Shown: positions 1-64,000 of the stretch, one piece after another
Layout of the letters: each line of letters starts with the position of its first letter
How positions within the stretch are numbered: the stretch's first letter is position 1
Source: Candidatus Bathyarchaeota archaeon
Lineage (GTDB): Archaea > Thermoproteota > Bathyarchaeia > Bathyarchaeales > Bathycorpusculaceae
Assembly: GCA_963702095.1 (NCBI GenBank)
Contig: OY969706.1
Coordinates: 2,784,001 to 2,848,000, forward strand
DNA length: 64,000 bases
Direction of reading: 5' to 3'
The notes under the pieces: model-generated
Databases searched by the model: none
Told to the model about the DNA's origin: nothing
The model's input: the letters and a program-made list of their open reading frames with translations, nothing else
Made by a program: the position numbers and the translations under genes

Positions 1-1
1 T

Positions 2-376
2 GACTGCCACGGCGACCTCCACTCAGGCAACATCTTTGTCACGGATAAAATATGCATTTTCGACGCCATCGAATTCAACGACCGCTTCCGATACAGCGAC
101 GTCGTCTCAGACGTAGCTTTTCTGGCGATGGATTTGGATTACCAAAAAAGTAGCGACCTCGCCGACTACTTCATAGCGCAGTACATTGCCTACTCCAAAG
201 ATACCCAGCTAGAGCAGCTTTTGCCCTTCTACAAGTGCTACCGCGCCTACGTCCGCGGAAAAGTGGTTAGCTTCCGCCTCGACGACCCCCATATCGCCTT
301 CAAGGAAAAAGAGGCAGCGATCAATGAGGCATCGGCGTACTTCCGGCTAGCCGCAGAATACGCAAAAAACCTCTAA
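2..376 (+). CDS. APH/phosphotransferase-family protein (COG2187-like), C-terminal part; starts before window
   Basis: Frame 2 is open from position 2: DCHGDLHSGNIF...IFDAIEFNDRFRYSDVVSDVAFLAMDL (kinase HGDLH and D-x-IEF motifs). Confidence 0.85.
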   Translation, partial: DCHGDLHSGNIFVTDKICIFDAIEFNDRFRYSDVVSDVAFLAMDLDYQKSSDLADYFIAQYIAYSKDTQLEQLLPFYKCYRAYVRGKVVSFRLDDPHIAFKEKEAAINEASAYFRLAAEYAKNL

Positions 377-384
377 GCCAAAAC

Positions 385-1251
385 TCATTTGAATTGTTCG
401 GCAACCCAACTGGGAATGTCAAGTGTTCCCATCACCACTGGTTTCTGGTGGCAGTCGCTGCCGCCCGTTGCCAACAAACCGTTTTCTTTGGAGAACGTGC
501 GGTAGTGGCTGGTGGTTTCTGGGGTGTGCCTTGTATGCCAGCATTCGAGTCCGTCGATGTATAGCAGCATCGTCTCTTTGATTATGGCTGTTTGCTCCGC
601 CAAATCTTTCGTGTATGCTGCAAGTGAGGTTCCGTGGGGGTCGTTGCCATGCGCCAGCACCAATTTGCCGCCCGCGTCCCTGACAAGATTGGAGGCTTCT
701 TCAAGGTAGAGCGGGTACTTGGGCACATCACATTTGACGAGGTACCGGTCGAAGGCTTCCTGTCGGCCAGCCACAATTCCTTTCTTGACAAGGTAGTCGG
801 CGATGTGAGGTCTGCCCAAAGTGCCATCAACGGATTCCTCGATTTTGTGGAAGTCCTCCGCAGTTAAGGGGGCGATGTTTTCTTTTGCAAATTCGGTGTT
901 GAGGTTGTCGAGGATTTTGGCTGCGCGTTCCTGTCGGTACTGTGCCATCATGGCAAGCTTGTCCTTTAAAGCTGTGTTGTTTTGGTCGAACTGGTAGCCT
1001 AAGAAATCCAGCGAAACAGCTCTGCCTTCCTTGTATTTTGGGTTGGAGAAAGCGACGTTTAACTCTACGCCGGTGATGTAGCGTATGCCTGCTTTTTTTG
1101 CTTCGGCGATGGCTTGGGTTTGGCAGCTGATGTTGTCATGGTCACTTATCGCCATAAACTCGATGCCACGCGCTTTGGCTTCACCGATGATTTCTGGGAC
1201 GGTGAATTTGCCGTCGGAGGCAGCGGAGTGAATATGCATGTCAATATTCAT
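385..1251 (-). CDS. PHP domain metal-dependent phosphoesterase
   Basis: DMHIHS..SDG, ISDHD, GRPH, LAH and GGSDCH motifs. Confidence 0.9.
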   Translation of the reverse strand: MNIDMHIHSAASDGKFTVPEIIGEAKARGIEFMAISDHDNISCQTQAIAEAKKAGIRYITGVELNVAFSNPKYKEGRAVSLDFLGYQFDQNNTALKDKLAMMAQYRQERAAKILDNLNTEFAKENIAPLTAEDFHKIEESVDGTLGRPHIADYLVKKGIVAGRQEAFDRYLVKCDVPKYPLYLEEASNLVRDAGGKLVLAHGNDPHGTSLAAYTKDLAEQTAIIKETMLLYIDGLECWHTRHTPETTSHYRTFSKENGLLATGGSDCHQKPVVMGTLDIPSWVAEQFK

Positions 1252-1261
1252 GAGGTAGGGT

Positions 1262-1876
1262 TTACCTCTTTTCTTCTGCGATTATGAACCATTTTTCTTT
1301 TTCGTTGTGGCAGGTGTCAACGGTTAGGTGGGTGATTTTGAGGTTGGGATACTTTTTCTTTAGGGCGTCGATGTCTACGGGTTCGAACTTGCTTTTGTTG
1401 GCTAAGTAAGCCTCAGGTGTGAGGGCGTTGGACTCGTATTTTTCTTTAGTCCGCTTGCTTATCCTATTTAATGATACGTCCTGTGGGCAACTGGTTTGCA
1501 GGATGACAAAGGTCATGTTGTTTTTTTCTGCGACCTCAGCTGCCCGTTCACGCAGGTCTTGGGTGACAAAAGTCGCGTCTAATATCATGCCGCCTTCCTT
1601 GTCTTTGGCTGCCAACTCGTCTGCACGTCGGAACACTTCATCATAGACGGATAATCGCTTGTTCATGTTGCCTGCGACTTTGGCGTCGAAAATATCCTCG
1701 TTTTTGAGCACTTCTCGGCGGATTAAGTCGCTGCGTAAAATGGGGTACCCCTTGATCTTGGCTATTTCCTCTGAGGTTTCGGTTTTGTAGCTGGCAGGTA
1801 ACCCACAGGTAATCAGTAAGGTTCTGGGTTCAAGGTTTGCTTTGATAAAAGAGGTAAAAGGTTCCTTCATCATCAT
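1262..1876 (-). CDS. AAA_33 / COG0645-like P-loop kinase
   Basis: CGLPASYKT Walker-A-like, RSDLIRR, ILDATF. Confidence 0.8.
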   Translation of the reverse strand: MMMKEPFTSFIKANLEPRTLLITCGLPASYKTETSEEIAKIKGYPILRSDLIRREVLKNEDIFDAKVAGNMNKRLSVYDEVFRRADELAAKDKEGGMILDATFVTQDLRERAAEVAEKNNMTFVILQTSCPQDVSLNRISKRTKEKYESNALTPEAYLANKSKFEPVDIDALKKKYPNLKITHLTVDTCHNEKEKWFIIAEEKR

Positions 1877-2021
1877 ACACCCTAATACAGTTAGCTTAGG
1901 TTGGGGTGTACTTTAACTTTTTCCAGCTCAAGCGGGCCCTCGCCATACCTTGCACCTTATGAAACGTAGGTAAATTCTAAATAAGGAGGACAGCCACACT
2001 TTCGTAAAAGAAGGAACCCTC

Positions 2022-3278
2022 ATGGAAGAATTCCAAGTTAAAGACAGAAGCTTAGCACCTCAAGGATACTTACAGATTGAATGGGCAGCAAAACATATGC
2101 CCGTCCTAAACACAATAAAAGAACGTTTTGAAAAAGAAAAACCGCTCAAAGACCAAACCCTCGCCGCATGCCTCCACGTAACCAAGGAAACAGCGGTTCT
2201 CATCAAAGTTCTCATCGCCGGAGGCGCCAACGTCGCATTATGCGGTTCCAACCCGCTCTCAACCCAAGACGACGTAGCCGCAGCCTTAGCCGACAGCGGA
2301 GTGCACGTTTTTGCTTGGAGAGGCCAGAACACCGAAGACTACTACAAATGCATCGAGAAAGTCCTCGAATTCAAACCCACCATAACCATGGACGACGGCG
2401 CGGACGTCGTGGGCATGATTCATAGCAAACGCCAAGACCTCATCCCACTCATCAAAGGCGGAACCGAAGAAACCACCACCGGCGTAGTCCGCCTAAAAGC
2501 CATGGAAGTAGATGGGAGCCTCAAATACCCCATCGTAGCCGTCAACGAAGCCCTAACCAAGTACCTGTTTGACAACCGTTATGGCACGGGACAAAGCACC
2601 ATCGATGGTATCCTGCGTGCAACCTCCGTTTTGCTTGCTGGCAAGAACTTCGTCGTTGGAGGGTATGGCTGGTGCAGTCGAGGCATCGCCATGCGCGCAC
2701 AGGGTTTAGGCGCAAACGTCATAGTCACCGAAGTCCAACCTACCCGTGCACTTGAAGCCGTCATGAACGGGCTACGCGTTATGCCTATGTCTGAAGCAGC
2801 AGCAATAGGCGACATATTCGCCACTGCAACAGGCGATATCCATGTTATCCGTAAAGAGCATATGGAGAAAATGAAGGACGGAGCAATAATGTGCAACAGC
2901 GGCCACTTCAACGTGGAAATAAACGTGCCACAGTTGGAGTCGATGTCGATTTCTCATCGCACGATGCGTGCCAACATGGAGGAGTACACGCTAAAAGACG
3001 GCAGGCGCCTCTATTTGCTCGCTGAAGGCAGACTGGTGAATTTAGCCGCGGCTGAAGGTCACCCCTCAGAAGTCATGGACATGTCGTTTGCTAATCAGGC
3101 ACTGTGCGCTGAATACATCGCCAAATCCGATAAATTGCAAACCAAAGTTTACGTTGTGCCAAAAGACATAGACGAAAAAATAGCTGAGCTCAAGCTGCAG
3201 AGTATGGGCATCAAGATCGACGAGTTGACAGATGAACAGAAAAAGTACCTTTCCACATGGGAAATGGGCACAACCTGA
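2022..3278 (+). CDS. ahcY: adenosylhomocysteinase
   Basis: [46 protein letters not shown] signatures. Confidence 0.97.
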
Positions 3279-3356
3279 TAGTGACTAGCTCGTAAAACAT
3301 AACAAACTTTAAATTGATTAAGCGAATACATGGCTACTAAAGTGGTGAATCACTAA

Positions 3357-3728
3357 ATGGTTAGCAAAGATCAAGGAATAGGTGGAGCAATACTCGTCGT
3401 TTGCGTAGTCGTCGCTATCGGCTACATAGTTGCACTTTTCGGTTACCCATGGCTACAGGATAATGTCTCGTGGCTTAACGTTGGCTCTGCAGCTGATGTC
3501 AGATTCTGGCTCATCGCTATACCTGTGTTCGTAGCATTCGTTGCTATACTCTTCATCGGCGCATGGATTGGCTGGACAATGGCAACAACACCCCCGCCAA
3601 AACCAATCGAAGAAATCACAACAGAGATCGAAGACAAGAAACCTGAACCTGCCCCAGAACCAGTTGCCCCAGCAGCCCCTGAACCGGTAGCCACCGAAGA
3701 TAAACCAGTTGCTAAGAAAAAGAAATAA
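3357..3728 (+). CDS. small two-TM membrane protein with Pro/Glu-rich tail
   Basis: Two hydrophobic helices, WIGWTMATTPPPKPIEE; GGTGA RBS and U-rich terminator. Confidence 0.75.
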   Translation: MVSKDQGIGGAILVVCVVVAIGYIVALFGYPWLQDNVSWLNVGSAADVRFWLIAIPVFVAFVAILFIGAWIGWTMATTPPPKPIEEITTEIEDKKPEPAPEPVAPAAPEPVATEDKPVAKKKK

Positions 3729-3770
3729 GCAAACTTATTTTTCTTTTATTCATTTTTCTTTTTTAGTTTA
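3729..3770 (+). terminator. oligo-U archaeal terminator
   Basis: ttatttttcttttattcatttttctttttt immediately after the stop codon. Confidence 0.6.
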
Positions 3771-3822
3771 TTCTCACACAGCCACGGTGACGCCGTTAGT
3801 CTGCCGTTGAAGCGCTTGAGTG

Positions 3823-4182
3823 TTATTGTTCATGCATCTTCTTTAACATGCACTCAACTATGCTTTTACACACTAAACATTCATCTGGTATCTGCTCCTT
3901 ATTTGCCCGCTCACTAAGATAGCCAAGATGATGCCCGCAACCTGCTTCCACCCCGCTCTTTGATGGACCGCTACTTCCTTCCTTTGCCTTCTTAGTCTGG
4001 ACTGGTTTTGGCTCTTTTTTCTCTTGCTCTACATCTTTAATCTTTGTTAAGCAGTAAGGGCAGGCAAAGTAGGGTTCGGTTGGATTCTGCTGCAGATTAA
4101 GCGTTTTTAGCGGTGTGGTGAATGTTTTTTTGCATGAAGAATTCGGACATGTGAACGTTTTAGATTCTACCATGGGTCCCAC
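3823..4182 (-). CDS. small Cys-rich two-domain putative zinc-binding protein
   Basis: CPNSSC...CPYC plus CGHHLGYL...IPDECLVC..IVECM. Confidence 0.75.
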   Translation of the reverse strand: MGPMVESKTFTCPNSSCKKTFTTPLKTLNLQQNPTEPYFACPYCLTKIKDVEQEKKEPKPVQTKKAKEGSSGPSKSGVEAGCGHHLGYLSERANKEQIPDECLVCKSIVECMLKKMHEQ

Positions 4183-4249
4183 GGATGTAATTCAGAGTAA
4201 CTGCTAATAGGTGTCTTGGCTTAAAGAGTTGATGAATCCAAAATAAGTA

Positions 4250-5452
4250 TTAGGTTTCTTCTTCATTGCATGTCCGGGTTGGGGAAGCAAGCTTTTTGAG
4301 TGCATCCGCACCTTCGGCGTATCCGCTGGCAACTAACACGTCGCCGACTTGAATCCTAGAATCAGGCCATGGCCGCAAACAGGTGTCGTCACGTTTGATA
4401 ACTAGAACCCACATACCTGTATCGTCGTGCACACGTGCTTCTTTTAGGGTCTTGCCTACCAGCGACGAATCAGAAGTCACACAGGCCTGTGTAACAGTCT
4501 CCTCTGCCTCTTTAATTGTCAACTGTAGAATCGGATGCGGCTCCACCCCCCGCAGGACAACCTCCGCCATGTCTGCGGCGGCATCCGCGATTTTTTCAGT
4601 GGCTACTCCGAGGCGGATTAAACCCAGAAAGCCAGGGGCTTCTTCCTTCTTAAAATCGCTGGTTAACGCTAGCAATTCAAAGTTTGTATGCAACTGGTCC
4701 ATGCGTTCCTCTAGCCGCATAACTTCCGCAGCTAACTCTTTACTGTTAAGCATCAAAGCCGAGTAGGCGAGATCCATCATCAATTCAGAGGTGTCTTTTA
4801 ACTCAACGAATCTTGAGACTATTTCCTCGAATTTAGCACGTTTATCAGTGTCAAGGGTGGTCAGTGAGCCCTCGGCTAGGTCTTTGAATTCTTCGATACC
4901 TGAGGGTGCCCCGCGTGTGATTAGGGTGTCTCCTTCAAAGACTATTTCGTCCTCTTTTGGGTTTAGTATCCAATCGTGATTTCGGCGGATTGCAATTATG
5001 TCTACTCCCATTTCGGTAGCAAGGTGGAGTTCGCCGATTTTTTTCTTGACCAAGGTGGAGTTAGGTTTAACGGTGACTTTTATTAGGCGCTCTTCAACTT
5101 TCTCAAAAATTCTACCTACTATAGGGTGGATGCCTATGTTGTTGATTACGATGGCGGCTATGTCGGCCGCTGCATCTGAGATTTTATCCGCTGATGCCGC
5201 AACGGTTGAAACTCCGATAAGTTGCTCTGCGTCCTTGGGGTCTCTGACAGCAACCATAATTTCCATGTCAAGGAGATATGCTAAATTGTCAACTCTATCC
5301 TCTAGTGCCAGCACATCCTCAGCTAGGTCTTTGTCGTTGTATAATGCTGCCGAGTACGCTAAATCGATCATTAACTCGGAGAGGTTTTTCATTTCTAAGA
5401 GGAGTTCTCTTACGGAGATGGGTTTGTACTCTATTTTCTCGTATTTATGCAA
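4250..5452 (-). CDS. tandem PhoU-like + TrkA-C (RCK_C) domain protein
   Basis: Internal duplication (SELMIDLAYSA / SELMMDLAYSA), each half followed by a TrkA-C domain (GVDIIAIRR; GMWVLVIKR). Confidence 0.88.
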   Translation of the reverse strand: MHKYEKIEYKPISVRELLLEMKNLSELMIDLAYSAALYNDKDLAEDVLALEDRVDNLAYLLDMEIMVAVRDPKDAEQLIGVSTVAASADKISDAAADIAAIVINNIGIHPIVGRIFEKVEERLIKVTVKPNSTLVKKKIGELHLATEMGVDIIAIRRNHDWILNPKEDEIVFEGDTLITRGAPSGIEEFKDLAEGSLTTLDTDKRAKFEEIVSRFVELKDTSELMMDLAYSALMLNSKELAAEVMRLEERMDQLHTNFELLALTSDFKKEEAPGFLGLIRLGVATEKIADAAADMAEVVLRGVEPHPILQLTIKEAEETVTQACVTSDSSLVGKTLKEARVHDDTGMWVLVIKRDDTCLRPWPDSRIQVGDVLVASGYAEGADALKKLASPTRTCNEEET

Positions 5453-5508
5453 TGTTAAAGGAGCGCTCCAAAAATAGTATTCCCTATTCTAGCATATTTC
5501 ATTTATGC

Positions 5509-6672
5509 TCAATGAAAGAGTAAGAGCAAAGTTACAAACAACGCCATGGTTGTGAGGGCATCAGCAACACAGCTTCCCACTGGTATGACGAAATTGTCCG
5601 GGTCTAAGCCACGTTTAAACGTTAGAATGGCTTGGCTAAAAGAAAAGACCGCTATGGCGGAGAACGCAATAACGTTTGAAATTACGAGAATAACCATTAG
5701 AGTTGTTAATCCGTTAAGTGTGAACAAGCCGTTTATGGCAAGTGACAACACTCCCACCACAACAAACAAAACCAAAGTGCTTGCCCAGGCGCTTAAGATG
5801 TTTTTGGCATGCTGCTTTATGGAGCTAAAGTTGGGCGTAAGTATTCCCAGTGCAAGCTTAACGGTGGCAGCTGACCCGACAACTAAGCCTGCGTCGCCTA
5901 TAGTGTCAATCATAGGTGGGTAGATAGTGTAGATTTCTCGGTTGCCCCCCGCTAAGTCACTTATGCCTTTGAACAGTGTTCCGGTTATGTTTACGGTGAA
6001 AGCGATAAGAAGCATAGTGGGAAGGGATTCTCTTAGGATTCGGTGGAACTCTTTTTCTTTGATGTTTTGGGGTAAAATGAACAAGACCAAGACGACATTG
6101 ATTAACCCAAAGAGTATAATCGCCCATTGCCAACCAGTGGAGAAATAGATTCTTAGCACAGCGATGTAGAGGAAAGTTATTAAGATGTTGGCTAGGGTGG
6201 AGACCGCGGGGTAAACGATGGTGTCGGGGTCTAAGCTGCGTTTGAAAGAGAAAAATGTAAACCAAACAGTCATTAGGGCAACTAAAAGCCCCAGAGAAAG
6301 CGTCGCCACCATAACCGTGAGGATAGCCGCAAAATCGGAAATTGCTATACCCCAAAACAGGGTTCCGAAGAGCATGGCGATGACACTAATTGTTGCGCTC
6401 GTGCCTAATGTTAAAACAATCATGGCTCCGATGAGTTTGTAGAAGGGTTTGGTGTTGCCTAAGAATCTGGGGTAGATTGTGCCCAGATGCAGGGCAGTGC
6501 TTAGGCGACCTGTAAGTAACCCAGTGATGACGCCTTTAACGCTTAACACGGCGGGGTAGAGCGCTATAGCCCAAGGTGTAAGATGGAAAAGCCCCAGTTG
6601 CAGGGCAATCATGAAACCCGCGATTAAGCTGCCAATGTCAAAGATGCATGCTAGCGAAGTCTCTTTAAACAT
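5509..6672 (-). CDS. mgtE: MgtE/SLC41-type divalent cation transporter (duplicated membrane domain)
   Basis: RLSTALHLG, LDPDT and GLDPDN motifs; about 10 TM segments; start may lie slightly upstream. Confidence 0.85.
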   Translation of the reverse strand: MFKETSLACIFDIGSLIAGFMIALQLGLFHLTPWAIALYPAVLSVKGVITGLLTGRLSTALHLGTIYPRFLGNTKPFYKLIGAMIVLTLGTSATISVIAMLFGTLFWGIAISDFAAILTVMVATLSLGLLVALMTVWFTFFSFKRSLDPDTIVYPAVSTLANILITFLYIAVLRIYFSTGWQWAIILFGLINVVLVLFILPQNIKEKEFHRILRESLPTMLLIAFTVNITGTLFKGISDLAGGNREIYTIYPPMIDTIGDAGLVVGSAATVKLALGILTPNFSSIKQHAKNILSAWASTLVLFVVVGVLSLAINGLFTLNGLTTLMVILVISNVIAFSAIAVFSFSQAILTFKRGLDPDNFVIPVGSCVADALTTMALFVTLLLLFH

Positions 6673-6756
6673 CCCAAAGAAACTTTGAGAGATGCCAGCA
6701 TGTGCTATGCCCGAGTCCCCCTAAAATAGGGTTTCCTTGCGTTACAGACAAAAGGC

Positions 6757-6874
6757 GCAGTTGCGGCGTATTGGTATCTTTGGATGGTTGCCGCTATACC
6801 TGCCATTGACTTATCAGTTGTGTGGACTTCCATCATAGTTTACGCCCTGCCGTGTTTGGCGGTCCACAGTCAAT
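6757..6874 (-). ncRNA. candidate structured cis-regulatory RNA upstream of mgtE
   Basis: Nested stems ATTGACT/AGTCAAT and TGTGGAC/GTCCACA; second domain GCAG/CTGC and GCGGC/GCCGC enclosing ATC-CAAA-GAT-ACCAAT. Confidence 0.4.
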
Positions 6875-6911
6875 TCACACAAGCGCCGATTTAGTGGCCT
6901 GCCATGCCTGT

Positions 6912-9036
6912 TTAACTGCCAGCTGAAGTTTTTGGAAGAGAGCTTTGGCTTAAATAGTTTTTCGGTTGATAAACACACCATGGGTCTTCACCTAAGTAAT
7001 CTCTCTTCTGGTCTCCTGGAACGTGGAGGTCGCCGCAGTAATCGATGAAGTCACTTGAGAGTCCATAAGCCCGGGCTCGGCAACCGCCGCATATCTGTTT
7101 GTATTCGCATGCGCCGCATTTGCCTTTGAGGCAGTCGAGGTTGCGGAGGTTCTTGAAGACTGGTGAGTTAAACCAGATGTCTTTGAAGCTTTGTTCGCGA
7201 ACGTTGCCCAGTTTGATTGGCAGGTAGGGGCAGGGTGTTACGTCGCCGTTGGGGTAGATGCGGCAGTAGTGTAAGCCTGCAATGCAGCCTCTTATCCACT
7301 GCCTCATATCCAAACCCATGCCTTTAGCTATACGCATGAACTGTGGTGCACATGAGGGGCGTACATTCAACCTGTGGCGATGTACCTTACTGAAGGTGCT
7401 GGTTATCATGTCTTCGTATTTTTGCGGCGAAATGTCTGTTAGTTTTTTGCCACGGCCTGTGGGGACCAAGAAAAAGAGATGAAAGTTTTCTACGCCGATG
7501 GATTCTGCCAGCGTCATGATATCGTCAATTTGATCGTAGTTTTCATGGGTTAGGGTTGTGTTGACCTGGACAAGAACATTGTTTTTACGTAGGGCTTTGC
7601 AGGCGTTGACTGCTTTTTCCCATGCGCCCTCGACTCCTCGGAATTCATCGTGCTGGGCTGGAATGTTTGAATCTAAACTGATGGAAACGGTGGCTATGCC
7701 TGATTTTTTGAGTTTTCTCAGCCACAGAGTCATCGATCAAGTAGCCGTTGCTTCCCAATCCCATCTTTAAGCCTTTAGCTGAACCATATTCGATGAGCTC
7801 AAAAATATCTGGACGCAGAAGCGGTTCACCGCCGCTAAGAACCAGTAGTGGTCTGCTGACCTCATAGATCTGGTCCATGAGATGTTTGCCTTCTTTGGTG
7901 GTAAGTTCGTTGATGAGTTTAGTGTCGGTGGCATTGATGTAGCAGTGGCTGCATTTCATGTTGCATTCGCGGGTAACGTTCCACGACATGATTAGGGGGA
8001 CAAACCGCTGGGTTTGGTCTGCTTGGGGTGAATAAGCCATTTTTAGGTAGTACTCGCATATGCCCTCGTTTGCCATAAGTTTAGGCTGCCACAGCGTAAA
8101 CGGGAAAGGCAAAACCGTGTCAAGCATAGCTTTGGCATGGGCAAAACAGAAGTGCTTACAGAACAAGGTGGAAACCGCGGGGTCAATGCCATATTTTTCT
8201 TGTGCAACCTTGTGGCTGCCATAGATGGGGCAGTTGAGGAACTCCATTTTGCCGTCGAGTTTTTCTCCGCTCATGTTCATGTTGATATAGTGGTCGCTTA
8301 GCATCACGGACTGCAGTTTTTCCCGGCGCATGCCAACTTTTAGGGTTACGTCAAGGGCGATGTCGACGGTTTCCTGCCCGAAAGTGTCCTGCACCTGCTC
8401 CATCGCCGCCTCCACTTTAGCATATCCAAAAGATTTGACGAGTTCAGTTAAGACGAGTAAGCCTTTGATGGTTTCATATTCTTGGATGAGCCTCATGAGT
8501 ATGACTTGTTCTGCCCACTCCCCGAACAACTCCTCCAGCGCCGGACCTGCTTTGGCATCTCCACGGGTCAGTTGTGTCTCAACTTGCCTCTGTTTTTGTT
8601 TTAGCTTATTGAAGAGACTGATTTTTTCTTGACTGTCCAGGTACTTGATTGCGCTGATTTTTTTTGCGTCAAAGTTGAGAACCATGAATTCCTTGAGGAG
8701 CTCTTGTGCGTCGCAGTAGAATTCACAGTAGATTCTGCTCAATGGTGTGGATATGTTGGGTAACTCTACTTTCAGTTCGTCGAGAAGAACCTTGGTTTCC
8801 GACTCCATCTTTGTAACCATAGCCATATGGTAGAGCAGTGAACCCGCCATGCCTGGGTCAGCCTGTTTTCCACTGGATACTCCCGTGAAAATTTGGTTGA
8901 CTAATTTTAGGGCTAAGTCAACATCTTCTTTTTCGATGGCGCATAAAGCTTGGTCTAGTTTGGCTTTGCGTTCGATTAAGAGTTGAGCCCATTTATGGCA
9001 GTGTCTAACATCAAAGTTTGTCATGCCCTTCCACAC
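6912..9036 (-). pseudogene. AhbD/NirJ-like radical SAM/SPASM protein with about 340-aa N-terminal extension; single +1 frameshift near 7713-7716
   Basis: ORF 7645-9036 carries CNMKCSHC and SGGEP; ORF 6912-7733 carries LFFLVPTGRG, PSCAPQF and the SPASM cysteines. Removing one A from gagAAAActc restores ...VAEKLKKSG. Confidence 0.8.
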
Positions 9037-9151
9037 CCATAACGCAATAAGAGTCTTCTATGTAAGTAAAAAAAGCTAACGGTACTCAAACAGCCATACC
9101 GTACTGCATCCATATGAGAAGCAAGAATTAGATAAACTAATTAAGCTCCAA

Positions 9152-9490
9152 ATGAAACATAGCCACTTAAGATGGGTGAACCGTTTGAATTTAGACGCTA
9201 ATCTACTTAACCTAATTTTTGCTTTAGCTGGCTTCCTCGTAATGATGGGTATACTCGGCGGCATAGGCATCAACAAACCCCGCGGAATGAGCGTGAAAAT
9301 GTGGTGCACTGGCTACTTGGGCGTAGCAGTCGGCTTCGACATTTTAGCCCTCATTGGATTGATTGGCGGTTACACTTGGCTGACTTATCTGCTGGTCGGT
9401 CTCTCTGCAGGCGCCGCAACAGGTTTAGGCCTCCACGTTATGCATCATATCAATGAGGAAAATGAACATCCCACGATGATGGGACTTTAG
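9152..9490 (+). CDS. small three-TM membrane protein with His-rich C-terminus
   Basis: Hydrophobic helices; GLGLHVMHHINEENEH; start probably near 9176-9185. Confidence 0.7.
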   Translation: MKHSHLRWVNRLNLDANLLNLIFALAGFLVMMGILGGIGINKPRGMSVKMWCTGYLGVAVGFDILALIGLIGGYTWLTYLLVGLSAGAATGLGLHVMHHINEENEHPTMMGL

Positions 9491-9506
9491 TTTTTTCCTA
9501 ATTTTT

Positions 9507-10745
9507 TTATTTTTCGACTAACTCGTTGAGTAGCATCATGTAATCTCTGAGTTGACAAAGAATCAAAAAGTTCTCCCTCACATACTCCCTGCCGCTGGCA
9601 CCCATTTTAGCCGCCATGTCCCTGTTTTTCAGAAGATTTATCGTCCGCTCAGCCGCCTGCTCCACCGTATCCACCAAATAACCGTTTTCACCATCGATAA
9701 TCTGCAAGGGGATCCCTCCGACTCTCCGCCCCACCACCGGCACCCCTTTCCAGAGCGCCTCTGCCACGGTTAAACCGAAACCTTCGCGGATTGACATTTG
9801 AAGCACCGCTTGAGATGCACGTTGGAAAGCGTTGACTTCGTGTTCTTTGACGCCTTTTAGGTCGGTGAGGAAATGGATATCTGGGTCTTCGCCTGCGTGT
9901 CGAGCGGTTTTTTCCAGATAAATCCAGCCTTCCGGGTCGTCAGTCGCCATTCCCGCGATTAGCAGTAGCTGTACGTTGGGGAGCTGTTTTTTTACTATTC
10001 TGTAGACGTCTATGCAGCCGGAGGGGTCTTTCCATGGGTCAAAGCGGCCGACTTGGGTGATTATGGGTTGATCGGGTTTTATGTCGAAGCGGTTGAGAAC
10101 TTCTATGACTTCTGAGTCGGTTAAGTCACGGTTTTTTTCGCTTAGAGGATTGATTGAGGGGGGGCGGATTGCGAGGGTTGGGACGTTTAGGCTGGGAACA
10201 ACGTACTGTTTTGCAGTGAAGATTGCGGCGTCATAGCGGCTTATGAAGGGTTCTAGGAACCCCCAAACTGAAAGGTTAGGCGTCGATAAATCCACGTGGC
10301 ACCGCCAAACCCACTTGTTGTTTTTGTTAGGGTAAAACTGGATTAGGGCGGCGGGTTGAGCATCATGCACCATCACGAAGTCAGTGTCTATGATTGAGAG
10401 TTCACTGTTCATCTTATTGTACTCAAGGTAGGTGTGTTCATCCTCTTTAGTCAGGGTCATATTCATGCCCTGCAAGCCATTGTGGATTTTTTTTGTGACT
10501 GTAAAAAAGTCTACCCCGCCTTTGATTACTTCCCAATGCACATCCATCCCGGCATCCCGCATCAGAGGCACTAAACTGTGCAGGATTTCTGCAACTCCCC
10601 CGCCGAAAGCTGTCGAGTTAACGTGAGAGATTGATTTACCCTTTAATTTGTCGCCGAGTGCACGCACACATTGTATTTGGTCCTCTTTAACGATGCCCTC
10701 GTAATCTTTAAGCTCAATTTTCCTTGACAATTCAACTCTTAACAT
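9507..10745 (-). CDS. treT: trehalose synthase (GT4 glycosyltransferase)
   Basis: HVNSTAFGGGVAEIL, HDAQP, WRCHVD, RFDPWK, EGFGLTVAEA; start uncertain (10730/10745). Confidence 0.9.
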   Translation of the reverse strand: MLRVELSRKIELKDYEGIVKEDQIQCVRALGDKLKGKSISHVNSTAFGGGVAEILHSLVPLMRDAGMDVHWEVIKGGVDFFTVTKKIHNGLQGMNMTLTKEDEHTYLEYNKMNSELSIIDTDFVMVHDAQPAALIQFYPNKNNKWVWRCHVDLSTPNLSVWGFLEPFISRYDAAIFTAKQYVVPSLNVPTLAIRPPSINPLSEKNRDLTDSEVIEVLNRFDIKPDQPIITQVGRFDPWKDPSGCIDVYRIVKKQLPNVQLLLIAGMATDDPEGWIYLEKTARHAGEDPDIHFLTDLKGVKEHEVNAFQRASQAVLQMSIREGFGLTVAEALWKGVPVVGRRVGGIPLQIIDGENGYLVDTVEQAAERTINLLKNRDMAAKMGASGREYVRENFLILCQLRDYMMLLNELVEK

Positions 10746-10898
10746 GCAAAAAACCCCAAAAGCCGTTATCACAGAAGTTAGGGACAAAATATTATTTAGT
10801 TCGCCTCTAATAATAAGTTGTTGGAGTTTTAACCGTTAAACGTTAAGGCAACCTTTGGGTTGCGGCGATGCTGTTTTCTGTTTGGTTAAAGCCCCGTT

Positions 10899-12752
10899 TT
10901 GAGGTTATGCCGTTTGCATGTGGGCGCTGATTATCAAGATGGTACGTGCCGTTTCTCAGTGTGGGCTCCAAACAGCAGTCGCCTCACACTTAACCTCACA
11001 GGGGACAATCAGCATCTGCCGATGGATAAAGCTGGAGGCGGCTACTGGACCTACACTGTCGAAGGCTTAGAACCCGGTACCACCTACAAGTATGCCTTAG
11101 ACGGCAAAGAGCCTAAGCCCGACCCCGCCTCGCATTATCAGCCAGACGGCGTTTTTGGACCCTCCGAGGTCATTGACCACGACGAGTATCGTTGGGCAGA
11201 CCGTGACTGGCGAGGCTTGGAACTCAAAGACCTGCTTTTCTATGAAGTACATGTTGGAACCTTCACAGACGAAGGCACACTCAAAGCCATCACACCACGC
11301 ATAAAGGAACTGCTGGCGTTTGGCATAAATGCAGTTGAACTTATGCCTGTCACCCAGTTTTCGGGTTCGCGGAACTGGGGGTATGACGGCGTGTTCCCCT
11401 TTGCATTACAGAACACTTATGGTCGACCAGACGACCTCAAAGCTTTGGTTGACGAGTGCCACCGTTTGGGCGTTGGTTTATTTTTGGATTTTGTCTACAA
11501 TCATCTTGGACCCGAAGGTAACTGCCTAAACGTGTACGGTCCTTACTTTCCAAGCACAAGCATAGGCTCCTGGGGCGCCAACGTAAACCTTGACGGACCC
11601 CAAAACGACGGCGTCCGAAACTACTTCTTAGAAAACACCCTCCACTGGCTCAACCACTACCACATCGACGGCATAAGGCTCGACGCCGTCTTCTCCATGC
11701 ATGACAGCAGCCCAAACCATTTCTTCCAAGGATTAAACATTAAAATGCGTTCATTCAGCGAAAGCAGCGGCAGAAAAGTACATCTAATAGCGGAAAGCGG
11801 CTACAACATCCCAAAGATGCTTACTCCCATCGAGAAGGGCGGATACGGCTTTGACGGGCAGTGGCTTGAGGATTTCCAGCATTCAGTCTTTGCACTCATA
11901 ACAGGTGAGCGAGAAGGCTACTACCACAACTACGGCAGCATAAATGACCTAGCCGAAGCCTTCACAGAAGGATATGTCTACGTGGGCGACGAGCATGAGT
12001 ACAGTCGAAGGCTCCTTGAAGAGTCATATCGTTGGATACCGACTGGCAAACTGGTAGTTTTCAGCCAGAATCATGACCAGATTGGTAATCGTCTCAACGG
12101 CGACCGATTAACTGTGATATCGGGCTTTGAAGCTGGGAAACTGGCGGCAGGCATTGTAATGTTGTCGTCGTATGTGCCTTTGCTGTTCATGGGCGAAGAC
12201 TACGGGGAAACAGCTCCCTTTCTTTTCTTCGCTGATTATCAAAGCAAAGAACTCAACGACGCCGTGCGAGTGGGGAGAAAAAAAGAGTTCGAAAACTTCC
12301 ATTGGAGCGGCGAAGTCCCTGACCCGCAGAGCCCCGAGACATTTTTGAAGTCGAAGCTTAACTGGCAACAACGCTACAGTGGACGGGGCCAACAAATCGC
12401 TGCTTACTACCATGCCCTGATTGAGCTTAGAAAACAGCATCCCCTCTTTCAAGCGGACACCGACCGCAGGATTAAGCATATCACTACACAGGGAAACATT
12501 CTTTTTATCCATAAACAACTCGAAGCCTCAGAAGCCATAGTAATCGCGAACTTTTCCAAGGACCCCGCAGGTTACACTTTCCCCTTCGAAGACGGCAATT
12601 ACCTGAAAGTACTTGATTCAGCAGACAAGGCTTGGGCAGGTCCTGGTTCCACACTTCCCGCTTCAGCTGTCAGAGGTGACAGTCACCAAATAGGCGGCTT
12701 CAATTTAGCAGTGTTCTTCAAAGAGCCCAGCGGGGGAAAAAGGGTTGGCTGA
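10899..12752 (+). CDS. treZ: malto-oligosyltrehalose trehalohydrolase (GH13)
   Basis: DPASHYQPDGV, RNWGYDGV, DFVYNH, GIRLDA, QNHDQIGNR. Confidence 0.95.
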   Translation: MRLCRLHVGADYQDGTCRFSVWAPNSSRLTLNLTGDNQHLPMDKAGGGYWTYTVEGLEPGTTYKYALDGKEPKPDPASHYQPDGVFGPSEVIDHDEYRWADRDWRGLELKDLLFYEVHVGTFTDEGTLKAITPRIKELLAFGINAVELMPVTQFSGSRNWGYDGVFPFALQNTYGRPDDLKALVDECHRLGVGLFLDFVYNHLGPEGNCLNVYGPYFPSTSIGSWGANVNLDGPQNDGVRNYFLENTLHWLNHYHIDGIRLDAVFSMHDSSPNHFFQGLNIKMRSFSESSGRKVHLIAESGYNIPKMLTPIEKGGYGFDGQWLEDFQHSVFALITGEREGYYHNYGSINDLAEAFTEGYVYVGDEHEYSRRLLEESYRWIPTGKLVVFSQNHDQIGNRLNGDRLTVISGFEAGKLAAGIVMLSSYVPLLFMGEDYGETAPFLFFADYQSKELNDAVRVGRKKEFENFHWSGEVPDPQSPETFLKSKLNWQQRYSGRGQQIAAYYHALIELRKQHPLFQADTDRRIKHITTQGNILFIHKQLEASEAIVIANFSKDPAGYTFPFEDGNYLKVLDSADKAWAGPGSTLPASAVRGDSHQIGGFNLAVFFKEPSGGKRVG

Positions 12753-15177
12753 ACACTACATCTGTATCCACGGCCACTTTTATCAGCCGCCTCGAGAGAA
12801 TCCTTGGCTTGAAGAAGTTGAATTCCAAGATTCTGCTCAGCCCTACCATGACTGGAACGAGCGGGTAACCGCCGAATGCTACGCGCCAAACGCTGTTTCA
12901 CGAGTTATGGATTCCCAGTGGCGCATCATCGGTTTAATCAACAATTACTCCCGCATCAACTTCAACTTTGGACCCACCTTGATGTATTGGCTTGATAGGC
13001 ATAAACCGGAAGTTTACCAATCGATTCTTAACGCTGACAAGGAAAGTATGCAGAACTTTTCAGGGCACGGCTCTGCCATCGCACAGGTGTACAATCACAT
13101 GATTTTGCCCTTGGCTAACCGCAGAGACAAAGAAACACAGGTGAAATGGGCTATACGGGATTTCGAGGTGAGGTTTGGACGTTTACCCGAGGGCATGTGG
13201 CTGCCTGAAACAGCGGTCGATACAGAATCGCTTGAGGTTCTAGCGGAGAACAACATTAAATTCACAATTCTCTCGCCTGTTCAAGCCTCAAAAATTCGTA
13301 AGATCGGCGAGGAGGTATGGGTTGATGTCTCAAACAGTAAAATTGACCCAAGACGCGCCTACCAGTGCAATTTGCCCTCAGGAAGAAAAATCAGCCTGTT
13401 CTTTTTTGATAAGAAAACCGCCAGCGACATCGCCTTCGGTAACCTCCTTGAGAACGGTGAAGCATTCGCTAAACGTTTAGTCGATGCCCTAAACGGCGAC
13501 GGTACAGAACCGCAGCTTGAAAGTGTAGCAAGCGACGGTGAACTCTACGGTCACCATCACCCTCACGGCGACATGACGCTGGCTTACTGCATTTACTACA
13601 TAGCTTCAGATGGCGCCCCTAACCTGGCGAATTATTCTGAGTTTCTGGAGCGGTATCCTCCCGTAGACGAGGTGCAGATTGTAGAGAACACTTCTTGGAG
13701 TTGCATGCACGGTGTGGAACGTTGGAGAAGCGATTGTGGCGATAACATGGGGCATGTAGGCTGGAATCAGAAGTGGCGTAAACCCCTGCGTGAAGCCATG
13801 GATTGGCTGCGGGATACATTGGCTCCGCGTTTTGAGTTGGAAGCCGCTCAGTACCTCAAAGACCCGTGGGGTGCACGCAACGATTACATAGGGGTGATTT
13901 TAGATCGTTCTCGCAGTAACATCGAGGCTTTTCTAGCTGAACATGCGAAAAAACAGTTGGTTGAAGATGAAAAACGCCGCGTTATTAAGATGCTTGAGAT
14001 GCAACGCCACGCCATGCTAATGTACACTAGTTGCGGATGGTTTTTCGATGAAATCTCAGGCATTGAAGCGGTACAGGTTATGATGTATGCGGCACGGGTC
14101 ATGCAGTTGGCCGACGACGTCTTTGACTTAGACCTCGAAGACCAGTACATCCATATTTTAGAGCAGGCGCCAAGCAACATAGCAGAATTCCAGAACGGCG
14201 CAAAAATCTACAACATATTCGTTAAACCAGCAATCGTGGACTTCACAAGAATAAGCGCCCAAGCAACGATAAGGGAGCTTTTTGCCGAAGACATAAAGTC
14301 CGCTCCTATTACTCCCTCAATGCCCAACTGCTCCTACACAACAACATTGGACAGTGTTGAGAAACGGGATGACGGCAAGTTTAGGCTCATCATTAACCGC
14401 TGCACCGTATTCTCTTCTACTACTCTTGATGATCAAACATTTAGTTGCGCAGCAATTTGGTTGGGTGATCACAATGTCACCTGCGGAGCAGCCCATGACA
14501 TGCAGAAACGCACTTTTAACTTGATGCGGGAAAAACTAGTCACAAGCTTCGAAAACGGTCAGATAAACGAGATAATTGTCGCGCTATCAAAGTATTTTGG
14601 GCATAACTATTCGCTAAAAGACCTCTTCAAAGACGACCAACACTACATCCTCGAATTCATAATTGCTGACGGCTTAAGAAAAGCCAAGGAACTCTACGAA
14701 ATCATATACCGTGAAAGCTCAACCATGCTACGTTTCATGAAACAGAACAATATTCCCCCACCTAAGCCCCTGCAGTCCGCAGCGGAAACAGTGCTTAACA
14801 TGCAGATGGCTGAGTCGCTTTTAGCTAAACCCACTGACCTTGAGAAACTCCGCAAAGTTATAGATGACTCCAAAAGCCTCTCAGTATCACTTGACTACAA
14901 ACTACTGCCTTTTTTGGCTAGCGAAAAAATAACCTCTGAATTCGTTAGGCTCGCTGAGGAACCTGAAAACCTTGAAACCATAAACACAATAACCGTGTTA
15001 ATCCGCATGGTTAGAGAATTACATTTTGAACTTGACCTCTGGCAATCCCAAAATATAGCATTCAAAATCGCTCAGAACCAATATCAAGTGTTCAAGCTGA
15101 GAAAAGACGAGTTTTCAGCAGCATGGATTGCAGCCTTTTGGGAGTTGTGCAATTTAATTGGGATACGGTTGGCTTAA
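12745..15177 (+). CDS. GH57 family protein with DUF3536-like C-terminus
   Basis: HGHFYQPPRENPW, GMWLPETA, DGELYGHH, MYTSCGWFFDE. Confidence 0.9.
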   Translation: MAEHYICIHGHFYQPPRENPWLEEVEFQDSAQPYHDWNERVTAECYAPNAVSRVMDSQWRIIGLINNYSRINFNFGPTLMYWLDRHKPEVYQSILNADKESMQNFSGHGSAIAQVYNHMILPLANRRDKETQVKWAIRDFEVRFGRLPEGMWLPETAVDTESLEVLAENNIKFTILSPVQASKIRKIGEEVWVDVSNSKIDPRRAYQCNLPSGRKISLFFFDKKTASDIAFGNLLENGEAFAKRLVDALNGDGTEPQLESVASDGELYGHHHPHGDMTLAYCIYYIASDGAPNLANYSEFLERYPPVDEVQIVENTSWSCMHGVERWRSDCGDNMGHVGWNQKWRKPLREAMDWLRDTLAPRFELEAAQYLKDPWGARNDYIGVILDRSRSNIEAFLAEHAKKQLVEDEKRRVIKMLEMQRHAMLMYTSCGWFFDEISGIEAVQVMMYAARVMQLADDVFDLDLEDQYIHILEQAPSNIAEFQNGAKIYNIFVKPAIVDFTRISAQATIRELFAEDIKSAPITPSMPNCSYTTTLDSVEKRDDGKFRLIINRCTVFSSTTLDDQTFSCAAIWLGDHNVTCGAAHDMQKRTFNLMREKLVTSFENGQINEIIVALSKYFGHNYSLKDLFKDDQHYILEFIIADGLRKAKELYEIIYRESSTMLRFMKQNNIPPPKPLQSAAETVLNMQMAESLLAKPTDLEKLRKVIDDSKSLSVSLDYKLLPFLASEKITSEFVRLAEEPENLETINTITVLIRMVRELHFELDLWQSQNIAFKIAQNQYQVFKLRKDEFSAAWIAAFWELCNLIGIRLA

Positions 15178-15180
15178 TCT

Positions 15181-17721
15181 TTGAAGGCGCCCATAGCAAC
15201 CTACCGTGTACAGCTGAACAAAAACTTCACTTTTAGCGACATTAGAGCCGTTTTGCCCTACCTAAAAGCACTCGGCGTTTCCCACATATATGCTTCTTCT
15301 ATTTTCCAAGCCAAAAAAGGAAGCCTACACGGCTATGACGTAGTAGACCCAACTGTTATCAACGAAGAGTTAGGCGGCAGGGAAGGCTTTGAAGAGCTCG
15401 CCAAAGAAGTTCACCGCTTGGGTTTGGGGTGGCTCCAAGACATCGTGCCCAACCACGCCTCCTATTCCTTGGAAAACAGGTGCATCTACGATGTACTTGA
15501 GAACGGGGCTGGCTCTCGTTACGGAGGCTTTTTTGATGTAGACTGGAACCAACCCTCCAAAAAACTGCATGGTAAACTGCTGGTGCCCTTTCTCACCGAG
15601 CCAATCCAACGCAGCATAAGCGAAGGCAAACTAGTGCTGGTCTACACCGGTGGATTCAAAATAAAATATAACGGTCTCGAGTTTCCCCTAAGCACGGAAA
15701 CCGAACAGCAACTTCAAAGCATAGGCGAATCCGTAGCCATTCAAGAATACAACAGCAACCCCGCACTACTCAAACAACTCCTCTCTAAACAACACTATCG
15801 CTTATCCTACTGGAAAACAGCCCTAAAACACATCAACTACCGCCGCTTCTTCGACATACTCGACTTAATCGGCGTCCGCATGGAAAACCCGGTTGCTTTC
15901 GAGGAGTTCCACAGCTTAATTTTTAGTTTGGCGCAGACGGGCGTGTTTTCTGGGTTAAGAGTTGACCACATCGACGGTCTCTATGACCCCGCGGTGTACC
16001 TGCAGCAGCTTCGCAAACATTGCCCAGACATGTACTTGCTGGTAGAAAAAATATTGACAGGCGACGAAGAGCTTGCCTCTTGGCCAGTCGAGGGTACCAC
16101 GGGATACGAGTTTCTCGACCGCCTCAACAAGCTTTTCGTTTTGGGCTCGTCTGAACCAGAATTCGATGCTCTCTACCGCGATTTCACGGGCAACACCCAA
16201 TCCTTTGAAAAGCAGCTCTACGAAGCCAAAAAAGCTGTCCTAGAAACCGCCTTTCTTGGGGACGTAAGAAACCTTGCATGGCTCTTTAGCGTTACCCTGC
16301 AGAAAACTGGTTACACAGGCAGATTTGACCGAGATGGTTTGGTGTCGGCTGTGGTTGAATTGATGGCTAACTTTCCAGTTTATCGGTCCTACATCGATGG
16401 GCAGCAGAGAAGCAGCATCAGCTTCAGGGTAGCCCTTGAACTAGCCGAAATGTACAATCCCAATTCAACAGATGAACTCACCGCCATAGCTTACTTGCTA
16501 AAAAAAGCCCAAACCTCCCCCCCAGCGCTCCATGCATTGATGCGTTTCCAGCAGTTCACAGGAGCCGTCATGGCAAAAGGCTTCGAAGACACCGCGCTCT
16601 ACCGCTACCTAAGACTGCTGTCGCTCAACGAGGTCGGCTCAAACCCTACCCAATTCGGCATAACCAAACAGCGCTTCTACGAGTTCAACTTGCAACGACA
16701 GCAAAAGTGGCCCCTTACACTCAACGCCTCCAGCACGCATGACACAAAACGGGGCGAAGACGTCCATGCAAGGCTAAACGTGTTAAGCGAATTGCCAGCT
16801 GAATTCCGCTCTTTCCTCGAGCAAATAAGGAATGTTGCTCCACAAAAGAAGCAGATTGGCAGTGTGTTTGCTCCTGATGGCAATGAGGAGTTCTGCCTCT
16901 ACCAAACCCTCTTAGGCGCCTATCCCTGGAGCCAAACCGAGCAAGAGGCGTTTTTGGAACGCGTAAAACTGTACATGCTCAAGGCGTTGCGGGAAGCCAA
17001 AGTCCACACTAACTGGATAACCCCAAACCTGCCCTATGAAGAAGCAGTCGCCACTTTTACAACTAACCTCCTCGATAGTCAAACTTTCAAGGAAGCTTTC
17101 TTGCCTTTCCAGAAAAAAATCGCCTACTACGGCGCGTACAACAGCCTCTCCCAAACCCTACTCAAAATCACCTGCCCCGGCGTCCCCGACTTCTACCAGG
17201 GCAGCGAACTCTGGAACCTAAGCCTCGTGGACCCCGACAACCGCGGCATCGTCGATTATGAGTTGGGGCAGAGGTTGCTGCTGGAAATTCGGCAGCTACA
17301 GATCTCGCATTCGCCGGAACTTCTCTGTGATATTAGCAGTGGAAAACTCAAGCTCTACTTAATCATTAAGGCTCTTAGGTTCCGGGGCAAGTATAAGCTG
17401 CTGTTTGAAGAAGGAATGTTTCTTCCGCTGGATGTTAAGGGCATGTATGCGGAGAATGTGGTTGCTTTCTGCAGAAAAACACAGGTTAACTACGCCCTTG
17501 TTGTCGTGCCCCGTTTCTTGACCGGACTGCTTAAGCCTGAAGCTGTCTGGAGCAGCATCAATTGGGGGGACACCTACATCTCCCTGCCGTCCGATGCACC
17601 CACAAAGTGGACCGAAACCTTCACCGGCAAAACGGTACAAACTAATACTGGTCAGCTGTTTCTGCATGAGGTCTTGGATGTTTTCCCTGTGGCGTTACTC
17701 AGAGGTGAAGCCATTGGATAG
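15181..17721 (+). CDS. treY: malto-oligosyltrehalose synthase
   Basis: ATYRVQ, HGYDVVD, DIVPNH, INYRRFFD, RVDHIDGL, STHDTKRGED. Confidence 0.95.
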   Translation: MKAPIATYRVQLNKNFTFSDIRAVLPYLKALGVSHIYASSIFQAKKGSLHGYDVVDPTVINEELGGREGFEELAKEVHRLGLGWLQDIVPNHASYSLENRCIYDVLENGAGSRYGGFFDVDWNQPSKKLHGKLLVPFLTEPIQRSISEGKLVLVYTGGFKIKYNGLEFPLSTETEQQLQSIGESVAIQEYNSNPALLKQLLSKQHYRLSYWKTALKHINYRRFFDILDLIGVRMENPVAFEEFHSLIFSLAQTGVFSGLRVDHIDGLYDPAVYLQQLRKHCPDMYLLVEKILTGDEELASWPVEGTTGYEFLDRLNKLFVLGSSEPEFDALYRDFTGNTQSFEKQLYEAKKAVLETAFLGDVRNLAWLFSVTLQKTGYTGRFDRDGLVSAVVELMANFPVYRSYIDGQQRSSISFRVALELAEMYNPNSTDELTAIAYLLKKAQTSPPALHALMRFQQFTGAVMAKGFEDTALYRYLRLLSLNEVGSNPTQFGITKQRFYEFNLQRQQKWPLTLNASSTHDTKRGEDVHARLNVLSELPAEFRSFLEQIRNVAPQKKQIGSVFAPDGNEEFCLYQTLLGAYPWSQTEQEAFLERVKLYMLKALREAKVHTNWITPNLPYEEAVATFTTNLLDSQTFKEAFLPFQKKIAYYGAYNSLSQTLLKITCPGVPDFYQGSELWNLSLVDPDNRGIVDYELGQRLLLEIRQLQISHSPELLCDISSGKLKLYLIIKALRFRGKYKLLFEEGMFLPLDVKGMYAENVVAFCRKTQVNYALVVVPRFLTGLLKPEAVWSSINWGDTYISLPSDAPTKWTETFTGKTVQTNTGQLFLHEVLDVFPVALLRGEAIG

Positions 17722-19207
17722 CCCCCAGCGAGCCAGCGGCATCCTATTGCACGTTACTTCTTTGCCTTCAACCTCTAGCATAGGCGACTTGGGACCCCAA
17801 AGCTACCAGTTTGTGGATTTGCTCGATAGCATAAATCAGCATTACTGGAGTATTTTGCCGCTTGGGCGAACGCGCTTAGAAGACGGTAACTCTCCTTACC
17901 AGACCAGCTCCGCTTACGCAGGCAATCCGCTCCTAATCAGCCAAGAGAAACTGGTTGAGGATGGTTTGCTGCCTAAAACATCAGCCAAAACCGTCGAGGC
18001 GACCAAGAGCAAAGTAAACTTTAAAGAAGTATACGAGAGCAAAAAGGCAGTTTTAAAAGACGCTTACCAGCATTTCAAAGCATCCGGCGTCCAAAAATCA
18101 GAGTTCGAAGCTTTCTGCATCCAAAACAGAGGCTGGCTAGAAGACTACGCTCTCTATACCACCCTACGACAGAGGGCACAGGTGCCTTGGTACTTGTGGC
18201 TTGCATCCCTGCGTGACCGCGACCCAAAAGCGTTGGCGCAGAAACAGCAGCAACTAACCTCAGAGATTGAGTTTGAAAAGTATGTGCAATACCTCTTCTT
18301 TATCCAATGGCGAAGCCTCAAAGACCACTGCAAAGAAAAGGAAATCAGCATCGTCGGGGACATGTCCTTCTATGTGGCTTATGACAGCGCCGATGTTTGG
18401 GTTCACCCTGAACTGTTCAGCCTAACAAAAACTGGCAGACCCATCTACATAGGCGGCGTCCCACCTGACTATTTTAGCGCTACTGGACAGCTTTGGGGCA
18501 ACCCCGTCTACAACTGGCCCAAACACCAAGAAACAGGGTTCGCTTGGTGGATGGACCGTATGGGGCACAATCTGCGGCTGTTTGACACCTTGCGTCTGGA
18601 CCATTTTAGGGGTTTTGTGGCTTACTGGCAAGTATCGGCCAGAGCCGTGGATGCAGTCAATGGGCGCTGGGTGAATGCGCCCTCAGCGGCTTTTTTTGGC
18701 AAACTAAAAACTGCTTTTCCGTCACTGCCGTTTATAGCTGAAGACCTCGGCTACATTGACGAGCCAGTTCGGCAAGCAATCCAGAAGCTGGGGGTGCCGG
18801 GGATGAGGGTGCTCCTGTTTGGTCTAGACGGTTCAAAGAACAACCCGCATACCCCAACCAATTATGTGGAAAACGCAGTGGTCTACACTGCAACCCACGA
18901 CACCAACACTGTTCAGGGCTGGTTTACTATAGAGGCATCCCCTGAGGAAAAAGCGAACCTGTTCGGCTTATTGGGCAGAAAAGTGCCTGAAAAAGACCTT
19001 AGCTTCGAAGCAGTTAAGCTTGTGGAGGCTTCCGTTCCAGATTTATGCATCGTTCCCTTGCAGGATGTGTTGGGGTTGGGTGCAGAGGCGCGGATGAACT
19101 GCCCTAGCCGGGCGTTTGGGAACTGGGAGTGGCGGGTAACTGAAGCACAATTGGCAAGTGACAGGCTGCTGCAGCATGGCGAAGTCACTGCTGAATCAGA
19201 CAGATAG
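17714..19207 (+). CDS. malQ: 4-alpha-glucanotransferase (GH77)
   Basis: RASGILLHVTSLP, GQLWGNP, RLDHFRGF, IAEDLG, THDTNT; TTG start after GAGGTGA. Confidence 0.93.
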   Translation: MDSPQRASGILLHVTSLPSTSSIGDLGPQSYQFVDLLDSINQHYWSILPLGRTRLEDGNSPYQTSSAYAGNPLLISQEKLVEDGLLPKTSAKTVEATKSKVNFKEVYESKKAVLKDAYQHFKASGVQKSEFEAFCIQNRGWLEDYALYTTLRQRAQVPWYLWLASLRDRDPKALAQKQQQLTSEIEFEKYVQYLFFIQWRSLKDHCKEKEISIVGDMSFYVAYDSADVWVHPELFSLTKTGRPIYIGGVPPDYFSATGQLWGNPVYNWPKHQETGFAWWMDRMGHNLRLFDTLRLDHFRGFVAYWQVSARAVDAVNGRWVNAPSAAFFGKLKTAFPSLPFIAEDLGYIDEPVRQAIQKLGVPGMRVLLFGLDGSKNNPHTPTNYVENAVVYTATHDTNTVQGWFTIEASPEEKANLFGLLGRKVPEKDLSFEAVKLVEASVPDLCIVPLQDVLGLGAEARMNCPSRAFGNWEWRVTEAQLASDRLLQHGEVTAESDR

Positions 19208-19300
19208 GTGTTTTATATTGCTGCCAGTAGCACGGCGAAGAACCCATAGTTGTAGGGGCAGTAGGTCATTTTGGAGTTAGCAGGGTATGAGTACATTCAA

Positions 19301-19473
19301 CATGCTTCCACACCCACATCCCGATTGTTTCTGCATGGAGTCATGTTGGGCGTGTGGTGGAAAACGCCTTTGCCACACCGAAACAGGCAGTGAAAAACGT
19401 TGAAAAAATGAAAAGCAACCGCCCCAAACCACCTTCTTGTGGTGCCCTGCAAAACGCCACACTCACATAAAGA
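19301..19473 (-). repeat. dispersed intergenic repeat family R2, copy 1
   Basis: Reverse complement aligns without gaps to 27016-27188. Confidence 0.85.
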
Positions 19474-19521
19474 ACCTGAGAATAGAGTCGCTCCACTACA
19501 TCCCTAAAGTCTTTAAACTCT

Positions 19522-20297
19522 TCATATGATTTGTAGCGTCAACTCTATTAGGCTCACCGTAACCGCCATCGTGACTGCTCCGTAGAGGTTTCTTGTTTTC
19601 CAGGTTACTTACAGTTGGCTTGAAAAAGTCATTATACTGCAGAGTTGCCATACCCACCAGTTTGCCCCAACAAAACTTTGATGGGCAAACACAGCGAGTA
19701 CTGCTAGGAGCACCGTGTTCTCTTTTCCCAGGTACCGATAGAAAAGTAACCCAACGAAGAACAGGGTTTGCAGCGTCACCGACACTACGCTGACCAACAC
19801 AACCCACAGAGCCAACCCGCCCGTGGTGTATTTTGTAACCCATTGTTCATGGAAAAAGAAGTTGGTTAACAGAAAATTGTGGATGCAAATACCGTTCCCA
19901 GAACAGTATAGCGGATGGTTCTCTTTTTATCGCCGACTTTTAGCCCCAAATCCAGCGTAGCTCGGCTTTGCCTGTTTAACAGGGCAATTGCCAGCAACGG
20001 AACCACAGCATAGGCGAGTACGTTTGTGAGGAGATAGTTCAAGGTTAAGCTGTTGTCGAACAGTGGCTGCTCTGGAAGGGCTATGGGGAAGATGAATTGG
20101 ATGAGTCTGCCATGGAGGGTTAAGAAGACAAAACTCAACAGAAAAGCCGGTAGTGCCCACTCGTAGAGGCGGGTTTTTCTATGCGCCGCCTTGAGGACTG
20201 TTGCGATTAGCACTGCGGCTACTGCGATTAGGAGGGTTGTGATGTTTAATCCGAAGAGGCCATAGTAGGTTGGGTGGGCGCTTATTGGTAAGCTCAT
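19522..20297 (-). pseudogene. degenerate CPBP/CAAX-protease-like membrane protein (one frameshift near 19872, one in-frame TAA near 19610)
   Basis: ORF 19866-20297 continues in another frame (LLTNFFFHEQW...LQTLFFVGLL) and past TAA into VTWKTRNLYGAV... Confidence 0.65.
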
Positions 20298-20465
20298 AGT
20301 GGTCGCATAGGGTTCTGTGCTGGTAAAGATATGTTTTGAGGTACAGTCGTTTACTAGTACAGTTATTTAAGGTTATTTTCGCAAAAAAGCCCTAAAATAG
20401 CCTCATTTGATTAGATGGATAGGCTTAAGAATGGTTGCTCGCATGTTTCCTCGGAGATGCCTTCA

Positions 20466-21026
20466 ATGAAAGTTTTAGCTATAAGTGGAAGCCCCCGCCC
20501 AAACGGCAACACCGACCTACTCCTGACTGAAGCCCTACAAGCAGCCAAATCAGCTGGCGCCCAAACCCAACTCGTAAGGCTATCTGATTATCATCTTGAA
20601 CCCTGCCAAGGCTGCATGACCTGCGCATCAACGGGCAAATGCATCCAAAAAGACGACGGAGAAGCCCTCTACAAACTGCTAACCGAAGCAGACGGCATCA
20701 TTTTAGGAAGCCCATCCTATTTCCAAGGCGTCACTGGACCCATGAAAAACTTCATAGACCGCATGGGTTTTCTGGGTTTACAGCGCAAAAAAGTAGATTT
20801 TAACGGTAAAGTCAGTGGAGTAGTAGCGGTGGCTCGTCGATCAGGCGTTTCTAGCACCTGCAATCAAATGTTGACGTTCTTCACAGCGTTGGGTGTGGCG
20901 ATTCCAAGCGCGGGTAGAGTCTACGCCATTGCACGGGACAAAGGTGACGTCTTAAACGATAAGGAAGGCGTGGATTCTGCGCGGTCTCTGGGGAAATCGA
21001 TTGTTAATGCTTTGGGCAAGCCTTAG
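20466..21026 (+). CDS. flavodoxin-like iron-sulfur flavoprotein (NADPH-dependent FMN reductase family)
   Basis: ISGSPRPNGNT, CQGCMTC...C, GSPSYF. Confidence 0.88.
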   Translation: MKVLAISGSPRPNGNTDLLLTEALQAAKSAGAQTQLVRLSDYHLEPCQGCMTCASTGKCIQKDDGEALYKLLTEADGIILGSPSYFQGVTGPMKNFIDRMGFLGLQRKKVDFNGKVSGVVAVARRSGVSSTCNQMLTFFTALGVAIPSAGRVYAIARDKGDVLNDKEGVDSARSLGKSIVNALGKP

Positions 21027-21591
21027 CTGTTTTTTGGGCTGCTTTGAGGCATTTTTCGAAGCCACCCAAATAAGTAAACAACTGATCTGCAGGCGCCTCT
21101 TCAACTACCAAAAACTGGCTGTTGGCGTTGATGCAGCCGTCAATCATGAGGTTATCTGTTAAGCCGACCTCTTCAATGAACATGCTCTGGGCATCCCAGA
21201 GTTTGCCATCTCTACGCACTACTTTGCCGCCCAACGCCCCGATGGTGCGCTCCGTAAACGGCACAGTGACGTTGGTGTATGCATAAACCCGTTTCCCTAA
21301 AGCATGTGCAAACCCCATTTCATAAGCGGTGCCGACGTCGGCGCTTGGACCCCTAAACGGCGTAATGTTGGCAATGACGATATCACAGCTTTTGATTAAG
21401 TCCTCATTTACGCCGCTTATACAAAGCCCGCGCTCACTTGGCGATTTGCTTTCCACCTCAACCTCTACATCTATGGGAAAAACGCCTTCAAAACCGTATT
21501 TTTTGCAAAGTTGCTTTTTTGCTTCGCCGATTTCTTTGGCGTTGACTAGGAACACTTCTGGACCTGCAAGGTAGACACGGAGTGGTGGCAC
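21004..21591 (-). CDS. nucleoside 2-deoxyribosyltransferase family protein
   Basis: VYLAGPEVF, DVGTAYEMGFA, NLMI; GTG start inferred. Confidence 0.88.
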   Translation of the reverse strand: MPPLRVYLAGPEVFLVNAKEIGEAKKQLCKKYGFEGVFPIDVEVEVESKSPSERGLCISGVNEDLIKSCDIVIANITPFRGPSADVGTAYEMGFAHALGKRVYAYTNVTVPFTERTIGALGGKVVRRDGKLWDAQSMFIEEVGLTDNLMIDGCINANSQFLVVEEAPADQLFTYLGGFEKCLKAAQKTAKACPKH

Positions 21592-21834
21592 TGAGGAACC
21601 TCCAAGGTACAGTAGTAATGCTGCTCTTATAAGCAGCGCAAGTTGAGTCGCCCCCTTAACGCGTGTTGTTAGCAGCTGATTTATCATCGCCAACCTGCAG
21701 CGTGACCTCTGGATTGTCGCAATCTTAAAATCTCTCCAGAAGACTGGTGATATTGCCGGTTTTCGAGTCTTTTTTGAAAAAGCCCAAGTTTTGCTGGAGT
21801 TCACTCAGGGCTTGTTATAAGGGTCGATTAAGAA

Positions 21835-22902
21835 ATGCCAAATCCGAAGAATAACAGAGAAAAAAGCGAACCACAACTGCGTGATGGCGCCAGATTTCTA
21901 TGCGCCGCCCAAGCCCTCCTAAAATCGAGGCTCTGGACACATAGACCCTTCTTTTTGGCTCACGCAATCACCTACGCCTGTAATTCCCGATGCAAAACCT
22001 GCACTTACTGGAGAATGTCTAGCAGAAAAAACGAAGATATGTCCACAGAGGATGTCTTTGGGCTCCTCGATGAAGCCTACGATTGTGGCATGAGAGGTTA
22101 CTACCTTTTCGGCGGAGAACCCACGGTTCGAGAAGACATTGGGGAAGTGGTGGCGTATGCTAAGCGGAAGGGGTTTTTGACTACTATGAACACCAATGGC
22201 TCTATGTTGGTGGCAAAGGCGGAGTCCCTGTGCAATGTGGATTTCATGTTTGTTTCCCTAGATTACTTTACCCCTTATCATGATTTTATCAGGGGAAGAG
22301 CGGGCTCTTTTAGAGAGGTCATGGAGGGCATCAAGAGAATACGGCAAGTGGGGAACACCAAGGTGGTTTTGGTGACAACCATCAGCTCCATGAATTTCGA
22401 TGCCATAGAGCCCATGGCACAGTTCGCCTCTGATTTACATGCCGGTATCTCTTACAATGCTGTAGAGCCCACCGTGCAGTCAAGTTTTGAGCAGGGCAGA
22501 ACCGACTCCCCAGTCAGCGACTACGGGTTAACACATAGGCAACTTCAAGTCTTCTACAACACGCTGCTAAAACTCAAGAGGGAGGGCTATCCGCTGATGG
22601 AAACAGAACATGTGCTAAAACACTTTGTTGAAGGACGACGCTGGATTTGCAATTTTCCCCAGATGTTTGTTTACGTGTCGGCTGACAAGAAAATCTTTAG
22701 CTGCACCTACGACCACACCTACGACCTAAAAAGCGGCTCCTTTAACGAGTACTTTTCCAGCAGCCTCTTTAGAGACCATGTTGAGAGCGCAAAGAAATGC
22801 AATGTCTGCGTGAGAACCTGCGTGAGGGGCTACGCCTACACTTATGATCTCAATCCTCTTCATCTTGTCAACCTTGTGGGCGACGCAAGAATAGTCCTGT
22901 GA
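21835..22902 (+). CDS. radical SAM protein with C-terminal Cys cluster
   Basis: CNSRCKTC, GGEP, NTNG, C-terminal C..C..CNVC...C. Confidence 0.88.
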   Translation: MPNPKNNREKSEPQLRDGARFLCAAQALLKSRLWTHRPFFLAHAITYACNSRCKTCTYWRMSSRKNEDMSTEDVFGLLDEAYDCGMRGYYLFGGEPTVREDIGEVVAYAKRKGFLTTMNTNGSMLVAKAESLCNVDFMFVSLDYFTPYHDFIRGRAGSFREVMEGIKRIRQVGNTKVVLVTTISSMNFDAIEPMAQFASDLHAGISYNAVEPTVQSSFEQGRTDSPVSDYGLTHRQLQVFYNTLLKLKREGYPLMETEHVLKHFVEGRRWICNFPQMFVYVSADKKIFSCTYDHTYDLKSGSFNEYFSSSLFRDHVESAKKCNVCVRTCVRGYAYTYDLNPLHLVNLVGDARIVL

Positions 22903-22920
22903 CAAGTACCCTTTGAGGGA

Positions 22921-23394
22921 TTATGTGAAGCTTGCATTGTAGAGCGTCGCGTTAAACGGCACGTCGAATAGCACCAGATTGGCTGACCCAACAATGGTGA
23001 CTGTTACGGTTCCGCCTCCAGTGATGAGGCCATAGACGACTGAGGGCAGCCCCGTCGGGTTAAAATCGACTGGAACGGTGATTAGGCTTTGGCTATTGCC
23101 GCCAATCGTCAGGGAACCAAAAGAGCCCATCCCAGAAGCAACATCGTTTATGTAGACAGTAAAGGTGCCATCGGGAACATAGATCGGCAGCAGCCCCGAG
23201 TTGCCTATGGCGATTCCGAAGTTGGTTTGCACCGACGTTAAACCTATGCTGCTTAAACTGACGCTTTTAAGCTCGAAGGTCAGCTTGTGGTAGGCATCGT
23301 AATAGTAAACCGCTAACCCCGCAACTACCACTACAACTATTAGGATGATTGCTGCAGCAACAATTTTTCTTGCAACCACATGCTCCGCCACCAA
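22921..23394 (-). CDS. membrane-anchored LEA_2/WHy-like protein
   Basis: N-terminal TM followed by a beta-rich domain (IGNSGLLPI, VYIND). Confidence 0.65.
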   Translation of the reverse strand: MVAEHVVARKIVAAAIILIVVVVVAGLAVYYYDAYHKLTFELKSVSLSSIGLTSVQTNFGIAIGNSGLLPIYVPDGTFTVYINDVASGMGSFGSLTIGGNSQSLITVPVDFNPTGLPSVVYGLITGGGTVTVTIVGSANLVLFDVPFNATLYNASFT

Positions 23395-23560
23395 ACTATG
23401 CTTGAAGAAGCCATAAAAAGAATTGTTTCTGCTTCAACACAGCCACACCGCCGCTGGTTAATGGCGATGCTTTGCTTGTGAACGATTACAGCCCAGCAGT
23501 ACCACTGCAGCCATGGCTTCTTTTTTTACAAAAAGTGGGCTGAGCGCCGATGATATCTAA

Positions 23561-26287
23561 TCAACTTTTGGAGCGGCGTCTTCTGCGTATGAAAACTTTG
23601 GTTACCTCGTCAAGCAGAATAAAGCCTAAAGCGAATCCGAAGCCAATCGACCATTGCTCACTGCTCAGTGGTGTCGTGTTGGCAATTTCTCTTAGTAAGC
23701 CGGCGCCTAGAAAAAGGAAAAGCAAAGCCACCCCATAGAGCGCCAGTTGCCGCCAGCCCGGTAGGAGGTCTTTGGAGAATATGGTTTCTGTTTCGCTTCT
23801 CGAAGTCACTCCGAGGGCTACGCTTAGCAACGCGAAGATAGCGTACCCCATCGTTATAGCCTGGTTCGAAGCTACTCCACTGTAGTAGGCTTCGATGAAC
23901 AAAGTGGCAGCCGCGATAATTACGCCCAAGAAGACTATGCGCAGCCACTGGTACCGTGACAGCACCGGCTGAGCGAGCGGACGAGGTTTACGCTTCATTA
24001 ACCCCGGCGAAGGGTCGTCGAACCCCAAAGCGATGGCGATGGGAACTTGAATTAGGAAGTTTATCCAAAGAACAGTCAGCGGACTGAAAGGTGTGCCGCC
24101 CAAGATTGAGAAGAACGCAGCACCCAAAAAAGTAGCGATAAAAGCCACCAACGTGCCCATCTGGAAACGGATGTACTTTACCAAGTTGTCGTAGATGCCC
24201 CGTCCATATTCTACTGCGCCAACGATGGTGGCAAAGTTGTCGTCGGTGAGAATCATTACTGCCGCATCCTTAGACACCTCGGTGCCGGTGATTCCCATAG
24301 CGACCCCAATGTCGGCTTTTTTGAGGGCTGGGGCATCGTTGACCCCGTCTCCTGTCATGGCTACGATGTTGCTTTTCTTCTGCAGCAGAGACACCAGCCG
24401 CAATTTGTCCTCGGGGGCTACACGTGCGATAACTCCGATTTCGCCCAATTCCCTGTCGACTTCTTCATCCTTCATGGCGGCGAACTGGGTGCCAGTTAAT
24501 GCTTTGCCCTCGATTCCGAGCTCGTGACCTATGACTTCTGCTGTGGTGGCATAGTCGCCGGTGATCATGCGTACTTGGATACCGGCGTCGTGGCATTTGG
24601 CGATGGAGTCTTTAGCTTCACGCCGTGGAGGATCAACCATGCCGACTATAGCAAGTAATGTTAAGTCGTTTATTTCATCAAGGAGTTTGCTGTGTTGATC
24701 AAAGGTTTGGGGGTCAAAATCTTTGCGGGTTACTACAATTACGCGTTCGCCAGCTTTTGCCATCCGCTCGTTTTCCACGTTAGCCACTGGACGGTTTTCT
24801 TGGGTTATTGGTAGGACTTTGCCGCCGGGCGTCCAATATGAGTTGCTGCGGGAGATCAACACGTCCGGCGCCCCCTTGACGAAGGCACGCACAACTGGTT
24901 TGCCCTCAACGTTGGTCGTGTTGTGGAAGGTTGCCATGAACTTGTATTCTGAATCAAAGGGCACCTCTGCTATCCGCGGGTAATTCTTCCTCGCATCCTC
25001 GACGCTTATGCCGCCTTTCTCAGCCAGCACTATCAGGGCACCTTCGGTGGGGTCACCGATCACAGTGTCCTCTTTGAGAGTAGCGTCGGCGCACAGCGCC
25101 ATGGGCAACAGTATCTCGTCTAAGTCAATTTTGGCGCCGCCGTCATGCAGTAGCTGCCCCTGAGTGCTGTAGCCTTCGCCTGTCACCCGATAGTGATTTC
25201 TGCCCGGTACAGAAAATTCCCGTACAGTCATCTTGTTTAACGTAAGTGTCCCGGTTTTATCTGAGCAGATGGCAGAAACCGACCCTAAAGTCTCAACTGA
25301 AGGCAGACGCTTCACGATGGCGTTGTGGCTGGCTAAGACACGGGTGCCCTCAGAATACAATGTAGTCACCACAACAGGCATGCCGGTGGGGATAGCCGCG
25401 ATTGCCAAAGCTACCCCTGCAATGAAGAGTGTTTCAAACGCCTGCCCCTGACTTAACCCAAAAATAACCATCAAAACAAAGGTGATGCCTGCTATTCCAG
25501 CGATGATAAGTGTGAGCCTGTCTAACTGTTTCTGCAGTGGTGTCTTTTCAGACTTAGTTTTATTGATTAAGTCCGCGATATGCCCCATTTCAGTGCCCAT
25601 GCCCGTCGTGGTCACCATCATTTCTCCCCTGCCGCGAGTGACCGCTGTGTTCATGTAAGCCATGCAGTGTCGATCACCTAAGGGCGCATTGGGCTCAGTG
25701 ATGACTTCAGTATTTTTCGGAGACGCAACACTTTCCCCAGTCAAAGCCGCCTCCTCAACCTCGAGTGAGGCAGCAACAAAGAGGTGCCCATCCGCTGGCA
25801 CTCGGTCCCCCGCTTCAACAAGCACGACGTCGCCTGGCACTATTTGCTCGGCGTCAATCTCGGTTTTCTGCCCATCCCGGCGCACGTGGGCAACGTTCTT
25901 AATCATTTTTTCCAAAGATGCCACGCTAGCTTGGGCTTTTGCTTCCTGCTTTAGTCCCAGCAATGCGTTGGAGACTGTTAGTCCAAGCAGAACCAGTGTG
26001 GTGCCCAGTTGGGCGGTGAACACAAGGCTGATTATTGCAGCCGCGACTAGAATGATCTGCATGAAATCGCGGTATTGACGCAGAAAAGCATGGAAGCCTG
26101 ATTCTTTCTTTTTGCCCGAGAAGATGTTTGGTCCGTATTTCTGTAGGCGCGTCTCTGCTTCAGTTGCGCTTAACCCTTTCTTTGGGTTTACATCTAATTT
26201 GTTTGCTGTTTGCTCGACGCTCAACTTGTGCCAAGTTTCCTGCTCCGCCGGCTGACTGTGAGGCATTGATTTGGGTTTCTTTGGCAT
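23561..26287 (-). CDS. cation-translocating P-type ATPase (type II)
   Basis: LTGES, CSDKTGTLT, KGAPD, MITGD, TGDGVNDAPAL. Confidence 0.95.
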   Translation of the reverse strand: MPKKPKSMPHSQPAEQETWHKLSVEQTANKLDVNPKKGLSATEAETRLQKYGPNIFSGKKKESGFHAFLRQYRDFMQIILVAAAIISLVFTAQLGTTLVLLGLTVSNALLGLKQEAKAQASVASLEKMIKNVAHVRRDGQKTEIDAEQIVPGDVVLVEAGDRVPADGHLFVAASLEVEEAALTGESVASPKNTEVITEPNAPLGDRHCMAYMNTAVTRGRGEMMVTTTGMGTEMGHIADLINKTKSEKTPLQKQLDRLTLIIAGIAGITFVLMVIFGLSQGQAFETLFIAGVALAIAAIPTGMPVVVTTLYSEGTRVLASHNAIVKRLPSVETLGSVSAICSDKTGTLTLNKMTVREFSVPGRNHYRVTGEGYSTQGQLLHDGGAKIDLDEILLPMALCADATLKEDTVIGDPTEGALIVLAEKGGISVEDARKNYPRIAEVPFDSEYKFMATFHNTTNVEGKPVVRAFVKGAPDVLISRSNSYWTPGGKVLPITQENRPVANVENERMAKAGERVIVVTRKDFDPQTFDQHSKLLDEINDLTLLAIVGMVDPPRREAKDSIAKCHDAGIQVRMITGDYATTAEVIGHELGIEGKALTGTQFAAMKDEEVDRELGEIGVIARVAPEDKLRLVSLLQKKSNIVAMTGDGVNDAPALKKADIGVAMGITGTEVSKDAAVMILTDDNFATIVGAVEYGRGIYDNLVKYIRFQMGTLVAFIATFLGAAFFSILGGTPFSPLTVLWINFLIQVPIAIALGFDDPSPGLMKRKPRPLAQPVLSRYQWLRIVFLGVIIAAATLFIEAYYSGVASNQAITMGYAIFALLSVALGVTSRSETETIFSKDLLPGWRQLALYGVALLFLFLGAGLLREIANTTPLSSEQWSIGFGFALGFILLDEVTKVFIRRRRRSKS

Positions 26288-26538
26288 TAAAAAACCTCAA
26301 AATAAGCTCTAAACTTTGGGTTGATATGTAAAAACCGCTTTTCCTATGTTAACCTAGAGAAACGAGTATACTAAAGGGTTTCTCTGGGGCAGCTTGGTGC
26401 CGGAGAGAGGGATATTCCGATTAAATTTGTGTTTAATGGTCAAGTGTATAGGTGTTCACAACTATTATGAACAAATCTTAACTAACCTTATATTAAACCA
26501 AACGAACGTATGTATAGAACGATAGGGAGCTAAACAAA

Positions 26539-26724
26539 ATGAAAATAGAAATATCCCGAAGCCTTGAACAGGTGAAGAAAAAAGGACCCCGGATGGCGGC
26601 AGCATTTGAAGAAGCTGAAAAGTCGGTGATGCTGGTTGCCTTAAAAGCAATCTCTTCATGCACCCAATTTGCATTTGACAGGTTTTCACAAAACAGCAAA
26701 GCCATGAATAATGGCGCCAATTAA
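26539..26724 (+). CDS. hypothetical small protein
   Basis: ATG with upstream GGGAG; no recognisable motif. Confidence 0.35.
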   Translation: MKIEISRSLEQVKKKGPRMAAAFEEAEKSVMLVALKAISSCTQFAFDRFSQNSKAMNNGAN

Positions 26725-26799
26725 AACTCATCTTTTTCTAACCCCAAATGACTTCTTGTAGTAAATTGACTGTGACTGTAACTTCGCGCCAAAGTAGAA

Positions 26800-26923
26800 T
26801 GGCGCCGGGGAAGGGATTCGAACCCCTGCGAGCCGAAGCCCACCAGCTATCTTGCCACTGTTGATCTGGCTGCCCATTTTTAAGATCTCGAGGCTGGCGC
26901 GATAACCACTCCGCCACCCCGGC
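26800..26923 (-). tRNA. tRNA-Ser(CGA) with 38-nt intron at 37/38 (26849-26886); CCA encoded
   Basis: GCCGGGG acceptor stem, CCAGC-CT-CGA-G[intron]A-GCTGG anticodon arm, long variable arm, GTTCGAATC T-loop. Confidence 0.92.
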
Positions 26924-27015
26924 ACCGCAGACTATCTTCGCGTTTCCCTCTAAAAGAGTTTTCAGTCAAAGCAGACAGTTTGGCGGAAGGATCAGTTTTG
27001 GATTAAGCTTCTATC

Positions 27016-27188
27016 TCTTTATGTGGGTGTGGCGGTTTGCAGGGTGCCAGACGATTGTTTTAGAATACGTTTGCTTTTTGATTTTGCAACGATTATCGGC
27101 TCCTGTTTCGGTGTGGCATATGGGTTTTTCTCCACACGCCCTGAATAGTTATATGTTGAAGCCGCTTCGATGTGTATGTGAAAGCATG
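27016..27188 (+). repeat. dispersed intergenic repeat family R2, copy 2
   Basis: Shares blocks such as CCTGTTTCGGTGTGGCA, CCACACGCCC and TTTGCAGGG with 19301-19473. Confidence 0.85.
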
Positions 27189-27371
27189 AATCATTTCTTT
27201 TTTTAGCGAGGGCCAGTGAATAGCATAATGCAGTCGGGCACTAGCATGGTCCATACAGCGGGGTTAGTCATCGCTCACTTTCAACCAACCCAAACCAAAC
27301 GTCCTGTACGCAATTTTGAGGCTCAAAAGCAGAACAAAAAGGCTATTCCAGTAACCAATTGAACTGGCAAG

Positions 27372-28166
27372 TTAAGCGCCACCTATATAATCAATCGAAA
27401 ACTCAGCACCCCCACTTACACCCGAGACATTCACAAGTTGAATCGACTGATTATTCTGAACCTCAGGCTCCATGTAGACGCGGTTGTCTGAGAAATCAGC
27501 GATTCCCCCCGTCCTCCCCGATATGGTAGTTTGGCAACCCAAGAAAGTCACGCTTCCAAAATTTGCCAACTCTGCAAGTGCACCGTTAACTTGTGGTCTC
27601 TCAACAATCCACTCTACACTCAGCTTCTGAGCGTTGTACTGGAAGTTTTGCTTGAAGCTTTGACCCGTATTTTGGTCTTCTATGGAAATAGACCAGGTGT
27701 TCGTAGCTGAGTCAGCAAGGTTTATGGAGGCTTGCATCTGGTCACCTGGAGATACCTGCATCGAATTTATTTTTATTTGGTTGTCTGGAAGCATCTCGTA
27801 CCACGCATAATAATTCGCTGCTCCATCTGCGTAGTCCTGCTCCGTGCCGACTTGAATGAGGCTGCTATCAAACATACCGCCTATCCCAACCCACGCCGCT
27901 GAATAAGCGTTTGCTCCAATGTCTTTTACCTTGGGCACAGTCCAAGAAGCACTTACAGCAGTAACAGCTGCCTGTGGAAAGAACAAGTTGGAGGCAGCAA
28001 TATACCCAGCCCAGTTCCCCGCAACAGAAACAATCGGCACCGGCAGAGGTCTTTGCAAAAAACCCGTATTATTGAAGAATACTATAAAAACTAAAAAACC
28101 TGCAATAACCAAAAAAACAATCCCTACAACTGTCGCTCCTACACTTCGATGGCGGTGTCTAGACAC
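27372..28166 (-). CDS. membrane-anchored G1-family glutamic peptidase (eqolisin-like)
   Basis: NWAGY, AWVGIGG, LIQVGT (catalytic Q), AWYE, EWIVE (catalytic E); N-terminal TM. Confidence 0.88.
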   Translation of the reverse strand: MSRHRHRSVGATVVGIVFLVIAGFLVFIVFFNNTGFLQRPLPVPIVSVAGNWAGYIAASNLFFPQAAVTAVSASWTVPKVKDIGANAYSAAWVGIGGMFDSSLIQVGTEQDYADGAANYYAWYEMLPDNQIKINSMQVSPGDQMQASINLADSATNTWSISIEDQNTGQSFKQNFQYNAQKLSVEWIVERPQVNGALAELANFGSVTFLGCQTTISGRTGGIADFSDNRVYMEPEVQNNQSIQLVNVSGVSGGAEFSIDYIGGA

Positions 28167-28297
28167 TTAGAAAACCCCATGAACCTTAGGGGCTCTTTTG
28201 ATTTAAAGATGTGTGGGAGTAACCAAACAGTCCCGAACACACCAAACCGACCCGAAATTCGCAGCGCATTGGGCGAACATTTTATCAACCCGTATGC

Positions 28298-28801
28298 ATG
28301 GCATCACAAAACATCGGAAGAGAGAAAAAATTGATCAGTAAAATAACCGAGCAACTTTTCCTAAGCCAAGTCATCGGCGTCTTGGGTGCCGACCTCAGTG
28401 GCTCAAACGGCAGCCTCAAAAACTTGGAGAACTTGGGCATAACCCATGTCGTAAGCGTTTGCCCCGAACCCGACTTAATCGAAAAAGAAACCAGCCTCTT
28501 CGCCGCATCCAACAACGACTTTAGCTTCCACAGCATACCCGCCCCAACAAGCCAAGCGGAGCCAAACATGGACCCATGGATAGCAGGTCTTAACACAGCC
28601 ATAGAGGAAGTCACAGCCATCTTAGCTAGGAACGCAGAGGCAAAAATCCTTGTCCACTGCATAGAAGGCGTCGACAGAAGCCCCTACATAGTCGCCACAA
28701 TAATCGCACAGCAAAATAACATCCTGCTAAACCAAGCCTACCAACAGGTAAAAGCCGCAAGACCAATCATAAAAGAACACTACGAATGGCAAAACGCCTA
28801 A
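28298..28801 (+). CDS. dual-specificity protein phosphatase
   Basis: ILVHCIEGVDRS (HCx5R), GITHVVSV, VKAARP. Confidence 0.88.
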   Translation: MASQNIGREKKLISKITEQLFLSQVIGVLGADLSGSNGSLKNLENLGITHVVSVCPEPDLIEKETSLFAASNNDFSFHSIPAPTSQAEPNMDPWIAGLNTAIEEVTAILARNAEAKILVHCIEGVDRSPYIVATIIAQQNNILLNQAYQQVKAARPIIKEHYEWQNA

Positions 28802-28810
28802 CACGACAGC

Positions 28811-28945
28811 TTTTGTTTTTTTAATATTAAGAAGAAGAGAAGATGCCCCTTACTCATCATCTACCCGCGGGCTTGGCAGGCAACTGTTTTTTTGCGTCAG
28901 CGTTTGAGATGCATTGCAGGCTGGTTGAGGCGATTCCACAAGCAG
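28811..28945 (+). repeat. dispersed intergenic repeat family R1, copy 1
   Basis: Aligns to 29683-29817, 36955-37090 and 62022-62156. Confidence 0.85.
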
Positions 28946-29014
28946 ATAGCGGGTTAGGCGTATTCACACCAAAAAATATAACTACTGTGACATTAAATGT
29001 AATCCCGGTAACAT

Positions 29015-29215
29015 ATGACTCAATGTTTAGCTAAAACAAGAAAAGTCGGCGGCTCAATTGTAGTGACTTTGCCCAAAGAAATCGTTGAAAGCAAGAAAAT
29101 CAAAGAAGGCGAAATCATCGAAATCACCGTAAAAAAAGTCCGCAAAGAAGGCTTCGGAATCCTAAAAGGCGTAGGACCATTCACTGCCGAAGACGAGCTG
29201 ACAACTCATGACTAA
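29015..29215 (+). CDS. vapB: AbrB/MazE-type antitoxin
   Basis: KTRKVGGSIVVTLPKEIV..KIKEGE; overlaps the PIN gene. Confidence 0.88.
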   Translation: MTQCLAKTRKVGGSIVVTLPKEIVESKKIKEGEIIEITVKKVRKEGFGILKGVGPFTAEDELTTHD

Positions 29216-29591
29216 ACACGTCATCGACGCCTACGCATGGATAGAATACCTAGACGGCAGTGCCAAAGGCAAAAAGGTAGCGGCAATCCTCGAGGAAAAC
29301 GACGAAATATACACCTGCGCCATAACACTGGGCGAAGTAGTGAGCAAAGTTGCACGCATTGGCAAAGACGCAAAAATAGCCTACGACATCCTGCTAAGCA
29401 ACTCTCAAATAATCACAGCAGACGAAGAACTATCCCTACAAGCAGGGCTCGTCCATTGTGAGATGCGAAAAACACAAAAAGACATCGGATTAGCAGACGC
29501 CTACATCCTAGCCGTCGCACGAAAACTCAAATCAAAAATTCTCACAGGCGACCCCCATTTCCAAGGGCTAAAAGAAGCAATAATGCTGTAA
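29208..29591 (+). CDS. vapC: PIN domain toxin
   Basis: VIDAYAWIEY, LADAYILA, LTGDPHF. Confidence 0.9.
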   Translation: MTKHVIDAYAWIEYLDGSAKGKKVAAILEENDEIYTCAITLGEVVSKVARIGKDAKIAYDILLSNSQIITADEELSLQAGLVHCEMRKTQKDIGLADAYILAVARKLKSKILTGDPHFQGLKEAIML

Positions 29592-29682
29592 CTGCATTAA
29601 TGCATTGACCAAAGCTCCCCACAACACCCAACCAAACATCAATACTGCCAACGGCTAAACGCCTAAACAGATCAGAACCACC

Positions 29683-29817
29683 GCTTGATTCTCTAACTCT
29701 AAGTAGTAGTGAAAAACCCCTATACACAACAACAACCAGCAGATCAAGAAGAACAATGCATTGCAACTTCAGCGCCTGGGGACGACTGCAGGCTGGTTGT
29801 GCAGTCACCGCAAGCAA
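29683..29817 (+). repeat. R1 repeat, diverged copy 2
   Basis: Gapless alignment to copy 1 at offset 872; shares TCAGCG, TGCAGGCTGGTTG and CAAGCA. Confidence 0.7.
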
Positions 29818-30189
29818 CGCCGTTAAGCCACGTTGGCGAGGTCACATGCGATTTTTTCTCTACTCCCCTCTATTTATAGGCTCCACAAACGCAGAGTAAA
29901 CCGCTTTTTAGATAGGCGACCACTGAAAAACCATAAAAGTGGTTGTGCGGTTGCAAGGTTTTATGTGGTGGTCGTCAACAGTTGTTTTGGCGTTAGCGTA
30001 AGGTTTACGTTGCAGACCTGTGAGGGGCAAATCCGCAAACAGCAACCCACCCATCAGACACCACACCAAACAACCCAACAAAAACAACATAGCTCTAAAC
30101 CACGCTTACCGAACAGTAAAAACCACACACCCAACAAAACACAAACACTACAAATGGCTAAACGCCTTATGTGTCCTTTCTTTCTTTGA

Positions 30190-30560
30190 CCTACCTATAC
30201 CTCAGAGAGAGGTCCCCTCCCCTCTACTGGTCCTGAAACGAGTTTCTAATGGGCACCAAATATACCGGCTGTTACCTTTCCCTCTATAGGTTCCAGCATA
30301 GAACCACTAATAGGTCCCAAATAGGTCGCCTAAACCCCTATTGGAAAACAGCAGATTATCCTAATAGGCAATGCAATATCCTAAATACTATTTTCAGGTC
30401 GCTAATTTTTAATCACCCTATCTGAGGCATTAATGCAATTCATAGACCAATAATCAATTACCATTATTCATTATCTGAATAAAATATTGAAAAATTGAAT
30501 ATAACTCGTATGTTTATGGCTTTTCATCACATTTAAATTACGGCCAAATCACTAATCTGT
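30190..30560. other. candidate replication origin / AT-rich regulatory region
   Basis: Within a 1.3-kb ORF-poor gap; repeated ATAGG motifs, ORB-like words and an AT-rich tract at about 30440-30545. Confidence 0.3.
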
Positions 30561-30885
30561 AATATGACCCAGTTGCCGCTCCTAACGACCAATCCGCCTG
30601 TGATTACAGAAGTCCTTTCGGAGGAAGGCTTCAAGGCTTACTTGGTTGGGTTTAACTTTAAGAATTATCGTTGGGATGATTTTATAGAGCCAAAATTTGA
30701 TTGACAGAGCAGAACTAATTCCTTACGAGCGGTCAAAGGTTCTTAAGAATCTTTAGATACTTTACCCTTGTAGTATTAGCATTAACTAACGCCAAGAGCC
30801 AGACGAAGTGCGTTTTTTAGCTTATTTGTCATAAAGTATAAGAATAAGGGTGTTTCCTTATTGGGAAGCTGGTAGTGAATTTACC

Positions 30886-31161
30886 GTGAATGTTCCTAAA
30901 GAAGTCAATACGTACTGTCCTAAATGTAAACATCACACTGTTCATACTGTTAGCCTCTACAAGGCTGGTAAACGCCGTGCATTGGCTGCAGGTGAACGCG
31001 CCCACGCACGTGAAAAAGAAGGTTACGGCGGACAAAAATATCCGTTGCAACGCGAGTTTGCTAAAACCACAAAGAAGCAGACCCTGCGCTTAAAATGCAA
31101 GACCTGCAACTATATGTATCACAAAGACGGTATCCGCCTAAGAAAACTAGCAATAGTGTAG
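30886..31161 (+). CDS. rpl44e: 50S ribosomal protein L44e
   Basis: PKEVNTYCPKC..H, GYGGQK, KTTKK, LKCKTC. Confidence 0.96.
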   Translation: MNVPKEVNTYCPKCKHHTVHTVSLYKAGKRRALAAGERAHAREKEGYGGQKYPLQREFAKTTKKQTLRLKCKTCNYMYHKDGIRLRKLAIV

Positions 31162-31181
31162 AATTAATTGGAGAAATAAAA

Positions 31182-31379
31182 ATGTCTGATTGGAACAAAC
31201 TTATCCCCAAGCCACGCAGCGTTTTTCTGCGGGTCAAATGCGCCAAATGCGGCAATGAACAACTCATTTTCAGCAACGCAGTCAACGTCATAACCTGCAA
31301 CGTATGCGGCACAACCTTAGCTGAACCCAGCGGTGGCAGAGCCAAAATCAACGGCGAAGTTCTCTCCGTGCTTGAGTAG
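31182..31379 (+). CDS. rps27e: 30S ribosomal protein S27e
   Basis: PRSVFLRVKCAKCGNEQ...CNVCG...PSGGRA. Confidence 0.96.
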   Translation: MSDWNKLIPKPRSVFLRVKCAKCGNEQLIFSNAVNVITCNVCGTTLAEPSGGRAKINGEVLSVLE

Positions 31380-31391
31380 GAGAGCAACCGC

Positions 31392-32177
31392 ATGGCTGAG
31401 CGTAAGCCGCAGTGGCCTGAAGTCGGCGACCTCGTCATCGCCACCATAGAAACCGTCACTGACTACGGCGCCTACGCCAGACTCGACGAATATGACAAAC
31501 GCGGGTTACTCCATGTTTCCGAAATTTCTTCTTCATGGATAAGAAACATACGTGACTTCATCCGTGAAAACCAAAAAGTTACCCTCAAAGTTCTCAGAGT
31601 TGACCATGAAAAAGGCCACATAGACCTCTCCTTGCGCCGGGTCACCAAACGCGAACGCATAGAAAAGGTGATGTCTTGGAAGAAGGAACGCAAAGCCGAA
31701 GCCCTCGTCCGCGGCGTAGCAGAGAAAGTCGGTTTAACCAGCGATGAGGTTTACCAGGAAGCAGGCGCTGCCATAGAGGAGAAATATGACCTCTACGAGG
31801 CGTTTGAGAAAGCCGCCATCGAAGGCCCCGAAGCACTCACCGATTTAGGCGTCCCAGAAAACCTTGCCAAAGCATTCAGTGAAGTCGCCGAGGAACGCAT
31901 CCACGTAAAAATGGTCAAGGTCCGCGGAGTCCTAGAAATCCGAGTGGTTAAACCCAACGGCGTAAAGGTCATAAAAGAAGCTTTTTACAAAGCCGAGAAG
32001 GAGAAACTCAAAGATGCCAAAGTCACTTTCTACGTTATAGCTGCGCCAAAATACAGTGTTGAGGTGCAGGCAGAAAACTATAAGCGCGCTGAAGACGTTA
32101 TTCAGAAAACAGCGGATAACGTTGTTACCTATATCAGTAGGGCTGGCGGGCAGGGCAGTTTTAGAAGGGAAAAGTAG
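31392..32177 (+). CDS. eif2a: translation initiation factor aIF-2 alpha
   Basis: PEVGDLV S1 domain, LHVSEISS, KGHIDLS, AAPKY. Confidence 0.96.
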   Translation: MAERKPQWPEVGDLVIATIETVTDYGAYARLDEYDKRGLLHVSEISSSWIRNIRDFIRENQKVTLKVLRVDHEKGHIDLSLRRVTKRERIEKVMSWKKERKAEALVRGVAEKVGLTSDEVYQEAGAAIEEKYDLYEAFEKAAIEGPEALTDLGVPENLAKAFSEVAEERIHVKMVKVRGVLEIRVVKPNGVKVIKEAFYKAEKEKLKDAKVTFYVIAAPKYSVEVQAENYKRAEDVIQKTADNVVTYISRAGGQGSFRREK

Positions 32178-32344
32178 TGGTTTGGCAACTGCGCAAATGC
32201 GTAAACTGCAACGCATACACCCTAAACAAAGCCACTTGTCCCGCATGCGGGGGACCAGTTAGGATTCCGCATCCCGCCAAGTTTTCCCCCGACGACAAAT
32301 ACCTCAAGTATCGAATGGCAATGAAAAGGAGCCAAACAGAATGA
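32177..32344 (+). CDS. nop10: H/ACA RNP protein Nop10 (55 aa; absent from ORF track)
   Basis: Translated by hand: MVWQLRKCVNCNAYTL...CPACGG...PHPAKFSPDDKYLKYR; conserved synteny. Confidence 0.93.
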   Translation: MVWQLRKCVNCNAYTLNKATCPACGGPVRIPHPAKFSPDDKYLKYRMAMKRSQTE

Positions 32345-33111
32345 AGGAAACCTACATTAAAGAATTCAGCGAAGTCCAAGCCAACAGCCCCGTCCTCATC
32401 GAAGGATTACCTGGACTCGGACTAGTGGGCAAAATCGCTTTACGCTACCTTATCAAGCAGTTGAAACCAAAAAAAATCGCTTACCTCTACTCGCCCCATT
32501 TTCCATATTTCGTGCTCGTGAACAAGAAGGGCAACGTGCGACTGCTAAGAGGAGCATTCTACTATTACCAAAACCCCAAAGGACAAGACATCCTCCTCTT
32601 CACAGGCGACAGCCAATCTCAAACAATCGAGGGACAATACGAAATCGCCGACCGCATGCTCGACTTCAGTGAGCGCCATGGCGTAAAAACCATCGCCACC
32701 ATAGGCGGCTACCGCATGGAACCCAAGGAGAAACCCAAAGTCTACATAGCCGCCACCGACCACGCCATCCTCCAGAGGGCAGTCGACGCCGGCGCAACTT
32801 TGTCCACAGCAGGCAGCCCAATAGTGGGCACTGCAGGACTCATCTTGGGCGTAGCAAAATTCAAACACATCGAGGCACTGTGCCTACTAGGCGAAACACG
32901 CGGCTACCTCCCTGATCCACAAGCCGCCAAAAGCGTGCTTGAAGTGCTAAAAGCCACTTTCAACTTCGATTTGGACCTCAAGGGCTTAGACGAAGAAATA
33001 GTCAAAGCAGAAACCATGGTCACCAAACTCCAGCAGATCGAAGCCAAACGCGCACTCGAAGCCGAAGAAACCCGTAAACAAGACGACAAAAAGACAACCT
33101 ACATCTCTTAA
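32341..33111 (+). CDS. PAC2-family proteasome assembly chaperone
   Basis: LIEGLPGLGLVGKIA, CLLGET.GY.PDP; synteny with nop10. Confidence 0.92.
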   Translation: MKETYIKEFSEVQANSPVLIEGLPGLGLVGKIALRYLIKQLKPKKIAYLYSPHFPYFVLVNKKGNVRLLRGAFYYYQNPKGQDILLFTGDSQSQTIEGQYEIADRMLDFSERHGVKTIATIGGYRMEPKEKPKVYIAATDHAILQRAVDAGATLSTAGSPIVGTAGLILGVAKFKHIEALCLLGETRGYLPDPQAAKSVLEVLKATFNFDLDLKGLDEEIVKAETMVTKLQQIEAKRALEAEETRKQDDKKTTYIS

Positions 33112-34226
33112 ACAAAGCTTTTCTTTATTATTTCCACAGTGCGTTCAGCTGCGTGTCCATCGCCGAAAGGCGACACAGTCGGCAACGCCTCATCTTTTGC
33201 CACCGCCTCGTTTATGGCGGATAAAATGCGGTTCTTATCGGTGCCTACAACCGTGGCAAAACCTGTTTCCACCGCTTCCTGACGCTCAGTTGACAACCGA
33301 ATAACCAACACACGCTTGCGTATGCTGGGTGCGGTGGCTTCTTCTTGGATGCCGCCTGAATCGGTGATGATTAATTTGCAGTTCTTTTCCAGTAGCAGAA
33401 AGTCGAGGTACCCAAGCGGCGGAAAAATCTTCACGTTTGGCATGGCTTCTATTCTTTGGATGATGTGGCTTTCTTGGAGGCGCTTGCGTGTCCGCGGATG
33501 CATCGGGTACACCACAGGCAACGGCGACTTAGCAAATACTTCCACAAACGAATCCAACACGGCGGGGTCATCGACGTTTTCGGCTCGGTGTGCAGTCGAC
33601 AACGCAAACTCCTCAAACGGTATCTGCTGCATAATCTTGGATTTTTTTTCCGCGATGGGCAAATGCTCGTTAACCGCGTCGATGGCTGTGTTGCCGGTGA
33701 GGTAGATTTTTCCCCACACGTTCTCCTTGCGCAGGTTGCCGATGGCACGCTCTGTTGGTGCGAAAAGATACTCGGAGATGTGGTCGGTTAAGCGGCGGTT
33801 ATGTTCCTCAGGCATACGCAAATCAAAACTCCGCAAGCCCGCCTCAACATGGCCGATGGGTACACCACGTTTGTTCGCCGCCAATGCAGCTGACAGTACG
33901 GTGTTGGTATCGCCTTCGACGAGCACGATTGACGGGTCGATTTTGCACAGCAAATCATTAATCTTCGCCATGATCTCAGCGGTCTGTGCTCCGGGCGAGG
34001 CAGAATCGATTTTAAGCCAAAAGTCAGGCGCCGCCAGTTCGAGGTTTTCGATGAATTGCTGCGCCATGTTGTAGTCATAGTGTTGCCCGCAGTGCACAAA
34101 CACCATGGGCAAGGCGGCTTTTTTTAGGGCGCGGATGATGGGCGCCATCTTGATTATTTCAGGCCGTGTTCCCGTGACTACAACAACTGGCTTCACGTTT
34201 GCTGCACCTATGTCTTCTTTAAGCAT
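33108..34226 (-). CDS. wecB: UDP-N-acetylglucosamine 2-epimerase (non-hydrolysing)
   Basis: GTRPEIIKM, HVEAGLRS, PEEHNR, TDSGGIQEEA. Confidence 0.95.
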   Translation of the reverse strand: MLKEDIGAANVKPVVVVTGTRPEIIKMAPIIRALKKAALPMVFVHCGQHYDYNMAQQFIENLELAAPDFWLKIDSASPGAQTAEIMAKINDLLCKIDPSIVLVEGDTNTVLSAALAANKRGVPIGHVEAGLRSFDLRMPEEHNRRLTDHISEYLFAPTERAIGNLRKENVWGKIYLTGNTAIDAVNEHLPIAEKKSKIMQQIPFEEFALSTAHRAENVDDPAVLDSFVEVFAKSPLPVVYPMHPRTRKRLQESHIIQRIEAMPNVKIFPPLGYLDFLLLEKNCKLIITDSGGIQEEATAPSIRKRVLVIRLSTERQEAVETGFATVVGTDKNRILSAINEAVAKDEALPTVSPFGDGHAAERTVEIIKKSFV

Positions 34227-36238
34227 CCTTCCCGCGGCTCATAAATGGTGCCCTCACGCAGCAACTGCCCAATCATACGTTCGATTTCGCCTCTGGGAAT
34301 CTTGTGCTTTGTCTCCAACTCATTCACTAATGCGTCGCGTTCAACGATGCCGGTGACTTTCTCCATTTCCATGATGGTTGAGATGACCATGCCTAAGCGG
34401 TCACGGATACTCTTGGGGCGCCCCGTCATGATTAAGTCGATGTCAACTTTGAAGCTGGACATGTCGATGCCTACTTCCTCAAGCGACCTCTTCATGATAG
34501 CTATGGCTGCTTCAGCATCCTCCTGGGTTACAGTGGGACGCAAAGCAACACGGGCACGGGCTTCGGCAACTCGGACCAGCGCTTCGAGTTGGCGGGCAGT
34601 GATGGCGACGGGGGAACCTTCGGTTTCACTGGCGGAACGCATAGCTAAGTAGAAGTCGCTTAAACGTTTTAGTGCTTCTTCGCTAAGTTCAGGTTTGACG
34701 GTTTTGGCGTAACTAATGTACTTGCGCAGCAACTCTGAGTCAACTTGAGCTTCAACAGGGCTTATTCCGCGTCTATGCATCTCTAGGATGTGGCGAGACA
34801 TTTTGCTATCCGATTCTTTGTTGGGGATGTCTCGGAGTACGAATATGAGGTCAAAACGGGATAAGATGGTGACTGGCAACGAAATGTTTTCTGCAACGGT
34901 GCGGTTGGGTTCATACCTGCCCAGCGAAGGGTTAGCCGCAGCGAGTACGGCGGTGCGAGCGTTTAAGGTGGCAACGATGCCTCCTTTAGCAACGGAAACA
35001 GTGTGCTGCTCCATAGCTTCGTGGATGGCAACACGGTCTTCAGGACGCATTTTATCCATTTCGTCGATACAGGCGATTCCTTTGTCGGCTAGCACCAAAG
35101 CTCCTGCTTCCAGCGACATACTTCCGCCTTTCTCTCTAACAACGGCGGCGGTTAAACCTGCAGCGGTGGTACCTCTGCCCGATGTGTAGAGTCCCCTTGG
35201 TGCAATACGCGAGACATACTGAAGCAACTGGCTTTTGGCGGTTCCAGGGTCACCGATGATTAAAGCGTTGAGTTCGCCTCTTATGCTCATGTCTGGGAGG
35301 GTTCTCGATACTCCGCCAAACAGCAGGTACATGACGGCTTCTTTTAAGTGTTCGTTGCCAAAGATGGAGGGGGCGATAGATGTCATGATTTTTTTGTGCA
35401 CTTGGGGGTCTTTGGAGAGTTCGAGGATTTTGGCTTCTTCCTCGGGTGTGGGAGGGGAGGTTTCGGGTTCTTTGCCTAGCACTTCGATTGAGTTAGCGTC
35501 AAGTTGAAGGATAAACGTGCGGAGTTTGCCCATACCCATCAGTGAAGGCGCAAAAGCCCGCACTACGCCCACGATTGAAACGTGGTCGCCTGGTCTTGCG
35601 ACGTCGACTATTTCGTCTCCAATCAGCTTAACCGCGAGGACCCTTGGCAGCTGTCCAGGCGGGAGGTCTTCTGGTTTTTCCTGTAGACGCAGGTCCTGTG
35701 AGTCGATGAAGTTGGATTCTTCTTGGCTGAACTCGAAGGGTCCGTCTCTGCCGCAGTCAGGCGCCTGGCAGATGGCTGGGGCTTTGAGGAACTGGCCGTT
35801 TTGCTCCACCTGGTTCATGGTTCCGCAACGTTTGCATTTGAAAGCCGCAATCTGAACCATCGGGCGGACGGGTGTGGCTCGCACAACTATGCCTTCTATC
35901 ATGACGAGTTTGCTCATTTGCCTTGAGCCTAGGCGACGCAGCTGCTCTTTGCCCAGCAGCTTTACGACTCTGACTATGATTTTGTCGATTTTCTCAGCGT
36001 ACTCCGCATCTTCGATGCGTAACTGTTCAAATGCACCTTTGCCGGCGTGCTGCAAAAACTCTTCAGGCTTAGCCAGCAAAAGTTCAGCCAGTGCCTGGTC
36101 GAAGCTGTAGAGTTCCTCAAAATCGATGGTTAAACTGTTTTTACCTGTAATGGCTAGCTGGGCGATTCTCTGCCGATATTTTTCTTTTTTGAAGAATTCT
36201 TGGAACCGCTGCTGGGGATCAACTGTTTCCAGCGTCAT
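34208..36238 (-). CDS. mcm: replicative helicase MCM (no intein)
   Basis: GDPGTAKSQ, IDEMDKM, AAANP, LSRFD, TARQLE. Confidence 0.97.
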   Translation of the reverse strand: MTLETVDPQQRFQEFFKKEKYRQRIAQLAITGKNSLTIDFEELYSFDQALAELLLAKPEEFLQHAGKGAFEQLRIEDAEYAEKIDKIIVRVVKLLGKEQLRRLGSRQMSKLVMIEGIVVRATPVRPMVQIAAFKCKRCGTMNQVEQNGQFLKAPAICQAPDCGRDGPFEFSQEESNFIDSQDLRLQEKPEDLPPGQLPRVLAVKLIGDEIVDVARPGDHVSIVGVVRAFAPSLMGMGKLRTFILQLDANSIEVLGKEPETSPPTPEEEAKILELSKDPQVHKKIMTSIAPSIFGNEHLKEAVMYLLFGGVSRTLPDMSIRGELNALIIGDPGTAKSQLLQYVSRIAPRGLYTSGRGTTAAGLTAAVVREKGGSMSLEAGALVLADKGIACIDEMDKMRPEDRVAIHEAMEQHTVSVAKGGIVATLNARTAVLAAANPSLGRYEPNRTVAENISLPVTILSRFDLIFVLRDIPNKESDSKMSRHILEMHRRGISPVEAQVDSELLRKYISYAKTVKPELSEEALKRLSDFYLAMRSASETEGSPVAITARQLEALVRVAEARARVALRPTVTQEDAEAAIAIMKRSLEEVGIDMSSFKVDIDLIMTGRPKSIRDRLGMVISTIMEMEKVTGIVERDALVNELETKHKIPRGEIERMIGQLLREGTIYEPREGCLKKT

Positions 36239-36816
36239 TGCTTGTCGGCTCCGTTTTCAAGAATCTTGGCTTTCCATTCAGATATGATTTTTACAAGTTG
36301 ATCGTAGACTATTTTTTCCTCTTTGGTTAATTTGTTTAGGACTTGTTCGCTTTGACCGGGGCCCGAGGCTAAGGCGACGATTTTTTTGAGGCGGGAGTTG
36401 ACGATGTCGCGGGCTAAGTGTTTGACGCGTTCGCATTCCTGGTATTTTTCGGATTGTTGGCTCTGGGTGGCTTGGGTTTTTAGGTCTTGGAGGAACCTGC
36501 GGAGTTTAGGGTAGAATTCTTCGGGTAACTCGCTGATTTGCCCCGGCACCTGCACGCCCTCCTTCCACTGTGCCTTAAACAGTTTGGTGGAGTCCAAGAT
36601 TTCGTCTTCTCGGAAATGCACCATACCCGCGGAAGCTAACTCTTTTGCTACCCAAAAGTAAACTTCGTATTCGTTGCCTTCGTCGAAGGGTCCAACAATT
36701 AAGCCTGCCAACTTGATTTCGGGGCAGTTGCGGTTCGCCACGATTTTCACTGGCGAATTCTCATAGCAGAAGTCCAGTGTGCCTATTTTAGCTGCCAACC
36801 CGTCTATCCCTCTCAA
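36235..36816 (-). CDS. GINS complex subunit (Gins23-type)
   Basis: EVYFWVAKEL, ELPEEFY, RLKKIV..A, LT.EEK..Y; directly upstream of mcm. Confidence 0.85.
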   Translation of the reverse strand: MRGIDGLAAKIGTLDFCYENSPVKIVANRNCPEIKLAGLIVGPFDEGNEYEVYFWVAKELASAGMVHFREDEILDSTKLFKAQWKEGVQVPGQISELPEEFYPKLRRFLQDLKTQATQSQQSEKYQECERVKHLARDIVNSRLKKIVALASGPGQSEQVLNKLTKEEKIVYDQLVKIISEWKAKILENGADKQ

Positions 36817-36954
36817 CCTAGCCCTTTTTTGGGGGTCACAAGTATAGCTTAGGTGACAGTTAAGGGTTTTGCATTACTACCTGTTTGGCTCTGCCATCTA
36901 TTGGAAAGGGAATTTAGGGTTTTTTTGCGCTTTTCTAGATGATTTTGGCTGTAA

Positions 36955-37090
36955 TTTTGTTTTTTCTAGTGTTAGATGAAGGCAGAGTGCCCCTTACTCA
37001 TCATCTTCCTGTGGACTTGGTGGGCGGCTTTGTTTTGCGTTCTGCAACGGAAATGGTTTACATGCTGGTTGTGGCTGATTCTACAAGTAG
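36955..37090 (+). repeat. R1 repeat, copy 3
   Basis: TGCCCCTTACTCATCATCT identical to copy 1; GTTTTGCGTTCTGCAA identical to copy 4. Confidence 0.88.
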
Positions 37091-37121
37091 GGATGCTCCG
37101 CCAAAGAACTATCGACTTCTC

Positions 37122-37346
37122 CTAAGCCATAATTTCTATTTGTGTCTCGCCAGCCTTAGCCTTAATGATTGTGGCAACCAGTTCACCCATGAACTTGCTG
37201 GCGTTTAAAATTTCAATCTCCACTGGCTTGTCTTTATCATCAAAGTTAACTATAACTGCCCCATGGTCTTCGGCGTACGCTATCTGCTTCTTGCTTAAAA
37301 GAATGCTGAGCGTGTCGCCGACTCCGTCATAAGTTACCTTAGTCAT
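37122..37346 (-). CDS. DUF2283-family small protein
   Basis: KVTYD...D.L.I, VIVNFD...PVEIEILNAS. Confidence 0.8.
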   Translation of the reverse strand: MTKVTYDGVGDTLSILLSKKQIAYAEDHGAVIVNFDDKDKPVEIEILNASKFMGELVATIIKAKAGETQIEIMA

Positions 37347-37348
37347 GC

Positions 37349-38599
37349 TTACGGCCATAGCCCCAGCGTCTTTATCGCGTTTGCAACCCGCCCCACACCC
37401 AGCATTAAGGCTCCTGTGCGCATGTCGCTTTCTTCCCTTGCCACAACCGCCTCCACATCGTTAAACGCCTTAGTCATCTTGTCCTCCAACTTGCGGTTTA
37501 CCAACTCCAAGGGCCACTGCTCCCGGGTCAAGTTCTGCACCCATTCAAAGTAGCTCACCGTAACGCCGCCGCTGTTGGCTAAGATGTCAGGTATGAGGCA
37601 GATTTCTTTTTCATGGAGGATTCGGTCGGCTTCAGGGGTTGTGGGTCCGTTAGCGGCTTCCGCAACCATCTTGGCTTTAATTTTGTCTGCGTTTTTTATG
37701 GTGATTTGGTTTTCCAGCGCCGCAGGAATGAGCACGTCGCATGGCAGTTCAAGCAACTCCTCGTTGGTTATGTTCTTGCAGCCCCTAAAGCCCTGTACAG
37801 ATTTGGACTTCTCCTTATATGCCAAAACCGCTGTTGGGTTTAAGCCGTCGGGGCAGTAGATGCCGCCTGTACTATCGCTGACCGCAACTACTTTGCAGCC
37901 GATTTCCCCCGCTGCCACCGCCGCGTTGTAGCCAACGTTGCCAAAGCCCTGAATCACAACCGAGGCACCCTTGAGTTTTAAGCCGTTGTTCTGTGATGCC
38001 TGTTTGACGCAGTGGATGACGCCTCTGCCTGTGGCTTCTGTGCGTCCCCATGAACCGCCGATGTCTACTGGTTTGCCCGTTACCGATTCGGGGATGCGGT
38101 GGCCTTTTAGTTGGCTGTAGGTGTCCATTATCCACGCCATGGTTTGGGCGTCGGTGTACATGTCGGGGGCGGGTATGTCGAGGTGGGGTCCCAAGTATTC
38201 GATTATTAAGCTGACGTAGCGGCGTGTGAGGCGTTCGAGCTCTTGTTGGCTGAGTTTTTTTGAATCCACGCATACGCCGCCTTTGGCTCCTCCAAACGGG
38301 ATGTCGGCTATTGCACATTTCCACGTCATAAGCATAGCTAACGCGGTTACGTCGTCGAGGGTTATGTTGGGGGAGTAGCGGATGCCGCCCTTAAATGGGC
38401 CACGAGCGTCCCAATGCTGCACGCGAATGCCTTTGAACACACCCACCGACCCGTCGTCAAGGTGAATGTCCATGCTCACTATCATGGAGCGTTTGGGGTG
38501 GCTAAGCATCTTTTTCATGCCCTCGTCAAGTTCAAGTTTGTCTGTTGCCAGATGAAGCTGAGATAGGGCAACATTTAGAGAAGTTTGTCCCTCTGACAT
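37349..38599 (-). CDS. gdhA: Glu/Leu/Phe/Val (glutamate) dehydrogenase
   Basis: GPFKGGIRY, PFGGAKGG, DIPAPD, QGFGNVG, EAANGP, GGVTVSYFEWVQN. Confidence 0.95.
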   Translation of the reverse strand: MSEGQTSLNVALSQLHLATDKLELDEGMKKMLSHPKRSMIVSMDIHLDDGSVGVFKGIRVQHWDARGPFKGGIRYSPNITLDDVTALAMLMTWKCAIADIPFGGAKGGVCVDSKKLSQQELERLTRRYVSLIIEYLGPHLDIPAPDMYTDAQTMAWIMDTYSQLKGHRIPESVTGKPVDIGGSWGRTEATGRGVIHCVKQASQNNGLKLKGASVVIQGFGNVGYNAAVAAGEIGCKVVAVSDSTGGIYCPDGLNPTAVLAYKEKSKSVQGFRGCKNITNEELLELPCDVLIPAALENQITIKNADKIKAKMVAEAANGPTTPEADRILHEKEICLIPDILANSGGVTVSYFEWVQNLTREQWPLELVNRKLEDKMTKAFNDVEAVVAREESDMRTGALMLGVGRVANAIKTLGLWP

Positions 38600-38799
38600 G
38601 ATTGAGCCTCTATGTGAAAATCATAATTGGTGTTGATTAAATAAGAGTTCGCTTAATCGTTTTTACCTATTTAGCAGATGCTCTCTACACTATGACTTAG
38701 CTGGAATTGCGAGTCTACCTCTGCAGTTTCGGATGAGCGCTTTTTTGGCTGCAAAGGTTTTTATCCCACAATCTACTGCCGTCTAATGAGGAATCTTTT

Positions 38800-39389
38800 G
38801 TGAGCAATTTAGAATCCAGCAAGAACCTAGCGGGCATAGGCTCCATTTTGCTCTTATTCGGCTTTGCCCCCTTCGGAGGCTGGGTCATCGGCATCATCGG
38901 CGTAATATTGCTCCTCATGGGCATCAAAGGACTCTTGTTCTACTACCAAGACCCCGCGATCTATCAAAGTGCTCTCTCAGGCGGCGTCCTATACATAATC
39001 GCCCTCATCGCAACCGCGGTTTCGCTGGGCGGATTATCTCTAAGCGGCATGTTTAGCGCCGCAACATTGGGCGGCTTGTTTGGGATAGGCATTGGTCTCT
39101 TCCTCTTTATCGTCGGATTAGTCATTGCCTTCATCTTCTTTGTCTTAGCCGCCACACGTATACGGCGATGCCTAGCCAAAATAGGTGAACACTCAGGCAT
39201 ACACCTGTTCGAAACCGCTGGCCTCATCCTCTTTATCGGCGCGATTTTAACCATCGTGTTTGTGGGCCTCCGCCTCCAACCACACAACCGCCTTCACAAG
39301 CCACCCGTTACTGCCCCTACTGCGGCGCACCAGTCGATAAAGCCGCCACCTTCTGCCCCAACTGCGGCAGGCAGCTACCATCATCCTAG
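38800..39389 (+). pseudogene. DUF996-like membrane protein + double zinc ribbon, frameshifted at about 39270
   Basis: After TIVFVGL an alternative frame reads PPPTTQPPSQATRYCPYCGAPVDKAATFCPNCGRQLPSS*. Confidence 0.7.
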
Positions 39390-39475
39390 CCCTCTTTTTC
39401 TTTGTGGCACCCAGCATGCAACCACACATCTTTAAGAAGAAAGCAAACTCGCTCTAGAATTGATGTGACACATCT

Positions 39476-39703
39476 ATGTTTAGAAATTTCTTTTTTGGTA
39501 ACCACTCACCCGTCCGCTCGGCTTCCCCCAGAATCCCCCAAGCTCCACCCGTACCAGAGGAGCCGCTTGAGAACATGCCGCGCAGCAACTTGGTATGCGA
39601 GATATGCGGGAAAACCTTTAGGACTCACAGTCAACTCGACCGCCACTTGGAAAACATGCATGGGCATCCAGAGAAAACCCACATCAAGCCACACACAGAA
39701 TAA
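39476..39703 (+). CDS. small C2H2 zinc-finger protein
   Basis: CEICGKTFRTHSQLDRHLENMH = C-x2-C-x3-F-x5-L-x2-H-x4-H. Confidence 0.8.
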   Translation: MFRNFFFGNHSPVRSASPRIPQAPPVPEEPLENMPRSNLVCEICGKTFRTHSQLDRHLENMHGHPEKTHIKPHTE

Positions 39704-39718
39704 CCAAGATAAGATTTT

Positions 39719-39772
39719 GTGCTCTGGTTCGGGATTCGAACCTGAGTCATCGACTCTAAAGGTCGATATACT
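39719..39772 (-). repeat. degenerate copy of the 3' two-thirds of tRNA-Glu (att-like remnant)
   Basis: gtgctctggttcgggattcgaacctgagtcatcgactctaaaggtcgatatact vs tRNA gtgctccggccgggattcgaacccgggtcgccgactcgaaaggccggcatact. Confidence 0.8.
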
Positions 39773-39814
39773 ATGGATGTGCCCGAAACAATCTATATAA
39801 CCGCAAGGCGTATA

Positions 39815-39846
39815 TTTCCCACTGTGGGATTAATTCCTGTGGGAAA
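39815..39846. promoter_or_regulatory. inverted-repeat operator upstream of antitoxin gene
   Basis: TTTCCCAC...GTGGGAAA with nested TCCCAC-T-GTGGGA, between a TATA-like box and the ATG. Confidence 0.6.
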
Positions 39847-39848
39847 AA

Positions 39849-40103
39849 ATGGATCAAGAGGTCATAGTTGACGAAAAAGGCAGAATTCTAATACCAAAAG
39901 AAGCCCGTGAAAAGATAGGGTTGCAAACAGGCGGTAAAGCAAGGCTAAGAATAGAAAAAGAAAAACTAATCATAACGCCTCCTGTTTCACCAGAAGAATT
40001 TATTAAAGAATTAGAGGGATGCATCAAAAAAGGCACACCTGTTATTGACCCGTTGGACCTCAAGAAAATGTGGGAACCAAAAGTAAAGCAGGCGAAAAAT
40101 TGA
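39849..40103 (+). CDS. vapB: AbrB/MazE/SpoVT-type antitoxin
   Basis: VDEKGRILIPKEAREKIG. Confidence 0.9.
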   Translation: MDQEVIVDEKGRILIPKEAREKIGLQTGGKARLRIEKEKLIITPPVSPEEFIKELEGCIKKGTPVIDPLDLKKMWEPKVKQAKN

Positions 40104-40534
40104 TTTTTATTGACTCCAACATTTGGTGCTATTATTTTGATCAGCGCCTGCCTGAACATCAATTGGTACGTGAACCAATTCGACAAATACTTATGTCCTC
40201 TCAGGAGATTATCTGCAACACAATTGTAGTGATGGAAATTGCTCATTATCTTGTCAGACACTTTTGTGAAGATGATGCTAGAATCAAAATTGAACACTTC
40301 ATCAAGTTGGGTAACATGAGAATCATAGATTTTGACGCTAAGATAATGACTGAGAGTCTAGATACTCTTTTGAATTACAATTACAGCCATGGATTAGGTG
40401 GTAGAGACTCAACCATATTGGCAACCATGAACTTACATGACATTAAAACGCTAATGACCCATGATGATGTATTAAAAAGGATATCTAACAAAACACATTA
40501 CAATATAATCGATCCTGCAACAAAAAATCAATAG
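40100..40534 (+). CDS. vapC: PIN domain toxin
   Basis: IFIDSNIW, GGRDSTILA, LMTHD; TTGA overlap with antitoxin. Confidence 0.88.
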   Translation: MIFIDSNIWCYYFDQRLPEHQLVREPIRQILMSSQEIICNTIVVMEIAHYLVRHFCEDDARIKIEHFIKLGNMRIIDFDAKIMTESLDTLLNYNYSHGLGGRDSTILATMNLHDIKTLMTHDDVLKRISNKTHYNIIDPATKNQ

Positions 40535-40543
40535 AATTTGTAG

Positions 40544-40618
40544 TGCTCCGGCCGGGATTCGAACCCGGGTCGCCGACTCGAAAGGCCGGCATACTTGACC
40601 GGACTATACTACCGGAGC
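40544..40618 (-). tRNA. tRNA-Glu(TTC), no intron, CCA not encoded
   Basis: GCTCCGG/CCGGAGC acceptor stem, CCGGC-CT-TTC-GA-GTCGG, GTTCGAATC. Confidence 0.95.
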
Positions 40619-40688
40619 GCCAATGCTAGAAGCATCAAGCAGAATACAATTTCCCTCGAATAAACATTACCCTTCCACAAAGGCTGTT

Positions 40689-41228
40689 TTAGCTCACAAG
40701 CTTGTTTTGTTTGCCTTTTTTTTGAGTAAACAAGAACCCAGTTATTTGATCTACAAGTTTAGCTTGGTTCTTGTTGGCTTCTTCGAGTTTTTCTATTCTT
40801 TTTTCTATATCGCTTGAGAGGATTTTGCCTTCGATGCGGTTGGCACTACGGAACATAAGCATCATCCTAAAAACCTCGTCAACCGCCTTCTCCTGTTCCA
40901 TGAAGGAGGCAGGTTTAATCCCCACAACCACAGAGAGCAAGTCAACGTAGTGTTCTTTAATTTTGAGTTCAGCGCTCACCGAGGGGTCTTTGGGGAAAGC
41001 GATGTTTAGCGGAGTCTGCTTGGCGAGTTCAGCGGCGGTGGGAAAACGGATGATGATGTCGCCGCGTATCCAAGACGACACAAATTCAGTGGTGATTTTT
41101 CTGATGTCTTGCCGTGAGTAGAGGACTGAGGGTTCCGCTGGCACCTCAGGTTTACGTTTGATTCTGACGCTAATTATCTTTTTTTCATCCGAGTTGCCAT
41201 TTGGATTGGACATGTGCCTTCTATCCAC
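40689..41228 (-). CDS. hypothetical protein with C-terminal coiled coil
   Basis: Long ORF with upstream TATA; IEKRIEKLEEANK heptads. Confidence 0.65.
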   Translation of the reverse strand: MDRRHMSNPNGNSDEKKIISVRIKRKPEVPAEPSVLYSRQDIRKITTEFVSSWIRGDIIIRFPTAAELAKQTPLNIAFPKDPSVSAELKIKEHYVDLLSVVVGIKPASFMEQEKAVDEVFRMMLMFRSANRIEGKILSSDIEKRIEKLEEANKNQAKLVDQITGFLFTQKKGKQNKLVS

Positions 41229-41291
41229 TCTTTCTTCTAACCGCTACTCTCCTAAGCAAGGACTAGTATATAAAAAACAGCTTGGAAGTTG

Positions 41292-42581
41292 CTAAAAAGA
41301 GATTTTCGCCGCCGAAGGAATCTTGCCTAAAACCTTAGCAGTTGCTTTCTCGACCTCGGCGCGGTTTACTTGATCAGTGTAGACCCGTAGGATGTTCATG
41401 AAGCCTCTGAGGGTTTCAAAGATCCTAGAGCTCTCGCTTAGTCGTTGCAGCTTCTTTTCTCCAGCGGGGCTACGGGTAAACACTGGGATTTCGGTGGATT
41501 CCATCAAAACCGCATGATGATAAGGCACGGATGGCACCGTGGGCACATCGATGATTACGTCGTCTAATTCGACGCCTGCTTCCTTGGCAATTTCACTTTG
41601 CACCTGCTTGCGGTAGGATTCTCTTCCGAACAGGTTGCTTATCATGGCGTCTTTCTCGTAGAACGTCCGCTCGTAGGCGCATTTGAGCATACGGCGGTTT
41701 TCAAGGTTGCCGATGATTTCGTTGGATGCCCTGCATTTTTTAAGCGCCGTCCAAACTGTGTAGTCATCGAGTGCAATGTATTCTTCGGGGGTTTTGAATG
41801 CAGTTAAGCCGAGTTCACTGTTGGCTTTATCCATGGCGGTTGCCAACATAATCTGGGCTGCCCGCCCGACGCGGTGGAAGTAGATGCTTTTGAAGGATTC
41901 GATTCGGGCTATGACGAAGGCTTCCAGGGCTGAGAGCGCGCCTAGTTCAACCGCCAAGTTCTCGCCCATAACGTCCAATGCATGGATGAGGCGGTATACG
42001 TCTATGAAGCCGTATTCTGCGCCTGTGTGATAGGTGTCGCGGACGATGAAGTCCTGTTTATCCACATCGACGGCGCTGCTTATTATCTGGTCGAGGAACG
42101 CGCGGTCCTTCTTGTGGAGTTTTCCAACGGCTAAGCCAGCGACTTCTTTGGGGTTGTAGCCCATTTTGCCGAGTTTGTCGGCGAGTTCACTTTTCTCGAC
42201 AATCCACTCTGTCATGTCTTCATGGGTTTTATCGAGGTCTTTGATTAGGAGATGTTCAAAGACGTGGCTGAAGGGGCCGTGTCCACAGTCATGCAACAGG
42301 GCGGATAGGCGGCACATGTCGATTTCTTCGTCACAGACCACTTTGGAAATGTTAGGGTTCACCAGCACCTGCCCCGCAAGGAACATGACGCCTAAACTGT
42401 GTTCGAAGCGCGTGTGGTTGGCGCCGGGATAAACGTACTCGGAACCCGCCAGTTGCCGTAATCTGCGTAGGCGCTGCATGGGGTAGGTGTCTATGATGGT
42501 TTTTTCTTGCTCAGTAATGTAGACGTATCCATGCACTGGATCTTTGATTTCTCCCCAGTAGGCTTTTGGCACAAGCGTCAA
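41292..42581 (-). CDS. HD-domain phosphohydrolase (SAMHD1/dGTPase-like)
   Basis: DPVHG, QRLRRLRQL, HTRFEHSLG, LLHDCGHGPFSH, DVDKQD. Confidence 0.92.
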   Translation of the reverse strand: MTLVPKAYWGEIKDPVHGYVYITEQEKTIIDTYPMQRLRRLRQLAGSEYVYPGANHTRFEHSLGVMFLAGQVLVNPNISKVVCDEEIDMCRLSALLHDCGHGPFSHVFEHLLIKDLDKTHEDMTEWIVEKSELADKLGKMGYNPKEVAGLAVGKLHKKDRAFLDQIISSAVDVDKQDFIVRDTYHTGAEYGFIDVYRLIHALDVMGENLAVELGALSALEAFVIARIESFKSIYFHRVGRAAQIMLATAMDKANSELGLTAFKTPEEYIALDDYTVWTALKKCRASNEIIGNLENRRMLKCAYERTFYEKDAMISNLFGRESYRKQVQSEIAKEAGVELDDVIIDVPTVPSVPYHHAVLMESTEIPVFTRSPAGEKKLQRLSESSRIFETLRGFMNILRVYTDQVNRAEVEKATAKVLGKIPSAAKISF

Positions 42582-42639
42582 CTCAGTTACAAATTATTAT
42601 CTATGTGTCTCCCTATAATGTGTAGCGCTGTGTGCACGT

Positions 42640-43257
42640 ATGGTTAAGAAGGGCATTTTCATAGTTATCGAAGGGTTGGATGGCAGCGGCAAAACCACCC
42701 AAACCACACTGCTAGCCGAGAAACTGTCGCAGACCTACAGAGTTCACCTTACCGCCGAGCCCAGCAGGGGCAAAATCGGCATGTTTATCCGCGAAGGCTG
42801 CCTCTACGAGCAAACCCGCCTCCCCACCGAAGCCGAAGCGCTACTGTTCGCAGCAGACCGCATCGAACACATGCAAACCGAACTCAAACCCGCCCTCGAC
42901 GAAGGCAAAATCGTCATCTGCGACCGCTACACCTACTCCACACTGGCGTATCAGGGCAGTGCAGGGTTGAGCTTGGACTGGATAAAAACTATCAACGCCC
43001 GGGCATTGCAACCTGACTTCGCAATATTCATCGATGTGCCGCCTGAAAAGGTGATTGAGCGTTTGCAACGCAAGAAATCGGTGATGGAGACGCTGGAGAT
43101 CCAGCAGAAGGTCCGAGAGGTTTACTTGAAGTTCGTCGAGAGAGGCGATTTGATCAAGATGGATGGGGACAGAGCCAAAGAAGTGGTGGCGGACGAATTG
43201 TACCAAAAAGTGGTGGAGTTGATTGGGCCCGTCAAAGACTACGTCTCGGCAGTTTGA
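42640..43257 (+). CDS. tmk: thymidylate kinase
   Basis: IEGLDGSGKTT, LLFAADR, CDRY..STLAYQ. Confidence 0.95.
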   Translation: MVKKGIFIVIEGLDGSGKTTQTTLLAEKLSQTYRVHLTAEPSRGKIGMFIREGCLYEQTRLPTEAEALLFAADRIEHMQTELKPALDEGKIVICDRYTYSTLAYQGSAGLSLDWIKTINARALQPDFAIFIDVPPEKVIERLQRKKSVMETLEIQQKVREVYLKFVERGDLIKMDGDRAKEVVADELYQKVVELIGPVKDYVSAV

Positions 43258-43333
43258 CTAAAAAATTGTCGGCGGCTCCTACACGCCTACGGGTGAGTGC
43301 ATGGGTTGGATGTTAACAATCAAATAGGCTGCG

Positions 43334-46300
43334 TTATTTTGTTTGGGGGAACTCGATGATGAATTCTGTGCCCTTTTTCTCTTGACTATCAAAGTTTATG
43401 GTGCCGCCAAGCCCCTCAACCAACCGCTTCACAACCGCCAACCCCAAGCCTTGGCCTTTGGATTTGGTGGTGAAGAGCGGCGTGAACATTCTTGTCTGCA
43501 CATCTGCTGGGATGCCGACGCCTGTATCTGCAACAGCGATGATTGTGTTATCTTTTTTCTTGGTTGCTGTCAAAGTGAGTTTACCCTCTTCTTGCATCGC
43601 TTGAACCGCGTTAGTTATCAGGTTAGTGAGAATTCTCCGCATGTAGGCGACATCAGTATTTATCGGCTTAGCTCTTTCATCGATTTTAGTAGAGACTTCT
43701 ATGTCTTTTGGGATACTGATTGTTAACAGTGTGCCTTCGATGAGTTCAGCGAGGTCTGCGTCTTGCAGGTTAGGCTTTAATGGTCGCGTGTAGTCTTGGA
43801 GGTCGCTTACGATTTTGTTGATGTATGTAAGGTTCTGGTTGACTGAATCGACGCTCTCCAAGATAGCCTGTTTGTTTTCGTCGTCCTGCATGGCTTTGGT
43901 TTCTTCAGCGATGATGTAAATGTCGCTTGTGATCGCCTGCAGGGGATTGCGGATGTCATGGCCCACCATGCCTGCGGTCTGCCCGATTGCAGCTAACCGC
44001 TCAGAATTCTTAAGTTCCTGTGCCCTTTGCTCGGCAAGCTCCTCCATTTGGCTAGCGTATTCCTCAAGAACAACAGCGTTTTCCTCTAGTTTCTTTTGGG
44101 CTATGGCTCGTGCTTCCTCTGTCTGTTTTAACTCGTCGATGTCTGTGGAGTAGATGCGTATGTTTTGTGTGTACGGCACCAAGTAGAGTTGTTGGTGGTA
44201 CCAGTGTCCGTTAACTTGGACCTCTCGACCAAACGTATTTGTGTTTAGGTCGCTGAATCTCTTTGCAGCTTCTTTCCAATCAATGAAGAACGGATGGTCT
44301 AAGCCTAATTTCGCTAAATCGGGAAATATCCTGGCGGTTGCAGGGTTAATGAATGTTAATTTCCCGTCGCCAGTGACTTCTATGACTGGGCTAGGGTTAA
44401 GTGTTGGGAAAGACGCTAAGCGGGCAATTTCTTTTTCAGCGCGTTCTTTTTCTTTGCGTAGTCGAAGCATTGTTATTCCCTGCGAAAAATCGCTCGCCAA
44501 CTCAGTGAGCAGTTTTATTTCGTCTTCTGAACGAGCATAGGACTCTTTCGAATACAGCGTTAATGCGCCGAAAACTTTGCTTTCCGACTTAAGAGGCAAA
44601 GCAATGGACGACTCAAAGCCTCTTTTGAGTGCCTCTTCCCGCCATGGCGTAAACACTGGGTCTTCATGCATATCTGCACAGAATTGGGGTTTACCTGTGC
44701 GGATTGCTCTACCGGTTGGTCCTCGCCCGCGTTCCGTGTCCGCCCACGTTATCCTCAACGTGTTTAAGTAGCCTTCATCTAAGCCGGCATACGCTACTGG
44801 GCGAACCGTTTTGGCTGCGTCGTCTTCAGCTAATCCTACCCACACCATTTTGTAACCGCAGTTTTCAACGATTATTCTACAGGCATCTTGCAAAAACGAT
44901 TTTTCATCAGTGGCTCGTATGAGTGCTTGGTTGCTGTCGCTTATGGCTCTTAGGGTGCGGTTGAGTTTTTTAAGCTGTTCCTCGCCTTTTTTGCGTTCAG
45001 TCAAATCCACGTTGGATTCCAATATGCTTTTAATTTCGCCGCCTTCTGTCTGCTCGGCAAGCCACCAGCTCTGCACAACCACTTCTTTGCCCTGTTTTGT
45101 TTTGTGACTAAGTTCTCCTGTCCAGCGCTGTTTTTCATTCAGCTCTGTGATAATGTCGTGAAAGGGTTGAGGATATTTTGTTTCAAATAGTTCATAGGTC
45201 GTTTTTCCTATGGCTTCTTTTTTTGTCCAGCCATAGAGTTTCTCTGCGCCCCTGCTCCAGAAGGTTATGGTGCCATCCATCTTACGCACTATTACGGCAT
45301 CTGGGCTTAAATCGATTAAATCGGCTTGGCGGCGGATAGCTTCTTCGGTTTTCTTGCGCTCTGTTATATCACGGAAAACAAGCACGACTCCACAGATTTC
45401 GCCGTCTCTAACTATGGGTGCTCCACTGTCGTCGATGGGAATTTCTGTCCCGTCTTTGCATATTAGAAGCGTATGGTTAGCTAAACCGACAATAAGTCCC
45501 TCTTCTAGGACTCTGTCAACTGGGCTTTCGACTGGTTTTCGGTTTAACTCATTGATGATTTGGAATACTTGTTTAACCGGTTTGTGCTTGGCTTCTTCAA
45601 GGGTCCAGCCGGTTAATGCTTCAGACACAGGGTTCATGAAGGTGATTTTGCCCTCAGTATCAGTTGCTATGACAGCGTCGCCGATACTGGACAGGGTGGT
45701 TGACCACCATAGTTCGCTTTCTTTTAGGGCTTCTTCGGCTTTCTTTCGCTCGGTGACATCTTGCACCATCCCCACTGAAAGATAAATTTTTCCAGCGTCA
45801 TCTCGAATGTGCGTACATTTTTCGTGAACAAACCGGGTTTCACCGTTGTCTTTTCTTACGACTCTATGCTCAATTTCATAGCCCCCTTTTCCTTCACGCA
45901 CAGAACCAGAATATGCGTCGTCGACGGATGTGCGGTCGTCAGGGTGGATAGCAGCCAAGAAGGCTTCGTAAGTGGCGTCGAACTCTTGGGGTTTTAACCC
46001 AAAGATTCGGTAGACCTCATCTGACCATGACAGCTTGTTTTCTTTTAGGTCAAGTTCCCAGCTACCAAGATGAGCGATTTCTTGGCTTCGATTAAGCATT
46101 TCTTCGTTTTTTAGCAGTAGCTGTTCAGTTTGCTTGCGTTCAGTGATGTCTTCGAAAACAGAGACAAAATAGCCCTTGCTCGGACTATAAGCGGAGATGT
46201 GGAACCACTTGTTACGTACCTCGGCGAACCGTTCAGTTGTTATGGGTTCACCTGTTAAAGCAACCTTGCCGTAGACGTTAATCCAATCAGCAGGGTCTCT

Positions 46301-46525
46301 TTGGAGGTTTGGAAGAACTTCTGTGGCTCTTTTTCCGACCACAGATTCTTTTTTGACCCCGTTTATTCTCTCGTAGGCTTCGTTGACGTCGAGGTAAACC
46401 CAGTCAACTGGTTTTCCAGCTTGGTCAGTAATTAATTGGCAGTAGGCTATGCCCTCAGAGATTTTTGAGGAGAACAAATCCATCTGGGGTGGGTCAGGTC
46501 TTGTTTGGGGCGCTATTTCAGTCAA
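43334..46525 (-). CDS. cytoplasmic multi-PAS/GAF sensor histidine kinase
   Basis: Repeated DITERK PAS junctions, GAF (GRGPTGRAIRTG), HDIRNPL, NAVQA, DTGVGI, GQGLGL. Confidence 0.95.
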   Translation of the reverse strand: MTEIAPQTRPDPPQMDLFSSKISEGIAYCQLITDQAGKPVDWVYLDVNEAYERINGVKKESVVGKRATEVLPNLQRDPADWINVYGKVALTGEPITTERFAEVRNKWFHISAYSPSKGYFVSVFEDITERKQTEQLLLKNEEMLNRSQEIAHLGSWELDLKENKLSWSDEVYRIFGLKPQEFDATYEAFLAAIHPDDRTSVDDAYSGSVREGKGGYEIEHRVVRKDNGETRFVHEKCTHIRDDAGKIYLSVGMVQDVTERKKAEEALKESELWWSTTLSSIGDAVIATDTEGKITFMNPVSEALTGWTLEEAKHKPVKQVFQIINELNRKPVESPVDRVLEEGLIVGLANHTLLICKDGTEIPIDDSGAPIVRDGEICGVVLVFRDITERKKTEEAIRRQADLIDLSPDAVIVRKMDGTITFWSRGAEKLYGWTKKEAIGKTTYELFETKYPQPFHDIITELNEKQRWTGELSHKTKQGKEVVVQSWWLAEQTEGGEIKSILESNVDLTERKKGEEQLKKLNRTLRAISDSNQALIRATDEKSFLQDACRIIVENCGYKMVWVGLAEDDAAKTVRPVAYAGLDEGYLNTLRITWADTERGRGPTGRAIRTGKPQFCADMHEDPVFTPWREEALKRGFESSIALPLKSESKVFGALTLYSKESYARSEDEIKLLTELASDFSQGITMLRLRKEKERAEKEIARLASFPTLNPSPVIEVTGDGKLTFINPATARIFPDLAKLGLDHPFFIDWKEAAKRFSDLNTNTFGREVQVNGHWYHQQLYLVPYTQNIRIYSTDIDELKQTEEARAIAQKKLEENAVVLEEYASQMEELAEQRAQELKNSERLAAIGQTAGMVGHDIRNPLQAITSDIYIIAEETKAMQDDENKQAILESVDSVNQNLTYINKIVSDLQDYTRPLKPNLQDADLAELIEGTLLTISIPKDIEVSTKIDERAKPINTDVAYMRRILTNLITNAVQAMQEEGKLTLTATKKKDNTIIAVADTGVGIPADVQTRMFTPLFTTKSKGQGLGLAVVKRLVEGLGGTINFDSQEKKGTEFIIEFPQTK

Positions 46526-46702
46526 CCAGCCTTATGACGTTATTTTCTATAAAGCTCAGTAGGGATTTATTATGTTTTTTGACACATACTTGGTTTCTAT
46601 TCGGGCAAATCAGTGCAATAATTAGCATAAAAGGATGGCAGAGATTGGAAAATTCTTAAATCCCCAAACTGCATCACAGACAAGTTAAAGGTGTAAATTA
46701 AA

Positions 46703-47638
46703 TTGGCACAACAACCACTAACATTCAAAACAGTTTTTGTTTTCCTAGACACAGACAAGTATTGCAGCCCATTCGACATGCTCGTAGCCATAGACGCATT
46801 CCCCGACTCCATGATATTCAAGTTCGAGAACGTTACGGGCGAAGACGCTCCCAAAATCGTGTTTGATCTTCTTTTCCCGCGAGGTCCAGAAGGCGCAAAG
46901 CACACAAAGATCTTCATCAACGGTAGCAACTTTGAAGAAGTAGAGAAAGTCGTCGCAGCCACCCAGAAAGCCATGAAGTCCGCGCCATGGGGAAACAGCA
47001 TCATCGTTGACCCAAGAGGCGGATACAGCACCGCAGCCGCAGCCGTCGCCAAAACCTTCGGCGCATCCAAGGAAAAAGGACTCGGCGAACTAAAGGGCAA
47101 AAAAGTCACGGTTTTAGCAGGCACAGGTCCAGTCGGGCAAACCGCCGCTCGCATATACGCATCAGAGGAAGCCGACGTAACAATCACCAGCCGCTCACTC
47201 GCTAAAGGGCAACTTGTCGCAGACAAAATCAACGCTGAATGCGGCGCCGTACGCGTTAAAGTCGTTGAAGTCAGCAAGCCAGAGCAGACAGCTACAGCGG
47301 TTAAAGATGCAGAAATCATTCTCTCCGCAGGCGCAGGAGGCATCCAGCTTCTATCCGCAGCAGACCTTGCAGCTGCACCTAACTGCAAAATCGTCGCAGA
47401 CATCAACGCCATCAAACCACTCGGCGTGGAGGGCTTAGGACCCAACGATGATAAAGAAATGAAGCCGGGCGTTTGGGGCATCGGCGCATTAGCCATTGGC
47501 AAACTGAAGATAAAAACTGAAACCGAAATGATTAAGCGTGCCACCGCTGAGCCATCGGGACTCTTTGACTATTCAATCGCCTATACCATCGCTAAAGAAG
47601 CTATCCTCAAGAAACTGGCAAAAGCAGCTGCCAAGTAA
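46703..47638 (+). CDS. NAD(P)-dependent methylene-H4MPT/H4F dehydrogenase (MtdA/MtdB-like)
   Basis: DTDKYCSPFD, FPRGP, DPRGGYSTAAA, AGTGPVG, DINAIKPLGVEG, GIGALAIGKLK. Confidence 0.85.
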   Translation: MAQQPLTFKTVFVFLDTDKYCSPFDMLVAIDAFPDSMIFKFENVTGEDAPKIVFDLLFPRGPEGAKHTKIFINGSNFEEVEKVVAATQKAMKSAPWGNSIIVDPRGGYSTAAAAVAKTFGASKEKGLGELKGKKVTVLAGTGPVGQTAARIYASEEADVTITSRSLAKGQLVADKINAECGAVRVKVVEVSKPEQTATAVKDAEIILSAGAGGIQLLSAADLAAAPNCKIVADINAIKPLGVEGLGPNDDKEMKPGVWGIGALAIGKLKIKTETEMIKRATAEPSGLFDYSIAYTIAKEAILKKLAKAAAK

Positions 47639-47760
47639 GCAGCTCCAACTTTTTCTTTTTACTTTTAGGCTAGTTCTGTTTTAACAGAAAAATATCGGTT
47701 GGCTTCTTTGCAGAGCACCCAAGAAACTTAAATATGTTGACAGCTTAAAAAGAGCCCAAG

Positions 47761-48822
47761 ATGGCTACTCTCCCTGAAACCTTCAAGCAACTATTCAACA
47801 CAAGCCTATCAAACGGCGAAATCATAACTTCCATAATCATATTCATCATCGTTGCCTGCGTCGGGTGGGGTGCCTACTTGATTTTCAACAGGTACTTTTG
47901 CAAGTGGGCAAAGAAAACCACAACAAATCTTGACGACCAAATCATCGCCGCTGTAAAACTCATCATAATAATAATGATAGTTGTCTTCGGCATCGAAGGC
48001 GCCCTACAGCCACTATCAATTCTGCAGCCCTACCACGAAACACTCATCCAAGTCTTCGCAGTAATAGAAATCCTCTTAGGAGCATTCGCAGTCACCCGCG
48101 TAGCGAACATATTCGCAGACTGGTACACCTCTAAAAAAAATCTGGAAACCAAAAACAGCCCTCACTTGCTTTTCCTTTTAAAGAAAATCATACAGATCGT
48201 CGTTTTTGTAGTAGCGCTTCTTATAATTCTCTACGTCCTTGATGTAAACCTCACCGGCGCGGTAGTCGGGTTGGGAGTTGGAGGCATCGCCATAGCCTTC
48301 GCCCTACAAAGCACGCTCGGCGATTTCTTCAGTGCCTTCTCCATCTACTTTGACCGTCCCTTCGAAATCGGAGACTTCATAATCGTCGGCGACCAAGCAG
48401 GTACAGTCAAAGCCATTGGCATCCGCTCCACAAGGTTGCAGCTTCTGCAAGGTGAAGAACTAGTCTTGCCCAACCAACAATTAACCAGCTCCAACGTAAG
48501 GAACTTTAGAAAACTAAAAAGACGCCGCATAGTACTTAACATCGGAGTAACCTACGAGACATCCTCTGAGAAACTCCAAAAAATCCCAAGCATAATAACC
48601 GATATAATCAATAAGATGGAGATAGCGACTCTTGAACGCGTGCACTTCACGGAATTCGCCGATTTCAGTTTGAAATTCTTGATTATTTACTACGTTGAGT
48701 CAGCCGACTGGGGCGAATACCTCAAAGTACAAGAGAAAATCAACTACGCCATAAAAGAGGAGTTTGAGAAGGAAGGCATCGAGATGGCGTATCCAACAAG
48801 CACCGTTTTCGTCAAAAAGTAG
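47761..48822 (+). CDS. mscS: small-conductance mechanosensitive channel
   Basis: GLGVGGIAIAFALQ, DRPFEIGD, IGIRST, GIEMAYPT. Confidence 0.93.
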   Translation: MATLPETFKQLFNTSLSNGEIITSIIIFIIVACVGWGAYLIFNRYFCKWAKKTTTNLDDQIIAAVKLIIIIMIVVFGIEGALQPLSILQPYHETLIQVFAVIEILLGAFAVTRVANIFADWYTSKKNLETKNSPHLLFLLKKIIQIVVFVVALLIILYVLDVNLTGAVVGLGVGGIAIAFALQSTLGDFFSAFSIYFDRPFEIGDFIIVGDQAGTVKAIGIRSTRLQLLQGEELVLPNQQLTSSNVRNFRKLKRRRIVLNIGVTYETSSEKLQKIPSIITDIINKMEIATLERVHFTEFADFSLKFLIIYYVESADWGEYLKVQEKINYAIKEEFEKEGIEMAYPTSTVFVKK

Positions 48823-48977
48823 TTGCCCCTTTGCCCATTCTGTGTTGTGCGTAACAGGGCTTTTTTAAAATGGGCTGCGAATTACATCTGTTTTTCGTCG
48901 CACAAGTAAGTAATACTTAAATTTAAATAACCGTTTCAGCCTAAAAAGAACTTTCCACAGAGGGGAGGGAAAAGTTA

Positions 48978-50063
48978 GTGGATTTATTAAGCATAGATTT
49001 CCTCGTAAACATCGCAATAATCGCGGTTGCCATCGTTTTCTTAAACCTGACTAGCGATGTAGTAATTAAATACGCTACCAAAATCGCTGCTATATCCAAG
49101 TTGGGCAAAACCTCTGTCGGCTTCACCTTGATTTCGCTATCCACTACGCTGCCAGAGTTGACTGTGGCGTTGTCTGCAGCCATATCTGGCGGTGCAGCCT
49201 TATCCATCGGAAACGCCATAGGCTCCAACATCTTCAACATATCCGCCATACTGGGCATAGGTGCAGTACTCTTGGGCGCAAATATTTTCGTGCAATGCAA
49301 AAGAAAGAAAACAATTTCAGTCAGCAACAACAATATCCTCCCTAACTTTGTCGAGTCAGAGCTAAGCAACATTCAGTTCGGCTTGTTCGTAGCTTCGATG
49401 GTGCCGCTGATTTTGCTCTACATTCCGCAGGATTGGGCATGGCTTGTAGGGCTAATTCTGCTCACGGTGTTCGGCATCTACATTTACAGGCTGACTAGAG
49501 TGCGGATAACCACCGACGAAGCCGACGTAGAAACAGAACCAGGAGACAAAGGCAAACTCAAACGGTTCATAGTCTTCACGATTCTAGGTGCTTTAGGTGT
49601 AGTTGTGAGCGCCAACTTTATGGTTGAGTCAGCCATCGTCATAGCTACATCCGCAGGTGTCTCTCAGGAGATCATTGGAGCCACTGTAGTTGCGTTGGGC
49701 ACCAGCCTTCCCGAGTTAAGCATAGGCATCAAATCCATACTCAGAGGACACGCCAACTTGGCGATAGGCAACATTATCGGCTCAGCCTTCTTCAACACAA
49801 CCCTCATCTTAGGTGTAACGATGTTTGTGCCCACATTGTTGGGTAATGCCGTCAATCTGGAAATGTCGGTTTACCTTAACCTGATACTGTTCTCGATAAT
49901 CATCAACACATTCTTCTGGTACTTCCTGTCCAGAAGGAAAATCGCTTGGAAAGAAGGCGTAGTGCTGCTAACAATTTATGTGCTGTTCATTATTACTACG
50001 ATTGGCGCAGGTGCATTCTCTTTTGGACCTGCCGCTGCTTTTTCCGCGATAGGTCTCTGTTAA
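48978..50063 (+). CDS. sodium/calcium exchanger family (CaCA) protein
   Basis: Alpha repeats STTLPEL..GSNIFN and GTSLPEL..GSAFFN. Confidence 0.92.
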   Translation: MDLLSIDFLVNIAIIAVAIVFLNLTSDVVIKYATKIAAISKLGKTSVGFTLISLSTTLPELTVALSAAISGGAALSIGNAIGSNIFNISAILGIGAVLLGANIFVQCKRKKTISVSNNNILPNFVESELSNIQFGLFVASMVPLILLYIPQDWAWLVGLILLTVFGIYIYRLTRVRITTDEADVETEPGDKGKLKRFIVFTILGALGVVVSANFMVESAIVIATSAGVSQEIIGATVVALGTSLPELSIGIKSILRGHANLAIGNIIGSAFFNTTLILGVTMFVPTLLGNAVNLEMSVYLNLILFSIIINTFFWYFLSRRKIAWKEGVVLLTIYVLFIITTIGAGAFSFGPAAAFSAIGLC

Positions 50064-50101
50064 AGACTTGCTTAGTTGCGTAAAATAGCTGGGAAAAAAA
50101 A

Positions 50102-51262
50102 TTAGAGAGCTTGGGCGATGCGTTTGCAGGCTTCTGCTATGCGTTCTTTTGGCTGCGTAAACGTGATGCGCACATACCCTTCGCCGTGTTTGCCGAAGCC
50201 GACCCCGGGTGTGACAACGACGCCTACATCGAGCAGTTTAGCGGCGAACTTTATCGAGTCGCCCTTGCAGTTCACCCACACGTAGAAGGTGGCTTTGGGT
50301 TTTTCACATGGGTAACCCAGCTTGGTTAGGGTGTCAACGAGGAGGTCACGGCGTTCCGCCATGACTTGGTTGTTCTTCTTTAGAAACTCTGGCGGGTCAC
50401 TGCTTGTGTAGCTGCCCAAGGCTGTAACCGCGACTTTCTGAGTGTAAACTGGCGGACCAGAGTCAATCTGCGACTTCACCCTTGCTAAACCAGCAATCAA
50501 TTGCTTGTTGCCCACTGCGAAGCCGATGCGGTCGCCTGTCATGTTAAACGTTTTAGACAGCGAGTGGAATTCCACTACAACATCCAAAGCCCCGTCGATT
50601 TCTAGTATGCTGGGTGCGCGGTAGCCGTCGTAGGTGATTTCTGAGTAGGCGTTGTCGTAGCAGAGGATGATGTTGTTGTCTTTGGCGAATTGGACGGCTT
50701 CTTTGAGGCATTTTTGGTCGATGACTGCGGCGGTGGGGTTGTTCGGGTAGTTGATGAACATCATCTTCACGCGTCGGGCATCGACTGCTTCGAGGTCAGG
50801 TTTGAAGTTGTTTTCTGCCAAAAGCGGCAGGGGTACAGGTGTGCCGTCGCAGAGGATGGCGCTGCCGTTGGCGTAGACCGGGTACGCGGGGTCGGGGCAG
50901 AGCACGTTGTCGCCGGCATTTATGAATGCCCGTGCGATGTTGGCTATTCCTTCTTTGGAGCCCAAAAGCGCCACAACTTGGTCCTGCATCAAATCCACGC
51001 CGAAGCGTTTCTTGTACCACCCTACAACTGCCATTCGAAAGTCGGGTTCGCCTTGGCTGAAGCTGTAATTGTGGTTTTTGAGGTCACCTGCCTGCTCCTT
51101 TAGCGCATCCACAACGAATTGGGGCGGCGGCAAATCAGGGTCACCGATGGACAACGAAATAAGGTCGATTCCTTGTGCTTTCTTTTCTTTTTGGGTTCTC
51201 TCGATTTCTGCAAATAAGTATGGTGGTAACCGTTTGATTCGTTCTGCAAACTCAAAAGTCAA
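50102..51262 (-). CDS. dapL: LL-diaminopimelate aminotransferase
   Basis: RLPPYLFAEI, NYPNNPT, DNAYSE, SLSKTFNMTG.RIG; lies in the dap operon. Confidence 0.85.
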   Translation of the reverse strand: MTFEFAERIKRLPPYLFAEIERTQKEKKAQGIDLISLSIGDPDLPPPQFVVDALKEQAGDLKNHNYSFSQGEPDFRMAVVGWYKKRFGVDLMQDQVVALLGSKEGIANIARAFINAGDNVLCPDPAYPVYANGSAILCDGTPVPLPLLAENNFKPDLEAVDARRVKMMFINYPNNPTAAVIDQKCLKEAVQFAKDNNIILCYDNAYSEITYDGYRAPSILEIDGALDVVVEFHSLSKTFNMTGDRIGFAVGNKQLIAGLARVKSQIDSGPPVYTQKVAVTALGSYTSSDPPEFLKKNNQVMAERRDLLVDTLTKLGYPCEKPKATFYVWVNCKGDSIKFAAKLLDVGVVVTPGVGFGKHGEGYVRITFTQPKERIAEACKRIAQAL

Positions 51263-51264
51263 AG

Positions 51265-52098
51265 TTATGTCTCCTTGAATAGTGTGCCTTCAAAAACTTT
51301 CTCGGCTGGGCCAATCAGGTATATGGTGTCGTCGACTTCAACTTGGAGGTCGCCTCCAAGAGCGTGGACGTTGACTCTGTTGCCGATTTTGCCCAGTTTG
51401 TTTGCTGCTGCGACGGCGGCGCATATTCCTGTGCCACAGGCGAGGGTTTCCCCGCAGCCCCGCTCCCAAACCCGAACCGTGAGCTCGTTGCGACTGTTAA
51501 CTTGGACGAAGACCGCGTTGGTTCTTCTGGGAAAAGCCTTGTGGTTCTCAACGAGTTTTCCCACAGAATAAACTGGAAACACATCGATGTTCTCCACAAA
51601 GGTGACGCAATGCGGGTTCCCCATGGAGAGGCAGGTTACCTTGTAGAGGTCATCGTCGATTTCTAAGTTTTGGTTTACGCAAATGCCTTCGCCGACCATG
51701 GGAAGTGAGGAGCGCTGCCAGTTGGGTGCGCCCATATCAACCTTTACCGATGTTACTTGGTCACCGTTAAGTGTTAACCAAACATGCTTTATGCCTGCCA
51801 ATGTCTCAACAAAGAACTCTGTTTTCTCTACGATGCCGTTTTCGTAGCAGTACCTGCTAAAGCATCGGATACCGTTGCCGCACATTTCGGCTTCGCTGCC
51901 GTCGGGGTTGAAAATCCGCATCTTCGCATCGGCAACTTTTGAGGGATAAACCAGCAGAAGCCCGTCTCCACCAATCGCGAACCTGCGCGATAAAAGTTCC
52001 TCTGCAAGTCTGGGAGCCCGCTTATCAGTGATTTTTTGGTCTCTGTTATCGATGACAACGTAGTCGTTGCCTAATCCATGCATCTTCCAAAAACGCAT
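51265..52098 (-). CDS. dapF: diaminopimelate epimerase
   Basis: KMHGLGND, EMCGNGIRC, GNPH, ERGCGETLACGTG. Confidence 0.96.
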   Translation of the reverse strand: MRFWKMHGLGNDYVVIDNRDQKITDKRAPRLAEELLSRRFAIGGDGLLLVYPSKVADAKMRIFNPDGSEAEMCGNGIRCFSRYCYENGIVEKTEFFVETLAGIKHVWLTLNGDQVTSVKVDMGAPNWQRSSLPMVGEGICVNQNLEIDDDLYKVTCLSMGNPHCVTFVENIDVFPVYSVGKLVENHKAFPRRTNAVFVQVNSRNELTVRVWERGCGETLACGTGICAAVAAANKLGKIGNRVNVHALGGDLQVEVDDTIYLIGPAEKVFEGTLFKET

Positions 52099-53396
52099 CA
52101 GGACTCACTCTGGATTTTTTGACTGGAAATCAAGTCGCCGAGTTGCTCGCGGTTCCGTACTATGACGGGTTTGCCGCCTCGAACCATGACTTCTGCTGCT
52201 CTGGGGCGCGAATTGTACTGGCTGCTCATGCTAAAGCCATAGGCGCCTGCGTTTAGGACTGCCAGTAAGTCACCTTCCCTGATTTCAGGTAACTGCCGTT
52301 CTTTTGCAAGTAAGTCGCCTGACTCGCAGATTGGACCTGCTACGTCGTAGGTTTCTTTGTCAGCCTCGTTTAGTTTGTTGGCAACTAAGATATGGTGGTA
52401 GCTGCCATACATGGTGGGGCGCACAAGCGTGTTGAAGCCTGCGTCTACGCCGACGAATGTGCGGCTAGGCGTCGCTTTCACCGTGTTCACTGCTGTGAGT
52501 AGTATGCACGCGTCGGCTACTAGGTACCTGCCAGGTTCAACAAATAGGAAAGGCTTGCCCAACCCGTATTCCTTGACTTTATTCTTGAATAAAGTGACGA
52601 CTTTGCTGGAGAACTCGACGAGGTCTATCTCTTTGTCTTCGGGTTTGTAGGGAACGCCTATTCCGCCGCCTATGTCAATGAACTCGAAGTCGATGCCTAC
52701 TTCATCATGCACCCGCTTGGCTATTTGGAGCAGTTTCTCCACTGCCAAAACATAGGGTTCAGCTTCGAGAATGCCTGAGCCGATGTGCATGTGCATTCCG
52801 AAGCGTCCGACGCGGGCGCGTTGGGCAATTGCGTAAGCTTGGATGACTTCCTCCTCCCATAGGCCAAACTTGGATTCGGGGCCCGCAGTGATGCAGTGGC
52901 TGTGGTGTCCAGCGCCGACTTCTGGGTTGACGCGTACCGAGAGGATCTGGGGCACCGAAATTTTGAGGAGGCGGTCCATTTCCGATTGGGAGTCGACGTT
53001 GATTGTTATGTTGGCGTCTGAGAGCATTTTGAGTTCGTCGTCTCGGACGCTGGTTCCAGTGAATAGGATGCGGTCGGGTGTGAAGCCGCTGCTTAATGCT
53101 AAGAACACTTCGCCTGGGCTGACTGTGTCGAGGTATGCGCCTTGAGACTGCAGAATCCGCAGCACCGTCATGTTGGTGTTTGCTTTGGCGGCGTAGTAGA
53201 TGCGTACGTACTTGTAGTTGTTTACTAAGGCGCCGTAGAGGCGGTTGTAGTTGTCTCTTATGCGTTTTTCACTGATTAAATACAGTGGGGTATCATACTG
53301 TTTTGCCAACTCCACTGTTGAGTAACCGTCAAAGTAGAGGCTGCCTTTTCGGTCCTCGAGTGGTTCACGAAGCTTTCTCTTAACCATACCATACAC
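52098..53396 (-). CDS. lysA: diaminopimelate decarboxylase
   Basis: YAAKAN, HIGS, DIGGG, EPGRY, GPICESGD, AGAYG. Confidence 0.96.
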   Translation of the reverse strand: MYGMVKRKLREPLEDRKGSLYFDGYSTVELAKQYDTPLYLISEKRIRDNYNRLYGALVNNYKYVRIYYAAKANTNMTVLRILQSQGAYLDTVSPGEVFLALSSGFTPDRILFTGTSVRDDELKMLSDANITINVDSQSEMDRLLKISVPQILSVRVNPEVGAGHHSHCITAGPESKFGLWEEEVIQAYAIAQRARVGRFGMHMHIGSGILEAEPYVLAVEKLLQIAKRVHDEVGIDFEFIDIGGGIGVPYKPEDKEIDLVEFSSKVVTLFKNKVKEYGLGKPFLFVEPGRYLVADACILLTAVNTVKATPSRTFVGVDAGFNTLVRPTMYGSYHHILVANKLNEADKETYDVAGPICESGDLLAKERQLPEIREGDLLAVLNAGAYGFSMSSQYNSRPRAAEVMVRGGKPVIVRNREQLGDLISSQKIQSES

Positions 53397-53421
53397 CAGA
53401 TTTTGTAACTAGAAGGCTGTT

Positions 53422-54483
53422 TTAAGCTAAACCGTTAGCTACATACAGTTCTGCGCCAAGTATTCCTCCGCCAGCAGCGCCCCGCACTGTGTTGTGTCCA
53501 AGGCACATGTACTTGAAAGTCAAGATTGGGTCCTTGCGTATCCTGCCCACTGTAACTGCCATGCCGCGGCTTGTGCCTCGGTCGTAGCGGGGTTGGGGAC
53601 GGTTCTTTTCATGCCGAACCACGATGGGTTGGGCAGGTGCAGAGGGCAACTTGAGCAGTTGCGGAGCACCCCTGAAGTCTTCAAACGCCGCTTCAATCTG
53701 CTTCAGTGAGGGCTCCTGATCCAGCTTTACGAATATGGACTCTAAGTGCCCATCTTTAACGTTGACTCTGTTGCAGCTTGAGCTTATCTTGAAATCAGCG
53801 TTCACTACTCCATTGGCTCCGTTGTAGGTTCCAAGTATCTTGAGGGCTTCGGACTCCATCTTGTCTTCTTCGCCTGAAATGAATGGAACCACGTTGTCGA
53901 TGATATCCAGTGAAGCTACGCCTGGGTATCCTGCGCCGCTGAGAGCTTGCATTGTAGTAACTATGACCTGTTTTAAGCCGAACTGCATAAGCGGCTTTAG
54001 CGAAATCGCCATCTGCGTTGTACTGCAGTTGGGGTCAGTGGAGATGAAGCCGCTCCATCCGCGTTGTTTCTGCTGAATCTTGACCAATTCGATGTGGTCA
54101 GGGTTGATTTCTGGGATAAGCAAAGGAACGTCTTTTTCCATGCGGTGTGCGCTGGCTTTGCTAAACACTGGGTAGAGGGCTGCGAATTCCTTCTCCACTG
54201 GACCCGCTAAATCACCGGGTAAGGACGTGAATACTATGTCGAAATCGCCTGTTTGCTCCGCTGACTTCACGTCTATGTTAGCAACTGGCATTTCACCGAT
54301 TTCTCTGGGCATCTCTGTCTCCATGAGCCAGTTGCAGGCATCTTTGAATTTTTTGCCTGCGCTCCGCTCTGAAGCCGCGAGCACTGAGACCTCAAACCAG
54401 GGGTGTCCCTGTAAGAGTTGAATGTACCGCTGTCCCACGGCGCCTGTTGCGCCTAAAATGGCGACTTTACGCTTATTTGACAT
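53422..54483 (-). CDS. asd: aspartate-semialdehyde dehydrogenase
   Basis: GATGAVG, PNCST, QALSGAG, HNTVRGAA. Confidence 0.96.
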   Translation of the reverse strand: MSNKRKVAILGATGAVGQRYIQLLQGHPWFEVSVLAASERSAGKKFKDACNWLMETEMPREIGEMPVANIDVKSAEQTGDFDIVFTSLPGDLAGPVEKEFAALYPVFSKASAHRMEKDVPLLIPEINPDHIELVKIQQKQRGWSGFISTDPNCSTTQMAISLKPLMQFGLKQVIVTTMQALSGAGYPGVASLDIIDNVVPFISGEEDKMESEALKILGTYNGANGVVNADFKISSSCNRVNVKDGHLESIFVKLDQEPSLKQIEAAFEDFRGAPQLLKLPSAPAQPIVVRHEKNRPQPRYDRGTSRGMAVTVGRIRKDPILTFKYMCLGHNTVRGAAGGGILGAELYVANGLA

Positions 54484-54554
54484 TGAACGTTCTTCCTTCG
54501 ACGAGTCTCTTATTCTTTAACTTGATAAAAAAGGTAATGGTGAGTTTTTCGGTG

Positions 54555-55346
54555 TTAAGATAGTCCTAGCACGTCCGCCATAGAGTAGACTTTGGGTGTG
54601 GTTTGTTTGCTTATCCACTCGGCAGCGAGGACGGCGCCCTGAGCTAAGACGGTGCGGTTAAACGCGGTGTGTTCGATGCGCAGCATCTCGTTTGGTCCTG
54701 CAACGATGACGCAGTGGATTCCCGGTACTCCGCCTGCACGTATGGCAACGGACTCCAGTTCACCCGGGTGCCTTGGACTGATGCCTTCTCTGCCATAGAC
54801 GGTTTTGCTGTAATTGCGAGTCTCGGAAATGATTTGTTCCAGCTTTTTCGCTGTTCCGCTTGGCGCGTCCTTTTTACCTGTATGATGGATTTCGCAGAGG
54901 CTAACGTCATATCCTGCTGGGAACGCTTTGAGTTGTTCCGCGAGTTTGAAGAGTATGTTGACGCCTACACTGTAATTCGGCGAGAACACAGCCGGAACTT
55001 TACCCGACATTGCCTCAGTTACCTGTCGGTTCTGGTCTACTGTGAAGCCTGTGGTGCCGAGGACTATACGTTTGCCGAGGTCTACGGCGAGTGGTATGTT
55101 GACTAAATCTGCGGCTGGCGCTGTGAAGCTTATGAATATGTCGGCGTCTTTGAGGGCTTGCGTTAAACTGTCGGAACCTTGGATTAATGTGTCGGAGTTG
55201 CTGCCGAGTTCACGGAGGCTTTTACCGACCGCTGGTGAATTCGAGGCTTCGACTGCGCCTACGATCTGGTGTCCCCTGACGGTAGCTTCGCCTATGATGG
55301 CTTGCCCCATTCTGCCCGCTGCACCTGCGACACAGAGCTTAAGCAT
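54555..55346 (-). CDS. dapB: 4-hydroxy-tetrahydrodipicolinate reductase
   Basis: GAAGRMG, GTTG, EIHHTGKKDAPSGTA. Confidence 0.96.
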   Translation of the reverse strand: MLKLCVAGAAGRMGQAIIGEATVRGHQIVGAVEASNSPAVGKSLRELGSNSDTLIQGSDSLTQALKDADIFISFTAPAADLVNIPLAVDLGKRIVLGTTGFTVDQNRQVTEAMSGKVPAVFSPNYSVGVNILFKLAEQLKAFPAGYDVSLCEIHHTGKKDAPSGTAKKLEQIISETRNYSKTVYGREGISPRHPGELESVAIRAGGVPGIHCVIVAGPNEMLRIEHTAFNRTVLAQGAVLAAEWISKQTTPKVYSMADVLGLS

Positions 55347-56376
55347 AGTAGAGTCCCTCTATGTACTTCTCGTTGTAGAGGCGGTCTTTTAAATCCACGC
55401 TGAAATATTCAGCTATGGGCTCAAGAACCTGTGGGTTAGCTTCGTAGACTTTGCGTGCGCTAGCCAAAACAACTTCAACGCCGCCCCTCGTCATTTTACC
55501 CAGCGGTTGCCTACATGGTCCAGAGGGCATTCCCAGCACATTCATCAGCGTCTTGTAGGCAACTGGGTTACGTGCTTTACAGGCTACTGGACCATAGGGT
55601 GTTTGCTCAATGGTTTTTACCGTTACAATGTTAAACAGCGGCTGAAGTGCTTGGTTGATTACGCTGGCAGCTTCCTCGTTGCCGTCCAACGCGTAGTGCA
55701 CCATGTCTGCGACTGCTTGTGGCGCTACGTTTGAAACGACTGAGATTACTCCGCTGGCTGCTATGTCGGGTGAGGTCAGCATTGTTAAGGTTTTGTCGTC
55801 GTCCCCGCTTAGGATGTTAAAGTTTTCTCCGCAGAGGTGGCGGGTTAGTTCCATGTTTTTGAGGTCGCCTGTGGCTTCCTTGACGCAGCTCACGTTGGGA
55901 TACTGCGCGTGTAGAGCGGCGAGGTCTTGAGGGAGCAGTTGGGTGCCGGTTCTGCCTGGGATGATGTAGGGGATAACTTGGACTTCGGGGAAACGCTTTG
56001 CTACGGGTTCGATGTATTCTTTTCTGATTTCAAGTGAGCTTGGACCATTGTAGTAGGGGTCTACGAGCAAAACTGCAGTGATTCCTGCATGGTAGGCGTG
56101 TTCGGTGCCGTCGAGGGTTTCCTGTGTGCTGTTGCTGCCTGTGCCCGCGATCGTTAAGCCGCGTTTGCCCATGTATTCGTGGGTTTTCTCGATAACTTTG
56201 CTGTGTTCATTCCAGTCTAGCGTGGGGCTTTCGCCGGTTGTGCCGACGGCGAGGATGCCTTTGACGCCGTTTTTTATTTGGAAATCCACCAATTGTGCTA
56301 ATCCTTCGTAATCGACTTGGCGGTTACGGTTCATGGGGGTTATTAGTGCTGTGTAACAACCGCTGAATGTTGCCAA
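55339..56376 (-). CDS. dapA: 4-hydroxy-tetrahydrodipicolinate synthase
   Basis: GTTGESPTL, PYYN, Y.IPGRTG, KEATG, SGDD. Confidence 0.95.
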   Translation of the reverse strand: MATFSGCYTALITPMNRNRQVDYEGLAQLVDFQIKNGVKGILAVGTTGESPTLDWNEHSKVIEKTHEYMGKRGLTIAGTGSNSTQETLDGTEHAYHAGITAVLLVDPYYNGPSSLEIRKEYIEPVAKRFPEVQVIPYIIPGRTGTQLLPQDLAALHAQYPNVSCVKEATGDLKNMELTRHLCGENFNILSGDDDKTLTMLTSPDIAASGVISVVSNVAPQAVADMVHYALDGNEEAASVINQALQPLFNIVTVKTIEQTPYGPVACKARNPVAYKTLMNVLGMPSGPCRQPLGKMTRGGVEVVLASARKVYEANPQVLEPIAEYFSVDLKDRLYNEKYIEGLYYA

Positions 56377-56540
56377 TTTTTATTCCTCATATTCGTGGGT
56401 GACGAACTGATGGGTTGCACAATATTTAAGTTTTACGCTTTACATATTTTAACTACGGAAAACGTAATTGATTAATCATAAACATATTAGAAAATGCTCC
56501 AGTTATAACGCTTTACGTAAAAAAACAACGGCAAACAAGG

Positions 56541-56840
56541 TTAAGGCACAACAGTATACGCCGTAAAACACCCCTCACAACTACCATAAATCCTCCTCAA
56601 ATACGCCAACGCCTCATCCAACGTAGCAGCAGCCGGAATAACCTGTCGAAAATTATCTGCCCTAATAACCTCAGTTAACTTCCCCGTCTGCGTCCCAACT
56701 ATTCGCAACTTCAACAAACGCGATCCACAGGCAAACACTGCCACATCACCCATCCGAGGTCTACCCTTTCGTACATCGATTGTTTTTTTGCCCTCACTTA
56801 ACCACTCGAGAACCTCTTTTTTTGCCAGAAACATCGGCAC
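56541..56840 (-). CDS. ASCH/PUA-like domain protein
   Basis: GKKTIDVRKG...GDVAVF signature. Confidence 0.75.
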   Translation of the reverse strand: MPMFLAKKEVLEWLSEGKKTIDVRKGRPRMGDVAVFACGSRLLKLRIVGTQTGKLTEVIRADNFRQVIPAAATLDEALAYLRRIYGSCEGCFTAYTVVP

Positions 56841-56955
56841 CGCTAAACACCACGCCCAATTTGCCCTATCTATAAGATAAGTATTCAGTTAAAAAGCGGA
56901 TAGATACAAAAAATGAAAAAGTAGAGTTGGGGAACTTGGGGAAGAAACGGTTGGT

Positions 56956-57153
56956 TTACCCTTTGCCTTTTTCTTCTTTACCGAAGTACTGAGTCCACTT
57001 TAGCTTGCGTGCATCACGTTTGAATTCGAGGCTGCTCTTTTTGCATTTGCTGGAGTCAAACCAGAGGATTGAGCCGTCGTTTTTAACGTACATCATGCCT
57101 GTGCCAGCTGGGAAATCAGCACCACAGAACGAACATTTTCTCGGTTTTGGCAT
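56956..57153 (-). CDS. rpl24e: 50S ribosomal protein L24e
   Basis: CSFCG....GTGMMYVKNDG, SSKC, RKLKWT. Confidence 0.95.
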   Translation of the reverse strand: MPKPRKCSFCGADFPAGTGMMYVKNDGSILWFDSSKCKKSSLEFKRDARKLKWTQYFGKEEKGKG

Positions 57154-57174
57154 GACACATTTCTCCAAATAGTT

Positions 57175-57396
57175 TTATCTTGTGATTTTCTTTGCTTCAC
57201 GTTCAGTTTCTCGAAGCATCAGGATATCTTGAACGCGTACTGGTCCTTTAACGTTGCGTGTGATGATTCTGCCTTTGTCTTTGCCTTCCATGATTCTGAC
57301 GCGGACCTGTGTGATTTCGCCTGTTACGCCTGTGCGTCCGATGATTTGGATAACTTCCGAGGGAACTTGTTCGTCTGTTGTTTCTTTGCTACTCAT
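57175..57396 (-). CDS. rps28e: 30S ribosomal protein S28e
   Basis: [28 protein letters not shown]. Confidence 0.97.
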
Positions 57397-57397
57397 A

Positions 57398-57778
57398 TTA
57401 CTGAGTGCCTCGTTTAACCTGGTCGATGCGTGTGATGATTTCTTTGATTAAGCCTGCTGCTTCTCCCTCTCTCATGATGACTGCTGCTGCGCATGGGACT
57501 TCGATGCCGATGGATTTGCCGAGTTGTTCTTTGCTTGGGACAAAGACGTATGGGATTTTGCGTTCGTCACAGAGTAGTGGTAGGTGTGCAATGACTTCTG
57601 GGGGGTCAACGTCTTCGGCGATGATGACTAGTTTTGCTTGGCTGCGTTCCACAGCTTTTGTGGCTTCGTTTGTTCCTTTCCTAACTGATCCTGATTTTGA
57701 AGCAATCGTTAGGGCTTCATAGGCTGCATCTACGAGTTCTTTTGGGACTTCATACTTTACATAGAATGGTTTTGTCAT
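57398..57778 (-). CDS. rpl7ae: 50S ribosomal protein L7Ae
   Basis: [29 protein letters not shown]. Confidence 0.97.
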
Positions 57779-57944
57779 GTTTTCTTGGCCTCACCCTTGT
57801 TAAGGCACAGTCTTATCCACGCTTCACATTTAATAAGTTTTCGACTCCAAAAGATCATCTTTGTTCCTTCGCCTTATATACCATCCAGAAACCTTTAAAT
57901 CCCAAGCTACGGCTACATCCATGTTTTCGAGAGGGGAACCGCGT

Positions 57945-58187
57945 TTGCAAAGACTGGGCAGGATTTCAAATGTATCTCCTTCAGGAAACGCCATAGTTAA
58001 AGCAGAAAAACCCCCGAAAATCGGCTCCGAAGTCGTCGATGAGAACCTAAATGTTATCGGTAAAGTTTTCGACATAATTGGCCCGGTCTCTGCGCCTTAT
58101 GCAGTTATAAAACCCAACGTTAGAGAACCCGCCAAACTACTCAATAAACCAGTGTACTTGCTTCTCTCGAAGACAAAACGGAGTTAA
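57945..58187 (+). CDS. gar1: H/ACA RNP protein Gar1
   Basis: [15 protein letters not shown]; conserved gar1-tfb order; start uncertain (57921/57945). Confidence 0.9.
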
Positions 58188-58194
58188 AGAGAGA

Positions 58195-59169
58195 ATGATC
58201 AGAGACAGCAAGTTACAGGAAGAAATAAATCACGATCAAACCGCAGGCAAAGCCGAACCCTACAAGGCTCGAGTTTGCCCTGAATGCGGAAGCACCCGAC
58301 TTATGCATGATTCAGAAGCAGCAGAAATAGTGTGCATGGACTGCGGTATTGTTGTCCAACAGAAAATGACTGATCGAGGCCCGGAATGGCGAGCGTTTGA
58401 TGATGAACAACGCTCTAAAAGAACCAGAGTCGGTGCCCCCCTAACATACACCATCCATGATAAAGGGTTATCCACAACCATAGATTGGCATGACAGAGAC
58501 ATCTATGGCAAAAGCCTCTCTCCGGGGCAGAAAGCCCAGGTTTATCGTCTGCGAAAATGGCAACGCCGCATCAGAGTCTCCGATGCCACTGAACGTAACC
58601 TTGCCTTTGCACTCTCAGAAATCACAAAGATTTCCAACAACCTCAATTTACCAAAGAATATTTTGGAAACCGCCTCGGTTATCTATCGAAAAGCTGTCAA
58701 AGAACGCCTCATCCGCGGCAGATCCATTCAGGGTGTCACGTCAGCAGCGCTTTATTTGGCGTGTAGGCAATGCGGGTTGCCCAGAACCTTAGATGAGATT
58801 GCTCAAGCCTCAACCGTTAACAAGAAAGAGGTTGGTAGAAGCTATCGTTTCCTAATCCGTGAACTCAACTACTCCATTCCGCCGTTGCGTCCGAGCCAAT
58901 ACATCACAAAGTTCTCCAATCAGTTAACCATGCAGGGGAAAGTGGAGGAAATAGCACATAAAATCTTGGCTGCGGCAAAAGAACTTAAACTAACTTCTGG
59001 CAGAGGACCCACAGGCATCGCCGCCGCGGCAAGCTACATTGCATCAGTGCTCACGGGCGAACGGAAAACACAAAGAGAGATCGCTGAAATTGCGCAGGTT
59101 ACAGAGGTAACCATTCGTAACCGCTATAAAGAACTCGTCGATAGATTGATGTTTCAGATAAGTATCTAA
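58195..59169 (+). CDS. tfb: transcription initiation factor IIB
   Basis: CPECGS Zn ribbon, GPEWRAF, two cyclin repeats, [11 protein letters not shown]. Confidence 0.98.
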
Positions 59170-59205
59170 GCAACCGCTTCTTTCTTCTTTTTGGTTGGGT
59201 TGGCT

Positions 59206-59502
59206 ATGGTTGATGAGGGCTTCTTTGTAGAGGAGGTAGATAAGTTGACTCTACAGGAGTCTGTTGCTAAACTGCGGCAGATACACAAAGAGTTAAGAGT
59301 GGTCGCTGCTAACCTGCATGGAAAACTGGAGATGCTTGATTCAGAACCCCAATTGCATAGCAGCCTAGACAAGCTAAGGCAGGATGTAGAAGCAAGAGCA
59401 AGCGACCTCGAAGCAGAAGTGAAACGGTTACGCCAAGACCTAAAAAACGTAAAAGACCTCTTAGGGAACGGCAACGACAAAAAAGTATCAACCGATTCTT
59501 AG
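59206..59502 (+). CDS. small coiled-coil protein
   Basis: Heptad-rich (LEAEVKRLRQDL). Confidence 0.7.
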   Translation: MVDEGFFVEEVDKLTLQESVAKLRQIHKELRVVAANLHGKLEMLDSEPQLHSSLDKLRQDVEARASDLEAEVKRLRQDLKNVKDLLGNGNDKKVSTDS

Positions 59503-59547
59503 TAGAACATAGCTATTTTTTTAAGTGTGTAAAAACATTTCTAGGGT

Positions 59548-60162
59548 ATGCCCTATAAATTTACTTTCGACCTGTCTACTGTTCCGCGTTTTTTCTTCAC
59601 AGAATTAACCCTGATAAGCTACCAGAGGGGCATGCATAAATCCTTCCTGAAAACCGCTAACGACTTAATCATTAAATTCCGCATCCAGGAAGCTACGGGA
59701 CTCAACATCTCCGACGCCATAGTTGTGCTCCAAGACCTAATCGACTTGCAGGCGATTAACATCTCGGAGAGACGCAGGTTCCTAGAAACCAAGAAACGAG
59801 CGCTTTTTCTACCCCATTGCTCCCGCAAATACATGGATAGCCGCTGCAAAGCTACCTTCGACGCTTCCATCCCCTCCTACACGTGCGGTCAATGCTCTGA
59901 GGATTGCCAAGTAAACAAGGCAACTCAGTACGCTAAAAGCAAAGGCTATGACGTTTTCCTCCTCCCAGGCGGCTCCTGCATACCCAAAATCCTAAAGAGT
60001 GCACGTTACGAGGGTGTGGTCGGTGTGGCTTGCGGAGAAGAAATGAAGATGATGAGTCATCTGCTGGAGAGCATGGATGTGGCTGGGCAAGGTGTGCCAT
60101 TGATTAAGAACGGTTGTGCAAACACCATTTTTAACATGGAAACCATTGCTAAAGTTCTATAG
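59548..60162 (+). CDS. DUF116 family protein
   Basis: LFLPHCSR, C..C...C, LPGGS, VGVAC, GC.NT. Confidence 0.85.
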   Translation: MPYKFTFDLSTVPRFFFTELTLISYQRGMHKSFLKTANDLIIKFRIQEATGLNISDAIVVLQDLIDLQAINISERRRFLETKKRALFLPHCSRKYMDSRCKATFDASIPSYTCGQCSEDCQVNKATQYAKSKGYDVFLLPGGSCIPKILKSARYEGVVGVACGEEMKMMSHLLESMDVAGQGVPLIKNGCANTIFNMETIAKVL

Positions 60163-60217
60163 CATATATAGCGGTTGATGTTAGTAAAGCTTATAATACC
60201 AGAGCAGAGAGCATTTA

Positions 60218-60499
60218 ATGATTTACATGCCAGTGAAGAAAGCAGCAGCTAAACCGAAAGCTAAAACCAAACCGAAAACACAAGTAAAACCGAAAACTAA
60301 GACGAAGCCAAAAGCACAGGCGAAACCAAAAACAAAATTCTATCGGACAGGCGAAAAATGCCCCGAATCAGGACTCTACGAGCATTTCTGTAAGGAAAAA
60401 GGTGAGGGCGCACGGATTCCGCTGTCTAAATCGGAGACTTTTCCGCCTTGCCGTACCTGTGGCTCGGTTAAGTGGAAACTGATCATGTCAGCAAATTAA
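60218..60499 (+). CDS. Lys/Pro-rich repeat tail fused to YjzC-like small Zn domain
   Basis: Five KPK(A/T)xx hexads, then TGEKCPESGLY...TFPPC..C...W. Confidence 0.75.
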   Translation: MIYMPVKKAAAKPKAKTKPKTQVKPKTKTKPKAQAKPKTKFYRTGEKCPESGLYEHFCKEKGEGARIPLSKSETFPPCRTCGSVKWKLIMSAN

Positions 60500-60582
60500 T
60501 TTTCTCAATTTGATTATGCAGGTCTGCCAGTCTAGCCTCGGTTTGCGTAAACGATATATCGATTCACAATCTTAGGCATGTT

Positions 60583-61956
60583 GTGGCTAAATCTAAAATA
60601 ATAATTATCCTCTTAATAGTGGGTTTACTGGTTGCTTCAATAATAGTTTACCAACAGCAACTGTCCAACCTAGATTCATCATCAAACTCCGTCGGATTGC
60701 CAGCACCCCAAGGAAGCATTCTTTTCAAACAGGAAATCCGAGACTTCGCAAATACTATCGCGGTTGACGGCGGCAAATTTTTCACCCTGAATGACGACGG
60801 TGTGCTGTACTGTTTTGACGCCCAAAGCGGAAACCTACTCTGGCAAACCGTTGTTGACAACTGGCGTACAGGCGGATTAGTAATCAAAGATGAAATAATC
60901 TACGTTGGAGCAGTCGGCGGCGTTATAAAAACCGTGGATGAGCGCACCGGGAAACTGCTTGACTTACAGTTTGAGGCGCCTGTGAGCACTTCTTGGGGCA
61001 GTAAGAGTCCTCCCACTGCTTTCTCTGTTATTGAGGGTCGTGTGTTCGCTACCCAGACGGGTTGTAACGCCTTTAGCGCCGACACAGGTAGTCAACTTTG
61101 GATTTCTCTGCCCGTTACTATGCTTAACCCTCCTGACATGCCCTACACCGATAGCGTATGGGCGTTTAGCGATAATCTGGTTCTTGGCGCTGGAATGTAC
61201 CCTGCCGATAACACCTTTGCAGACGGATACTACCGAATCGACCCCGACAAGGGCGCTGTCATCTGGGCTATTGAATGCTCTAACATCCAAGAACCACTCA
61301 CATACCATAACAGAATAATCCTGACAAACTTTGGAAACAACATCCAAAAGTTCTGTACAAAAGTGTGTGTTGCCACCGCTTCCTCAGGAACCATCCTGTG
61401 GAGTTACGACATTGGATCACCAACTTACAAGCCAATAATCTATGGCGATTTGCTTCTACTGGTTGGCACAGACGGATATTTTTATGCCCTCAACCTCTCA
61501 AACGGTTCCTTATCCTGGAAGACACCCCTCAACAGTGACGGAACCCTCAAAGACGCGGCAGTATCCCCCATAAGAGTGGATGAACAAACCCAGAAGATAT
61601 ACTGGGCTTACGCCATCATCAGAACCAACGGCTCAGATAATAGCATAATCTACGATGGGGCATTGTGCAGCTTGGATCTGGCAACCGGCAGAAACCTTCG
61701 AACACAAACTTTCCAAAGCAACTGCACACAACCATTTTTTACAGACAGAAATCCGCTTTTGGGGTTAGCGCTGCTTAACCATACTGCCTTTTTGACTGTG
61801 CAAACTGATCTCTGGGCATTTCACAAGTCAAGTTTAGAAGTAGCTGGGATGCAGCATTTCGACCACAACCTTGTAGCACCCATTGCGGCTTATGGCAAAG
61901 TGTATGTTTCAGCAGACCTCTATGCACTGGCTTACAGCGACGCAGATGATAGTTAG
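60583..61956 (+). CDS. membrane-anchored PQQ-like beta-propeller protein
   Basis: N-terminal TM; repeated A.D..SG..LW blades. Confidence 0.85.
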   Translation: MAKSKIIIILLIVGLLVASIIVYQQQLSNLDSSSNSVGLPAPQGSILFKQEIRDFANTIAVDGGKFFTLNDDGVLYCFDAQSGNLLWQTVVDNWRTGGLVIKDEIIYVGAVGGVIKTVDERTGKLLDLQFEAPVSTSWGSKSPPTAFSVIEGRVFATQTGCNAFSADTGSQLWISLPVTMLNPPDMPYTDSVWAFSDNLVLGAGMYPADNTFADGYYRIDPDKGAVIWAIECSNIQEPLTYHNRIILTNFGNNIQKFCTKVCVATASSGTILWSYDIGSPTYKPIIYGDLLLLVGTDGYFYALNLSNGSLSWKTPLNSDGTLKDAAVSPIRVDEQTQKIYWAYAIIRTNGSDNSIIYDGALCSLDLATGRNLRTQTFQSNCTQPFFTDRNPLLGLALLNHTAFLTVQTDLWAFHKSSLEVAGMQHFDHNLVAPIAAYGKVYVSADLYALAYSDADDS

Positions 61957-62021
61957 CAGGTTTAAGCTCTATTTTTGTTTGGTCTTTGGTGAATGATTGC
62001 CCAAGTCTCCACACTTCTTTT

Positions 62022-62156
62022 CTTTGATCTTCTAGTGCTAGAAGAAGAGAGTGTCGCCTTTACTCAACATCTTCTTGCGGACTTTGCAGACGGTTGTGTT
62101 TTGCGTTCTGCAATGCCGATGGGTTGCTATCTGGTTGAGGCGATTTCTACAAGCAG
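62022..62156 (+). repeat. R1 repeat, copy 4
   Basis: Gapless alignment to 36955-37090; TCTTCTAG-TG-CTAGAAGA palindrome. Confidence 0.88.
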
Positions 62157-62218
62157 TCCACAGTTTTTGACCTGCCTTATGTAGTTTTTAGGGTGTTTTG
62201 CTTGGTGTGTTATAGGTT

Positions 62219-62272
62219 AATTTTATATGATGGCAAATACATGCTTACTTTGTAAGCGCCACAAGGCTTACA
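62219..62272 (+). promoter_or_regulatory. TATA box plus palindromic operator
   Basis: TTTTATA followed by GCTTAC-ttt-GTAAGC and TGTAAGC-N8-GCTTACA (62243-62272). Confidence 0.65.
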
Positions 62273-62282
62273 TGGTGATAAG

Positions 62283-62744
62283 ATGACGCTAAGCACAGGC
62301 TACCTAACTCCCAAACAAACCCGAATCTGGGACCTCAAAGGAAACGGCATCCAAGAAGCCCACATAGCAAAACACCTAAAAATCACACGCCAAACCGTCC
62401 ACAAAGCCCTCGACACAGCCAACCTCAAAATCGGCGAAGCCCTCGAAGAAACCGCCAAAATAAACAAAATCGAAATCCAAACCCTCAACCCAACCAAAGG
62501 CTACCTCCTCGGCTACAGCGCCCACTTCAAAACCAAAGCCTTCATCACCTTCTCCGCAAAAAACGGCGTCCAAGTCTGGTACAGACACGACGGCGACTGC
62601 AAAAAATGCCGCAAACTCGAAACCTGCAGAGAAGCCCTCCTAACAGAAGCAAAAAACCGCAACTTCCTCATCCTAGACGACACAAGCAAGATACTGCCCT
62701 CCAAACTTGCAGAAGCTCTAATCGAGAAAATAACAGGTGAATAA
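62283..62744 (+). CDS. sigma70-region-4/LuxR-like HTH protein with C-terminal Cys motif
   Basis: LTPKQ..IW....G.....IAKHLKITRQTVHKAL; WYRHDGDCKKC.....C. Confidence 0.8.
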   Translation: MTLSTGYLTPKQTRIWDLKGNGIQEAHIAKHLKITRQTVHKALDTANLKIGEALEETAKINKIEIQTLNPTKGYLLGYSAHFKTKAFITFSAKNGVQVWYRHDGDCKKCRKLETCREALLTEAKNRNFLILDDTSKILPSKLAEALIEKITGE

Positions 62745-62747
62745 AGC

Positions 62748-63548
62748 ATGGGTTTATATGAAAGGTTGAGAGCATTTAAAAACTGGTGTCCTGAACCATC
62801 CACTCCGCTTAGTTCAAAGTTAAAGCAATTTTTTATTTCACCAAAACTGGCAGGCACTGGGGTCAGAAACAAGTGGGGTTATGTTCCTATCGCTGGCGGA
62901 TTCGGATTAATAGCTGCTGGCTTAGTTACTTTTATCATCCATGTTGTGCTAAACGGGGAGCTTTCTGGCACGGCGGCGGCTTATGCTCAGCGGTCGGATT
63001 TTTGGTTCTACTGGGCGCCGATGATTACCGTTTTTCTTATAGCAGGCGCGTTCGCCGCTGTTATTGGCGTATTTGTTCTAAAAAGGGTCACAAACCGATG
63101 GTTCTACGCTTTGATTGCTGGAGCGTTTATCCTAATTGCCTTTGACTCGTACTTCTTTGTGTTCAACTGGGCGAAGGATTTCATAAACATCATAGGCATC
63201 GAGAACTTCTATCCTCTTTCAGCGACCTACTTCTTCTCTGGACTAATGGCAGCGGTGTTTATGGTGGCGCTTGCAATGGTGTTGGGGCTGAAGGTTAGAA
63301 ACAAGTGGGGAATAATCACGGCAGTCGGCGGATCAGTCTTAATCCTCCTTGCCGTCTTCTTGATAGTGCTGGATGCAGCCGCCACCATCGCCATTGACCC
63401 TGTATTCAGCCTCGGTCTACGGGATTTCCGCTGGTACTTCTTCTGGCAGAATTTCGTCCCAGTTATTCCCTTTTCCTTGTTGATCGGCGGGTTCCTCGAA
63501 TTCATAGGAATATACCTGATAAGGATGGAAAAAAGCGGTGAGGCTTAG
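62748..63548 (+). CDS. six-TM membrane protein with N-terminal WCP motif and internal duplication
   Basis: LRAFKNWCPEP N-terminus; VRNKWG occurs twice. Confidence 0.8.
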   Translation: MGLYERLRAFKNWCPEPSTPLSSKLKQFFISPKLAGTGVRNKWGYVPIAGGFGLIAAGLVTFIIHVVLNGELSGTAAAYAQRSDFWFYWAPMITVFLIAGAFAAVIGVFVLKRVTNRWFYALIAGAFILIAFDSYFFVFNWAKDFINIIGIENFYPLSATYFFSGLMAAVFMVALAMVLGLKVRNKWGIITAVGGSVLILLAVFLIVLDAAATIAIDPVFSLGLRDFRWYFFWQNFVPVIPFSLLIGGFLEFIGIYLIRMEKSGEA

Positions 63549-64000
63549 GCTGGTGTTGAGGAGTCCCAGAGGAACTGGAAGTACTCCCGCGCAAACCCCA
63601 CAACGCCCACGTGATCACTCCAAATAACCAAACTCGGCTTATCCTCGCCCAAAAACAGCATCGCTTCTTTGCCGTCAGCAATAATGCCGCCACCGAACAT
63701 GTGGTCCCGGATACGCAACTCGCCAAATCCAGCGAATTTTTTGAGGAAAAGCCAATCCTCTTTTTTGCCCGCCGCCATCAGTTTAATCTTAACGGACTTC
63801 TTGACTCCGCTTCCAAGAAGGGGCTCAGCCAAAGTAATCACGGGCTTAGCAAACTCTGGCGCCGCCACAACGATTTCGACTGAAGCCTTTTTGGCCATTT
63901 CCTCCAGCTTGTTGAGGACCGCTTGTTGCCCACGCAGGATAAGCATGTCGGGGCGTTCGACTAGCTCGCGTTTCTCGTAGAGGGGCTGCAACGTTTCGGC
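63545..64000 (-). CDS. TrmB-family transcriptional regulator, C-terminal part (starts beyond window)
   Basis: ILRGQ..V...L.EM..KA..EI, GIIADGKEAML, YFQFLW. Confidence 0.75.
   Translation of the reverse strand, partial: AETLQPLYEKRELVERPDMLILRGQQAVLNKLEEMAKKASVEIVVAAPEFAKPVITLAEPLLGSGVKKSVKIKLMAAGKKEDWLFLKKFAGFGELRIRDHMFGGGIIADGKEAMLFLGEDKPSLVIWSDHVGVVGFAREYFQFLWDSSTPA

Follow-up and report, generated by a model that had tools for sequence, protein, structure and literature searches.

A dispersed intergenic repeat of Bathyarchaeia as the probable interior of a MITE with ISH3-like ends

Repeats of the window and extent of the R1 family

The window, the whole 64,000-nucleotide stretch analysed (contig OY969706.1 of a Candidatus Bathyarchaeota archaeon), contains core copies of two dispersed repeat families (R1 and R2), decayed terminal repeats and an antitoxin-PIN gene pair:

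19292..19473, - strand: R2 core; second repeat family, same terminal repeats as R1 in genome G055
27006..27207, + strand: R2 core, second in the window
28811..28945, + strand: R1 core copy 1; A-type, no recognisable terminal repeat remaining
29015..29591, + strand: AbrB/MazE-type antitoxin gene with its PIN (VapC-type) partner, located between copies 1 and 2; adjacent to the element but outside it
29665..29677, + strand: degraded remnant of the left terminal inverted repeat, copy 2; 9/13 matches, score 9.7, weak alone
29683..29817, + strand: R1 core copy 2; T-type subfamily
29983..30042, + strand: probable fifth R1 copy, partial, right half only (E 0.018)
36955..37090, + strand: R1 core copy 3; A-type, at a synteny breakpoint
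62022..62156, + strand: R1 core copy 4; A-type
62165..62177, + strand: degraded remnant of the right terminal inverted repeat, copy 4; 9/13 matches, score 9.7, weak alone

The four full copies were recovered where the first-pass annotation had placed them, on one strand and nearly gapless, with pairwise identities of 48-75% and profile E-values of 1e-14 to 1e-31. A family-profile search identified 179 copies in the source genome (G000), the window's four included. The four-copy family described at first is thus real in its members but not in its size, and the probable fifth copy adds to it within the window itself. The orientation common to the four is a local chance, as 82 copies lie on the + strand and 97 on the - strand genome-wide. 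The best match in a reversed-genome control had an E-value of 0.49. R1 copies are intergenic, occur on both strands at a median spacing of 11.6 kb, and make up about 0.8% of the source genome, or 1.4% once R2 is added. The four classes of gene context are about equally represented (41/49/42/40); no preferred orientation to neighbouring genes and no clear bias with replichore polarity were detected. A proposed link to toxin-antitoxin genes was not borne out: 4 of 18 PIN genes lie within 500 bp of an R1 copy, compared with 91 of 734 size-matched genes (p=0.18), and no recognisable gene of this type adjoins copy 4.

The view that R1 is non-coding was upheld. In the coding analysis, which included 98 A-type and 66 T-type copies, no protein-coding signal was found in any of the six frames (pN/pS 0.58-1.16), and stops per frame interrupt 48-97 of the A-type and 36-63 of the T-type copies. 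A small protein encoded by R1 was rejected on both grounds. An Rfam scan of the window identified two tRNAs only, with no R1 match. Another repeat, D3, has only three copies, all within the window. No paper on the R1 family was found in the literature covered; supplements (e.g. the MITE tables of PMC11602168) and ISfinder lay outside this scope and could list it.

Terminal repeats and ISH3-like partner sequences

The 135-bp repeat is only the interior of a 161-183-bp unit bounded by 13-bp terminal inverted repeats, CAGTAGATCAAAA. Two hairpins had been taken for the ends of the element; the true ends lie outside them and match those of ISH3-like insertion sequences (ISs), an outcome that the first-pass annotation had itself set against its proposal. 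Intact terminal repeats surround R1 cores in G055 and G131. G055 contains 53 exact end motifs (0 in the control), and the 30 that were examined are all accounted for: 16 border R1, 13 border R2 and 1 borders the IS. R2 uses the terminal ends of R1 in this genome. The similarity between the two families amounts to only 2-5 bits, in the middle. Three different interiors (R1, R2 and a third) and an R1 dimer were found between identical ends.

Across G000 and its sister genome G007, end remnants adjoin 116 of 284 R1 copies, with 75 left and 65 right ends at fixed offsets versus 4 and 9 in control windows. No recognisable end (score < 7) is present at the other 168, which counts against a MITE reading. 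The exact target-plus-end pattern was not found in G005, G008 and G014, though all three hold R1 cores, so the core may predate the ends.

Five ISs of 1113-1166 bp (L109, L110, L112, L113 and L114) encode intact D-D-E transposases and have 13-bp ends identical to those of the R1 unit; exact 4-bp target duplications surround four of them. G055 carries both the IS and MITEs, and at L150 the IS is located between two R1 copies. The triad residues D105, D183 and E272 are invariant in four of four transposases, and the enzyme favours the centre of a palindromic target. The ISH3 family, according to the part of PMC2266710 covered, is characterized by CRGT ends, 4-5 bp direct repeats, a length of 1225-1500 bp and a Y-2-R-3-E-3-R motif. 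The partner ISs agree with it in their CAGT ends and their 4-bp repeats, and NF033541 is the family model that they match best (E about 1e-51 to 1e-53). They are called ISH3-like and are not assigned to the family because they are shorter, carry F where the motif has Y, and score 174-181 bits against NF033541, below the cut-off of 225.

The interiors of R1 and of the IS do not resemble each other significantly (best E 0.07). An origin of R1 as a deletion derivative (type I) was rejected: 30 IS loci contained no significant R1 match and 18 more gave one weak match (E 0.003). IS701-like elements of the genus were rejected as partners on account of their different ends. No match to NF033541, NF033540, PF01609, PF00078 or PF01797 was found in G000, and tblastn and hmmsearch with 12 ISH3-like proteins recovered no ISH3-like transposase from G000 or from the compared part of G007; as G000 is rated 90% complete, absence of the enzyme is unproven.

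When R1, R2 and the third interior are pooled, 8 of the 20 elements with both ends have exact 4-bp duplications (null mean 3.8, p=0.025) and none has an exact 5-bp duplication. At the remaining 12 the duplications are imperfect, which counts against the MITE reading. R1 copies are freely gained, lost and overwritten between genomes. The presence/absence polymorphism anticipated for a mobile element was observed at 12 and 10 syntenic sites that lack the R1 copy in the other genome (G000 vs G007), but clean boundaries are missing at most of them. At one filled/empty pair the 4-bp target is single when empty and doubled when filled. No clear case of recent R1 transposition was seen; two 99% identical copies in G131 have common flanks. 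Contigs from two DNA sequencing runs represented mixed relatives and were uninformative on empty sites.

R1 thus shows the features by which type II MITEs are recognised, namely terminal inverted repeats bounding a unit of less than 500 bp, target-site duplication, a non-coding interior and an autonomous partner with only the ends in common. The favoured reading (probability about 0.78) is that R1 is the non-coding interior of a MITE with the ends of an ISH3-like IS of the same genus, that the IS transposase likely spread it into AT-rich 4-bp intergenic targets, and that the copies, now mostly without ends, likely recombine and reshuffle the chromosome. The earlier idea of a non-autonomous mobile element is supported to this extent, with an element of the DDE, terminal-inverted-repeat kind in place of an HUH, REP or PATE one. 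Judging by the common ends, the target pattern and the presence/absence differences, an ISH3-like DDE transposase would mobilise the element in trans and insert it between genes. R1 is probably immobile in the source genome at present.

Rearrangement junctions and the conserved interior

Between G000 and G007, R1 is present at 49 of 89 rearrangement junctions, and R1 or R2 at 74 of 89. Junction ends are near R1 in 51 of 178 cases compared with 8.75% of gene edges (p=2e-14), and gaps with an element are broken in 18 of 44 cases versus 26 of 208 (p=4e-5). This comparison covers one genome pair, 1.58 of about 2.8 Mb of G007, and crude gene calls of our own; several of its 11 two-sided junction calls were not clean once inspected. 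As for the copies of the window, the G007 orthologue of copy 1 shares the TA pair to its right, while the gene to its left differs. The flanks of copy 3 (GINS to the left, DUF2283-GDH to the right) are found in G007 beside two separate R1 copies, and in G003 GINS lies next to GDH without an R1 match. Copy 4 belongs to a 3-kb block (about 60550-63540) whose place in G007 is taken by one R1 copy. A gene-cassette recombination site had also been suggested; copies do mark rearrangement junctions, but they are dispersed over the four gene contexts and form no integron-type array.

R1 copies are fine mosaics, and are therefore likely to recombine. Columns lose their linkage over about 25 bp, and the subfamily is switched in 5 of 21 orthologues. 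Near-identical copies make up 5 of the 124 pairs that are close and inverted, none of the 139 that are close and direct, and 14 of the 13,933 distant pairs. The rearrangements may arise mainly by homologous exchange in conserved core islands, and some earlier one-ended, transposase-driven events may also contribute.

The conservation of these cores is the unusual part of an otherwise known kind of element. Across 21 orthologous pairs, 37 core columns defined on other copies diverge by 3.9% (29/736), compared with 32% at 55,752 four-fold sites, which is unlike a neutral relic and counts against reading R1 as one. Core-column divergence is equal with and without ends (7.4% vs 7.2%; 72 vs 117 copies), the ends are retained in both genomes at only 10 of 21 orthologous flanks, and the length is fixed in 105 of 164 copies. 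Our preferred guess is that the core positions and the fixed length are held by host-level selection on a putative DNA-bound protein site; the alternative is continual overwriting by other copies. A broader speculation, to which we give rather long odds, is that the MITE interior has been domesticated as a putative protein-binding scaffold of about 120 bp, with fixed length, at some 180 sites and outlasting its ends. These sites would form a genome-wide exchange network for inverting and shuffling gene blocks, and the ISH3-like ends would be a vehicle used repeatedly to carry several such modules (R1, R2 and a third interior).

The same observations, together with the several interiors and the R1 dimer within identical ends, would also fit a core that came first: an older dispersed element with a host job, most likely as a fixed-length protein-binding DNA scaffold, that ISH3-like ends took up as cargo. 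This is compatible with the MITE reading and differs from it on the origin of the core and the reason for its retention. It is possible but doubtful. Copies turn over freely between genomes and have no preferred orientation to genes, BLAST recovered R1 from just 21 of the 120 genomes of the genus, and no protein that binds the core came to light. Moreover, orthologues can be kept alike without selection at the individual locus if paralogues overwrite them.

A tyrosine-recombinase core site consists of inverted arms around a 6-8 bp spacer that is common to recombining partners. The right hairpin of R1, with its G.G mismatch, is present in all four window copies as first described, and GG is the commonest state at that pair (262 of 318 family copies). 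Its two 10-bp inverted arms and 6-bp spacer presumably resemble dif, and a genomic tyrosine recombinase could catalyse the rearrangements there. Of 190 matched copies, 188 have a 6-nt spacer, the arms are conserved in sequence without covariation, the genome has seven PF00589 matches (five above the cut-off), and in the last three blocks linkage to the left flank is down to 0.18, 0.32 and -0.04 (26 pairs). These blocks contain only 2-6 variable columns, however, and linkage declines along the whole element with no single point. At least 25 spacer types occur, the commonest in 28 of 190 copies, clean junction triads lack common spacers, and three of the seven recombinase genes have no R1 copy within 6 kb. 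Such a site is improbable.

About equally improbable is a structured ncRNA or 3'-UTR element with two hairpins. Three left-stem pairs exchange A-T for T-A between subfamilies (paired 0.84-0.91 vs 0.50-0.56 expected), but this swap is one subfamily split, and neither inside the subfamilies nor in the right stem is pairing in surplus. Covariation of the hairpins is weak overall, the top covarying columns being neighbours and not pairs. On the + strand, which is G/T-rich regardless, mismatches in the right stem are G-T in 228 cases and A-C in 45. Mean folding z-scores of -0.3 to -0.7 on either strand are no better than shuffles, Rfam contains no match, and orientation to genes is random. The left palindromes described in two copies exist in the sequence and are not family-wide.

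REP/PATE elements need an HUH Y1 transposase and insert without target duplication or terminal inverted repeats, and integron attC arrays are tandem sites in one orientation, each behind one cassette gene. Either identity is very improbable for R1, in spite of the hairpin near either end of its core, the TA pair between copies 1 and 2 and two attC-like 7-mers that flank copy 1 alone: the Y1 transposase (PF01797) has no match in G000, the true ends form terminal inverted repeats and are accompanied by target duplication, there is no tandem same-strand array, and PIN genes are not enriched near R1.

Relation to known mobile elements

ERIC and Correia repeats are abundant and similar in size to R1, and host roles (promoters, an IHF site, RNase processing) have been reported for them. 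The likeness to R1 considered here is one of abundance and size, and the host roles are those of ERIC and Correia. Both are bacterial intergenic MITE-like repeats in the portion of PMC10969869 covered, which also defines type II prokaryotic MITEs. Sulfolobus SM3A (164 bp) is mobilised by ISC1058 (PMC3718332, in part). R1 is like these elements in being short, non-coding, intergenic and multicopy, with likeness to the IS confined to the terminal repeats, and like SM3A it is stranded in genomes without a transposase (same part of PMC3718332). It differs, as far as these portions extend, in its ISH3-like partner, in combining a fixed length with copies that are just about 60% alike, in a core that outlasts the ends and in several interiors per end pair.

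In Halobacterium salinarum, ISH3C and MITEHsal2 trigger rearrangements, and repeated mobile elements lie at inversion and deletion junctions as in the R1 case; those copies are 96-100% identical and active, whereas R1 copies are relics of 60-80% identity (PMC7002104, in part). The portion of its table covered lists no MITE for the ISH3 class.

With a mobiliser candidate named for R1, a single transposase is linked to both R1 and R2, the two large orphan repeat families in these archaea. Together they lie at most of the places where gene order differs between the two sister species, which bears on genome reshuffling in Bathyarchaeia. Should the conserved interior serve the host, it would provide a countable example of archaeal MITE domestication. 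For the transposase of the partner ISs, a predicted archaeal DDE enzyme, ready-made mini-substrates exist.

The R1 family and its core

The R1 repeat family is real. The four stretches first recognized in the window do align nearly gaplessly (pairwise identity 48-75%), and an iterated nhmmer profile with a threshold of E<=1e-5 detected 179 copies in the genome (G000; 2.94 Mb), with a best E of 0.49 in the reversed genome. The copies (82 on the + and 97 on the - strand; median spacing 11.6 kb) show a median pairwise identity of 60% and a nearest-neighbour identity of 78%. The 164 full-length copies comprise two subfamilies, 98 A-type and 66 T-type. According to crude gene calls made for this analysis, 172 of the 179 copies are intergenic, and the four gene-orientation contexts are about equally represented (41/49/42/40). 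BLAST detected R1 in 21 of 120 genus genomes and in none of 16 genomes from other families. The gene content of the window is archaeal (MCM, GINS, eIF2-alpha, TFIIB). A literature search, with supplements outside its scope, found no description of the family.

Repeats and other features of the window (G007, sister genome; R2 and D3, further repeats)
28811-28945, +, R1 copy 1; left neighbour changed relative to G007
29683-29817, +, R1 copy 2, T-type; weak remnant of the 13-bp end motif on its left
36955-37090, +, R1 copy 3; rearrangement junction relative to G007
62022-62156, +, R1 copy 4; weak end remnant on its right; inside a 3-kb block missing from G007
19292-19473, -, R2
27006-27207, +, R2
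28759-28799, 29624-29664 and 30127-30167, D3, a 41-bp repeat known only there
26803-26923, -, 121-nt tRNA match (Rfam; no ARAGORN call), probably an intron-containing tRNA
62283-62744, +, 153-aa gene beside R1 copy 4; weak Tfx-like DNA-binding match

The core is non-coding, as the first-pass annotation had supposed, with no coding signal in any of six frames. A structured RNA is unlikely: no Rfam family matched the core, folding z-scores are -0.3 to -0.7, and among 318 copies the right hairpin is kept in sequence with pairing no higher than column composition predicts. Three left-stem pairs exchange A-T for T-A, between subfamilies only. The supposed link to toxin-antitoxin (TA) genes is not supported, PIN genes near R1 copies not being enriched (4/18, p=0.18; one below-cut-off match left out).

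Terminal inverted repeats and ISH3-like partners

Words in flanking sequence hinted at an outer inverted repeat. The hairpins earlier taken for the outer ends are not the ends: on each side, at a constant distance outside the core, lies an inward-facing 13-bp motif, CAGTAGATCAAAA. Among 284 R1 copies of G000 and G007, it is present on the left of 75 and on the right of 65 (control windows, 4 and 9), and units with both ends mostly measure 161-182 bp. Since the motif starts with CAGT, ISH3 was suspected; PMC2266710 gives ISH3 ends as CRGT with 4-5 bp repeats.

The ISH3-family profile NF033541 matched 22 of 120 genus genomes, all below cut-off, and had no match in G000. Five of the matched insertion sequences (IS; L109, L110, L112, L113 and L114; 1113-1166 bp) have exactly the R1 motif as ends; four show exact 4-bp duplications and the fifth lies at a contig end. 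They are termed ISH3-like because their proteins retain D, D and E, with scores (174-181 bits) that fall below the cut-off of 225. An internal-deletion derivative of this IS, 682 bp long (L122, G047), keeps both ends intact.

A two-ended pattern search matched 3 of 120 genomes, with R1 interiors in three elements of G055 and two of G131. The four elements of G054 have an interior unrelated to R1. G055 holds an intact ISH3-like IS alongside R1 elements and 53 exact end motifs (control 0), of which 30 examined adjoin R1 (16), R2 (13) or IS (1). Its set includes an R1 dimer enclosed by a single pair of ends, and a pair of 278-bp R2 elements that are identical but lie in different flanking sequence. 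At L150, an ISH3-like IS is flanked by two R1 copies. Of 20 two-ended elements, 8 are bordered by exact 4-bp duplications (null 3.8, p=0.025). The remaining 12 have imperfect ones, five being TTAT/ATAA, which would match the product expected from flank swapping.

By the definition in PMC10969869, R1 is a type II MITE. The nearest described stranded MITE is Sulfolobus SM3A (PMC3718332).

R2, the second repeat family of G000 (about 113 copies of about 200 bp), has the same terminal repeats in G055 (units 262-305 bp; L194-L206, L215, L219-L220) and has lost them in G000. It follows R1 in tandem at 9 places in G000 and 13 in G007. Its minus strand has a 60-codon frame, often open.

The G054 interior (L139, L142, L145, L147; 177-182 bp) is a third MITE type and shares these ends; 40 target-plus-end motifs occur in G054, yet no NF033541 match. 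Related IS with identical 13-bp ends occur in Thermoplasmata-titled records (L156, L157, L161, L162, L165), so the group covers two archaeal phyla. ISH3-like IS and MITEs often lie in the middle of a palindrome that is C-rich/G-rich around an AT-rich core, or adjoin one of its arms (L109, L110, L112, L114, L122, L146, L194-L197 flanks; G000 near 380680 and 2891159), which looks like a preferred target. The palindrome itself forms a minor family of repeats, with 25 matches in G000, 7 of them adjoining R1/R2.

Conservation, exchange and rearrangement

Conserved columns, classed on 158 other copies, diverge by 3.9% in 21 orthologous pairs (second codon positions 3.5%; four-fold sites 32%) and variable columns by 38%. 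Conserved columns are kept equally in copies with and without ends; 105 of 164 copies share one fixed length, and 188 of 190 have a right spacer of 6 nt. Cores occur in G005, G008 and G014, from which the exact target-plus-end motif is absent. These features therefore point to one of three explanations: the core may be under present-day selection by the host, it may be cargo of greater age, or copies that overwrite one another may give the appearance of selection. Comparison of the sequences argues that copies do exchange sequence, because linkage decays within about 25 bp, subfamily switched in 5 of 21 orthologues, the orthologue is the nearest copy for only 7 of 21, and near-identity is commonest among neighbouring copies in inverted orientation.

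The G007 comparison covers 1.58 of about 2.8 Mb at about 86% identity in one genome pair. Both flanks were placed for 80 of 105 G007 copies with flanks: 25 correspond to a syntenic site that carries a copy, 12 to a syntenic site that lacks one, and 43 lie at breakpoints. R1 occurs at 49 of 89 rearrangement junctions, and R1 or R2 at 74, several two-sided calls not being clean on inspection. Junction ends lie near R1 in 51 of 178 cases versus 8.75% of gene edges (p=2e-14), and 18 of 44 gaps with an element are broken versus 26 of 208 others (p=4e-5). At empty sites most edges are ragged; one site has its 4-bp target single, against a doubled target where the copy is present. Rearrangements driven by ISH3C have been described in Halobacterium (PMC7002104).

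Other repeats and genes

D3 matches the 3' end of a phosphatase gene, and R1 copies 1 and 2 each have a D3 copy in front of them; the pattern suggests old local duplications around the TA pair. R3, a ~116-bp repeat (29 copies, e.g. G000 2291379-2291498, none within the window), adjoins repeated beta-propeller-type genes. Homologues of the 153-aa gene occupy several unlinked places in G003, G005, G007 and G008. G000 encodes six large tyrosine recombinases (L011-L016). One type of about 500 aa is present in three copies, and an N-terminal CxxC zinc-ribbon-like segment occurs in at least two of the six.

Follow-up and report, generated by a model that had tools for sequence, protein, structure and literature searches.

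Near the end of the window (the 64,000-nucleotide stretch of Candidatus Bathyarchaeota DNA analyzed here), a small regulator with a helix-turn-helix (HTH), gene 1, is followed by gene 2, a membrane protein that carries a short W-C-P tag at its N-terminus. Regulators of the gene 1 family were found directly in front of proteins bearing such a tag across archaea, the tag proved to be independent of the body of the protein that carries it, and the operator upstream of gene 1 was conserved and co-varied with the recognition helix. The best overall explanation, which we favor with slightly more confidence than doubt, is an autorepressor that would be captured or released by its tagged membrane partner. 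We found no paper describing this regulator-tag module.

The two genes and their products

Gene 1 and gene 2 are separated by 3 nt, since the TAA of gene 1 ends at 62744 and the ATG of gene 2 lies at 62748 (Table 1). Gene 1 contains exactly three cysteines (C106, C109 and C115), which follow H102 in a putative metal-binding motif. Its structure model was confident (pLDDT 87.7), with HTH helices at residues 10–20, 25–31 and 36–60, a four-stranded sheet at 63–100, a Cys loop at 102–115 and C-terminal helices at 112–125 and 139–151. Sequence hits to the HTH were weak (Tfx TIGR00721 with an E of 4.5e-4, HTH_7 and HTH_11 with about 0.009), but the N-terminal part of the model resembled EnfR, GerE/LuxR and sigma region 4 in the structure comparison.

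The closest likeness is to Tfx and EnfR (Tfx MTH0916, PDB 1NR3; EnfR TON_1525, PDB 8HNO), small archaeal proteins with a basic N-terminal HTH like sigma-70 region 4, a long helix and a C-terminal alpha+beta domain, as in gene 1. The HTH of gene 1 is of the EnfR type, aligning to 8hno_A with a Z of 7.2 and an rmsd of 0.9 over 52 residues at 27% identity, and a profile search with gene 1 retrieved 8hno (E 0.0097) and 1nr3 (E 0.099). Its scores were far below the cutoffs of both Tfx TIGR00721 (20.1 vs 60.25 bits, with a match limited to residues 6–53) and EnfR NF053597 (13.7 vs 260), and the Pfam search gave no TFX_C row. EnfR is a dimeric repressor acting on a pseudo-palindrome and, as its authors propose, might be controlled by a protein anti-repressor (PMC10570040); unlike for gene 1, neither a Cys loop nor a tagged membrane neighbor is mentioned for Tfx or EnfR in the part of that paper used here.

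Regarding GerE (PF00196), the Pfam search with gene 1 returned no row at E<=1 and a paralog, L004, stayed below the gathering score (20.0 vs 23.5). The fold of the HTH is of GerE type, with 1fse (GerE) matched at a probability of 1.00 and a TM of 0.64 (target-normalised) and with GerE, NarL and TraR among the structure rows at Z 5.8–6.1. These rows also include many sigma4/anti-sigma complexes, with Z about 6–7. Unlike an ECF sigma factor, gene 1 has no sigma region 2: it has the r4-like HTH alone, scores 12.4 vs 42.9 against TIGR02937 and gave no Sigma70_r2 row in the Pfam/NCBIfam search.

The C-terminal domain was also modeled separately (residues 59–153, pLDDT 86.4). Fold searches with this model and with the whole one gave generic beta-meander rows alone (Z <= 5.5, the best row reaching 5.5 over 42 residues), Foldseek gave no match at E<=0.001, and neither EnfR nor Tfx appeared among the structure matches of the domain. 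In total, 410 relatives of gene 1 were found, the best 120 of the 410 with 71–100% identity, and the family comprises 275 clusters (50% identity) at E<=1e-3; a paralog in the same genome is 74% identical. As part of the overall explanation proposed above, and with the same slight lean in its favor, we regard gene 1 as a member of an uncharacterised archaeal family whose HTH is related to that of Tfx/EnfR.

In gene 2, hydropathy revealed six hydrophobic segments, and the two halves of the protein align with a score of 92, vs 34.9 +/- 6.7 for 300 shuffles. Its sole cysteine, C14, lies within K11-N-W-C-P-E-P, and from the positive-inside rule we expect the tail and tag to be on the cytoplasmic side. 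Gene 2 matched no family in Pfam or NCBIfam, the partners of the paralogous regulators had no Pfam match, and Pfam rows for ArsR or SdpI were absent at E<=1 for both gene 1 and gene 2. The first-pass annotation had described this locus as a two-gene unit with a 3-nt gap, encoding a sigma70-r4/LuxR-like HTH protein with a three-Cys C-terminal motif and a single-Cys protein of six TM helices with a duplicated VRNKWG unit, and our results agree with it on all these points.

Table 1. Positions of the features of the regulator-tag locus in the window
Feature	Positions	Strand	Description
TATA-box-like A/T-rich element TTAATTTTATAT	62217-62229	+	Core TTTTATAT at 62222-62229; read from sequence
Operator half-site 1, GCTTAC	62243-62248	+	NCTTAC kept in 40/40 aligned promoters
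Operator core palindrome, GTAAGC-N8-GCTTAC	62252-62271	+	Half-site 2 at 62252-62257, half-site 3 at 62266-62271
Likely ribosome-binding site, GGTGAT	62274-62279	+	3 nt upstream of ATG; assigned from sequence
Gene 1	62283-62744	+	Regulator, 153 aa; stop TAA at 62742-62744
Predicted recognition helix start, R36-Q-T-V-H-K41-A42-L-D..., gene 1	62388-62426	+	Helix from model; specificity positions 41-42
Metal-type motif H102-x3-C106-x2-C109-x5-C115, gene 1	62586-62627	+	From sequence; metal binding putative
Codons of the motif, gene 1	62586-62588 (H102); 62598-62600 (C106); 62607-62609 (C109); 62625-62627 (C115)	+	
Gene 2	62748-63548	+	266 aa; N-terminal tail 1-44, six hydrophobic segments, internal duplication
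N-terminal tag, gene 2 residues 1-27	62748-62828	+	W13-C14-P15 at 62784-62792; basic on both sides
VRNKWG unit 1, gene 2 residues 39-44	62862-62879	+	Half-against-half alignment
VRNKWG unit 2, gene 2 residues 183-188	63294-63311	+	Half-against-half alignment

A tag shared by unrelated membrane proteins

The survey covered 122 genes for regulators of 120 aa or more, of which 114 have three or four Cys and 8 are Cys-less. A Cys-tagged membrane protein follows 87 of the 122 regulators within -130 to +120 nt, all 87 among the Cys-bearing ones, while the Cys-tag pattern lies behind 38 of 1597 other ORF stops at the same loci. The remaining Cys-bearing regulators are 20 from a single clade, followed by an IKPP/bPH_2 protein without the tag Cys, one whose contig ends before any partner could fit, and six with no partner under the strict rule, of which two (L075 and L078) have a cut ORF with the tag. 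Among the Cys-less regulators, six of eight are followed by a Cys-less W-x-P tag. Two of the surveyed regulators, L116 and L122, have no adjacent partner. In L080, an R replaces the tag Cys. ATGA-type overlaps or 3-nt gaps are usual at the surveyed loci, and the tag type (Cys tag, Cys-less W-x-P or IKPP) follows the regulator clade. The pair in the window is one case of a widespread, conserved two-gene module.

All four paralogous regulators of the source genome head operons with tagged proteins. Its W/Y-C-P tags number two, both behind the two Cys-type regulators, and no tag remnant was found in the three frames upstream of the PQQ gene at 60583. Among 301 sampled genomes of the same class, 94 have the module, as do 31 of 121 genomes from a methanogen/ANME class, and it was likewise encountered in Methanomicrobiales, Geoglobus and Baldrarchaeota records. 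The first-pass annotation had staked its proposal on such pairs recurring across archaea and on the conservation of the WCP cysteine; the survey bears out the former, and the cysteine is retained in Bathyarchaeia-labelled, Methanosarcinales, Methanomicrobiales, Geoglobus and Baldrarchaeota records.

Clustered by body, the 84 tagged partners form 23 unrelated groups, and the tag, with the consensus [basic]-x-x-[LFI]-x-x-[WY]-C-P-x-P, is the sole part that they have in common with gene 2. The bodies include PQQ propellers, NosD/beta-helix, bPH, DUF1673 and multi-pass proteins, and the gene 2 body has several relatives with no tag. The tag is thus independent of the protein body. A DNA or RNA element was ruled out as its identity, given that it is conserved as protein across phyla despite differing bodies and codons. 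Cys-Pro can also be a heme regulatory motif, which we considered as a reading of the tag.

The first-pass annotation had likened the N-terminus of gene 2 to that of methanogen DUF1673 proteins, and the link stands for the motif and for the genomic setting. A ‘MGWCP motif, DUF1673’ is named in a table entry of Makarova 2014 (PMC4158269), and gene 2 has a motif of this (M)GWCP type before its first membrane helix, as W13-C14-P15. Across five genomes of about 4 Mb, 30 of 30 above-cutoff DUF1673 matches lie in one array per genome directly behind its single regulator gene, the arrays begin with ...KLMGWCP..., and one surveyed partner (L082) is itself a DUF1673 member (36.2 bits vs the PF07895 cutoff of 30.4). 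Both types of protein thus have the W-C-P tag ahead of the first membrane helix, as the same table entry indicates for DUF1673 (PMC4158269), and both are encoded behind regulators of the gene 1 family. The bodies are different, DUF1673 being one of at least 23 tagged bodies, and membership of gene 2 in PF07895 was rejected (no Pfam row at E<=1; cutoff 30.4 bits), with 0 DUF1673 matches across the source genome.

Of the 122 surveyed regulators, 114 retain the C-x2-C-x5-C motif, as do 53 of the 65 representative clusters in which the motif could be read. At the surveyed loci, position 102 can hold G, C, E, Q or Y instead of His, and among the representative clusters S, D, N or I as well, so that only three conserved ligands are left in many Cys-bearing clades. 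Regulator variants with two Cys also occur among the representative clusters. A fourth ligand of a Zn or Fe-S site might, in the Cys-type clade, come from the tag cysteine. For such a shared site, which the first-pass annotation had proposed with Zn, the replacement of His102 and the pattern of cysteines are suggestive, with the clade without the three regulator Cys also being without the tag Cys. This joint loss maps to one clade, and therefore to a single evolutionary event, in a quick IQ-TREE tree, which counts against the shared site, as does the IKPP clade as an exception; we rejected the co-variation as proof. A single complex prediction (regulator, gene 2 residues 1–44 and Zn) scored 0.02 vs a mark of 0.32, which we take as evidence neither way.

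One could argue that regulator and membrane protein never make contact, gene 1 being an autoregulated metal or redox sensor that uses its own His/Cys site and controls the downstream membrane protein as a cargo, while the tag serves another machine (e.g. insertion, topology, turnover or its own binding of a metal or cofactor). H-x3-C-x2-C-x5-C can indeed form a full four-ligand site. The IKPP clade (20 members) keeps the His and the three Cys, yet the tail of its bPH_2 partner is Cys-less, and L111 has a Cys at position 102; both cases agree with a metal site for which the regulator supplies all ligands, just as confinement of the exact operator to the regulator's own promoters (see below) fits a simple autoregulated operon. 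This account leaves unexplained why the tag in the source genome is restricted to loci behind these regulators, why all 30 DUF1673 genes sit in arrays behind one and why tag type tracks regulator clade, and the lack of conservation of His102 in many Cys-bearing clusters also speaks against it. We consider it unlikely.

The operator in front of gene 1

Three half-sites lie between the TATA-like TTTTATAT upstream and GGTGAT and the ATG downstream. In orthologous promoters, the TATA-like element is about 14–17 nt upstream of the first half-site, and the outer bases of half-sites 1 and 2 are complementary to each other in 37 of 40 promoters. The core palindrome is the sole part of the operator that survives in more distant orthologs. 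Other clades carry GTAA...TTAC palindromes of their own, placed at the TATA box or around it. GTAAGC-N8-GCTTAC occurs 2 times in the 2.94-Mb genome, vs 0.17 expected from base composition, and GCTTAC-N3-GTAAGC also occurs 2 times. All four palindrome sites are in the promoters of gene 1 and its 74%-identical paralog and nowhere else in the genome, and the number of sites is therefore above chance.

Of the regulator columns, 41 (1.28 bits) and 42 (1.06 bits) share the most mutual information with the operator base that varies. The base is C with H-K-[A/S] in 21 of 21 cases, A with H-S-V in 5 of 5 and T with H-Q-T in 7 of 8, a co-variation that is confounded by relatedness. Since the operator is conserved and restricted to these promoters and its variable base tracks residues 41–42, self-regulation of gene 1 through it is well supported by sequence comparison, with DNA binding and repression as its presumed means. 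The view of the half-sites as a repressor operator, put forward in the first-pass annotation together with a genome scan for the palindrome, gained from these data: the half-sites are conserved and co-vary with the recognition helix, and both matches of the scan are at promoters of Cys-type regulators.

The position of the operator also bears on a second alternative, in which the tag recruits the regulator into a membrane-tethered complex that is active on DNA, with the partner as a sensor and no sequestration, as in the models of ToxR/ToxS and CadC. The synteny and the tag apply equally to such a complex, and the variable ectodomains of the partners are sensor-like. An archaeal operator downstream of or around the TATA box is in a repressor position, though, and a soluble protein of 153 aa with a dimer-type palindrome needs no tether to reach DNA. 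We hold this arrangement to be quite improbable, although the data fit a switch in either direction. In a third alternative, a 5' leader would control translation or stability by folding GUAAGC-N8-GCUUAC or an alternative hairpin with half-site 1. The middle half-site can pair with either neighbor, and in both alternative helices the outer pair occurs in every one of the four Watson-Crick forms as well as G-U. We find this reading very improbable: each helix has one variable pair, the variable base tracks recognition-helix residues 41–42, which an RNA hairpin does not predict, and the palindrome of distant orthologs and of other clades borders on the TATA box or surrounds it, which puts it wholly or in part upstream of the transcript.

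A proposed membrane switch and its relation to known systems

In the explanation that we favor, the gene 1 product would be a dimeric, self-repressing transcription factor that binds GTAAGC-N8-GCTTAC and the extra half-site, where transcription of its two-gene operon is expected to start. Its C-terminal domain, with the C-x2-C-x5-C loop, would bind the N-terminal cytoplasmic tag, and by capturing or releasing the regulator the membrane protein could make expression of the operon track its own state. With coupled 1:1 synthesis, plain titration would lead to constitutive expression unless the availability of the tag is regulated.

This logic can be likened to that of SdpR/SdpI and of anti-sigma factors. 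In Bacillus subtilis, an autorepressor gene is followed about 3 bp downstream by the gene of a multi-pass membrane protein, and SdpI sequesters SdpR at the membrane on a signal, so that the operon is derepressed (PMC2910880). Operon order, tight coupling and self-regulation are as in gene 1 and gene 2. By contrast, SdpR is of ArsR type and gene 1 of LuxR/r4 type, SdpI proteins form one homologous family binding through an internal loop whereas the partners here have unrelated bodies and a short N-terminal tag, and no toxin ligand is known for the present module.

With ECF sigma and anti-sigma factors the module shares a co-transcribed and often self-regulated pair with a region-4-type HTH in the DNA-binding partner, and the tagged proteins, like anti-sigma factors, combine a cytoplasmic N-terminal segment with at least one helix and an outside part that varies greatly. 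To our knowledge, archaea use no sigma factors. The binding segment here would be a tag of about 20 residues and not an anti-sigma domain. Zinc-binding anti-sigma factors (ZAS) carry H-x3-C-x2-C, a type of motif that is here on the DNA-binding protein and not on the membrane protein. WhiB-like (Wbl) and EndoIII-type [4Fe-4S] sites have the form C-xn-C-x2-C-x5-C, with the same C-x2-C-x5-C spacing as gene 1, and Wbl proteins act on sigma region 4. In these, a fourth, distant Cys completes the cluster, whereas here another protein would have to provide it. With its three Cys, gene 1 differs from Wbl proteins, which have four in one chain; it gave no Whib row in Pfam, and no sequence or fold relation to Wbl/EndoIII was found.

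A bolder form of our explanation, held tentatively as a possibility and not as an expectation, is that a portable tag of about 20 residues plugs any membrane protein into a dedicated autoregulator, with the tag Cys completing an inter-protein site of Zn or [4Fe-4S] type. If so, archaea would have a counterpart of anti-sigma signaling whose tether is itself a switch that responds to metal or redox state, and the DUF1673 ‘dark matter’ arrays of methanogens would be accounted for as well; a bridging metal site, if real, would be an unusual signaling principle. The pairs of helix residue and operator base (K41 with C, S41 with A, Q41 with T) are, in turn, a small candidate specificity code.

DUF1673, known only as an unexplained expansion, gains from the module a hypothesis at the level of function, and the module is open to testing in the genetically tractable Methanosarcina. 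We know of no sigma/anti-sigma pairs in archaea and of few routes from their surface to transcription. With one conserved regulator joined to propellers, beta-helices, PH domains and multi-pass proteins by one short tag, the module looks like an undescribed link from the cell surface to gene control in archaea.

The regulator gene and its membrane-protein neighbour

The HTH regulator encoded by gene 1 has exactly three cysteines, all within the loop H102-D-G-D-C106-K-K-C109-R-K-L-E-T-C115. The product of gene 2 starts with a basic tail (…R-A-F-K-N-W-C-P-E-P-S-T-P-L…) that holds its sole cysteine, C14, followed by six hydrophobic segments. Its two halves are internal duplicates: they align with a score of 92 (shuffles, 34.9 +/- 6.7), and each contains VRNKWG (residues 39-44 and 183-188). 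On rereading the sequence, we found the first-pass annotation to be correct in every item regarding genes, cysteines, duplication and half-sites.

Features of the module and its surroundings (window coordinates)
Feature	Position	Strand	Remarks
DUF116 protein	59548-60162	+	E 9.3e-28; looks unrelated to the regulator/tag module
93-aa lysine/proline-rich protein	60218-60499	+	weak YjzC-like C-terminus (E 2.7e-4, under cut-off); looks unrelated to the module
PQQ-type beta-propeller membrane protein	60583-61956	+	PF13360, E 3.6e-23
TATA-box-like element TTTTATAT	62222-62229	+	upstream of gene 1
Half-site GCTTAC	62243-62248	+	upstream of gene 1
Half-site GTAAGC	62252-62257	+	upstream of gene 1
Half-site GCTTAC	62266-62271	+	upstream of gene 1
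GGTGAT	62274-62279	+	between last half-site and gene 1 ATG
Gene 1	62283-62744	+	153 aa; stop TAA 62742-62744
Gene 2	62748-63548	+	266 aa; start 3 nt past gene 1 stop
Convergent gene	63545-64000	-	ends at 63545, its stop overlapping the gene 2 stop (63546-63548); continues past window end; weak TrmB-regulator C-terminal match (PF11495, E 0.015, under cut-off)

No curated family claims gene 1. Tfx (TIGR00721, 20.1 bits) and EnfR (NF053597, 13.7 bits), its closest relatives by descent, resemble it in the HTH only and do not reach their cut-offs of 60.25 and 260 bits; several HTH models match near E 0.01. A confident structure model (pLDDT 87.7, from a 27-sequence alignment) comprises an HTH (helices 10-20, 25-31 and 36-60), a four-stranded sheet (63-100), the Cys loop and two helices. 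In structure comparisons, the modelled HTH matched EnfR 8hno_A (Z 7.2, rmsd 0.9 over 52 residues), as well as GerE/LuxR domains and sigma region 4, many of the latter in anti-sigma complexes. No convincing solved relative emerged among the structure matches of a separate model of the C-terminal domain (pLDDT 86.4). The regulator family counts 410 relatives in 90% clusters and 275 clusters at 50% identity (E<=1e-3), and is present in 94 of 301 sampled genomes of this genome's class, with up to seven copies each; among named relatives, the nearest are Bathyarchaeia-labelled MAGs.

Gene 2 matched no family in Pfam or NCBIfam, DUF1673 included (Pfam profile search), and has only 20 relatives. Three of these have the tail, while several lack it and start near VRNKWG, so the tail behaves as a separable module. 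The propeller protein encoded just upstream of the regulator gene, and not after it, shares 40% identity along its whole length (E 5e-114) with the tagged partner at L006, the closest ortholog locus. It bears no tag, starts directly at a membrane helix and has no upstream tag remnant in any frame.

A portable tag behind the regulators

The first-pass annotation had called for a gene-neighbourhood survey of such pairs. We pooled 80 loci (one genome per species), the four paralogs of this genome and 40 loci from a class survey. After removal of L005, which duplicates L001, and of four regulator fragments shorter than 120 aa, 122 regulator genes remained. A Cys-tagged partner was defined as a membrane protein that starts within -130 to +120 nt of the regulator stop, carries [W/Y/F/R/A]-C-[P/R/K/Q/S] among residues 1-45 and has a hydrophobic helix following this motif. 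Three or four loop cysteines were found in 114 regulators, and in 87 of these a Cys-tagged membrane protein comes next, which bears out the expected co-location. Behind another 20 (the IKPP clade) lies a different partner without Cys, one regulator gene ends at a contig edge, and six (L075, L078, L080, L081, L116 and L122) have no partner under the strict rule. Among these six, the tag at L075 and L078 sits on an ORF interrupted by a stop or frameshift, L080 reads G-W-R-P at the tag position, L081 is broken, and L116 and L122 are true orphans. Six of the eight regulators devoid of loop cysteines precede G-W-[I/L/V/F]-P tails; at L004 an ABC transporter comes first and the tagged protein after, and L107 has no partner. 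As a control, we applied the rule to the 1597 other ORF stops of these loci and obtained 38 matches (2.4%), some of them further tagged genes within arrays. At most loci, the partner start overlaps the regulator stop (ATGA) or comes 3 nt later.

The partners range from 65 to 870 aa, and their bodies are PQQ-type propellers, NosD/beta-helix, bPH, MG3-like domains, DUF1673 or nothing known. The 84 tagged partners of at least 140 aa fell into 23 body clusters without BLAST similarity between them. Between unrelated bodies, identity is 26% in the 19 residues around the Cys (a value including three positions constrained by the search pattern) vs 6% in a control window further in. Judged from these alignments, the conserved part of the partners is the tag and not the protein body.

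DUF1673 is one tagged body among many. The likeness of the WCP start to DUF1673, suggested in the first-pass annotation, was right: the table of Makarova et al. gives DUF1673 with an MGWCP motif (PMC4158269), and DUF1673 genes lie directly behind regulators. At L082, a Methanoculleus-labelled locus, the partner belongs to DUF1673 (36.2 bits vs a cut-off of 30.4), and in the genomes of L082 and L085 all three DUF1673 matches directly follow a regulator-family match, one of which is a 40-aa remnant. At G301:C102:3929-4419, a DUF1673-like gene adjoins a 40-residue regulator remnant (only model positions 113-151), possibly a decayed copy of the module. The class holding the Methanosarcinales-labelled locus L069 has the regulator in 31 of 121 genomes, mostly as a single copy. 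Five ~4-Mb genomes in this class have 30 DUF1673 matches above cut-off between them, and all 30 belong to tandem arrays, one per genome and 2 to 9 genes long, that immediately follow the sole regulator gene. Most ORFs of the three arrays read start with …K-L-M-G-W-C-P…; in two that have long GTG starts, the first 50 residues reach no further than the …Y-I-K-K-L that precedes this motif.

This genome encodes four paralogous regulators. The one with 74% identity has the Cys loop, and the next protein combines …L-I-D-Y-C-P-Q-P-Q-M-P-L… with one helix. Two others, at ~35% identity, lack all three cysteines. One of them precedes a row of six small membrane proteins (L003 1950-3415; C1:2681060-2684731) that start with ...F/I-R/K-G-W-[I/F/L]-P-K-E/D-P; the row resembles the DUF1673 arrays without the cysteine. 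The other is the first gene of an operon (L004 1474-3433; C1:278986) that continues with an ABC transporter ATPase and permease; a G-W-L-P-Q-D-P-tagged protein is encoded further downstream. All seven such W-x-P starts of the genome, and its only two W/Y-C-P starts, are located behind the four regulators.

The Cys loop and a possible shared metal site

C-x2-C-x5-C is present at 114 of 122 loci. Of the 150 representative clusters taken, 75 cover the region and 65 have a readable motif, which is C-x2-C-x5-C in 53. This spacing is that of the Wbl and EndoIII [4Fe-4S] sites, and H-x3-C-x2-C is the signature of zinc anti-sigma factors. Sampled clades with G, C, E, Q or Y instead of His102 all retain a Cys-tagged partner, and ~20 Cys-bearing representative clusters have Y, E, G, S, D, N, I or Q at this position. 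Since the His is not universal, many lineages would be left with three conserved regulator ligands plus one invariant tag Cys.

Regarding the shared Zn site first proposed for the pair, we consider it possible, at less than even confidence, that the tag Cys and the regulator loop form a bridging metal site, with Zn and Fe-S undistinguished by sequence. Partners of the Cys-less regulators keep the W and P of the tag, with the Cys replaced by I, L, V or F. In a quick tree, however, these regulators form one clade (support 96), next to the IKPP (100) and Cys-tag (86) groups, so the joint loss is one event, which counts against the idea. Also against it, the 20 regulators of the separate IKPP clade (L086-L105) keep the His and three cysteines (…H-D-S-Y-A-G-K-x-C-P-x-C-P-x-E-x-E-C, with a four-residue insert), and the protein directly after them, always a ~240-aa bPH_2 (PF03703) membrane protein, starts with …V-I-K-P-P-x-x-K-V-x-S-G-K-I-F-K-P and has no Cys. 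At L111 a Cys replaces His102, which fits a metal site complete within the regulator.

The operator and a model for the module

NCTTAC-N3-GTAAGN-N8-NCTTAC is kept gap-free in 40 promoters of closer orthologs (44 matches, 42 distinct, leaving out L050 and L052 with the second palindrome only). More distant orthologs keep GTAAGC-N8-GCTTAC alone, right after the TATA box. L044 and L047 carry two abutting copies there (GTAAGC-N8-GCTTAC GTAAG[T/C]-N8-GCTTAC), unlike the one and a half sites of the window. A genome scan, also suggested at first pass, found the 6-8-6 palindrome twice (0.17 expected) and the 6-3-6 palindrome twice, with no copy outside the two Cys-type regulator promoters. Other groups have palindromes of the GTAA…TTAC type of their own: CTGTAAACA-N6-TGTTTACAG in the Cys-less clade, GTAAA-N2-TTTAC plus a third site in the IKPP clade, and GTAAAG-N8-CTTTAC in the L118-L124 group. 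The last encloses the TATA-like element (GTTTTATA or similar at L118, L119 and L124), so a bound dimer would cover the TATA box.

Half-site variation is restricted to the outer base, which changes in concert among sites (sites 1-2: GC 19, AU 7, UA 6, CG 4, GU 1, other 3; sites 2-3: CG 20, AU 6, UA 5, GC 2, GU 2, UG 1, other 4). Across 39 loci (L066, a regulator fragment, was dropped), this base tracks regulator residues 41-42 in the predicted recognition helix: C goes with H-K-[A/S] (21/21), A with H-S-V (5/5) and T with H-Q-T (7/8), and G with mixed residues (5 loci). Of 57 columns tested, 41 and 42 share the most mutual information with the base, a value inflated by relatedness. The signal is located where a specificity residue would be expected, and we infer that the regulator binds its own promoter. 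Archaeal repressors generally act from operators at or after the TATA box, a position that makes the regulator most likely a repressor.

We propose that gene 1 encodes a repressor of its own operon whose C-terminal domain would recognise the cytoplasmic tag of the co-encoded membrane protein or proteins, and that operon expression may depend on whether the repressor is captured at the membrane or released. A regulator accompanied by mere cargo, the proteins making no contact, seems to us rather unlikely, and an active complex tethered at the membrane less likely still. Repeats acting as an RNA leader are very improbable, as a hairpin would not predict an operator base that tracks residues 41-42.

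By logic, the proposed repressor-tag module is closest to SdpR/SdpI (PMC2910880) and to sigma/anti-sigma pairs, although neither is homologous. We found no published account of the pairing in the main texts of the open-access literature searched. For the WCP-type motif and arCOG06827, only the Makarova table (PMC4158269) was relevant. A LuxR-solo survey (PMC5413776) does not contain 'neighbor', 'cysteine' or 'Bathyarchaeota', its Tfx and Methanosarcina passages being silent on this pairing, and the Tfx, C-terminal domain and homolog passages of the EnfR paper (PMC10570040) name no membrane neighbour. The novelty lies in the regulator family, in a portable tag common to unrelated membrane proteins, in the arrays and, possibly, in a metal site formed between two proteins. 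As the exact operator occurs in this genome only at the regulators' own promoters, the main output of the module may be the tagged proteins themselves.
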